This document shows, one piece after another, positions 1 through 26,319 of a DNA stretch of 26,319 nucleotides (positions within the stretch are counted from its first letter, which is position 1; the number at the start of each line of letters is the position of its first letter). Below the pieces are notes generated by a model, which saw nothing but the letters and a program-made list of their open reading frames with translations, ran no database searches and had not been told where the DNA came from. The position numbers and the translations under genes were made by a program. The stretch spans positions 475,386 through 501,704 of the forward strand of contig JAWAHN010000002.1 in NCBI GenBank assembly GCA_038889235.1. The letters run 5' to 3'. This DNA comes from Candidatus Jordarchaeales archaeon. GTDB lineage: Archaea; Asgardarchaeota; Jordiarchaeia; Jordiarchaeales; Freyrarchaeaceae.

Positions 1-268
1 AACATACCTACTTGGCGTGCTAGCTGCCTTCATACTCGCATCAATAACGACCATAGTGTCAAACCTGGTAACAGGAATGACATGGTACTTCTACCCGGCT
101 GCCGTGGGCGAAATAGTGTTCCTCTCGTCAACCACCCTAACTCAGCTCACCCCACTCCCAGTCGGGTTTGCCCTCGGTCTTGTCACATCAGCGGTCATAG
201 CATACCTAGCCATGGTGAGAAAGGAGAGCCCTGTCAGAAAGCTCTTCGAAAAGAACTTCAAAATCTAA
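1..268 (+). CDS. 3' part of a host integral membrane protein (5'-truncated by the window edge)
   Basis: Frame is open from base 2 (TYLLGVLAAFILAS...) to TAA at 266-268. Several hydrophobic stretches and a basic tail; family not recognised. Confidence 0.6.
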   Translation, partial: TYLLGVLAAFILASITTIVSNLVTGMTWYFYPAAVGEIVFLSSTTLTQLTPLPVGFALGLVTSAVIAYLAMVRKESPVRKLFEKNFKI

Positions 269-355
269 CTTAACAACCCACCCACATTTTTTCAATTAAG
301 AAAAAGGGGAAGACTTTTCTGAGACCCCTCCAACTCGTCTTTAGGGTGGTTTGAG

Positions 356-560
356 TTGAGAGCCTTAGTCGCCTACTACTCTGAAACCGGGAACACCGAG
401 AAAGTTGCGAAAGCAATTGCTGGGGCCCTAGGGGCCGAGCTGAGGCGCGTCGAAGAAGTAAGGGACGTGTCAGGCTACGACGTCATCATAGTCGGAACCC
501 CCGTACACTACTTCGGCCCAGCGGAGCCCGTGAAACTGTTCCTTGAAAGGCTCCCACCCC
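356..560 (+). pseudogene. Flavodoxin, 5' half (interrupted by the element)
   Basis: TTG start after a GGGTGG RBS; FMN-binding loop YYSETGNTEKVA and IIVGTPV. The frame leaves flavodoxin at the repeat 552-560 and stops at 571 inside the element. Confidence 0.92.
552..560 (+). repeat. attL core TCCCACCCC
   Basis: Identical 9-mer at 19666-19674; flanking bases differ on both sides; it sits at the flavodoxin breakpoint next to the integrase 3' end. Confidence 0.9.
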
Positions 561-565
561 GCCCG

Positions 566-2019
566 TTATAGACAAACCCCCGGACACTCTTCCAGGCATT
601 GTTTATTTTCTTTTCCTGAAAATATTTTGTTTCCATTATAGTCGCAGATGTATTCGAAGCCAGCCTCTACAAGTTGACATATTTCTTCCTCTGAGTGGGC
701 TACCTTTGCTATATATTCTTCTTCCTTAAATTCGATGAGCTGTGTGTATATCAGCGTGTTTTTGATGTTCTTGTGTCCAAGCATGCACATTACGTGTAGG
801 ATGTCCCTTGTTTTATGGTATTCCATTGTTGCCCTCCAATGGCGGAACGTGTGGAAGGTTATTTGCAACAGCCTTGGATTTTCAAGCTTCTTGGCCAGCT
901 TGCGCCTTTGTCTTGCAAAGCTCTTCTGCATGGCGTCAACGCTTACACCAAAAACTTTAGCCGAAGTCTTTGGCAGGGCTTTGAGCATAGCGATGAGCTT
1001 ATCCGATATCTTCAACACTCGCGGGCAGCTGCCTTTTTCAGGGGAAACCCTTACCACCTTTGCTTCAAAGTCTAAATCAGTCCATCGTAAGCGACACGCC
1101 TCCTCACACCTCATCCCCGTCTCTTTGAGAAGTTGTAGAAAAGCCATCAGCCTTTTTGTGGAAGCACACCCCGCTATAAGTTGGTCGATCTCGGCTTCTG
1201 TGGGTATAAATGGAAGCTTCTGAACCCTGCTATATCTTGGCGAGTCCCATCTACCGCCTATAAAGTTTAAGAAACAGCTGTAGGCCTCAACATACAACTC
1301 CTTTCTTCCGGCACTACAGCTTAGTCGAGCAATAGCCTCTTTAATGGACTCTGGATTGTAGAGGTCGGCTCCAAACTTCACAAGCTTTTTCAGAATCTTC
1401 ACATGTCCCTGGATAGTTGAATCAGCATAGCCCTGCTTCTTCATCCACCATGCGAATTCAACGAGTTTCCCTCTGATATTTGCTTGTCCTTGGTTTGTTT
1501 CTGTGGCTCCCGCAGCCCTCTTTTCAAGGCTCTGCGCATCCTCCATCTTCCTCCCTTTATGGGGGCCGAGTTTTTCGCCCCTTCTCTGAGGCGCAGTACT
1601 CGGCAATCCCTGATACGGTCGCGAAAGCTATTTACGGTTTTCGCTAATACAGTCCCATTATGTATTCCCGCATCTTCACACCATTTAAAAGAAGCCTCAT
1701 CCAAAGATTTCTTAAAGGGGAGATTGCCAGCAGCGATGCCAGCATGCGGAAGCTCCTTTACCGTTTCAAAACCTTCACGGAATTGTCCGCCGACGTCGAC
1801 CTCTACATTAGGCTTAGAGAAGCGATATCCGCAAAGCTTGCATAGCCAACGCTGAATAGCGCTGCCATCAGCCAAATAGCGAAGGCCATTCTTCCAAACG
1901 CTTTCCGAGCCGCATTCTGGACATTTAGGGGGCTGGCTGCTGGGCTGCGGGAGCCCGCTGGGCAAAGCCTCAGAAGGTTTAGCTCCGCAGTCAGCCTCTC
2001 CCTTAACCGTAGCGTTCAC
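566..2019 (-). pseudogene. Tyrosine recombinase/integrase with N-terminal Zn ribbon, split by frameshifts
   Basis: ORF 1441-2019 carries CPECG...WLCKLCGYRFS. ORF 566-1606 carries the catalytic set TGMRCEE, PEKG, FHTFRH, LGH, IYTQ. Indels at about 1555-1600 separate the two. An alternative-frame FRKRK-stop ending (TAA 605-603) suggests another indel near 620. Confidence 0.9.
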
Positions 2020-2174
2020 CTCTGGCTGGCGATCTGCCAGCTAAAGCCTCAGACCAAAAGCAAGCTCAGCAGATAATTGCCGTTTCCACCTTTCGCCGTC
2101 AAACATGTCTCGTTTTGAATACTATTGCTAAGCCAGCCTCGCATAGGTTTCTAAGATTGTAAGTTGCAAGTAGG

Positions 2175-3143
2175 CTAAAGGTTTGGAATCCATTCCTCGC
2201 CCATGCGCTTTATCGCTTTAAGGTTTTCAAGGTAGTTTAGGCACCTGTAAATCGTGGCTGGGCTGTAGAGGCTTGAGAGGGCGTTTAGTATTTGGTTTGA
2301 TGTTGCTGGTAGGGTTAGCATTATGCGGAAGCTCGGCTCGTCTCCGCTGTATGGGCTCAGCCACAAAACGCTTAGGGCTCTAAGCAGTTTAACGTCTTCC
2401 TCATTTACTTTCGTCCTGTTTTCGCGTAGGGCTGAAGCCTTAGCCATCGCTATGACATGTCGGTGCGATCTGAAACGCGTTTCATCGCGGTTTACAGCCG
2501 CTATAACCCTTCCAAGACGCATCAGGGCTTCTTTATGCCTTTCAGGAACGTTTACGCTTAGGGGCTTTTCTGGAAGGTTCAGCTTTACAGGTTTGAACGT
2601 GGGTTTAGCCCTGTATAAGGCTTGTTCTCCCCGGATTATGTCTTCGGGCGCGATGTGATAGCTTATTGGAACGGCTCGGCTTAGGAAGCCTAAGCGTATC
2701 CATTGTTTTCGGCGGAGTTTCCATTCGTCCGTTGTTAAAGCTGCTATGACCCCGGCTTTAACGGGCTTTGGGCTGTGGAATCGTATATAGAAGGTGTCTA
2801 TGTTTTGGACTCCTTCCTCCATCAAAGCGTTAAGCGTTAACAGTATCTGGTGCCACACAGGGTTTCCTCTTGCTGTAAGCCGTACCAGATCAGCAACCAT
2901 GACGTGGCGTATAAGCCCAGCTTGGATTTGTCCAAGCAATCCCGTAATCCCATAGCTTGTGAAGTCGTTGTAAAGCGTTACGCCCCTGTTTTCCGCGTAA
3001 GCCTTAAGAAGCTCCGTTTTCCCGCTGCCGACAGGCGCAATAATAAGCATGCTTAAGGGGTCATATGGCTCGATGTAGCCGCTGTAAAGGGCAAGTTCAA
3101 CGCTTATGGCTGTGGAAAGAAGTCCGGGCGGAAGCTCTCTCAG
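2175..3143 (-). CDS. Minimal MCM-like AAA+ ATPase with C-terminal wHTH
   Basis: Walker A IIAPVGSGKT; NALMEEG...I resembles MCM HEAMEQQTI; LSRA arginine-finger-like; FRSHRHVIAMAKASALRENRTKVNEEDV resembles the MCM sensor-2 helix. First ATG is at 3050 but the frame is open to about 3155, so the start is uncertain. Confidence 0.7.
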   Translation of the reverse strand: MRELPPGLLSTAISVELALYSGYIEPYDPLSMLIIAPVGSGKTELLKAYAENRGVTLYNDFTSYGITGLLGQIQAGLIRHVMVADLVRLTARGNPVWHQILLTLNALMEEGVQNIDTFYIRFHSPKPVKAGVIAALTTDEWKLRRKQWIRLGFLSRAVPISYHIAPEDIIRGEQALYRAKPTFKPVKLNLPEKPLSVNVPERHKEALMRLGRVIAAVNRDETRFRSHRHVIAMAKASALRENRTKVNEEDVKLLRALSVLWLSPYSGDEPSFRIMLTLPATSNQILNALSSLYSPATIYRCLNYLENLKAIKRMGEEWIPNL

Positions 3144-3268
3144 GTAGCTGATGTCTTCTCAGAAGCGTATATATCACTAGAGATACATACGCGTTTGAGA
3201 TAAGAAAGCTTTTCTGAGAGAAACCTTTCAAGAAGGCTGAGCCTCGTTATGTAAGTCTCAACATACAT
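3140..3268 (-). CDS. 42-aa hypothetical protein
   Basis: ATG 3268 to TGA 3140 (MYVETYITRLSLLERFLSEKLSYLKRV...), filling the operon gap between neighbouring genes. Confidence 0.35.
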   Translation of the reverse strand: MYVETYITRLSLLERFLSEKLSYLKRVCISSDIYASEKTSAT

Positions 3269-3274
3269 TCTCCG

Positions 3275-3888
3275 TCACCCTTCGTAGAACCATTTCGCCG
3301 GCTTGGTTGGAAGTTTGAAGGCCTTACCTGCCTTTACCAGCAACTCAAAGGCTTTCTCAACCACCTCGCCTGGAAAGTCGACTCCGTTGGCTTTGGCATC
3401 CTCGACGGTGTAGGCTCTTCCGCGCTCCAAAACACTGGACATTTGCTCCATGCAAGCTTGAATCGAATCGGCTCTTTCCGCTTCTATTCTTTTAGCTTCT
3501 GTAACTGCGCCGAGCAGCTATTTGGGAATCCAGGTTTCGCGCTGCCTTCTTCCGATTTTAACTCGTTCCCAAAGAAATCTTTTCATTAACATATTATTGA
3601 ATAGCTCGTCTACGGTTCTGCCTTTCAAACCTAACTGCTTAAGTCTTACAACATAGTCGCCCAGTTGGGTGCCCTTTCCAGCTGTCTTAGGATCTTTAGT
3701 ATATGCGCTGTCGGCAGTTATCCACACGTTGAAGTCTTTGTATTCCCCTCTGTCTGGCCTAAGTATTATGTGCCAGCGTGAATAGCGGGGTTTGAAGCGC
3801 GTCCTCTCCTAGCCCTCCTACAAAGGTCGCAGCTACAATCTTTAGTGACACTAACAACAGTAGCCGTTATATCTCTCAGACCCTCCAC
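3275..3888 (-). pseudogene. ~200-aa protein with a CxCxxC motif, beta-rich (OB-like) N-terminus and wHTH-like C-terminus; one frameshift and one in-frame TAG
   Basis: GTG 3888 gives MEGLRDITATVVSVTKDCSCDLCRRA; a missing G near 3808 leads into RFKPRYSRWHIILRP...WIPK, then TAG 3520-3518, then in frame LLGAVTEAKR...EKAFELLVKAGKAFKLPTKPAKWFYEG to TGA 3275. Confidence 0.6.
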
Positions 3889-4028
3889 CCCCTAATCTCC
3901 GTGATGGCGACTTCATTTTGGGGGCTTGACTCTGTGACTTCTGTTTTGTGGGTTGTGAGGTGTGCAGCTAAGTCGTCAATTGTGGAAAACTGACAGTTGC
4001 ATAGTGGACACTTCAGCTCACTGCTCAT
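3876..4028 (-). CDS. 50-aa C2H2 zinc-finger protein
   Basis: MSSELKCPLCNCQFSTIDDLAAHLTTH... matches C-x2-C-x12-H-x3-H exactly. It overlaps both neighbours and is below the ORF-track size cutoff. Confidence 0.8.
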   Translation of the reverse strand: MSSELKCPLCNCQFSTIDDLAAHLTTHKTEVTESSPQNEVAITEIRGWRV

Positions 4029-4214
4029 TCTCCGCAACCTCCCGGGCTAAAACGGTTTTTACCTCGGAGCTCACAACGTTCAGGCGTTCAAGCTTTTCAA
4101 TGATCGCTTGACGTGCGAATTCGCTGACCGACACCCCATCGCTAGGGACACGGTCTTTACGATATCCGCGATTCTCTCTGACACTTTTACGCTTATCCAA
4201 CGGTTTCTGTACAC
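4018..4214 (-). CDS. Ribbon-helix-helix (CopG-like) regulator, one apparent frameshift
   Basis: GGAGGT RBS then GTG 4214: MYRNRWISVKVSERIADIVKTVSLAMG. One extra G in the run at 4134-4137 would join it to VSVSEFARQAIIEKLERL. Confidence 0.78.
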
Positions 4215-4253
4215 CCCCCTTACCTCCGCAAATAATGCTCATAGCTTGAAGCT

Positions 4254-4261
4254 TTTATAAA
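4254..4261. promoter_or_regulatory. Palindromic TATA box TTTATAAA between divergent regulators
   Basis: Self-complementary. It lies about 25 nt from the + strand start (4285) and about 25 nt from the RBS of the - strand operon (4228-4223). Confidence 0.55.
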
Positions 4262-4284
4262 CTGGAATTACACACTTTTCAAGT

Positions 4285-4608
4285 GTGAACTCCATGAGGC
4301 GAGATAAGCTGAAACTGCAACCTATTGACCTAAAGGTCTTTGAGCTCATCCTTCAAGGGAAGAACATATATGGTATGTTTAAGTGCGGGCTTCCAAAAGG
4401 AACCATAAACAAGAGTGTTAAGAGGTTAAGAAAGCTTGGAATTTTTGAGGATAAAGAGTTAAGGCCTACAGAGGATGCCCTCAAAAAGCTCTTTGAAGCC
4501 GAGTTTGATAGACCAAGTTTAGATGTTGCTCGCGTCCTTGTAGATAATGGAGTTAACGCCAAATTGGCGAACTTTATTCAGTCTAGACTTCAAAAGTGTG
4601 CGATTTAG
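4285..4608 (+). CDS. Winged-helix DNA-binding protein
   Basis: LQPIDLKVFELILQGKNIYGMFKCGLPKGTINKSVKRLRKLGIFE fits the wHTH pattern; divergent from the RHH operon. Confidence 0.6.
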   Translation: MNSMRRDKLKLQPIDLKVFELILQGKNIYGMFKCGLPKGTINKSVKRLRKLGIFEDKELRPTEDALKKLFEAEFDRPSLDVARVLVDNGVNAKLANFIQSRLQKCAI

Positions 4609-4967
4609 GTTTAATAACGGATGAGAATTTTCTTCTTTTGCTCATCTTATATTGGGCTTTAATAGGTTACTTTAAGTATAAACTGCCAGTCAAAGAGTTA
4701 CATAGAATTTTGAGGCTCATCGAACCTAAGCTGAACAAAGATCTAATGAATGCCGTCGAGGGCCTGGTAAACCGTTCAAGATTTAATTTGAAGCACCCGT
4801 TCATGTTCGCGCGCATGTATATAGAACACCCGAAGCCTCTCCTAAGCTCTCGTGAAGAGGAAGAGCTCCACGAGGAAGAGGGGGCCATAGCTAGGCTTAT
4901 AGATGTCGCAAATAAATTTGGCGAGAACATCAAATTAGGAAGGATCGATGAGCCTTACCCCTTTTAA
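4596..4967 (+). CDS. Hypothetical protein with an N-terminal hydrophobic helix
   Basis: 123-aa ORF overlapping the upstream gene; FLLLLILYWALIGYF segment and an acidic EEEELHEEE patch. Confidence 0.5.
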   Translation: MCDLGLITDENFLLLLILYWALIGYFKYKLPVKELHRILRLIEPKLNKDLMNAVEGLVNRSRFNLKHPFMFARMYIEHPKPLLSSREEEELHEEEGAIARLIDVANKFGENIKLGRIDEPYPF

Positions 4968-5006
4968 TTAGTCTAACTCAGCTCCCAACGAAGTTAAAAA
5001 GTCACA

Positions 5007-5138
5007 TTAGATTGCGCTTTCCGCCATTTTTTCATTGATTGATGCTGATAAGGATTTTTTATACGGTTTGAGTCTTCCCGTCATATCTACAGCGCTTAAC
5101 CTCTTTTCAAATTCCTCTTTCATATCTTTTATCGTCAT
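5007..5138 (-). CDS. 43-aa hypothetical peptide downstream of the proteasome-beta-like gene
   Basis: GAGGT RBS; ATG 5138 gives MTIKDMKEEFEKRLSAVDMTGRLKPYKKSLSASINEKMAESAI, TAA 5009-5007. Confidence 0.35.
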   Translation of the reverse strand: MTIKDMKEEFEKRLSAVDMTGRLKPYKKSLSASINEKMAESAI

Positions 5139-5149
5139 AACGTATAACC

Positions 5150-5866
5150 TCACATTTTCAGAAGCTCCTTCAGTTTTTCCATAACATGCTGTAGCGAATC
5201 TTTTGCCTCTTTCTCAGGCAATTCAACCGCTGATGAGGAAACATCCTCTATGTCTTTCGGACTCACGGATACAAGGTTGATTTTTCCTCCAACAAAAGGA
5301 TCAATCGTTCCAACAAGTCGTATAACATAACATACAGGTTTTATTACACGCTCAATCCTTCTTTCAGATGGAAGAAGATACCTCAAGAAAAGCTCGGCAT
5401 AGGCCGCGCCCGAGCCCATCGCGCTGAAATCATCAACAGGTTCCGCGAGGGCTGTGCCATAAAGAGTAAAGGTGTCAACCTTTTCATTGCTTTCGTAACC
5501 CCCTATTATCATATCGTAAGTGTACTCAGCAATCTTCCTTTCTTCCACATACTCGCTGTGAAGCGTGCTGGCCAGTGGTTCAGCAACCTTACTTAGAGCC
5601 TCAGAAAGGGAGAGCTCATTTCTGTTTAGATCCTTATTTGCAATTTCAACCATGTTTGTATTTGTAAACATGCGAATAAACTTGTCTATGAAGGCTATTG
5701 TTCTAGCGCCAACCAGTGCGATCTTCTTCCTCACCAAACCCTCCTTCTCTATAACATGAATCTTATTTGTATCCCTTGAAATAGGCACGCCTCTACCGTA
5801 AACGGTTCTACTATCTGACGCAATTAAAATTCCATCATCACATTTTACTGCAATGCATAAAGTCAT
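5150..5866 (-). CDS. Proteasome-beta-like Ntn hydrolase without propeptide (copy A, intact)
   Basis: MTLCIAVKCDDGILIASDSRT gives Thr1 and Asp17 after Met removal; DTNKI supplies the Lys33 equivalent; AMGSGAAYAE and IDPFVGG motifs are present. Confidence 0.85.
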   Translation of the reverse strand: MTLCIAVKCDDGILIASDSRTVYGRGVPISRDTNKIHVIEKEGLVRKKIALVGARTIAFIDKFIRMFTNTNMVEIANKDLNRNELSLSEALSKVAEPLASTLHSEYVEERKIAEYTYDMIIGGYESNEKVDTFTLYGTALAEPVDDFSAMGSGAAYAELFLRYLLPSERRIERVIKPVCYVIRLVGTIDPFVGGKINLVSVSPKDIEDVSSSAVELPEKEAKDSLQHVMEKLKELLKM

Positions 5867-5923
5867 TTGCCTTACACCATTTTGATTATTTATACGCTAA
5901 AAGAATTTAAATTTAACATCTAC

Positions 5924-6686
5924 TTATCTCCTCTCAAAGAATGGACATTGGAAGCATAAACTTGCATCCGGCTTTAGGCTGTAGACTTCAACTTCCTCAG
6001 CAGTGAACCATGAGGTTGCCTTTTCAACAGTTCTAAGCTCAAAGAGCTCTTTGGCTTCTTCGCCGTATATGCGTTCAGCCTCCTCCTTGCTAAGCTCCCA
6101 AGCATCGCAGTATTCATCCTCGGCTAGGTGCCTGCAACTCTTAAGCTTCCATGTCCCTATAAGCCTCTCAGCCAAGCCTGGACCAGCCGTGCGCGTTGTA
6201 GCGGCAGTTGAAGCCGTAAACCCTAGTCCGCGCTCTAAGGCAAGCGAAGCCACGTCCACAAGTAGGCTCCCCGCTCCTTGGCAATGCGTTCAAGCCTTTC
6301 CTTAACTTCTTTACGAACCTTCAAGTAGAGCGTCTCCGCCGCTTCCAACACGCTTGAACCCTCCTCCAGTGGGCGTTCAGAATGGCCTGCGCTATTATTT
6401 CATCAGGCATAAGCATGTATTTTCTGAGCAGTTTGGCAAGCAGCTTAGCTTGGTCCGATATGGGTATAAGCTCCTCATTCCCATCACAGTATAGCCTATG
6501 GAAAACGTCTAACTCGGCTTGGAGCTCCTTTATGAATGCTTCATCGGCGAATGCTTGAAACCTGCCAAGATAATTGTAGACCGTGCTTCTACGGATGCCG
6601 AGCTCCTCAACTATGCATTTGACCGGCATCTTCCTTGCCCTAAGCCTAACGATCTCAGCAGCCTTATCCGATGGTATGCGCCTCAA
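5924..6686 (-). pseudogene. HTH + RHH + Cys/His Zn-binding domain protein, two apparent frameshifts
   Basis: ORF 6321-6686 has an N-terminal HTH (VKCIVEELGIRRSTVYNYL). An intermediate frame reads TLYLKVRKEVKERLERIAKERG and joins LVDVASLALERGL of ORF 5924-6259. Single-base additions in a C run (~6372) and a G run (~6270) restore one ORF. Confidence 0.6.
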
Positions 6687-6864
6687 AGCTGAACGCCAAA
6701 AATATTAAGGGAACTCCCCCTTAAATCGGTTTCATAGGCTCAGAAGTGCAGAAGTAAAAGCGTTGCTCAAGCCTTATCGTGATTCAGAGTCCAAACAATT
6801 CCAAATTGGTTAGAGCTCTAACCCGGTTAGAACATGTCTTCTGCACGGAGCAATAAAAACGCTT

Positions 6865-7425
6865 ATGAAACAATGGAAGCATCTTGAAAGCAGTGGAAAC
6901 ATGACGGTAACAGAGGAAGCGGCCCTCCTGCCCTTCGAGGAGAAGGCCAGGCTCATTATTGAGTTGAGGAAGCAAGGTAGGACTTACCGAGAAATAGCTA
7001 AGGCTTTGAAAGTTTCGCCTAGGGACATAAAGAGGGCTTTAAAGCTCGAGGCTCATAAGGATGAGATCCAGACGCTTAAGTCTAGGGTTGAAAGCGTCGA
7101 GAAGAGGCTTAACGGCATAGAGGAAACCTTAATTTGGCTTGAAAGCGGCCTCAACAGGAGGTTTAGGAAGGACGAGGAGATGGTCCAGTGCGTGCACATG
7201 GATAAGGAGGGATATTGCAGAGGCTGGTTTTGGAAATCGCCCGTCAAAGGCTGGACAATGAAGAGCGAAGGCGGAAAATACTATCTAAACGTGGATAAAC
7301 ACCGCTGGATATGCACTGCATGCCCAAGCTTCACGCCCAGAAGTTTTGAGGATAAGCTGGAGGGCCTTATTAAAGCCCTCAAAGAGGTCAGGACATTGCT
7401 TGAAATGGCTGCCTTCAAAACCTAA
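6865..7425 (+). CDS. HTH + coiled coil + Cys/His Zn-binding domain protein (likely start ATG 6901)
   Basis: QGRTYREIAKALKVSPRDIKRAL HTH; heptad region; CVHMDKEGYC...W...CTACPSF. Confidence 0.7.
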   Translation: MKQWKHLESSGNMTVTEEAALLPFEEKARLIIELRKQGRTYREIAKALKVSPRDIKRALKLEAHKDEIQTLKSRVESVEKRLNGIEETLIWLESGLNRRFRKDEEMVQCVHMDKEGYCRGWFWKSPVKGWTMKSEGGKYYLNVDKHRWICTACPSFTPRSFEDKLEGLIKALKEVRTLLEMAAFKT

Positions 7426-7483
7426 GCCCTTAACTCCAAACTATTTTGGTGGCTTACGAGGGCGAACCACTCCAGCATTTCCT

Positions 7484-7506
7484 ATTAGCATATCATTAGC
7501 ATATCA
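7484..7506. repeat. Tandem 11-bp repeat ATTAGCATATC x2
   Basis: Read directly at 7484-7494 and 7495-7505, in an intergenic region between convergent genes. Confidence 0.7.
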
Positions 7507-7623
7507 ATAAGCTCCCTTCATAAAAACGCTAAATTGTCTAAGATAAACAATCCAGTATCGCCTCCGCCACGCTTGCAGTGATATGAAGCTGCTCAGAATT
7601 GGCGCAGCTAAGCCAAGCGTAGT

Positions 7624-7812
7624 TCAAAGGAGCAATAATACACCTGTTATGATGAATAATGTGCCGACGGCAATCAGCGCTATTGGAAGCCAAATAGACG
7701 CTAGCAACAGGGAGACCAAGCATGCTCCAATTAATAATAGGGCTGCTGGAACGAGGAAAATTAGTAGTAAAGTTGCTATAATCCAAAACATTACCTTAAC
7801 TAGGTTAATCAT
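7624..7812 (-). CDS. 62-aa two-helix membrane protein
   Basis: ATG 7812 gives MINLVKVMFWIIATLLLIFLVPAALLLIG...; almost wholly hydrophobic; purine-rich RBS region upstream. Confidence 0.55.
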   Translation of the reverse strand: MINLVKVMFWIIATLLLIFLVPAALLLIGACLVSLLLASIWLPIALIAVGTLFIITGVLLLL

Positions 7813-7890
7813 TTCTTTCCCCCTCTTTCTCAACCTCCATTTTAGCCATCCCTATGCTTTAATTTTCATCTCTTAGGAAACGCTTGGCAA

Positions 7891-8703
7891 TTACTCTTTT
7901 CGCTTTTCTCTTTCCAATTCCTCTATCTTTTGCAGGACTTTTTGTTCTCCAGCCATGTCGAGCACCCTCCACATGCGCCTTATGAGTTCCTTCCTTTGTT
8001 TTGCCTTCCCTTTGTATTCCTTTATGGCCTCCTCAGTTAAGGGGCCTAGCAACACACCTTCCTCCCTGCCCTCATGTAGTAGCTTTCACCAACAAACGGT
8101 CCCACAACTGGGTCAATTTCGCTAACAACATCTATTATGAACGTTGATAGTGCCCCTATATCCAGCAGGTAGCTCTCCTCGGGCTCGTAGCCCAAAAGCC
8201 TTAGAAGCAAATTTCCACCAGTGAAAAAGCCCGTGCCTATGACGGCGAAGCCCGGGTTGTCGTGCACCGGCTGAGCCAAACCCCTATCATCGAACAGGTA
8301 CATGGATGCTTTTCCACTTTGGTCCACGCTTGCCAAAACCATGCTGAAGCTCAAGTCCAGCCCCTGATCACGTAGTTCCCTAAACCTGCTAATGAAAGCC
8401 AACTCGACCTGCTTGACGGCCCCCCTCAAACTGTTCAAAACTCGGAGTCTTCTTGCCCCATTCCCTGACAGCCATATCCCTAAGAATCCTCTCACAAATC
8501 CTATAGCTCTGCTTAATGAGTGAGGCGTCGCCAGCGCCTCCAGCAACCGCAAGCGGCACAGCCTCTCCATCCGCCATCAGGAGTATCGGGTACACCTTCC
8601 TAGTTTCATAGCTGACGGGGCCGACGGTCACCTTGGAATCTGAAGAAATAACCACGCCTTCTTTGCCCTCAATGACCCATTTCAAGGCAATAAGTAAAGT
8701 CAC
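7891..8703 (-). pseudogene. Proteasome-beta-like Ntn hydrolase (copy B, ~270 aa), two apparent frameshifts
   Basis: GGAGGT RBS; MTLLIALKWVIEGKEGVVISSDSK...RKVY (Thr1, Asp, Lys); AVIGTG; IDPVVGP. An indel in the C6 run 8420-8425 joins ORF 8389-8703 to 8046-8570. A second indel near 8065 continues EEGVLLGPLTEEAIKEY...LEREKRKE to TAA 7893-7891. Confidence 0.8.
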
Positions 8704-8706
8704 GAA

Positions 8707-8826
8707 TTATACCTCCTTGGAACATGAGCATAATCCTCTCAGGTTAAAACCGAAGTGATTAAGCTTGGTCTGCTGACTGTCACAGATGAGAAAGGTGCCA
8801 GCACGCCTAAGGCCGATAACAGTCAT
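8707..8826 (-). CDS. 39-aa ORF, possibly another degenerate proteasome-beta N-terminus
   Basis: MTVIGLRRAGTFLICDSQQTKLNHF...; MT-x-I-G-L-R...DSQ-x-T resembles strands S1-S2 of beta subunits. Confidence 0.25.
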   Translation of the reverse strand: MTVIGLRRAGTFLICDSQQTKLNHFGFNLRGLCSCSKEV

Positions 8827-8862
8827 GTAAACGATCCCCCTACCACTATCCTAAAAAGTGCG

Positions 8863-10683
8863 TTACGCGAATCTTTCCAGCTCCCCTTTTTGGTGCAAGT
8901 AAATAATATAAAATTCGACGTCTATTCCCCTTTCTTTGAAATATTTTTTAACCCATCTTATGTCGTCTCGAAAGAGGTATGCGTAAATGGCAGGAAACAC
9001 TACGCGGATCTTGCTTGGACTACCCTTATACTTTGATAATTTCCACGTAAGCCTCACTCGCGGGTTCCAAGGCTCCATGATTAACGCCCTTTCTTCCTCT
9101 GATGGATATCCAGTCTCTACCTCCCAATATTCACCATCTGCCACCATGTCAGGAATAACGTGTCCGATGAATTGGTTTGCTTCATTAATCAAGGGTTCTA
9201 GTGGCTCTGTCTTTACGCTTGCGTAACCACTCCTCTTAAGGTACCAATAAACAATCCTCTTCATCAAATAGTGAAAGGGAGACTCTCTTTCAGGGAAGAA
9301 ATCTACCTCTCTAGTTGGTAATTCATTGTCAAGCCTTTTCATTTCCTCCTCATAAAGCCGGACGGCAAACCCCCATAGATCGTCTATGCTTTCTTCGTAG
9401 ACTGCGGGTGGCAAATCGATACCCAAGAGTTTTTCGATCAGCCTTAGGAGCCTCTCATTATATTCAGGCAACGCGACAACGGTCACATCTATATCAAGTA
9501 CTTTTTTATCCAAATCCTCTAGTGGCCTCACATCGGACGTGTACAGTATAACGCATTTAGGTCCCTTTTTTGAGATCTCCTTAAGCCCCCTTATAATCTC
9601 CATGATATTCCCTTCGTTAACGGAAGGGATGCGCACTATCAAGCGCTCAGAGGTTATTAACGAATACGGTTTCTCTTCCTTGACCTCCTCGATCCCTGAT
9701 GGTGGTATGTGCTTAACACCTGTTTCCTTCACTCTCCCTTCAGCTATTTTGGACAATATGGGCTCTTTCTGCCAAGGTAGACCCATGAAAAATCCGTGCT
9801 CACCATGGTAGGTGTACTTCGTGGCCATTAAATGCTCAATCATTCTTAACCCATCCTCAGTTTTACCTACAGCTATCAAACACAGGGGGCGTTGCAAACT
9901 AAACTCTCCACCTTTACCCTTGAGGGTTGGTAGAAGTTCATCTAGCACATCTTCAGCCTCCAATTCTGGTTTAGCTTCTCTTGTCTCTATTTCTGCGCCT
10001 ATTTTACTCACCTCAACCTCAGGCTTTGCTACCGGCGGTTGCGGAACTTGAATTGTCATTTGGCGCCTTTCTATCTTCTCCTCGACGAGAGGAATAACGC
10101 GCATCTTTGGCACGTGTACGATGGAGCTCCGCTCTAGGAAGGCAGGAACAGTGCTGGGCGGTCGAAATACAGCTCGAGTAGGCCTGATGATAGGTGTTAA
10201 GGTTCCTAAATTCCTAATCGGCTCAGGGTGAATGATGGGCCTAACGGAGATATCTGAGGGGCGCTTCAGCCTCAGCCTTAAAGGGGATGTAGTAAGCCCC
10301 CGCATTGTTACGGGCATAAGGGTTGGGACCCTGATATCCATCAGGGTCGTAGCCCTGGGCGCCATGGATATGATCGGTGTAATAATGGCTGTGGGCTGAA
10401 CCTCGACAGAAAGGAGTATGGGCTTAATGAAGCTACGGGGACTAGCCCTAAGGTGTGGTGGCCGAGGTTGCGAAACCCCAAGTTGCTTGACGCTTTTGAT
10501 GGGGATGTTGAAGGTGATGCGCAGCTCGGTTGGTGGGACTTGCGGTTTAGGTAGCTGCTCTTTGACTTGTGGCGGCTCACGCTTGCCGACAGAAAGTGCT
10601 CTTCGAGTTTCAACTAAACGTCCAGAAGTTTCCTCTTTAACCTCTTCGCTCTTGGCTTGCTCCTCTGTTACTTGCTCTCCCAC
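8863..10683 (-). CDS. 606-aa protein: Ile/Pro-rich N-terminus, alpha/beta middle domain, CoiA-like PD-(D/E)XK nuclease (module 1)
   Basis: ERESPFHYLMK (ES-x2-H-x3-K, as in CoiA-type nucleases) followed by IPDMVADGEYWEVETG. GGAGGAG RBS; overlaps the upstream gene. Confidence 0.75.
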   Translation of the reverse strand: MGEQVTEEQAKSEEVKEETSGRLVETRRALSVGKREPPQVKEQLPKPQVPPTELRITFNIPIKSVKQLGVSQPRPPHLRASPRSFIKPILLSVEVQPTAIITPIISMAPRATTLMDIRVPTLMPVTMRGLTTSPLRLRLKRPSDISVRPIIHPEPIRNLGTLTPIIRPTRAVFRPPSTVPAFLERSSIVHVPKMRVIPLVEEKIERRQMTIQVPQPPVAKPEVEVSKIGAEIETREAKPELEAEDVLDELLPTLKGKGGEFSLQRPLCLIAVGKTEDGLRMIEHLMATKYTYHGEHGFFMGLPWQKEPILSKIAEGRVKETGVKHIPPSGIEEVKEEKPYSLITSERLIVRIPSVNEGNIMEIIRGLKEISKKGPKCVILYTSDVRPLEDLDKKVLDIDVTVVALPEYNERLLRLIEKLLGIDLPPAVYEESIDDLWGFAVRLYEEEMKRLDNELPTREVDFFPERESPFHYLMKRIVYWYLKRSGYASVKTEPLEPLINEANQFIGHVIPDMVADGEYWEVETGYPSEEERALIMEPWNPRVRLTWKLSKYKGSPSKIRVVFPAIYAYLFRDDIRWVKKYFKERGIDVEFYIIYLHQKGELERFA

Positions 10684-11510
10684 GCAAACGTCTCCTCCAA
10701 TGCTTTTATCAGGGCCTCTTTATGCCTAACCACGTACTCATACCGCTCGCCGCTTTTATAACCTCTCACGTAACGGTACGTTTCACAAAGTATTGGATCG
10801 AGGTGATACTTGCTATGTTCAAGATATATATCGCCTTCTGGATGCCTTCTTGACCCCTTACTGTATAAAAGCTCTTCCTCACGCATAACGGTAAACCTCA
10901 AAATTTCTTCGAATTCAGCTGGATTAGCTCCTATTTCCGTTCTAACCTCATCTAGAAAGCGTTGCCAATTCTCACGCCTGTAATCTTCATCCCTAAATGA
11001 GTCATGAGCAAGTAACGCCTTTAAAAAACCAATTATTTTGCTTTGACCATACGTTTGAGAGAGCTTCTTCAGAACAAGCTTAGCCCACTCAAGATAAGGA
11101 TTGGGTATTAAGTCGATATGAACACCCGTAAGCTTAGCAAGGCTCGACCTTACCTCACTCATTTTATCTCTTACCTCGCGATATAAGACTCCTCCGTAAT
11201 CGATACACCTCATGTAGAGGTGCTCATTATCCAGCCAATCGAAAATCCTATGTATGTGCTTATAAAGTTCCGTCGCAAAACTGTTCTCAGTTCTCTCGAC
11301 TTTATCACCGAACTTCACCCCTAAACTCCTTAGGATGGCTTTGGCCTCATTAGAGACAGCTTCCTGGTAAGAGCGTTCAACCGTTGCCAGATCCTCAGGC
11401 AACAGCAAGATAAGCTGGGATAGGATGTTCCTTGATGGTGAGAGGTTTGCTAAGGCATTTATAAGGTTGAGCATGTGCTCCTTTACGTTTACACTTTCGC
11501 TCAAGCTCAC
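10668..11510 (-). CDS. ~280-aa hypothetical protein, paralog of 11507-12148
   Basis: GTG 11510 overlaps the upstream TGA (GTGA). NLINALANLSPSRN, LGVKFGDKV and IPNPYLEW match NLVNALVAIAPSRN, FGVSFTDKI and IPNLAEEW in the neighbour. Confidence 0.75.
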   Translation of the reverse strand: MSLSESVNVKEHMLNLINALANLSPSRNILSQLILLLPEDLATVERSYQEAVSNEAKAILRSLGVKFGDKVERTENSFATELYKHIHRIFDWLDNEHLYMRCIDYGGVLYREVRDKMSEVRSSLAKLTGVHIDLIPNPYLEWAKLVLKKLSQTYGQSKIIGFLKALLAHDSFRDEDYRRENWQRFLDEVRTEIGANPAEFEEILRFTVMREEELLYSKGSRRHPEGDIYLEHSKYHLDPILCETYRYVRGYKSGERYEYVVRHKEALIKALEETFAWESK

Positions 11511-12148
11511 ATCCCTTCCAAAACAGCTGGATATTTTCTCAAGGCTTCTACAGGCCTGTAGCTTCCATCGTAGTCCTTGGTCGCAAGCTTGTAGAGGTCG
11601 AGAAGGTTTAGGCATTCGATTAAGGTTCCTCTACTAACGCCTAGGGCTCTCTCTAATTCATCGGTCTTTGCCCGCCCCACCCTCACAATTTCCTTTAGCA
11701 CCTTAACCGCCGTCCCGCCATATGTCGGCTCCGAGGACAATCCCTTCAGCCTAACGTCCAGCCACTCCTCTGCGAGATTTGGTATCCCTTGCGGGTATTC
11801 ATCTTTAAGTAAGGCTCCGACCTTGGATCGGAACTCTGGGTCCTCGAAGAGCTGAAAGACTTTGTCTATGAAGTCTGTTAAGAACCATCCGTATTGCTTT
11901 GGATCCAGTGATATCTTGTCGGTGAAGGATACGCCGAAAGCCTTAGCGAAGGCCTCACGTGTGTACTCGTCTTTTACTACATCCGGATAGGCCTCCTCAA
12001 GTATCCTGTAGTCGACGCTCCCATTCATCTTGACGATGTAAAGGAACTGGGTTATGTAGTTCCTCGACGGCGCTATAGCTACGAGGGCATTAACAAGGTT
12101 AGATAGTTGTTTTGAGAAGTCTTCACTTACATCTCCTTCTCTGGCCAT
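11507..12148 (-). CDS. 213-aa protein with a C-terminal wHTH
   Basis: AVKVLKEIVRVGRAKTDELERALGVSRGTLIECLNLLDLYKLATK wHTH; GAGGTG RBS; translationally coupled. Confidence 0.75.
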   Translation of the reverse strand: MAREGDVSEDFSKQLSNLVNALVAIAPSRNYITQFLYIVKMNGSVDYRILEEAYPDVVKDEYTREAFAKAFGVSFTDKISLDPKQYGWFLTDFIDKVFQLFEDPEFRSKVGALLKDEYPQGIPNLAEEWLDVRLKGLSSEPTYGGTAVKVLKEIVRVGRAKTDELERALGVSRGTLIECLNLLDLYKLATKDYDGSYRPVEALRKYPAVLEGM

Positions 12149-12726
12149 AACACTTTCACCTCAACTCTTGGAATAACGTCCCTTAATTCGAGGAGCAGAT
12201 CATCGAAATAAGGTGGAAAGTTAAGATATCCATAACTTACGTACTGTATGAGATAGCAACCTTTTAGTTCATCTAGGGCCCTCTCAAACTCATAATCAGT
12301 AAGGGTTTTCTGAAACAATAGTTTGTAAAATTTCCGTAAGCTACTGGTATCAACGGTCTCCGGGCGCATAATAGATATGAGGTAGAGGATTTCTCTCGCG
12401 TTTAGGCTAAGGGCGGTTGCCCTTGCTTTTGCGGACTCCACCACTGAATCCAGGCATATTTGCTTGAAGGAGTCTTGGATGATGTCTCTTAGACACTCGC
12501 CGGTATCCTCAGATCTTCCATAGGGATCCACCTTATCAACACCAAGCGCCTTCAGGTCATCCAGAACCGAGCTCAAGGCCCCAGACCTCCCGTATCTCGC
12601 CCTCAATATCTTCGCAGCCGCATCTGAACCAACAGTGTATAGTAGGTACAGCGCATCGGCCCTTTCCAGGCTGTTCTCCTCCACATACTTTTTCATAAGA
12701 CCCTCAATATCGACAGCTTTAACCAT
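12127..12726 (-). CDS. 199-aa protein with a C-terminal wHTH-like domain (first gene of module 1)
   Basis: LSLNAREILYLI...SSLRKFYKLLF...FERALDELKGCYLIQY; AGGTG RBS and a TTTAAA box upstream. Confidence 0.72.
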   Translation of the reverse strand: MVKAVDIEGLMKKYVEENSLERADALYLLYTVGSDAAAKILRARYGRSGALSSVLDDLKALGVDKVDPYGRSEDTGECLRDIIQDSFKQICLDSVVESAKARATALSLNAREILYLISIMRPETVDTSSLRKFYKLLFQKTLTDYEFERALDELKGCYLIQYVSYGYLNFPPYFDDLLLELRDVIPRVEVKVLWPEKEM

Positions 12727-12795
12727 ACATAGGACACCTGCAACAAATTATAGATGAGAAAGTTTAAATTAATTACGCTGCTGATTTAAGGGCAC

Positions 12796-12982
12796 CCGCC
12801 GAGCCATATACGAGGAAACCATTAAACAACACGCTTTCAGACGAGCCCGTCACACCAAATTAGATTGCAAAAAGCTAGAAATAAACTACAAACCGCTAAG
12901 AACGCGCTGATGCGCTTAACAATCACGATGAAGGACATACGCTGCAAGAACTCTGGGAGGATTCTGGAAGGAAAGGCCATGA
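12796..12982 (+). pseudogene. Degenerate small wHTH regulator, paralog of 14133-14343
   Basis: Reads with indels as PSxYEETIxNTLSDEPVTPN*IAKxLEINYxTAKNALMRL...KNSGR...FWKER versus PSRYEETIYNMLSDEPVTPNEIAKRLGISFKTVKDVLMHL...KNSGRIHIFWREK. Start codon lost (CCG); TAG at 12861-12863. Confidence 0.8.
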
Positions 12983-13014
12983 CCATAGGAACGCGCGCAC
13001 TCCCATAGAGAAGG

Positions 13015-13191
13015 TTAGCGAACTAATAGGGCTATTCCGATGATTGTGGCGATGACGCCTAAGACTATGAGGGCTACTGGAATAGCTATAGGCGCCAGCG
13101 CACAGGCTGGCTTTTTACATGAGGGGCATATTCCGCCTTCTATATCTGCCTCGGTGAGCCCATGCCCACAATACGGGCACTCAGCAACAGT
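13015..13191 (-). pseudogene. Double zinc-ribbon + C-terminal TM helix fragment
   Basis: TVAECPYCGHGLTEADIEGGICPSCKKP...IAIPVALIVLGVIATIIGIALLVR to TAA 13017-13015; no clean start codon. Confidence 0.55.
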
Positions 13192-13367
13192 CTAATATGC
13201 CTGCGGTAGAATCTATAATGCCATGGATCTAAGGGGTCTATTCGCATCATATGTAAAATGCCACTTACAGAGAGATAAAATTGTCTGTAGCGTTCAAGCC
13301 TAATAATTATTAGAGGAACCATAATAAGCGAACTACTAACATTAAGAAGGATTTAGGTCTAGGCTCA

Positions 13368-13456
13368 ATTATCATAAAAGCCAGACCCTCGATGAAGTTC
13401 TTACCAAGCTCGGCGTTAATAGGGTTGATCTCATTAAGATAAATGTTGAAGGATCC
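13368..13456 (+). pseudogene. FkbM-family methyltransferase fragment
   Basis: TLDEVLTKLGVNRVDLIKINVEG matches the FkbM TLD...IDLIKIDVEG motif; no flanking coding context. Confidence 0.6.
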
Positions 13457-13473
13457 GCTTTAAGATCCTCAAC

Positions 13474-14149
13474 TTACTGTGGACTTAACCTCCTGATAAC
13501 CTCCTTCAGCTCGATCACTTCTATTGGACAATCCTTCCAGTCATGTTCCCAGCAGACTATGATATCGCATTTATTGGGATCATGGCCATGCAATTGAAAA
13601 TTGCTACTTTTATACTCAAATTCTATATAGACTCTTTCATATCCTTTGTCAATACGTCTTCTCGCTACCATATCTGGAAAGGTTGGAGGGCTGGATTCAT
13701 AAATGATGCCTAAATCATCCATAACTTTGGAGAAAAGGAGGATAGTTCCGGCCTCGTTTAGTGGGGGATAAACAAAACCTCGAAAGTTTATTGGTTCCCC
13801 CACTATATCCTTAGGAGTTTTCTCTGGAACACTCGGCTTTATCGCCTCAGGAGATTTCAAGACCTCTAGAAGTTTGCTGATCTTTTGAATCCCTTCCTTC
13901 CATCCTATTTCCTCAAATTTCTTAAGCCATTCACTTGCCTTATCATGAATAAGCTTCATTAATTTATCTAAAGAATTGCGACGTTCAGACTCCTCATATA
14001 TATGCGATCATTTCATCCTTACTATAATACCTTGGTATAGAAATGCCAATGGAGTTACCTAATTGAGTCAGTTCTTCCCTTGTCATAGAAAAGGCATATT
14101 TTTCGTAGTTAAACAAAGATAGGAAACTTTCCTTACTTATTTTGGGCAT
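13474..14149 (-). CDS. HeH/SAP-like N-terminus + PD-(D/E)XK nuclease (restriction-like), apparent 2-nt deletion in an AT repeat
   Basis: ATG 14149 gives MPKISK...MTREELTQLGNSIGISIPRYYSKDEMIAYI. Adding AT to the (AT)n run near 13997-14002 joins it to ORF 13474-13959 with FPDMVARR...VYIEFEYKSSNFQLHGHDPNKCDIIVCWEHDW. Confidence 0.7.
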
Positions 14150-14343
14150 CTAACTTTTCCCTCCAGAATATATGTATCCTTCCCGAGTTCTTGTAGCGAA
14201 CGCCCCTCTTAATAACGGCTAGATGCATCAACACATCCTTCACGGTCTTAAAGGATATTCCAAGCCTTTTGGCTATTTCATTTGGCGTGACGGGTTCAAT
14301 CTGAAAGCATGTTGTAGATGGTTTCCTCGTATCTGCTTGGCAA
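14133..14343 (-). CDS. Small wHTH regulator divergent from module 2 (one apparent +1 indel)
   Basis: TTG 14343 gives MPSRYEETIYNMLSD. Removing one T near 14299 gives EPVTPNEIAKRLGISFKTVKDVLMHL...; the paralog at 12796 reads GAC GAG CCC here, supporting the repair. Confidence 0.75.
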
Positions 14344-14416
14344 GCGCCCTTATCTCTCTTCAAGTTAAAGGTATAGTTAATTTTTATATTATACATTACT
14401 CGAACATAAAATTAAC

Positions 14417-14428
14417 TGTTTATAAACA
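14417..14428 (+). promoter_or_regulatory. TATA box within the 12-bp palindrome TGTTTATAAACA upstream of module 2
   Basis: About 17 nt before the ATG at 14445, with a GAGGTG RBS in between, in an AT-rich divergent spacer. Confidence 0.5.
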
Positions 14429-14444
14429 CATAAGGAGAGGTGTA

Positions 14445-15449
14445 ATGTCTGCCATATCACCTGAGGAGCTTATTAGTGATGTTAAGCCTTGGGATAGAGA
14501 TTCTTGGAGAAGGTTTATAGAGACACATGTTGTGCCTATTAGAATTCTAGCTGATAACGTTGCAAAACAGTTTGTTGGCGATGCTTCAGCGGGAGTTGCA
14601 AAGGCTCTGGCTGATAGTGCCTCACGTGTTGTAGAAGTGGCTAAGAGAGTTATTGGGGAGGTTAAAGTGGAGTTTGAGGCCCCAACAGACCCCATTGAGG
14701 GTTTAAGGCTTCTCGTTGAAAAATGTGGAAACACGTTCCTCGGCGTAGGCGATGCTGGTAAATACACCTTGTTTGCATGGACTCTTAGGAAGGTCACAAG
14801 GGAGTATTTGTTTGAAGCACTATACCCTTCATTGAAAGATAAAGAGAAACGGGATAAGAAATTTGAAATTCTAGGTATAAGAGAAGATCTACCATTGTTT
14901 GTACCTGCAGTTAAGTCTATATTAACTGAGAACCTAACAGTCCTAGGATACCCTGATTATCCATCAATTTGCCGCGTCGAAGAATGGGAGATATATGTGA
15001 CTTTAAGTATATTGCCCGCAAGGGAAGCAATCCTTGGAGGCTCTATCTGTAGGTTTGTTGATAGGATCGTAGCGGTGCTTGGTAGACCCGGCATACTTTC
15101 AGGCGTGGAGCTATCAGCAGACGTCGTTAAACTATACCTAGATAAGTGCCCTGCGAGGCCCACGGAGCTGTACGAATACTCTTGGATTAGGCATAACTGG
15201 AGAAGAAGCTATGCTGAATTAGATAAACTTTGTAGAGTTAGATGCGATCGTCCATGGAATATTCAGGGCTTCGCTATAAGGTGCGTTAATAATTTAAGAT
15301 CGCCAGATGAATGGAGTGGATTAAATCAAGAGACAAACCTGCTAAGCTTCTTTAGGTTAGTGATGCCAAGCCTAGTAACTGGTCGCACGGAGTTATTGTT
15401 TAGCAGCGACTGGAGGGTTGCCTTAACATTGGAAAGGGTGCTCTCTTAA
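14445..15449 (+). CDS. 334-aa hypothetical protein (first gene of module 2)
   Basis: GAGGTG RBS and ATG 14445; its TAA overlaps the next ATG (TAATG); no family recognised. Confidence 0.75.
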   Translation: MSAISPEELISDVKPWDRDSWRRFIETHVVPIRILADNVAKQFVGDASAGVAKALADSASRVVEVAKRVIGEVKVEFEAPTDPIEGLRLLVEKCGNTFLGVGDAGKYTLFAWTLRKVTREYLFEALYPSLKDKEKRDKKFEILGIREDLPLFVPAVKSILTENLTVLGYPDYPSICRVEEWEIYVTLSILPAREAILGGSICRFVDRIVAVLGRPGILSGVELSADVVKLYLDKCPARPTELYEYSWIRHNWRRSYAELDKLCRVRCDRPWNIQGFAIRCVNNLRSPDEWSGLNQETNLLSFFRLVMPSLVTGRTELLFSSDWRVALTLERVLS

Positions 15450-17245
15450 TGTTAGAGGGAGAGAGGCCTCTTAAAACCATGCCACGATACGTTGAGGATT
15501 ATATAGAGGAATTATTATATTTCCTCGCCATTGAGAAGAAGGCTGAAGTTGAAGTCATAGTAGAGGAGGAAAAAGAGGAGAGTCTCAAACTGAGAATTAT
15601 AACGATGACGCCATATGGAGGGAAGGTTGAAAGTGCCGACATGGCGCCTAGGATATCTCTTAGGAGCTTTCCTTTTATAGAACCAATAAAAGTGGAACAC
15701 CCGCTAAAACTAATCCAACCGATAATAATGTTTGAAAATGAGATTTTTACGGAAGTACGCTTTCCACCTCTTACCAGAATATCGTGTTTTTCTCAACAAC
15801 CTATCCAAGCTTTTCATCATAGAATTGGGAGAATACAGCCTGCATTATTACCCTACGTTTCACCTAATTTTTACTCCTGGCTTAAATATTCAATTAAACC
15901 TATGAGTCTCATTGAGCAGCCTTGCATAACAGCATTTACATTAAAGCATCTGCTAAGACTTATTGAGGTCCCGCTGAAATTACCAATTACATCTGAAGTT
16001 AAGGCATCAGACAAGCTTCCAGCATTGACAACCGAAAGGTTCTTGGTGCAGAGATCAATCAAAGCAACGCTTACAGAGGTCATTGAGGCATTACAAAGCA
16101 CAGCTCAGGCACAACAGCTTAAAGGCTTAGGTTTGCTTGCGCTATTATTGCCAGAAGAAAAAGAAAAAGCTTAGACGTTTCATAGGGGCCTCAGAGGAAT
16201 ATATAGGAGAACCTAAAAGTAAAATATCATTTATGGTATCCCATCTGGACTGCATGTAGGGAAGTTTATAGAGAAGCTAAAGGATCTTATCCTGAACCCA
16301 TTGTTTTGCTTGAGAAGGGAACTGAGGATTGGTTAAGGATTCATGGGGGCATCTCAGGCAAGGTTGTAGTTTTAGATGAGGAGAAAGTAGGAGAGGAAGA
16401 AATAAAGAAATGGTTTAGGAGGAGGTTGCAAGAGGCATTCTCGCAAGGGCTTGGGCTCCTCATACTCATTGCAAATGATGTTAATAAGGCTAAGGAATCC
16501 GTTGGAAACCTTTGTAAGCCTTATGCAGCAAAAATTATCGATTTACATGTCACTTCTGAACTCGGACACGTCCTAAACCGCTTAGCGAGGATGTTAAGCA
16601 TAGGCTTTGGTATTCCCCGCGAGGAAATATGTAAAACTGAGGAGCTGAAGGTTGAAGATAAGGTAATGACGATCATAGAAGGGCAACCATGTGAGCTCCC
16701 CCATATGGACATCATGGTTGCGAGAACCGACCGCGCATATCAAAGCTTTTTGGATGAACTTTTATCAAGCGATTATCTAGCACATGCCAGAAGAGATGTA
16801 GGTGAGCGTGAAAGCGAAGATCATGTGGCAATGAAGATCTTGGCAATTAAGGATTTACATGAGAGGTTCAACGTTAAGCTTGAGGACATAATTTGCACTT
16901 GTGAAGTTGGAGATAAGATAGTAGCGGACGTTTATGTGCGTGGTAAGGCATTGGCGATCGAATGTGAAATGATGCTCGGTATTGCGCCATCACCCCTTCT
17001 CAAAATATTTGAGTCTGTCAGAAAGTATATTGAACGACCTTTAAAGCCGGATATGCCTGTAAATGAAATTTGGATCATAGTCCGTAACTGGCCAGCTATA
17101 TTACAATTTGGATGATTTATTCTGGGCCGAAAACATTCTGAGAAAGGAACTAAAAGAACGTAATAGAAAAGTGAAATTTTTCATTCCAGATATTTGCAGA
17201 AAATCGCTTATGGCGATCGATGATATTGTCAGAGCATTTTATTGA
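15449..17245 (+). pseudogene. Paralog of the 606-aa CoiA-like nuclease protein, three apparent frameshifts (module 2)
   Basis: Ile/Pro-rich N-terminus (15449-16174); shifts near 16170, 16222 and 17110; ERESEDHVAMK and VADVYVRGKALAIECE. The tail DDLFWAENILRKELKE..VKFFI aligns with DDIRWVKKYFKE..VEFYI; TGA at 17243-17245. Confidence 0.75.
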
Positions 17246-17256
17246 AGTAACAATTT

Positions 17257-17388
17257 ATGACTTTATTCTTGCTCTAAAGGGGTTCTCGAAGGTAAAGAGG
17301 GCGTCATCATCTCTCCGATTCTAAGGCCACCGTATGTCCAGTGAGCTATGAGATTAGGAAGGCATATCCAATACTTTTGAAGGGTTAA
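17257..17388 (+). pseudogene. Truncated proteasome-beta-like gene (remnant, paralog of copy B)
   Basis: ATG 11 nt after the nuclease stop. With indels it reads MTLxLALKxVLEGKEGVIIxSDSKATVCPVSYEIRKAYPILL versus MTLLIALKWVIEGKEGVVISSDSKVTVGPVSYETRKVYPILL. Confidence 0.82.
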
Positions 17389-17594
17389 TGAGAAGTTAGG
17401 GCAACAATTTTAGGTTCCCTTCACTGATTCGTTCAGCGCCATAGGTACGTTGAGATGTGCACGCAGCAGAGTTAAAGCAGTCCATCGGCTGAGCACGCGC
17501 AACAACCAAGGATAGGTATGAAAAGGCGAAAAGGTTACTTAACTAAACCTGAATGTGGAATCTGAGAGGAGGTCTATGCTTTGTCTCGTTCTGC

Positions 17595-18042
17595 TTATAC
17601 AATCCCACTTGATTTCTTTAACACATCATTCCACGCTGTGACATGGACCTTACTCGCGTTCCAGCTCTTCAATTCCCTCAAAGCTCTACGTTCCTTGCGG
17701 TCCAAACGTTCGTAACCAGTATCGTTCTCCTGCCTGTTGAAGAATAACTCGCCAGCTGGTCTAACGGTTCCACTTCGACGAGAAGCCATTCCCCTTTTTC
17801 TCTCGGCTATTACATCTGGACTTCCGGAAGCTCTAATATCCTCTGGGGCTTCTTCCCTTGCAACAATCCTATAGCCCATCCTCCTCAGCTTTTCCTCTAC
17901 AGCAACCTTAGGACTTCGTGCACGTGACATAGGGCCTTCCTGCCTCCAAAGCCTTCACAATGCTCCTCGTCTCTTTAAACGCCTCTCTAGCCCTATCAAT
18001 CGACTTAAAAGTGTTCCAAACGCTCGGCACCCCCGCCATCAA
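17595..18042 (-). pseudogene. Small PD-(D/E)XK (Hjc/Mrr-like) nuclease, frameshifted
   Basis: GAGGTG RBS; MAGVPSVWNTF...HEVL/VAVEEKLRRMGYRIV...GSPDVIAER, then after a shift GEWLLVEVE; further stops downstream. Confidence 0.6.
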
Positions 18043-18106
18043 CTTTCACCTCTCCAGTGGAGTACATGTACCCCATGCTTTGTTAGCTTTGAGTCTTAAG
18101 GCGCTG

Positions 18107-18158
18107 TGCGCGCTAGCTTGTTGCTAATTTGGTGTAAAATGGTTTTTATTCCTCTTTT
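18107..18158 (+). repeat. 52-bp inverted repeat, left copy
   Basis: Reverse complement matches 18539-18590 at 46/52; the outer 21 bp (TGCGCGCTAGCTTGTTGCTAA) are perfect. Confidence 0.88.
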
Positions 18159-18175
18159 GCCATTTTGGGCTTAGT

Positions 18176-18661
18176 GTGGACTCATTTGATAGGCGTATCT
18201 TAGGCGTTCTAAAAGATGGAAAGCCAAGGAATTTCAAACAGCTCACAAGGGATGTCGGCGTCTCCCATAACACTTTAAGAATGCATTTATCCACCCTAGA
18301 AAGGCAAGGCTTAATCGTTAAGGATAAAAAGTCTATTAAAAGGCGTGGAAGACCAGTCTTCATATATACCATAACTCCAGAGATGAGCCGTAAGGTGACT
18401 TTAACAATAGCAGAGCCGCAGACCACCATCGTCAGCCTAACATTTCAAACACTGAAACATCTCTGTAGATTTGAGAAGGGCGGATACTGCAAGAAAAGTC
18501 AGAGAGAATGTAAACCCCAAAATTGCCCCCAAATCCTAAAAAGAAAAATAAAAACCATTTCTAACCAATTTAGCAACAAGCTAGCGCGCAGTCCCATGCC
18601 CAAAGTGCGGAAAGCCCATAATATCTTTAAGCAAAAATGGGAACTTGGAAAACGAGGTTAA
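18176..18661 (+). CDS. ArsR-like wHTH with a Cys-rich C-terminus
   Basis: FDRRILGVLKDGKPRNFKQLTRDVGVSHNTLRMHLSTLERQGLI...GRP; CRFEKGGYC...C...CP. The native end is probably near 18550, inside the right inverted repeat. Confidence 0.8.
   Translation: MDSFDRRILGVLKDGKPRNFKQLTRDVGVSHNTLRMHLSTLERQGLIVKDKKSIKRRGRPVFIYTITPEMSRKVTLTIAEPQTTIVSLTFQTLKHLCRFEKGGYCKKSQRECKPQNCPQILKRKIKTISNQFSNKLARSPMPKVRKAHNIFKQKWELGKRG
18539..18590 (-). repeat. 52-bp inverted repeat, right copy
   Basis: Partner of 18107-18158; overlaps the 3' end of the wHTH ORF. Confidence 0.88.
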
Positions 18662-18905
18662 GCCTTATATCGAAAAAAGCATTTGCTAACTGGTATCACA
18701 TAGGATGCTGGAAGGAGTGACTTTTATAATAAGCCCGGCGTAAGCATGGCGCATAAAAGTGAACTAGAAATTTTTGATGAACACCTGCGTAAAGACTAAC
18801 AGAATTAGAGTTTTAGAATAACTTGTGAAGAGCCCTCGAAAACCTATTTCGGCAAAAATTAAAACAGAACCCAGCAATTTTCAATATTATTGGTAGGTCA
18901 TTTTA

Positions 18906-19190
18906 ATGCCGAGTCATAGGTGTCATGAGGAGATAGGCGCTCTTATGGGTATAAATATATCTGCATTAAGGGATGCGAACCTTTTTATTGACGATCCGGA
19001 CAGATGGTTTAGTGAGCGCGGCTTACGGAACCTTTATGGGCTGAAGCATGACGATGATAGGGTGCTTGCTATGAACATTGTTCGCTCTATCTTAAGGGAT
19101 ATTTATGGTGATGAAGGCGTACTTGCTGCGGATTTGCATTACGCCGTGGACTATATTGAGCGTTGGCTAGATCCAGAACTATCCAGATAG
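18906..19190 (+). CDS. His/Asp-rich putative metal-binding domain (possibly the N-terminal part of one gene with 19191-19559)
   Basis: HRCH, KHD and LHYAVD motifs; its TAG is followed immediately by an in-frame ATG. Confidence 0.55.
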   Translation: MPSHRCHEEIGALMGINISALRDANLFIDDPDRWFSERGLRNLYGLKHDDDRVLAMNIVRSILRDIYGDEGVLAADLHYAVDYIERWLDPELSR

Positions 19191-19559
19191 ATGCTTACAA
19201 AAATGCAGCAACAGGCCCTCTATCCTCCCAAAAGGTGGGGCTTCGTCCATAAGTATAAGAGCATATGGTATCCATCAGCCAGAGACCAAAACACTATTCC
19301 ATTAACAGCCTACTGCAACATATGCAAGGGAATCAAGAAACCAGTTAACTCACCACTCTGCAATGAATGTAAAATGCATATTTTAGAGGAGAAAGATATT
19401 TCGCGAAAAATGTCCTTCAATACTTTCCTTCAAGCTTTTGGGAAAAAGATTGATGAGCGCAAAATAGACAAAAGGGTCGTAGATTTCATAAGCACGAATT
19501 TCAACCGCATAGTAACCATGATAATTGAGGATAGAATAAAGCGTGGACTCAACTTCTAA
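19191..19559 (+). CDS. Hypothetical protein with two CxxC pairs
   Basis: CNICK...LCNEC; same frame as the upstream ORF; no evident RBS. Confidence 0.55.
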   Translation: MLTKMQQQALYPPKRWGFVHKYKSIWYPSARDQNTIPLTAYCNICKGIKKPVNSPLCNECKMHILEEKDISRKMSFNTFLQAFGKKIDERKIDKRVVDFISTNFNRIVTMIIEDRIKRGLNF

Positions 19560-19630
19560 ATAAAAATAAATGCGCGCTTCTTGGAAAAAGATAGCTAGCT
19601 AAGCATCATAAAATAGAAAAAGAAAGGATT

Positions 19631-19650
19631 TGCGGGAGATATCTCCAGCA
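19631..19650. repeat. 20-bp imperfect palindrome next to attR
   Basis: TGCGGGAGAT/ATCTCCAGCA with one mismatch; the core GGAGATATCTCC (19635-19646) is perfect. Confidence 0.7.
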
Positions 19651-19674
19651 TGTCGTGGGTTCAAATCCCACCCC
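19650..19674 (+). other. attR: tRNA-like variable loop/T-arm fragment ending in the 9-bp core
   Basis: ATGTC GTGGG TTCAAAT CCCAC CCC: 5-bp stem with a canonical T-loop. The rest of the acceptor strand (GCCCG) is at 561-565. Confidence 0.85.
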
Positions 19675-19913
19675 TAACAGGTGTGAAGGGAGCCGCTTTC
19701 TGCACCTTCCACAACTCCGGGGATAAGAGAACAATAAACTACATTAAAGAAAAACTGGAGGAGAAAGGAGCCAAGTTTCTGGGAGGGTTCTCCTGTAAGG
19801 GGGAGAGCCGCTTTGTGGCAAACTTTGGCCCAAGGATATTCAACAAGGGTAGGCCGAACAGTGACGACTTGAAAAAAGCAGAAGACTTCGCGAGGACTAT
19901 AGCGAAGCTCTAA
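19675..19913 (+). pseudogene. Flavodoxin, 3' half
   Basis: (L)TGVKGAAFCT...KGAKFLGGFSCKG...KGRPNSDDLKKAEDFA is a typical flavodoxin C-terminus, in frame with 356-560. Confidence 0.92.
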
Positions 19914-20366
19914 CCACCAGTGGCCGGAAAAATGTAGACGCCCCTCTTAACCCCTTTCAAACTTGAGTGTTTATTCTGGTTTTTTGTTGCGTCGAGCTTT
20001 TCGTTAAGCTTTCCCCCGATTGAGTTCATGCTTGGAAGCCAAGTACCATAGTTGCATGTGAGAAGAATTTTGACTGACAATAGAGATGGAAAAAGGGGGC
20101 CGTTGATGATAGGGCTGGCTCCGGTCCGAGTAAGAAAAACCACTCCTTGTTTCATGACCAGCATGGGGTGACTTCGAGGCCCATCGTGCAGCAGTTTATC
20201 GTTAACCTTAACCCGCCCAGGAAATCTGTTCCGAGAATCCTTGTCCGCCCTGTCCGTCGTCCCTATGAACCCGTCTCTGAAGGTTCTCTGGTCTTTAAGA
20301 TTTTGAATCAATTTCAAACTTCAGCTTCGAGCTTCGTATATTATAGCGTCCCAGACAAGTTTGTAA

Positions 20367-20609
20367 TCAACACCAAAACAGGCGCGAATGAGCCCGTCCC
20401 CCTACAATTCTTTCCCCATTAAACGCTGACCCTCCCCCTAACTTCCGGAACTGCTTAGCAGCTCCATCAATCGCCTCGAACCCCCCTATAACTGCACTGC
20501 TCACCAAATCATTCCTAGAATAGTCAAACTCCGTATTTTCCACAAAGGATTCTACCACCTCAATCGCCTTAAGCACATCTCCGAAAAACAAACTGTAACA
20601 CTTTTTCAA
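20367..20609 (-). pseudogene. HepT-like (DUF86) HEPN toxin relic
   Basis: MKKCYSLFFGDVLKAIEVVESFV...SSAVIGGFEAIDGAAK resembles DUF86 N-termini; the C-terminal RxxxxH region is not recognisable. Confidence 0.65.
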
Positions 20610-20850
20610 ACTGTTACCTGTTTAAGAAAGTACTCCTTCAGCTCGGGTCTGAGTACTCTGCTGGAAACCACATCAGCTTTGACGCCAGTCTCCTCCCCAA
20701 AACCCCACTAGCCCCACCAAGTCAAGTAGGACAGCCCCCTCCTCAAAGCTTGCAAGGACACCATCGTTTTCAATCTTTCCTCGCCATGAACGTGAGAACC
20801 AAGTACACCGATTACCCCAGAGCCCTAAACTCACTCCCGAAACCCACCTA
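20606..20850 (-). pseudogene. MntA-like minimal nucleotidyltransferase relic
   Basis: VIGVLGSHVHGEER...LLDLVGL...GVKADVVSSRVLRPELKEYFLKQV across frameshifts. Its TGA overlaps the HepT TTG; the 5' boundary is approximate. Confidence 0.65.
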
Positions 20851-21029
20851 TGCTCTTCTCAAGACTCCCTTTGCTTTCCCAAGCTTTTAGACACAGCTAC
20901 CACTCTTTTCCCATCCTTAGCCGGTCGCAACACACAGACCAACAACGCATCATCACCATTAAGTAAAAAAAGAAAGTAAATGTTGTTCTGCATCGCTAAG
21001 AGAAGCAAAGGAAGCTTAATAGACCACTC

Positions 21030-22478
21030 TCAACTCTCTGGCCATACTTTCTGGTAATTATTTGACAGGTATTTTGAGACCTGCTCATACGCGTCGTTTA
21101 TGCTCAGCGTTTCTACCTCTTTTTCGCGGGTCGTGAACCATTGCAACTCTTTCGGCCAATCGGAAGACTTTAAGAACGTAATTACAACAGTCTGTTCATC
21201 CAGCAACGACACAATAACAGGAGAAGGCCTACGGTAATGCTCATATTCTTCACTTTCGTCATTGAATTTTACGAAGCCACTATATTGTTCATCGCGTTCT
21301 TGTGGCACTTCTTCAACTATCGAAGCCTTTTTCTTGCTTCTAATCGTAGTATTAGTATTAAAGACTACTCTACATCGATGATCTTTCGGCGGTTTTTTCG
21401 CTTCCCTTGGAAGACCCAAAATATACGATCCTAGTGCGGTGGCCTCCGAAACTACAACAATTTTTTGTTTCACCTTTTTCTCAGTTAACTTCGTTTTCTG
21501 AAGCCTGTTTGGAAGCCTTCCTAAGTCTCTTGCGTCTCTGAGAAAGAGTTTTTCTAGTACCTCGGAGTTGAGGGTGGACAGTCTGTCCTCGCAACTTATG
21601 TTTCCTAACTTTTCTAGCTTTTTAACATATATTTCGGCAGCCTTTTCGCTAAGCGATGGTATCTTCGGAAATGGAGGTAATTCTCCCGTTTGTATGTCTC
21701 CCAGCACCCCTTCTTTCAGCATTTTTTCGGCGATTTTCCTAGCATCACCGATGATCATTTTTAACATGTTCTTCCTAGCATCATCGATAATCATTTTTAG
21801 CGTGTTTTCATCCGCTTTTTGGGATATTTGCAGCAGCCCCTTGCACCCCTCTTTTTCAAGGAGTTCCATCACTCTTCGTGAGAGTTTGACCGATGAGATT
21901 TTGACCGCCCCCATCGCCCTCCGTGAACCCTTCCCTAGTCCTCCGAGAAGAAGGGAAAGAATTACGGCATGCAACCCAAGAACTTCCTCCAAATTCGGCT
22001 CCTTTGCAGAAGAGTAAACACATATGGTCACATCTAAGTTTCTCAGCATATCACTAAGCTTACTAATAATTATATCATTTTTCTTTTTCTCATACTTACT
22101 ATTTTTCTCATTAACTGACTCACGTTTCCCCATCAGGAGAAGCTTAAGTCTTATATGTTTAATTAGTTGTTTAAGTGTCTTTATGTTTTTTGTATCTATG
22201 TTTTTTATCTCATTTGTGTTTTTCGGCTTCGTCTTAATGATTAGTCGTGAGCTTCTGTTGGTTGATCCAAATATTCTTTTTTGTGCTTCTATTGCTTTTT
22301 TATCGTGGTTTATGTCTCCTTTGTCGTATGCTACCCCACTTACTATTGCTCTTAGCCACCATGCTACTAGCCCCCTGAGGGATGTAATCCTGAATATTTC
22401 GTCGTGGGTGTTCGGGTTGTATCCTCCTATTGCTGACGGGGTTAGGCTTTTAATTTCTATCGTTGCGAGGTACTTCAC
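21030..22478 (-). CDS. cmr1: Type III-B RAMP Cmr1
   Basis: TPSAIGG, SLRGLVAWWLRA, IFGST, LGGLGKGSRRAMG, LGLPR and RRPSPVIVS motifs. Confidence 0.9.
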   Translation of the reverse strand: MKYLATIEIKSLTPSAIGGYNPNTHDEIFRITSLRGLVAWWLRAIVSGVAYDKGDINHDKKAIEAQKRIFGSTNRSSRLIIKTKPKNTNEIKNIDTKNIKTLKQLIKHIRLKLLLMGKRESVNEKNSKYEKKKNDIIISKLSDMLRNLDVTICVYSSAKEPNLEEVLGLHAVILSLLLGGLGKGSRRAMGAVKISSVKLSRRVMELLEKEGCKGLLQISQKADENTLKMIIDDARKNMLKMIIGDARKIAEKMLKEGVLGDIQTGELPPFPKIPSLSEKAAEIYVKKLEKLGNISCEDRLSTLNSEVLEKLFLRDARDLGRLPNRLQKTKLTEKKVKQKIVVVSEATALGSYILGLPREAKKPPKDHRCRVVFNTNTTIRSKKKASIVEEVPQERDEQYSGFVKFNDESEEYEHYRRPSPVIVSLLDEQTVVITFLKSSDWPKELQWFTTREKEVETLSINDAYEQVSKYLSNNYQKVWPES

Positions 22479-23332
22479 GCTTTCACCCCTCCTTCAAGTT
22501 TTATGGATGTGAGGGTGAATGAGCCGTACCCGGAAGATGTTTTGCCCCCCACCCCAAGTTCCTCGACGGCTTTCTTAACATATTTTTCGAGCTTCGACAC
22601 GACGTTTTGGGGGTAGTTTTCGCCTAGTAAACTTTTAACGTCGCTGGTCAGCTTCTCGTAGTCCGAGTTGAGTATCACTAGGAACCTGAATTTTACACCT
22701 CTGTTTATCGCGATGAAGTTGACTGGTGTTGGTTCAGCCGTGTGCTCTTCCACTGTCCCCCTTTCTAGGGAGTATATTGGGGTTATGACGTCTCTCACTA
22801 CTAGTTTGCCTTTTGACTCGACTGGGTAGGCTTCGGTGAACGAGAGAAGGGAGAGCTGCGCCTCCTCCTTTTTTGCCTTTCCGAAGAGGACCTCGACGAT
22901 TTTCGCGTCATCCGTCCACTCGGCGGCCGCCCTCACTACTCCCTTAATCCCGGAGATTATTGGTGAGTCGAGAAGTGGGTCCCATGCGAGGCCGACCTCG
23001 TCTATCAGCCACGCGAAGGGCGACGATACGTCGACGATGACCCTCGAAGTTGAAGTGATGTCGCAGGTGACGACACTCTTCCCAGCTGAGACGTACGCCG
23101 CTTTGAGCGCCTCCAGGTATTTCCTACATCTAGAGCATATATCCTCCTTCTTCTTGTCTACTTCTTGGCAGATCCACTCGGCGAGCTCCCCTTTGTAGAC
23201 TTCTTTATCATTATCATTATGATCATTATGCTTTAGGAGGAGGGCTGTTGCTTTTCTGACATACGCTTCGTACACGTTCTTGTAGTGTATTTCTTGTCTC
23301 TTTTCACTTATTACTCGTCTTTTTTCACCCAT
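22475..23332 (-). CDS. cmr6: Type III-B RAMP Cmr6
   Basis: GLAWDPLLDSP, IKGVVR, LFG, EAYPV, DVITP, PTPVNF and GVGGKTSSGYG motifs. Confidence 0.9.
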   Translation of the reverse strand: MGEKRRVISEKRQEIHYKNVYEAYVRKATALLLKHNDHNDNDKEVYKGELAEWICQEVDKKKEDICSRCRKYLEALKAAYVSAGKSVVTCDITSTSRVIVDVSSPFAWLIDEVGLAWDPLLDSPIISGIKGVVRAAAEWTDDAKIVEVLFGKAKKEEAQLSLLSFTEAYPVESKGKLVVRDVITPIYSLERGTVEEHTAEPTPVNFIAINRGVKFRFLVILNSDYEKLTSDVKSLLGENYPQNVVSKLEKYVKKAVEELGVGGKTSSGYGSFTLTSIKLEGGVKA

Positions 23333-24760
23333 CTACTCTCCTCCCTCCTTTCTGGCGTAGCTTCTGATTACGTATTTGAGCTTTGTGAGATCTTTTAAAA
23401 TGGTCTTGTAGTTTAGAATCAGTTGACCGGTTTTTTCAACCTTGGTTCTGGCAATTTCGTCACGTTCAATCCACTCTTTGCTGAAGAAGTTTTTGTCCCT
23501 CATCTCTTCCATGACTCGTTTTACCTCTTCGTATCCTTTTCCTTTTGCGTCACCCTTGATTTTCTTGTAGAATAGATAAACGGTGAGCAGGGGAAGCCTT
23601 CTGATCCTGTCCGGGAGGCCGGAGAACTTTCCGACGAACTCGTCCGCCTCCTCTAAAGTGGTCTTCTCTAGCAGTTCTAGGAAGATGCTGGTTTTCCGCT
23701 CCTCGCCAGCTACTTTCTTGTTCCATGTTTGCTTTACCTCCGTCCATTCCCCCTTGAACCTCATCTCGGCTGCTTTGAGTAATCCCCTTGCGAGCGTTTC
23801 TCGCCCCCCTACTATCAGGGGTTTATCGCTCAGGTACTTCTTGACGAGGCTGCTGACGGACTGCTGATCCAGTTGCACTTCCATCTTGTTTTCTCTCACG
23901 GTGAGTTTGACTTCGCTCAGTCCGGCTAGGGCTTCATGGACGAAAACCTTCGCCTCTTTTTTCTCAAGCACAGCTTTGACCTCCCTTTGCGGGAACATTA
24001 CAATGGTGGAGAAAACCGAGAACTTCGGTACCTCCTCCTCGAACCATGGGCCGAGCTCAACGTTTTTCAGGTAAACATCATCTCTGAAGCCTACCAGTTT
24101 GACTCCTGGTTTTATGGGAAGTGCTTTTTCGATGAGGATGGAGGCGGCGGTGTCGTTTATGACTATCAAGTTGTTTATGAGGTCCGGCGGGTCGGTGAAG
24201 ACCGACTGCTGAACACCCTCAAGGGCGTTTTTGAGTGGGGTTAACCAGTCAACATGATTGTTCTTGAAAGTGAATTCCCCGAGAATAGTTACCTCGCTTT
24301 CTTTAATCGTCGAGGCACACTCGTTTATGGGAAGACCCACTAGGGTTGATGCCATCGAGTCCACGTATTGGGCAGCCTTCACATCCACCATAGCCAGGTG
24401 CCTTGCGAGGCAGTTGAGAAGCATGGGGCTTGTAAGGTAGATTAAACCGTGCTCGGCGCTCGTAACAGGGACAAAAACTAAGACTGCGTCCAGGATTGAA
24501 AAAATGCCCGCGTGGCTGGTCGTGCCGAAGAGCACTTTTTCCAAGTCTTCCCCGAGACAGCGGCTGACAGCCGACCTGAAGGCCCCCTTCAGGCTCTCCC
24601 CTCTTATCTTTACCAGCGAAAACCTGTCCTTGTACACTGGGAGGTCTGCGACCTCTATCCCCCCTCCCGGAGCTCCAGGGTGCACGTTTGTCAGCGCGAA
24701 GAGAGCAAAATGCAGGTTCAAGGGCTTCACCTCACGAGTATGCTTCGAGCACCTTTCCAA
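23333..24760 (-). CDS. Cmr4-like RAMP fused to a Cmr5-like small-subunit domain
   Basis: N-terminal part: TNVHPG, ADLPVYKD, GESLKGAFR, LFG, PLIVGGRETLARG. C-terminal ~110 aa: KFSGLPDRIRRLPLLTVYLFYKK...LTKLKYVIRSY, a Cmr5-like pattern. Confidence 0.78.
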   Translation of the reverse strand: MERCSKHTREVKPLNLHFALFALTNVHPGAPGGGIEVADLPVYKDRFSLVKIRGESLKGAFRSAVSRCLGEDLEKVLFGTTSHAGIFSILDAVLVFVPVTSAEHGLIYLTSPMLLNCLARHLAMVDVKAAQYVDSMASTLVGLPINECASTIKESEVTILGEFTFKNNHVDWLTPLKNALEGVQQSVFTDPPDLINNLIVINDTAASILIEKALPIKPGVKLVGFRDDVYLKNVELGPWFEEEVPKFSVFSTIVMFPQREVKAVLEKKEAKVFVHEALAGLSEVKLTVRENKMEVQLDQQSVSSLVKKYLSDKPLIVGGRETLARGLLKAAEMRFKGEWTEVKQTWNKKVAGEERKTSIFLELLEKTTLEEADEFVGKFSGLPDRIRRLPLLTVYLFYKKIKGDAKGKGYEEVKRVMEEMRDKNFFSKEWIERDEIARTKVEKTGQLILNYKTILKDLTKLKYVIRSYARKEGGE

Positions 24761-25136
24761 GGGCTTTGAGATACCTTAGCATGGCGCGTTCAGCCTTCAC
24801 CCTAACTTTTCCGTCGGAGAGCTTCTTCAACAGGTTGACGAGATCACCGTCGGCACTAATGTTTGAGAGGGCCTCTTTTACGAGGAAGGCGACGATTAGA
24901 GCCCACTCTCTCTCCTCCTCCTTAGACATCTCCCTGTACTTCTCGTAATCTCCCTCGACGAGTTTTTTCACGTTCTCGTTCTTCGCCTTACTGTAGGCGA
25001 AGAGAAGGCTTGATATTGCACCATCAGTCAGCGTCATCGAGAACATCCTCTTAGCTTTCCTCGAGATCTCCTCTGCTTCCTTGCCCTCGACACCCAGCTT
25101 CTCCCTGAGCCTAATGGCTGCCTGAACCTCCTTCAC
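24732..25136 (-). CDS. cmr5: Type III-B small subunit Cmr5
   Basis: 134-aa helical protein; KRMFSMTLTDGAISSLLFAYSK...RYLKALG; located after cmr4. Confidence 0.8.
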   Translation of the reverse strand: MKEVQAAIRLREKLGVEGKEAEEISRKAKRMFSMTLTDGAISSLLFAYSKAKNENVKKLVEGDYEKYREMSKEEEREWALIVAFLVKEALSNISADGDLVNLLKKLSDGKVRVKAERAMLRYLKALGKVLEAYS

Positions 25137-26040
25137 GGGTCTTCACCCCATGTGCGACTATCCGCACAACCCCCTTCCCGGTAGTCTCGTCCCCTCCAAG
25201 GTTGATGAGCAACCCTTTGCTCAGCTTCTCCAAGAAACTCTTAATCTTATCGTCGTTCTCCTTGCGGCACCTGGAACGGATAGACCTCATTATCGGAGCA
25301 TAGAACAGCGTCCCCTCGGGTATTAGCTCCTGGTAGAACAAAGCTTTTTCAGCCACAGTTTTCGTCTCGCGGTTGAGGGCTATCCGCAAAGTGATAACCA
25401 AGCCACTGTTGACTATCTCCCTAAAGAGAGTGTCGTCCACCACGATAAGTTTCTCAAGTTTCTGCTTAAGGTAGCTGTAGCCGGGAGCAGGCTTCCCGTC
25501 AACCTTCGGAATAGCATGCTTAGCTATCTCACTAGCCAGCTTGCTAACCTTCTCATTTTTCTCCAGCTTGAGTTTGTACTTTTCGTCCATGAGTTCAATT
25601 TCACCACTAAGTGTCGCAGACAGTGCCTTATCACTCCCCTCAACACTCACTTCCTCAAGGCTGACGCCAAACTTGCTCACGTCCCTCACGTAGGCTGAAA
25701 CCTGGCTCGGAGACGTGACGTACACGAAGAGCTCCACGTCGGCTTTGACAGGAAAGGCGATTATTTCCGCGTTCTCCACCACAAGGCATCCAGCCTGCTC
25801 CGCTGAGCCGAAGAGTACCTCAGCGTCACTCTTCCCGTCGTTAAGCTCGTAGAAGGACCTCAGCGCCCCCTTAATGCTGCTCCCCCTAACATAGGGGAGC
25901 CCCTTAAAGTTCCTCTGAACAGTTAAGTCCACTGGTCCAGCTTCCCTTTCTCCTCCCGGGAAGAACTCGGTCTCACACCAAAAGTACGCTACTCCAATCA
26001 TCTCGTACACGGACGGTATGAAAACCGGTTTCTCACCCAT
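25111..26040 (-). CDS. cmr4: Type III-B backbone Cmr4
   Basis: GPVDLTVQR, LPYVRGSSIKGALRS, LFGS, RIAL, LFYQELIPEGTLFY and NLGGDETTGKG motifs. Confidence 0.92.
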   Translation of the reverse strand: MGEKPVFIPSVYEMIGVAYFWCETEFFPGGEREAGPVDLTVQRNFKGLPYVRGSSIKGALRSFYELNDGKSDAEVLFGSAEQAGCLVVENAEIIAFPVKADVELFVYVTSPSQVSAYVRDVSKFGVSLEEVSVEGSDKALSATLSGEIELMDEKYKLKLEKNEKVSKLASEIAKHAIPKVDGKPAPGYSYLKQKLEKLIVVDDTLFREIVNSGLVITLRIALNRETKTVAEKALFYQELIPEGTLFYAPIMRSIRSRCRKENDDKIKSFLEKLSKGLLINLGGDETTGKGVVRIVAHGVKTREGGSGSH

Positions 26041-26319
26041 TCACAACCACCCCTTAGCTATTAGACACGAACCCAAAACGTTTCGGTAATCAGGGTGAAC
26101 GTGCACCCTGCTTAGGGTGATGCTTGGCTGAACCCCTTCAAGATAGTACACGGAGCCCGGGGCTACGCCGAAGCGCAGCTCTTTCGGCTTGTTAGCCACA
26201 TAATCCCAACCCCCGACGGCAACACGTGCGCAAGCGCAGCCCTTCACACCACTCAGATTTGGTAGGAACGAGGACCTGCTGCCGTCCCCGAAGACCGCCG
26301 AAGAAGTCAGCACAAGCCT
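26041..26319 (-). CDS. cmr3: Cmr3 C-terminal part (truncated by the window edge)
   Basis: GGWDYVANKPK...GVAPGSVYYL; the frame is open to the window end and directly precedes cmr4. Confidence 0.8.
   Translation of the reverse strand, partial: RLVLTSSAVFGDGSRSSFLPNLSGVKGCACARVAVGGWDYVANKPKELRFGVAPGSVYYLEGVQPSITLSRVHVHPDYRNVLGSCLIAKGWL

Follow-up and report, generated by a model that had tools for sequence, protein, structure and literature searches.

How does a mobile element whose rejoined ends rebuild part of a tRNA gene come to lie within a protein-coding gene? The question is raised by the window (the whole stretch of 26,319 nt analysed here), in which a 19,114-bp element interrupts a flavodoxin gene. 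With a probability of about 85%, we regard the insertion as a secondary-site event that followed the cross-phylum entry of the element, or at least of its integrase and attachment site (int/att) module.

Integrated element and its junctions

A 9-bp direct repeat, TCCCACCCC, was found at 552–560 and 19666–19674. The GC content of the element was 44.9%, against 48–51% in the flanks (Table 1). Joining of 356–560 to 19675–19913 gave a 444-nt ORF (147 aa and a stop codon) with ...FLERLPP-LTGVKG... at the joint. The rebuilt protein was 84, 77, and 68% identical to the uninterrupted orthologues of three same-genus genomes, with no gap at the joint, and Pfam flavodoxin families were matched by the N-terminal half as well as by the intact orthologue. 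Both flanks were contiguous (empty site) in G003 and G001, and neither the 9-mer nor the insertion was present in the orthologous genes of the three congeners (G001, G002, G003). Together with the terminal repeats, these data confirm the proposal, made from the sequence alone, that the element sits inside a flavodoxin gene. In its interrupted state, the 5′ ORF is extended to 571 by three foreign codons (RPL) and a stop supplied by the element, and an in-frame ATG at 19650, within the element, starts an 87-aa ORF covering the 3′ part. The junction of the predicted 19,114-bp circle reads ...ATGTC GTGGG TTCAAAT CCCAC CCCGCCC G. The 9-mer is not rare (25 copies in the 2.14-Mb assembly vs. ~16 expected by chance); it is the exact restoration of the ORF, combined with a junction that resembles a tRNA, that exceeds chance expectation, not the 9-mer alone.

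The window is a piece of 26 kb, with a scaffold gap of 99 N on one side and the end of the contig on the other, as might be expected of a chimeric contig or of a contig from another organism. Such an assembly or binning artefact is hardly credible, however: Logan contigs from the likely source run and from a run of a second, independent hot-spring study span both junctions in each case, with 0–4 differences, and both flanks of the locus are syntenic with same-genus MAGs. Neither the circle nor the empty-site joint was seen among the community contigs compared, which, these being contigs only, carries no weight either way.

Table 1. Coordinates of the features in the window
Feature	Position	Strand	Remarks
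Host flavodoxin gene, 5′ part	356..560	+	Pfam Flavodoxin_5/_3/_1 over 356–568; adjoins 3′ part in same-genus genomes
attL copy of 9-bp core TCCCACCCC	552..560	+	tRNA positions 60–68; homology to tRNA-Arg-integrated sibling starts exactly at 552
Integrated element	561..19674	n/a	19,114 bp; orthologous site without element in G001, G002, G003
P′ arm start GCCCG	561..565	+	Remaining acceptor 3′ strand and discriminator G73 of cognate tRNA-Arg(CCT); identical in L177/L178 and Bathyarchaeia attL sites
Tyrosine integrase ORF, core-binding and catalytic domains	566..1606	-	346 aa from TTG; ATG at 1546 preceded by GGAGG
ORF with 4-Cys zinc ribbon	1441..2019	-	Corresponds to N-terminal domain of full-length (411–481 aa) integrases of the same family
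Frameshift site	1553..1555	-	3-base run here vs. 4 in intact 481-aa sibling and other community variants
291-aa putative P-loop NTPase, candidate replication helicase	2175..3050	-	Weak AAA-lid matches; lead only
Proteasome-beta/HslV-like peptidase gene, cargo	5150..5866	-	PF00227 E 4e-11; phrog_1040; TIGR03634 below cut-off
Cargo module, ~6 genes	8046..12726	-	Includes 606-aa NTPase-like protein (8863–10683); recurs elsewhere in defence-island-like contexts
Cargo module: ~333-aa protein and split gene	14223..17115	+	83–84% aa identity to L174
ArsR/HTH_20-type regulator	18176..18661	+	With 44-nt inverted repeat (18107–18150, 18547–18590)
Conserved P-arm motif TTGCGGGAGATATCTCCAGC, with palindrome GGAGATATCTCC	19630..19649	+	Candidate arm-type binding site
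Element-borne tRNA T-arm copy (GTGGG TTCAAAT CCCAC) and CCC	19655..19674	+	attR core at 19666–19674
Host flavodoxin gene, 3′ part	19675..19913	+	

Cognate attachment site and related elements

A 24-mer spanning the circle junction had exact matches in at least 120 genome contigs, where it formed the T-arm and acceptor 3′ strand of tRNA genes; the junction is letter for letter the 3′ end that tRNA-Arg(CCT) has in dozens of Bathyarchaeia genomes. The circle junction had therefore been read correctly as a tRNA 3′ half. The cognate tRNA begins with GGGCGGG, ends with GTGGGTTCAAATCCCACCCCGCCCG, and was called tRNA-Arg(CCT) by ARAGORN, so that the target predicted from the junction, a tRNA starting with GGGCGGG and guessed to be Lys or Arg, exists. 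As judged by this identity, attP carries approximately positions 47–73 of a tRNA-Arg(CCT) of Bathyarchaeia-type Thermoproteota. The earlier placing of the 9-bp core at about positions 60–68 agrees with standard tRNA numbering.

Related elements at that tRNA, for which a search had been proposed, were found. A sibling int/att module lies directly 3′ of tRNA-Arg(CCT) in two MAG contigs (L177/L178) and matches 552–1634 of the window (1.08 kb, from the first core base) at 96% nucleotide identity. The tRNA is intact across attL of the sibling, and the far end of this ~11-kb element has a 23-nt repeat and the same P-arm motif; at the window no tRNA is restored because the target is not a tRNA. Both contigs are 11 kb long, and the MAG assignments that they bear (Korarchaeota, Thermoproteota) are weak. 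We infer a Bathyarchaeia-type host from their tRNA-Leu/tRNA-Arg flank, 78–80% identical to long Bathyarchaeia contigs. In Bathyarchaeia, integrases 65–80% identical to that of the window were located, equally oriented, on the 3′ side of this tRNA, and the window integrase nests among these tRNA-Arg-associated proteins in the tree (support 96/91). All NCBI-named matches among the best 120 homologues listed were Bathyarchaeota or Bathyarchaeia. The P-arm motif is kept at the attR ends of related elements (L003, L040, L077, L177/L178).

The same insertion in samples of two studies could also mean that flavodoxin is the regular, retargeted attachment site of the lineage and the tRNA-like attP an old relic. 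We consider this very improbable, given that in the three congeners the flavodoxin orthologues are empty and do not contain the 9-mer, that the 96%-identical sibling uses a tRNA, and that the tRNA-like part is identical to a living tRNA, with no decay. No independent insertions of relatives at this flavodoxin codon pair were found.

Other related integrases were located at tRNA-Ser(TGA), tRNA-Cys(GCA), and a Leu-type tRNA. The block that these sites share with the Arg site is exactly GTGGGTTCnAnTCCCACCCC, whose last base is also the last of the 9-bp core. Because strand exchange by integrases of this kind usually requires identity in the overlap region, both exchanges are placed inside tRNA positions 60–68, a stretch that runs from the last T-loop base through the T-stem 3′ strand to the third acceptor base. 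The probable crossover region is narrowed to these positions by the insertion. Integrase-independent illegitimate recombination of the circle at a 9-bp microhomology would be compatible with the sharing of 9 bp only, with the dissimilar flanks, and with the ~25 occurrences of the 9-mer in the genome. It is nevertheless improbable, since the breakpoint falls inside the ~27-nt tRNA-like attP of a 19,114-bp circle (chance ~0.0014) and coincides with the block common to all tRNA targets of the integrase family, and the duplication is exact at clean junctions.

Host and absence of the cognate site

The host markers ESCRT-II and VPS28 were present (in 0 of 14 control genomes), and on these markers the host is an Asgard archaeon, Jordarchaeia-like. 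No match to the cognate tRNA end within 2 mismatches was found in the host assembly (95% complete), and the cognate 22-mer was found neither within 1 mismatch in the host's order nor, in exact form, in 400 genomes of the host phylum. A tRNA-Arg(CCT) of the host itself was detected; its 3′ end differs from the cognate one. The idea of a normal tRNA target therefore stands for Bathyarchaeia and fails for the host genome, its order, and, as far as exact matches go, the 400 phylum genomes. The sequence-only reading had stated that it would be refuted if no such tRNA occurred in this or related genomes, and formally these scans gave that result; absence of the primary site from the host and its relatives, however, strengthens the secondary-site reading rather than refuting it.

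Several observations count against the favoured explanation. Beyond the 9 bp, the flavodoxin site is unlike attB/attP (3 of 14 and 3 of 13 flanking bases), and ~18 other copies of the 9-mer are present in the host genome. Three host tRNA-Leu genes share 21–22 nt with attP, including the whole core, yet are unoccupied; insertion there might destroy the acceptor stem and A73, and the loss of such cells could account for the empty sites.

Integrase gene

The integrase ORF matched PF00589 (E 7e-23, 81.7 bits vs. cut-off 27.1) and has the R...HxxR...Y signature, with TGMRCEE, HTFRHWR, LGHKN, and IYTQ conserved in the alignment with P0077. It is 93% (aa) and 96% (nt) identical to P0196/L178. The stop codon at 566–568 lies 5 nt from the core at 552–560, so attP is outside int, and relatives have the identical layout. 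On these features the element is a lambda/pNOB8-type integrative mobile element with a class II tyrosine integrase. Two other assignments were rejected: a XerA chromosome-dimer resolvase (XerA-like, but NF040815 at 92 bits is far below the equivalog cut-off of 220; the gene is at the end of an inserted element) and a class I (SSV-type) integrase (both int parts are at the left end, 566–2019, and the split is a 1-nt deletion, not recombination).

This deletion, at 1553–1555, cuts the zinc-ribbon N-terminal domain off the rest of Int, and relatives align in two frames. The extra base after 1552 was found in variants of X2, X3, and X6 and in none of the main X1 or X2 contigs. At the A-run 619–622, two extra bases in comparison with the sibling alter the last integrase residues. 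With its integrase frame-disrupted by two indels, the element is probably stranded, and its mobility would have been lost. The family of the zinc-ribbon integrase had 3941 relatives at E ≤ 1e-40. The zinc-ribbon ORF is merely ~43% identical to that of the sibling, which places a mosaic junction near 1634.

Cargo genes

The 291-aa protein had protein-atlas feature matches to viral and plasmid P-loop clusters, some of them with SF3 or MCM members. The module at 8046–12726 is 64–81% identical (aa) to metagenome contigs L170–L172 and a Bathyarchaeia genome (L165), with partial homologues in Archaeoglobales. The split gene of the second module consists of two ORFs in different frames (15449–16174 and 16306–17115), corresponding to a single 601-aa ORF in a relative; in the Nitrososphaerota MAG L174 this module adjoins Cas3/Csa4. 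A provirus, head-tailed or of another known archaeal type, was rejected because hallmark genes were not found: the 20 ORFs gave no Pfam or PHROG structural match to capsid, portal, or terminase, and two viral-contig protein scans and two pattern scans for hallmarks were empty, although distant ones could escape such scans.

Because the sibling element (L177/L178) carries unrelated cargo, a crossing between phyla by the complete element is not required. Possibly, although we doubt it, Thermoproteota contributed, by recombination, no more than the integration module, made up of the att arms and the C-terminal two thirds of int, the rest of the 19-kb element being resident in Asgard or other hosts; the insertion would be off-target all the same. 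This would fit the end of the 96% identity at ~1634 and the divergent zinc ribbon and cargo, as well as the integrases 54–60% identical to that of the window at tRNA-Ser(TGA) in other Asgard MAGs. On the other hand, the closest named relatives of the cargo also occur in Bathyarchaeia, Nitrososphaerota, and Thermoprotei, the 606-aa protein had one weak match (G040, E 4.6e-4) in the 300 other Asgard genomes sampled, and attP still bears an unaltered foreign tRNA end.

Proposed course of the insertion

In the usual hosts, Int would recombine attP with the 3′ part of the tRNA gene, and the copy carried by the element would restore the tRNA. Either the element or, at a minimum, its int/att module may then have entered an Asgard cell in which the 3′ end of tRNA-Arg(CCT) is a different one. 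There, we infer, Int recombined attP with a pseudo-attB in the flavodoxin ORF sharing only TCCCACCCC with the core, which would have split the gene and duplicated the 9 bp. Fixation of the insertion in the population would have been followed by the two indels in int. We lean, with some reserve, towards a recent and direct hot-spring transfer from a Bathyarchaeia-type archaeon to Jordarchaeia, in which the tRNA end of attP would be a record of the previous host and positions 60–68 the first crossover map for the family.

Comparison with known systems

In archaea, integrases favour the 3′ region of tRNA genes as their target (PMC8371274). Class II (pNOB8/lambda) integrases likewise have PF00589 with R, HxxR, and Y, an int gene adjoining attP, and an attP with a tRNA 3′ copy that restores the tRNA at the cognate site; here, in contrast, the insertion is not in a tRNA, and an N-terminal 4-Cys zinc-ribbon domain is present. 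SSV-type (class I, "suicidal") enzymes are also tyrosine recombinases of archaeal mobile elements targeting tRNA genes, but their attP is within int and the gene is split on integration, whereas here the stop codon is outside the core. Among the named integrase families tested, the integrase matched none (XerA scored below cut-off, as given above).

As in secondary-site systems, the primary attB is absent here, part of the core is shared, the shared bases are duplicated at precise junctions, and poor excision and trapping of the element are to be expected. Integration in attB-deleted hosts has reportedly been described for ICEBs1 by Menard and Grossman in 2013 and for SXT by Burrus and Waldor in 2003. 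The present case differs in being natural and not engineered, in its protein-coding target with 9 identical bases only, and in the different phyla of donor and recipient. Secondary sites are known for lambda, and SSV1 integrates into a site differing by 2 nt (PMC8371274); this near-cognate site is the sole archaeal secondary-site case described in that review, which also mentions poor excision and trapping at secondary sites in archaea, citing She et al. (2004). The mechanism is an established one; for archaea, such a case is new.

Tyrosine-integrase elements in Asgard chromosomes have likewise been described in Atabeyarchaeia (PMC11529989) and as HeimV1 (PMC8813620). Those reside at their own att motifs or tRNAs, unlike the element of the window: HeimV1 of Heimdallarchaeum adjoins tRNA-Gly(CCC) (PMC8813620). 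The nearest relatives of the Atabeyarchaeia integrases are found in Njordarchaeales, Bathyarchaeia, and Aenigmarchaeota (PMC11529989). In neither PMC11529989 nor PMC8813620 did we find a report of an attP matching the tRNA of another phylum or of an off-target insertion.

Significance

The locus is a natural experiment: with the cognate site missing, only 9 shared bases remain, and the strand-exchange region would be narrowed to tRNA positions 60–68 for an abundant, unstudied archaeal family of zinc-ribbon integrases. Archaeal cleavage sites have been mapped experimentally only for SSV1 Int (PMC8371274). At the sequence level, the 96% identity over 1.08 kb is evidence for the movement of integration modules between Thermoproteota and Asgard archaea that inhabit the same type of hot spring. 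After such a jump, the probable outcome is that the host gene is disrupted, the element stranded, and its integrase left to decay, with defence-like cargo genes delivered permanently to the new host. If the reading as a recent and direct transfer is true, attP sequences could be used to trace the transfer of elements between phyla across MAG collections, including into a eukaryote-related lineage.

Insertion into the flavodoxin gene

The 9-bp sequence TCCCACCCC was located at positions 552-560 and repeated at 19666-19674 of the window. In silico excision of the 19,114-bp element (561-19674) fused 356-560 with 19675-19913 into an ORF of 147 aa, and Pfam flavodoxin families matched both the N-terminal half of the interrupted ORF and an intact orthologue. 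The flavodoxin gene was whole in three same-genus genomes (84, 77, and 68% identity), with an alignment gapless at the joint, and the DNA of both flanks was contiguous in G003 and G001, genomes of the same genus. Flavodoxin paralogues in the host were distant only (28–36% identity). The 9-mer was present in none of the three same-genus flavodoxin alleles, which encode LPS, LPD, or LPS vs. LPP here (CCA CCC), and had roughly 18 other copies in the host genome. The rejoined element ends (attP) read ...GTC GTGGG TTCAAAT CCCAC CCCGCCC G. The sequence-only reading, which had described the repeat, the flavodoxin rebuilt to 147 aa, and the tRNA-like junction, was accurate to the base. We consider the locus to represent an off-target (secondary-site) integration of the element into the flavodoxin gene, with a probability of about 0.85.

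Host context and assembly check

The window is the final 26 kb of host scaffold C2, separated by a 99-N gap. Its right flank was 80% identical to and syntenic with a same-genus MAG; the left flank matched another. The Asgard markers ESCRT-II (PF05871) and VPS28 (PF03997) were detected above cut-offs in the host, while none of 14 control genomes had either; a search for the profilin family gave no match in any genome, controls included, and is uninformative. The arrangement is not an assembly artefact, because both junctions were bridged by contigs of the hot-spring run X1, the probable source, and, from a different study, X2, with 0–4 differences each. Neither the joint skipping 561-19674 (empty site) nor the back-joint 19674>561 (circle) was listed among the assembled contigs, which are silent on whether these forms exist. 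Contig depth of the element was similar to that of the flank.

A contig of run X3 with a 97.5%-identical int variant stopped exactly at base 552, which is a contig end and not proof of context; its depth was ~16 vs. ~3 for the host flank, which would fit another left context in X3. On the far side of the flavodoxin gene, G003:C45 (L126 2507-3386) was 90% identical to G000:C2:427131-428008 of the host, 47 kb from the insertion's flavodoxin locus with three scaffold gaps between. The 428-475 kb part of C2 may be rearranged, carry more insertions, or be wrongly scaffolded.

Cognate tRNA in relatives

The pattern GTGGGTTCRAATCCCACCCCGCCC was scanned in the species-representative genome collection. 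At least 120 contigs matched, and most of the matches listed were Bathyarchaeia. Together with G73, the pattern formed the 3' end of GGGCGGGTAGCCTAG...CCTCCTAAG... in those contigs, identified by ARAGORN as tRNA-Arg(CCT). Many of these genes were directly followed by an integrase gene that reads toward the tRNA and has its 3' end nearest to it, the geometry found in the window. Related elements, which the sequence-only reading had proposed to look for at the cognate tRNA, carried integrases 65–80% identical to the window integrase (Int): 80% at locus L022, 74–79% at L017/L149, 74% for P0077/L175, 75% at L086, and 65% at L076. In the maximum-likelihood tree, Int is nested among the Bathyarchaeia integrases that are associated with tRNA-Arg(CCT) (support 96/91). 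The earlier interpretation is supported and sharpened: the predicted cognate tRNA exists, as the tRNA-Arg(CCT) of Bathyarchaeia-type Thermoproteota, and is absent from the host genome. The exact attP 22-mer had no match in viral_contigs, and the exact attL 21-mer none in viral_contigs or metagenome_contigs.

The Bathyarchaeia contig L040 (5568-7657) contained a mini-element of ~2 kb with tRNA-Arg(CCT), a 43%-identical integrase, and attR. The integrase orientation was opposite to the window layout; the attR P-arm palindrome was the same.

The decisive relative was P0196, an intact 481-aa integrase that clusters with the window protein at 90%; it lies on two MAG contigs, with the labels Korarchaeota and Thermoproteota. 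The DNA of these contigs was 96.0% identical to window positions 552-1634, and the alignment began with the core's first base. Left of the core, the window has flavodoxin vs. GGGCGGG...GTGGTC GTGGG TTCAAA, an intact tRNA-Arg(CCT), in the P0196 contigs. This sibling element is ~11 kb long; at its other end, 23 nt of the tRNA end are repeated behind the P-arm motif TTTGCGGGAGATGTCTCC, which the window shares. The 239-nt host flank of the P0196 contigs is a divergent tRNA-Leu/tRNA-Arg pair, 78–80% identical to long Bathyarchaeia contigs. High identity ended near 1634, and the two elements had unrelated cargo; the window's element is a mosaic. It is quite probable that the int/att module, at least, is of recent cross-phylum origin.

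Host tRNA genes

The cognate site had no match at ≤2 mismatches in the 95%-complete host assembly, where tRNA-Arg(CCT) ends in AGGGGTTCAAGTCCCCTCGGGGCCGCCA. The 22-mer was absent at ≤1 mismatch from 10 other genomes of the host's order; in 400 genomes of the host phylum it had no exact match, and ten had a one-mismatch match. Three host tRNA-Leu genes, all unoccupied, had 21–22 nt in common with attP, including the whole core. Insertion there would swap the acceptor 3' strand and A73 for CCCGCCC-G, inactivating single-copy tRNAs, so that presumably only insertions in dispensable sites survive.

ARAGORN detected no tRNAs in the window and 7 in the 95%-complete genome, and the Rfam tRNA model 12. 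Since host tRNAs are intron-rich, their 3' ends were catalogued by a custom pattern search, which found no tRNA on scaffold C3 (470 kb). At least one intron at non-canonical positions was observed in tRNA genes at G000:C1:727461-727600, C1:729023-729221, C1:950962-951099, and C2:109993-110082.

Crossover position

At attL, host DNA lies left of 552 and element DNA right of 560; at attR, the reverse. The overlap region is identical in known tyrosine recombinases. If such identity is required, both strand exchanges would lie within tRNA positions 60-68. Related integrases had as targets tRNA-Ser(TGA), found in another Asgard MAG, tRNA-Cys(GCA), and a Leu-type tRNA. GTGGGTTCnAnTCCCACCCC is common to all of these sites, and their sequences part directly after it, at the base where flavodoxin identity ends, which lends comparative support to a crossover in 60-68. 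Strand exchange in a T-loop overlap with mismatches would produce identical junctions once replicated; we regard this as unlikely, since just one of seven bases would match. Archaeal integrase cleavage positions can vary (PMC8371274).

Integrase gene and cargo

Full-length relatives of Int (411–481 aa) have an N-terminal 4-Cys zinc ribbon and align to the window in two frames. The base run at 1553-1555 has three bases here vs. four in the sibling; the extra base was present in other community variants and missing from the main X1 and X2 contigs. Two bases inserted in the A-run at 619-622 turn the last 4 residues into a 17-residue tail. Loss of function is no more than likely, since the catalytic residues are intact in alignment with relatives and translation from an ATG at 1546, which is preceded by GGAGG, could yield a 326-aa Int lacking the zinc ribbon.

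A P-loop protein adjoining int is a possible replication helicase, which we regard as a lead only. The cargo includes HTH regulators, and the HslV-like peptidase was the sole PHROGs match. Two cargo modules occur elsewhere in defence-island-like neighbourhoods, with the closest relatives in Bathyarchaeia, Nitrososphaerota, Thermoprotei, and Archaeoglobales. No virus hallmark genes were found among the element's genes (Pfam, PHROGs), Int and the 606-aa protein had no related loci in viral_contigs, and neither the host assembly nor five Bathyarchaeia genomes contained a CRISPR-spacer-like match (≥25 nt) to the element.

Features of the element and its flank (window coordinates)
Feature	Position	Strand	Observations
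Proteasome-beta/HslV-like peptidase	5150-5866	-	Carried on mobile element
Cargo module	8046-12726		Roughly 213, 271-315, and 600 aa; recurs in L167, L169, L172, L173
~333-aa protein (length in relatives)	14223-15446	+	Belongs to no known family
Split cargo gene	15449-17115	+	Two ORFs in different frames, 241 and 269 aa
44-nt inverted repeat	18107-18150 / 18547-18590		Brackets ArsR-type regulator gene
Replaced segment	18553-19603		1,051 nt (ORFs 18906-19190, 19191-19559); 13 nt CACAGC(A/G)GCATAA instead in X2 and X3 contigs; left breakpoint in right arm of the inverted repeat
Type III CRISPR-Cas effector cluster	21030-26040	-	Four consecutive RAMP-superfamily genes; 1.4 kb from insertion; window ends within cluster

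The module at 8046-12726 is a candidate uncharacterised defence system. Elsewhere, in Archaeoglobales, a methanogen-like contig, and metagenome contigs, its neighbours included restriction-modification, GmrSD, HerA/NurA, HEPN, and toxin-antitoxin genes. Both ORFs of the split gene match one 601-aa protein of a Nitrososphaerota MAG (L174; 83–84% identical), and the gene may be decaying or variable. In the X2 population it had insertions of 6 nt at 16154 and 18 nt at 16214. MAGs labelled Bathyarchaeia, Nitrososphaerota, and Thermosphaera held proteins 86–91% identical to the ~333-aa protein, whose gene looks like one moving very freely between archaeal phyla; a variant reached a depth of ~228 in X2. 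A 90%-identical variant contig of the peptidase gene had about twice the element's depth in X1, and the 606-aa protein had a weak paralogue at G000:C3:317614-318084.

Comparison with known systems

The element has a class II (lambda/pNOB8-type) integrase and occupies a secondary attachment site, a mechanism already known. Secondary sites are classic for lambda, and such insertions are predicted to trap the element (PMC8371274). The only archaeal use described in that review is SSV1, with a site 2 nt off and the cognate site missing (PMC8371274). Integrated elements in Asgard archaea with integrases related to Bathyarchaeia ones were also reported (PMC11529989; PMC8813620). Whereas SSV1 used a near-cognate site with a 2-nt difference, this element entered a protein-coding gene with only 9 bases in common. 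What is new is this specific case, a natural Asgard insertion of that kind, together with an integrating module whose 96%-identical sibling uses the tRNA of another phylum.

Follow-up and report, generated by a model that had tools for sequence, protein, structure and literature searches.

A proteasome-beta-like gene on an integrated archaeal element and its conserved partner micro-protein gene

The 2021 survey of Fuchs, Alva and Lupas named 22 new proteasome homologues and gave no genomic clue to their function (PMC8665760). Among the relatives of the proteasome, Anbu has been described as bacterial (PMC5666114) and, like most other homologues, needs no propeptide (PMC8665760, PMC5666114), and connectase, a beta homologue, acts as the ligase of a specific peptide (PMC7980362). 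In the proteasome itself, two catalytic triads have been described and Gly47 forms the strictly conserved oxyanion hole, while the propeptide of yeast beta5 works when expressed in trans (PMC4792962). Here, we analyze a gene with this fold (copy A) in 26,319 nucleotides of a “Ca. Jordarchaeales” contig, referred to as the window. Copy A appears to be the large half of a portable two-gene cassette, annotated as follows:

5007..5138, minus strand: conserved partner micro-protein of 43 aa; two predicted helices, no family match, single copy in the genome
5139..5152, minus strand: protease stop codon overlapping a GAGGT ribosome-binding-like motif (from sequence)
5150..5866, minus strand: proteasome-beta-like Ntn (threonine) hydrolase of 238 aa, copy A (from the open reading frame, Pfam, the AlphaFold2 model and alignment)
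5867..5923, minus strand: AT-rich spacer (57 nt, 75% AT) with a TTTAAA TATA-like box at 5906-5911, 40-45 nt before the start codon (from sequence)
5924..6259, minus strand: upstream ORF of 111 aa, a remnant of whose 3' end also precedes the cassette in other lineages

Fold and active site of copy A

The product of copy A matched PF00227 with 43.4 bits (E 4e-11; Pfam cut-off 22.4), and its AlphaFold2 model (pLDDT 92.6) aligned with an archaeal proteasome beta subunit over 181 residues (Z 23.6, rmsd 2.1), ahead of Anbu (Z 21.1), HslV (17.9), BPH (16.9) and connectase (10.6-10.8). The model contains helices at residues 57-69 and 87-109, an extra helix at 72-80 and a C-terminal helix at 218-237. 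As the preliminary description had it, the propeptide is absent: Thr2 directly follows Met1, and all 135 full-length relatives share it. The AT-rich region of its own that the gene was said to have upstream is also real, and we infer that the TTTAAA box is its promoter; a scan for sigma-70 promoters, with a model ill-suited to archaea, stayed at chance level. Farther upstream lies the 111-aa ORF; a remnant of its 3' end also precedes the cassette of three further lineages (L008 and L028, with a weak case in L001).

Numbering from Met1, the equivalents of the catalytic residues Thr1, Asp17, Lys33, Ser129 and Asp166 are Thr2, Asp18, Lys35, Ser152 and Asp189. Among the 135 relatives, Thr2, Lys35, Asp189, Gly151 and Gly153 were invariant, while Asp18 was kept in 134 and Ser152 in 132. 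The conserved residues of the family match the two triads of the proteasome (PMC4792962). Gly151-Ser152-Gly153 and Gly193-194 are likewise present in copy A and near-invariant in the relatives, in agreement with the retention of Thr1, Asp17, the lysine, GSG and D-x-x-x-GG noted earlier. A GRG-x-P loop (residues 24-28), invariant in the family, lies beside the active site.

In the catalytic sense, the gene is not fully intact, contrary to what had been claimed. Residue 55, which aligns with Gly47 of the M. jannaschii beta subunit (3h4p) and with the corresponding glycine of Anbu, is an arginine in copy A and a glycine in 133/135 relatives, including the 89%-identical sister P0002. Its codon is AGA, versus GGA or GGG in the three relatives checked (GGA in the sister). 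In addition, Ala139 occupies a position where 133/135 relatives keep a glycine. Because of the arginine at the Gly47 position, this allele is probably weakened or dead, and a Gly47-bearing relative would be preferable for bench work. The overall dN/dS against the sister is still 0.17, so any decay would be recent; the AGA codon might conceivably be a consensus error instead of a real change.

The partner gene and its mobile cassette

Copy A had been considered a stand-alone gene, but the conserved 43-aa partner starts 11 nt after its stop codon, and we infer that the two are translationally coupled. The partner was predicted, with modest confidence (pLDDT 66), to form helices at residues 3-16 and 20-42. 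With the equally placed ORFs of other loci, it shares 81% identity (L008) or 60-67% (L001 and L005). Differences from L001 by codon position were 14/7/24, and dN/dS was 0.22 and 0.35 where measurable; third-position changes thus dominate, and the gene is under purifying selection.

The partner matched no family in Pfam, PADLOC or Atlas. By profile search, it was detected in 53 of the 56 non-redundant core loci, both archaeal and bacterial. These profiles had been built from the same loci, hence we ran leave-one-out controls after removing sequences >50% identical. These still put the ORF behind the protease at the top of the ranking in 12/12 archaeal loci, in 38/39 bacterial ones and in all five independent loci fetched later. 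Three loci (L037, L047 and L060) have an intact protease gene and no detectable partner. The position, reading frame and clade-specific motif of the partner are kept across genes ca. 45 to 55% identical and across many phyla. In the bacterial partners the motif is a different one: a hydrophobic helix, set within charged tails, ends in Y-[IV]-x-R-F, and some partners repeat it in tandem (L035 and L050). Their profile does not align with the archaeal one (hhalign probability 0.3). The bacterial motif might resemble actinobacterial PrcB propeptides. In a more distant clade (L019, L020, L022 and L023), small ORFs of different sequence directly follow the protease; the one in L020 encodes a DUF5678 protein, and a gene for an aspartyl protease comes next.

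A complex prediction with two protease and two partner chains scored 0.00, which is no verdict and counts neither way. Protease and partner identities were correlated (rho 0.44), which reflects shared descent and is not evidence of binding. Among 290 fetched proteins there was no full-length natural fusion of the two; P0088 is half a protease run into the partner, possibly a frameshift artefact.

The placement of copy A on a mobile element was confirmed, and the element also holds two further proteasome-like sequences:

552..19674: integrated element carrying the cassette, 19.1 kb, with 9-bp direct repeats at 552 and 19666
566..1606, minus strand: tyrosine integrase of the element (PF00589, 81.7 bits)
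7900..8703 (3' end approximate), minus strand: copy B, of a different proteasome-like subfamily, with two frame shifts; outside the cassette
17276..17379, plus strand: copy C, what remains of a gene of the copy-B type, with stops and shifts; outside the cassette

The element splits a 147-aa flavodoxin-like gene, which is restored by joining the flanks and uninterrupted in three congeners. At its right junction there is a tRNA T-loop-like GGTTCAAATCCC, suggestive of integration at a secondary site. Copy A was found in 1 of 60 relatives, that one listed in the phylum of the host, and in none of four genomes of the same family, while canonical proteasome subunits matched in 10/10 relatives checked. 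The closest relatives of copy A bear the names of a Sulfolobales MAG and “Ca. Methanodesulfokora,” another locus (L009) belongs to a “Ca. Baldrarchaeota” genome, and DNA identity to L008 is confined to positions 4971-6038 of the window. Given these closest relatives and the limits of the identity to L008, the cassette moves on its own.

Among the 28 bacterial loci with at least 1 kb downstream, a DDE transposase started within 600 nt behind the protease in 14, 12 of them of the IS1 family. A small basic ORF with a PRDxNQL motif was seen beside IS1-linked cassettes (L044:4053-4286, L071:123-416 and L082:1787-2041). Besides transposases, no other neighbor recurred widely among 59 non-redundant loci. 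At individual loci, the cassette adjoins restriction-modification genes (L008 and L095), the protease adjoins a dGTPase (L060) or lies intact downstream of a Ubl-E2-JAB-E1 (Bil-like) operon (L037:1953-5671 and L047:1636-5768), and PADLOC candidate genes (PDC-M30A and HEC-01A-like) are found nearby (L103). The cassette itself had no PADLOC match, and the protease none among PLSDB plasmids or INPHARED phages; IMG/VR held one truncated copy (L085:5001-5491), its protease cut to 98 codons and its partner intact. Protease genes are also broken in L033 and L078. Broken proteases beside an intact partner were left uncounted, since the longer gene offers the bigger target and there are errors in contigs. 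Almost all family members come from uncultured genomes, with no RefSeq name among them.

The preliminary description counted at least three such sequences on the element. Copies B and C do exist, and B is as divergent from A as was stated (23% identity), but B has frame shifts, of C only a remnant with stops is left and A carries Gly47Arg, so the view that the element uses several beta-type enzymes was overstated. The broken type-B genes follow the large nuclease-like genes of two paralogous multi-gene modules (8863-12726, minus strand, and 14223-17115, plus strand), in which we found no Pfam, NCBIfam or PADLOC family of note. Because none of six module genes gave a tblastn match in any of the other cassette loci fetched and bacterial carriers have no detectable alpha subunits, the sharing of one element by copy A and the modules looks incidental.

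Several other features were noted in the window. What is left of a PD-(D/E)XK-like nuclease gene, with a frameshift, lies at 17500-18050 (minus strand); at 13474-13959 there is another small nuclease-like ORF, which has a homologue close to a cassette fragment in L068. There are inverted repeat pairs at 12787-12962 / 14176-14352 (73% over 179 bp) and 18107-18158 / 18539-18590 (88% over 52 bp). Just outside the element, a Cmr-like (CRISPR type III-B) cluster, recognized from sequence motifs only, occupies 21030-26319 (minus strand) and extends to the contig end, overlapping contig C4 by 127 bp.

Possible roles of the pair

We favor, tentatively and as quite possible, an explanation in which the protease is accompanied by a dedicated peptide, inhibitor or tag, and the two form a toxin-antitoxin-like or defensive module. 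Removal of Met1 would leave an enzyme ready without a propeptide, which probably pairs through its C-terminal helix in the manner of Anbu. The partner would use an amphipathic helix to bind this enzyme, to which it would be dedicated as an inhibitor or recognition tag. Once the short partner is lost, for instance because infection halts translation, the protease would be set free; at loci with an antitoxin fused to the partner, control of the neighboring toxin would fall to the protease. The cassette would thus work as a toxin-antitoxin or abortive-defense module. The near-universal partner, its first rank in the leave-one-out controls and its purifying selection are in line with this proposal, as are the confinement of the L008 identity to the cassette, transposases as the sole recurring neighbor, the defense-type neighbors at individual loci and the absence of the cassette from four genomes of the same family.

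Two fusions point the same way. Of 17 archaeal-clade loci, 4 encode the partner as the N terminus of a longer protein. Two of these (L029 and L034) have an antitoxin-like tail followed by a PIN toxin gene, although the L029 tail gives a weak AF2212 match with a frameshifted PIN gene and the L034 tail is antitoxin-like by position and size only. In the other two (L033 and L103), the partner is fused to a larger domain without known family. That of L033 (L033:819-1514), an unclassified domain of 180 aa, also occurs in P0292-P0301, alone or with unrelated N termini (Alba, coiled coil or the partner peptide); with no family match and no tie to this protease, we discarded it as a part of the system. 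The fusions may thus be deletion accidents, which weighs against the inhibitor or tag explanation. So do the failure of archaeal and bacterial partners to match, the lack of a PADLOC match and the three loci with an intact protease and no detectable partner, next to a Bil-like operon or a dGTPase, where a strict toxin-antitoxin system predicts otherwise. It is doubtful, albeit conceivable, that the pair represents an undescribed toxin-antitoxin or antiviral class, in which a micro-protein would hold a proteasome-type threonine protease and double as a modular tag, whose grafting onto antitoxins or other domains would subject these to control by proteolysis, i.e., a minimal tag-and-protease system of archaea and bacteria.

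Instead, the partner could be a subunit of the structure or an aid to assembly, in effect a propeptide in trans by which the oligomer is completed or activated; the enzyme would then be a stand-alone, ATP-independent protease acting on host or invader proteins. We consider this unlikely. Its size and one or two helices would fit such a role, the family lacks a propeptide, the yeast beta5 propeptide is functional in trans (PMC4792962) and the tandem helix motifs look as if made to bind neighboring subunits. However, Anbu and most homologues are propeptide independent (PMC8665760, PMC5666114), three intact protease genes do without a detectable partner, and the fusion to antitoxin tails is left unexplained. 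Rather improbable in our judgment is a sequence-specific peptidase or connectase-like ligase whose substrate is the partner, from which a cleaved-off fragment would pass to targets or serve as a released signal. Connectase offers a precedent (PMC7980362), the invariant GRG-x-P loop lies beside the active site and the partner can be found, tag-like, at the N terminus of other domains, but the model keeps helices H1/H2, absent in connectase, and is far closer to a beta subunit, and no invariant cleavage-site-like motif was found in 18 archaeal partners.

There is little chance of neutral hitch-hiking, in which the pair would comprise a stress peptidase of general function and a small gene kept by linkage only. 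The otherwise random neighbors and the several broken copies would suit it, but not the conservation of the partner's position, frame and motif among such divergent genes, nor the selection acting on it. That copy A has the nuclease modules of its element as its targets in trans, or joins or modulates the host proteasome, as proposed earlier, is highly improbable: the broken beta-like genes of the two modules and the two alpha and two beta genes elsewhere in the host genome might speak for it, but no module gene was found in any related locus fetched, copy A is only ca. 20% identical to the host beta and 23% to copy B, and, of the Chloroflexota genomes carrying the gene (MAGs, possibly incomplete), three have no other PF00227 gene and two more only an HslV-sized one.

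Comparison with known proteasome-like families

Copy A shares with PsmB (TIGR03634, MEROPS T1) the fold and the positions of Thr1/Asp17/Lys33, Ser129 and Asp166. It differs in scoring 44.7 bits against the TIGR03634 cut-off of 224, in having an extra helix and no propeptide or alpha gene, in being mobile and in the Ser169 position, mostly Val in its family. In a quick maximum-likelihood tree, it fell in a clade of 13 rows (SH-aLRT 100) apart from the host PsmA and PsmB and not inside canonical PsmB, the grouping that would have contradicted the first account; together with the score and its presence in 1/60 relatives, this agrees with an accessory gene distinct from the housekeeping PsmB. ACC comprises archaea only (Fuchs 2021), whereas the 13-row clade is mostly archaeal with one member named from an Elusimicrobiota MAG, and its closest relatives by score are bacterial, at a join that the quick tree leaves unresolved.

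The likeness to Anbu that had been suggested holds for the architecture and not for the SDSRT motif. Both lack a propeptide, and copy A aligns with 5loy through the C-terminal helix (to residue 238; 214 residues, Z 21.1, rmsd 4.2), but the sequence match is weak (E 7.8e-4). The motif is not diagnostic, since its Arg is found in only 13/135 family members and a true beta subunit (8oix_H) also has ASDSRT. The Anbu operon genes (transglutaminase, ATP-grasp and Alpha-E) did not recur among the 59 non-redundant loci or in Pfam-annotated loci. The best family E value was 2e-4, to HslV models; copy A has a C-terminal helix, unlike the compact HslV without H5, and no HslU-like neighbor recurred among the same 59 loci. 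Connectase (DUF2121) differs in lacking the H1/H2 helices (Z 10.6-10.8).

The best fit is with the group II homologues, and copy A is perhaps a WPH, with which it shares the beta fold, the catalytic residues, the absence of a propeptide, the C-terminal helix and an occurrence in bacteria and archaea (PMC8665760), although this range and the helix are not specific to WPH. The difference is the nearly universal coupled partner gene, as opposed to no informative genomic context in that survey (PMC8665760). A literature search, judged partly on the 20 top titles, found no published description of the pair.

With type II toxin-antitoxin systems, the cassette shares two coupled genes, a large enzyme with a small, charged helical partner, mobility and defense-rich regions, and it differs in that the partner shows no DNA-binding domain. 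To our knowledge, no known toxin family is a proteasome-type protease. If the partner is an inhibitor or tag, the proteasome fold would have been reused in genetic conflict, and the cassette would offer a minimal model of the acquisition of dedicated regulators by such proteases. In any case, the near-universal peptide is a concrete candidate ligand within a directly testable two-gene unit. Fold and family were already known, and on the partner we found no paper.

Follow-up and report, generated by a model that had tools for sequence, protein, structure and literature searches.

Protease-regulated immune effectors include the bacterial gasdermins with their proteases, CalpL-CalpT, and Cap2/Cap3 of CBASS, whose peptidase is an optional accessory present in some CBASS operons only. 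20S-type peptidases can take disordered substrates without an unfoldase. Among PD-(D/E)XK enzymes, migrated or replaced catalytic lysines occur in some members, e.g., BamHI. For the proteasome family, 22 uncharacterised homologues were catalogued and functional leads requested by Fuchs et al. (2021), who described ACC from 17 sequences and did not give its genomic context. Connectase provides a ligase precedent (PMC7980362).

The window analysed here is a 26,319-nt stretch from a Candidatus Jordarchaeales archaeon (contig JAWAHN010000002.1), which carries two gene modules (Table 1). Module 1, on the minus strand, runs p199, p213, p315, a nuclease-like gene (NUC), and then a proteasome-like gene (BETA), and module 2, on the plus strand, runs partner, NUC, and then a proteasome-like stub. 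The common gene order, noticed in a first-pass annotation made from the letters of the sequence, is real according to ORF coordinates and family HMMs, and it recurs in other genomes. With slightly better than even confidence, the region is read here as two copies of a mobile defence-island module with a core of partners and NUC and with BETA as an optional regulator. As in the gasdermin, CalpL-CalpT and Cap2/Cap3 systems, an effector gene is followed by a peptidase gene, and BETA resembles Cap2/Cap3 in being an optional accessory that is part of some operons only; however, BETA is a Thr1 Ntn hydrolase and the NUC effector is nuclease-like, and the comparison is one of analogy. The supposition that no described system matched was borne out, as PADLOC-DB v2 gave nothing for NUC, BETA, PARTA, p199 or p315. 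Scans of the NUC, BETA and partner sequences yielded no match at the Pfam cut-off or at the PDB sequence threshold and no meaningful one in PADLOC, and a literature search found no published description of the module.

Table 1. Features of the two modules, with positions numbered from the first letter of the window.
Feature	Position	Strand	Remarks
wHTH remnant, decayed	12826..12963	+	divergent from module 1
p199	12127..12726	-	first gene of type-1 modules; family HMM E 5.8e-97
p213	11507..12148	-	N-terminal partner domain, probable C-terminal wHTH
p315	10668..11615	-	p213 paralogue, 26% identity
NUC606	8863..10683	-	intact; disordered Ile/Pro-rich N-terminus, P-loop-like, C-terminal PD-(D/E)XK-like
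BETA, module 1	7891..8703	-	proteasome-family Thr1 peptidase gene, two frameshifts
wHTH gene	14133..14396	-	divergent from module 2; PF0610-like N-terminal domain, below cut-off
PARTA-type partner	14445..15449	+	PARTA family HMM E 1.6e-68
NUC, N-terminal Ile/Pro-rich part	15449..16174	+	NUC HMM E 6e-08; stops at in-frame TAG
NUC, P-loop-like and nuclease-like part	16207..17115	+	other frame; NUC HMM E 2.5e-78
BETA remnant	17257..17388	+	first ~45 codons over three frames, unrelated DNA after

Family HMMs built from other loci matched all pieces of both modules, with scores of 1e-69 to 1e-144 for the module 1 proteins. Between the two window NUCs, BLASTP was not significant (E 0.29), so that profiles were needed to establish their homology; they are connected solely via these profiles and a third copy on contig 3, to which the downstream part of the module 2 NUC has a tblastn match. 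An HMM made from close NUC homologues missed the divergent ones, and an iterative rebuild was used.

Module 1 retains intact partners and NUC with a recently frameshifted BETA, and module 2 is a wreck. The two proteasome-beta homologs proposed earlier stand insofar as both modules carry BETA sequence, but one is frameshifted and the other is a 45-codon stub. In module 1, a +1 indel lies in the G-run at 8420-8425 and a -1 indel at ~8057-8068, leaving three pieces with 62-87% identity to intact homologues of ~270 aa; with an intact homologue as tblastn query, the N- and C-terminal parts shared a reading frame that differed from that of the middle part. The dN/dS against intact genes was 0.08, indicating that the frameshifts are recent. 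Sequencing error was considered, as both indels sit in G-runs, but the same assembly has four undamaged class I aaRS genes (~10 kb) and the element's integrase carries a frameshift as well; real mutations are favoured on both counts. In module 2, NUC is broken at 16172-16206 by a stop and a frame change, its translation still showing ES..H...K, D and E-x-E, and the BETA remnant matched the intact query at 86% over 21 aa and 62% over 13 aa in separate frames.

The first-pass annotation had given the two modules different partner genes. The genes do differ, but PARTA, p213 and p315 are related by a shared domain of ~130 aa (hhalign probability 96-99%; from p213, 99% to p315 and 96% to PARTA). 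NUC loci carry one to three such paralogous partner proteins, with a helical shared domain and a wHTH in some, and a partner gene stood beside NUC in 12/12 NUC-seeded loci. The wHTH leads for p213 are weak (Csa3/CasR HTH at residues 138-190, PADLOC, Csa3 0.0026; IclR/MarR-type clusters), and PARTA and p213 gave only leads below 0.9 in the ESM Atlas (pPIWI-associated nuclease, AbiJ and wHTH families). The p315 protein probably starts near 11504, by alignment, with ~278 aa; its residues 38-307 match residues 1-273 of the L018 orthologue. The module 2 partner has BLASTP matches to the partners of L011, L012 and L010. p199 belongs to no known family by Pfam and PADLOC, and orthologues occupy the matching position in L016, L018, L069, L071, L078 and L136. 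The divergent wHTH gene, proposed as a conserved module member, did not prove to be one: the intact copy (Pfam PF21476, E 3.3e-05) has homologues only at two other loci, L071 and L036, where they adjoin type-1 modules. At the remnant beside module 1, tblastn with the 87-aa wHTH protein gave 38% identity over 47 aa (E 0.004), and no intact ORF was found there.

NUC proteins (~600 aa) begin with a disordered arm rich in Ile and Pro, continue with a P-loop-like domain of degenerate type and end in a PD-(D/E)XK-like domain (AF2 model, pLDDT 78, with ~230 aa of arm predicted to be disordered). NUC606 has homologues at 38-84% identity, and the family comprises 693 clusters at 50% identity. The ES-x2-H-x3-K...D...E-x-E motif read from the window extends to the family, H, K, D and E-x-E being invariant or nearly so over 25-29 homologues (H471, K475, D512, E521 and E523 in NUC606). 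D and E-x-E are invariant, Glu occupies the position of the canonical (D/E)xK lysine, and the invariant Lys of the H-x3-K motif is on the preceding helix. The predicted PD-(D/E)XK domain was likewise recovered as a PD-(D/E)XK-like fold in the C-terminal model, with middling Z of 5.7-7.8 for matches that include AF1548, BstEII and CdiA-CT. Residues 265-416 of the model matched 2okf (XisH-like, Z 7.8), 1y88 (7.6), 4g6v (7.0), YaeQ (6.8), Card1/Can2 (5.7-5.8) and McrC. By Foldseek, the top AFDB cluster was named restriction endonuclease (E 4e-15), and structure matches also included SfsA, RmuC and DUF559 clusters. The middle domain is similar to AAA+/RecA-type folds (Z 6-8), and no Walker A GxxxxGK[ST] is conserved in the family consensus. 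The earlier CoiA label was not upheld, NUC606 having no Pfam match at E 0.01; across 29 members, only single weak matches to NucS_C and YhcG_C were obtained. NUC shares its C-terminal restriction-endonuclease-like fold with Mrr-type enzymes, Shedu SduA, Card1/Can2 and HamA (Hachiman), but has no sequence match to them in Pfam or PADLOC. It also resembles stand-alone PD-(D/E)XK defence nucleases in its variable N-terminus, its occurrence in defence islands and its fast evolution, and differs from them in the H-x3-K...D...E-x-E arrangement with Glu replacing Lys, the degenerate P-loop-like middle, the disordered arm and the obligate paralogous partners. Among long NUC forms (700-1384 aa), one bears a LexA-type wHTH, and no fusion with PARTA, p213 or BETA was found.

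BETA proteins (~270 aa) have Thr1, a clear proteasome fold and a C-terminal helical hairpin. The proposed Ntn/proteasome fold was confirmed by the family model (pLDDT 91), with TM 0.70-0.78 (by target) to 20S beta subunits and a Foldseek E of 2e-10 against the PDB. The N-terminus has the form first noted in the window, M/V-T-L-L-I-A-L-K ... SSDSK; over 30 sequences T2 is nearly invariant and D19 and K33 are invariant, and the window copy keeps the V/M-T-L start, SSDSK and RKVYPI. Compared with 20S beta and HslV (MEROPS T1, PF00227), BETA has the same alpha-beta-beta-alpha fold and catalytic residues and, as in HslV, Thr1 exposed through Met removal, but it scores below the Pfam cut-off, has an added hairpin at residues 224-273 (modelled as helices 224-251 and 253-273) and has a nuclease-like genomic partner. 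All 26 of 26 members match PF00227 below the cut-off (best E 1.8e-05; P0026, 16.7 bits against a threshold of 22.4). No alpha subunit or AAA unfoldase gene was linked to BETA. Matched by description, BETA probably corresponds to ACC (Fuchs et al. 2021), being likewise archaeal and propeptide-less, with a conserved triad of Thr1, Asp17 and Lys33 and with added C-terminal helices predicted as a coiled coil. It differs from that account in its recurrent nuclease neighbour and in its number, at least 62 lineages when clustered at 90% identity against 17 sequences. BETA loci were found in Bathyarchaeia, Nitrososphaeria, Thermoproteota, Korarchaeia and Asgard MAGs and in one Nitrospiraceae bin, and ~10% of the copies are pseudogenes. 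A separate gene of the window (5150-5866) passes PF00227 with 43.4 bits.

A gene-neighbourhood survey showed that the linkage between BETA and NUC is kept in other genomes. NUC lay within 2.3 kb in 28 of 62 dereplicated BETA lineages, ~18 of the 28 being co-directional with gaps mostly of -10 to +34 nt, and six lineages had a 4-nt stop/start overlap; the adjacency took four orientations (co-directional, divergent, convergent and BETA-first). For seven BETA lineages the flanking 2.5 kb in both directions lacked NUC, and BETA was present in only 2 of 11 NUC-seeded loci. With median identities of 21% for NUC and 68% for BETA, NUC is by sequence comparison fast-evolving and BETA conserved. BETA and NUC identities were uncorrelated (Mantel r -0.04, p 0.6), and between L051 and L068 the BETAs are 99% and the NUCs 20% identical. 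The claim of an old conserved linkage holds in that the linkage recurs in other genomes, but the uncoupled identities mean that the two genes are not a co-inherited unit. As judged from these neighbourhoods, NUC and its one to three partners form the obligate core, and BETA is optional and interchangeable between divergent NUCs.

The same uncoupled pattern would follow if BETA were merely a flanking gene, which counts against the preferred reading. BETA might be independent, for example the element's own protease, with defence cassettes inserting beside it and adjacency reflecting position. This alternative, which we regard as unlikely, agrees with the uncoupled phylogenies, the absence of BETA from most NUC modules, the many BETA genes at contig ends and the heterogeneous neighbours of NUC-less BETA loci. 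It also agrees with loci L048 and L058, whose BETAs form one 90%-identity cluster and which carry PARTA+NUC and a pAgo module, respectively. However, the 4-nt overlaps and the gaps mostly below 35 nt extend across NUC subfamilies of ~20% identity, and the adjacency persists through the four orientations. Moreover, the neighbours are repeatedly nuclease-like, from three families, rather than random island genes: besides NUC, BETA is paired with an Mrr_cat protein and, at 7 loci, with a second family of ~413 aa with Mrr-like leads (c7 family).

Under the preferred reading of a partner-NUC core with an optional BETA, the partners would bind or sense DNA, NUC would cut the nucleic acid of elements that invade or compete, and BETA may tune the system as a protease, with the disordered arm or NUC turnover as its most plausible point of action. 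BETA would be an optional regulator, encoded by the last operon gene in a minority of modules; an essential activator is not proposed, and BETA cannot be an obligatory one because it is absent from 9/11 NUC-seeded loci. A strict gate, in which NUC becomes active only once its N-terminal arm has been cleaved, or ligated, by BETA on a trigger sensed by the partners, is therefore very improbable: the NUCs of those nine loci carry the same arm, the BETA-linked c7 proteins are nuclease-like and armless, and BETA swaps among very divergent NUCs. What speaks for such a gate is the arm itself as a possible 20S-type substrate without an unfoldase, the place of BETA as the translationally coupled last gene of the operon, and the precedents of protease-activated bacterial gasdermins and of connectase. 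Complex prediction for NUC (L022, 559 aa) with BETA (268 aa), using alignments, scored 0.00, which counts neither for nor against.

A more ambitious reading, entertained only tentatively, is a new class of conflict system in archaea, where several unrelated PD-(D/E)XK-type nucleases would share a self-compartmentalising Thr1 peptidase of the proteasome family as their plug-in regulator. If true, it would give ACC its first physiological role and bring the first proteasome-type chemistry into prokaryotic immunity, with a plug-in peptidase-nuclease system present in an Asgard (Jordarchaeum-like) genome. The recurrent operon-level nuclease-like neighbour is a first functional lead and a testable context for ACC-type enzymes, and NUC, a large unannotated family that has obligate partners and tends to lie in defence islands, is a candidate for a new immune effector of archaea. 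Should the peptidase control the nuclease, the proteasome family would join the proteases that regulate immunity, and the module would be a compact model for work on proteasome-like enzymes that are ATP-independent.

A defence or conflict role for the module is likely. Neighbouring genes encode type I R-M, HEPN, PIN, GIY-YIG, NurA/HerA, GmrSD, Fic/CcdA, short pAgo and type III-B CRISPR functions, and TA-type neighbours (PIN, HEPN-MNT, Fic/CcdA) are common. The BETA family was not found in a scan of IMG/VR, which leaves the module with no direct tie to viruses. The module could instead serve the mobile element, through addiction or exclusion or through replication or partition, with NUC toxin-like or site-specific and BETA controlling its level like a labile-antitoxin protease. 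The TA-type neighbours, the integrase-bearing elements that carry the module in the window, L016 and L018, and a sporadic distribution (NUC in 6/400 genomes of the phylum and 0/3 congeners) fit this proposal. Nevertheless, we rate it as decidedly unlikely: intact NUC606 adjoins a broken BETA and many NUC modules lack BETA, indicating that NUC is not a BETA-needing toxin, and searches of the module proteins revealed no domain typical of replication or partition. In the window, no convincing direct repeats of at least 18 nt and no tRNA were found as att sites. Both window modules lie on a decaying integrated element, and the integrase-bearing element is shared with a Bathyarchaeia MAG.

The modules of the window are best read as a nuclease module of defence or conflict type, in which the partner proteins are obligate and a proteasome-family peptidase is an optional accessory. 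The ORF listing and translation of the window bore out the gene order proposed for both modules in the first-pass annotation, namely the partner gene or genes, then a nuclease-like protein of ~600 aa (NUC) and then a ~270-aa proteasome-family Thr1 peptidase (BETA). The system had been proposed as undescribed, and a PADLOC scan of the module proteins gave no meaningful match, while a Pfam scan of the same proteins (E 0.01) gave zero matches. The modules are surrounded by genes encoding an integrase, an AAA-lid ATPase, an intact PF00227 protein and HTH proteins, and by a type III-B CRISPR RAMP operon.

Genes of the two modules and nearby features (window coordinates)
Feature	Position	Strand	Location
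Integrase, tyrosine type, in two frames	566-2019	-	
Third proteasome-family gene, intact, 238 aa	5150-5866	-	
p199	12726-12127	-	module 1
p213	12148-11507	-	module 1
p315	11615-10668	-	module 1
NUC, 606 aa	10683-8863	-	module 1
BETA, proteasome-like, three pieces	8703-8389, 8570-8046, 8055-7891	-	module 1
161-aa protein	13474-13959	-	between modules
wHTH gene	14133-14396	-	divergent from module 2
Partner, 334 aa	14445-15449	+	module 2
NUC, split in two	15449-16174 and 16207-17115	+	module 2
BETA, short proteasome-like stub	17257-17388	+	module 2

Close homologues of NUC (n = 22) were found mainly in Archaeoglobales, and a profile search returned 693 clusters at 50% identity with a usual length of 550-650 aa. 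In the model of residues 191-606 (pLDDT 78), the middle domain is P-loop/AAA/RecA-like, with no Walker A conserved in the family, and the C-terminal domain aligns with the PD-(D/E)XK proteins 2okf, AF1548, BstEII, CdiA-CT, YaeQ, Card1/Can2 and McrC (Z 5.6-7.8), in concurrence with the AFDB and Atlas searches; the H-x3-K, D and E-x-E residues show little or no variation in the whole family. Neighbours of NUC loci include type I R-M, EVE, HEPN, PIN, GIY-YIG, NurA/HerA-like, GmrSD and Fic/CcdA genes. Within the phylum, NUC was present in 6 and BETA in 3 of 400 genomes, and NUC was found in none of three congeners. Longer NUC forms of 900-1384 aa carry N-terminal extensions without a Pfam match, and a 708-aa representative of the family (P0227) has a LexA-type wHTH DNA-binding domain at its N-terminus.

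Homologues of BETA, ~270 aa long, came from Bathyarchaeia, Nitrososphaeria, Thermoproteota, Korarchaeia and Asgard MAGs, and their N-terminal 93 residues are 57-87% identical (60-87% without one outlier), with Thr2, Asp19 and Lys33 conserved. All 26 members tested matched PF00227, each with a score under the Pfam cut-off. The AF2 model (pLDDT 91) has the proteasome subunit fold (TM 0.70-0.78, by target) with an extra helical hairpin at 224-273. BETA fits the description of ACC, an archaeal proteasome homologue with a coiled coil reported from 17 sequences, for which genomic context was not given (Fuchs, Alva and Lupas 2021, PMC8665760), and is a candidate member of that family. The third proteasome-family gene of the window, which has no adjoining NUC, scored above the Pfam cut-off (PF00227, 4e-11, 43.4 bits); it shows ~25% identity to BETA-family members and matches the BETA HMM at 1e-52.

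The pairing of BETA with a nuclease recurs outside the window. Genome and metagenome contigs yielded 98 loci seeded by BETA, which were annotated with iteratively built HMMs; dereplication at 90% BETA identity left 62 lineages. NUC lay within 2.3 kb of BETA in 28 lineages and was absent from 7 with flanks of at least 2.5 kb on both sides and from 15 with such a flank on one side only, the context being uninformative in the other 12. NUC was immediately upstream of BETA and co-directional in ~18 of the 28 linked lineages, with gaps mostly of -10 to +34 nt and a 4-nt overlap in six; three were divergent, four convergent and three BETA-first. An intact BETA accompanies p199-p213-p315-NUC modules in L018, L069, L071 and L078, and modules of NUC with the PARTA type of partner, as in module 2, in L022, L063, L083 and others. 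At seven loci (including L115 8789-10039, L029 657-1898 and L111 241-1533), BETA is linked to a second family, of ~413-aa proteins; their two halves are repeats, the N-terminal part has a D...E-x-T motif, and the leads obtained for them are Mrr_cat-like, with no match in Pfam. In L111 and L115 the gene of this family shares 4 nt with BETA. At one locus BETA is paired with a bona fide Mrr_cat protein. Two observations speak for a functional link between BETA and NUC: the tight operon coupling over very divergent NUCs, and the recurrence of nuclease-like proteins as partners of BETA. Literature searches found no paper on this pairing.

The linkage had been regarded as old and conserved; an association that is recurrent and re-formed fits better. 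In 25 full pairs, median identity was 68% for BETA and 21% for NUC, without correlation between the two (Mantel r -0.04, p 0.6), and L051 and L068 share BETA at 99% but NUC at 20% identity. In L048 and L058, whose BETA proteins fall in one 90%-identity cluster, BETA adjoins PARTA+NUC and a short pAgo (Piwi) module, respectively. These observations indicate that BETA is exchanged among cassettes. The three-gene pAgo module (4303-7746, minus strand, metagenome contig Ga0209143_1000118) fills the slot of PARTA+NUC in L048, and its 438-aa Piwi-domain protein lies between proteins of 425 and 283 aa.

Viewed from NUC, a partner gene was present in every NUC-seeded locus, and BETA in 2 of the 11 informative ones. 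In the same genome, a third PARTA+NUC module, intact, lies outside the window on contig 3 (L009 7228-10148, plus strand), and no proteasome-like gene follows it. Since BETA is optional and interchangeable, the idea that it is an obligatory activator is argued against. BETA may proteolyse the disordered arm of NUC.

Among the partners, hhalign relates PARTA residues 178-313 to the p213 N-terminal domain (probability 96%) and p213 to p315 (99%), and the p213 C-terminus gave weak wHTH leads. The separate wHTH gene, previously counted as part of the conserved module, has homologues in L071 and L036 only and is not a conserved member of it.

Against an intact homologue (tblastn), residues 1-93 and 222-260 of module 1 BETA are in one frame and the stretch between in another, both indels being in G-runs (one G extra at 8420-8425, one missing near 8057-8068). 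After frame correction, dN/dS against intact homologues was 0.08, in line with the values that intact genes give among themselves (0.04-0.10), indicating either very recent damage or sequencing error; the BETA copy of L016 is relaxed (0.34). In module 2, NUC is broken at 16172-16206, where a TAG occurs and the reading frame shifts, and BETA has an ATG followed by ~45 recognisable codons over three frames. Real decay is favoured over sequencing error, because the assembly has four intact class I aaRS genes and the element's integrase is itself frameshifted (residues 4-136 at 1995-1603, 163-463 at 1525-629) relative to the unbroken 471-aa homologue that Bathyarchaeia contig L018 carries. The element looks immobilised. 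Contig L018 shares the module, integrase, HTH and other element genes with the window.

BETA is likewise broken over three frames in the same-genus genome G113 (contig 64, L031), where it adjoins an M28 peptidase with PKD domains. The 161-aa protein between the modules, without a match in Pfam, contains the motif E-F-E-Y-K ... CWEHDW, which hints at a small PD-(D/E)XK nuclease, and longer relatives (~340 aa) occur near BETA in L055 and L072.
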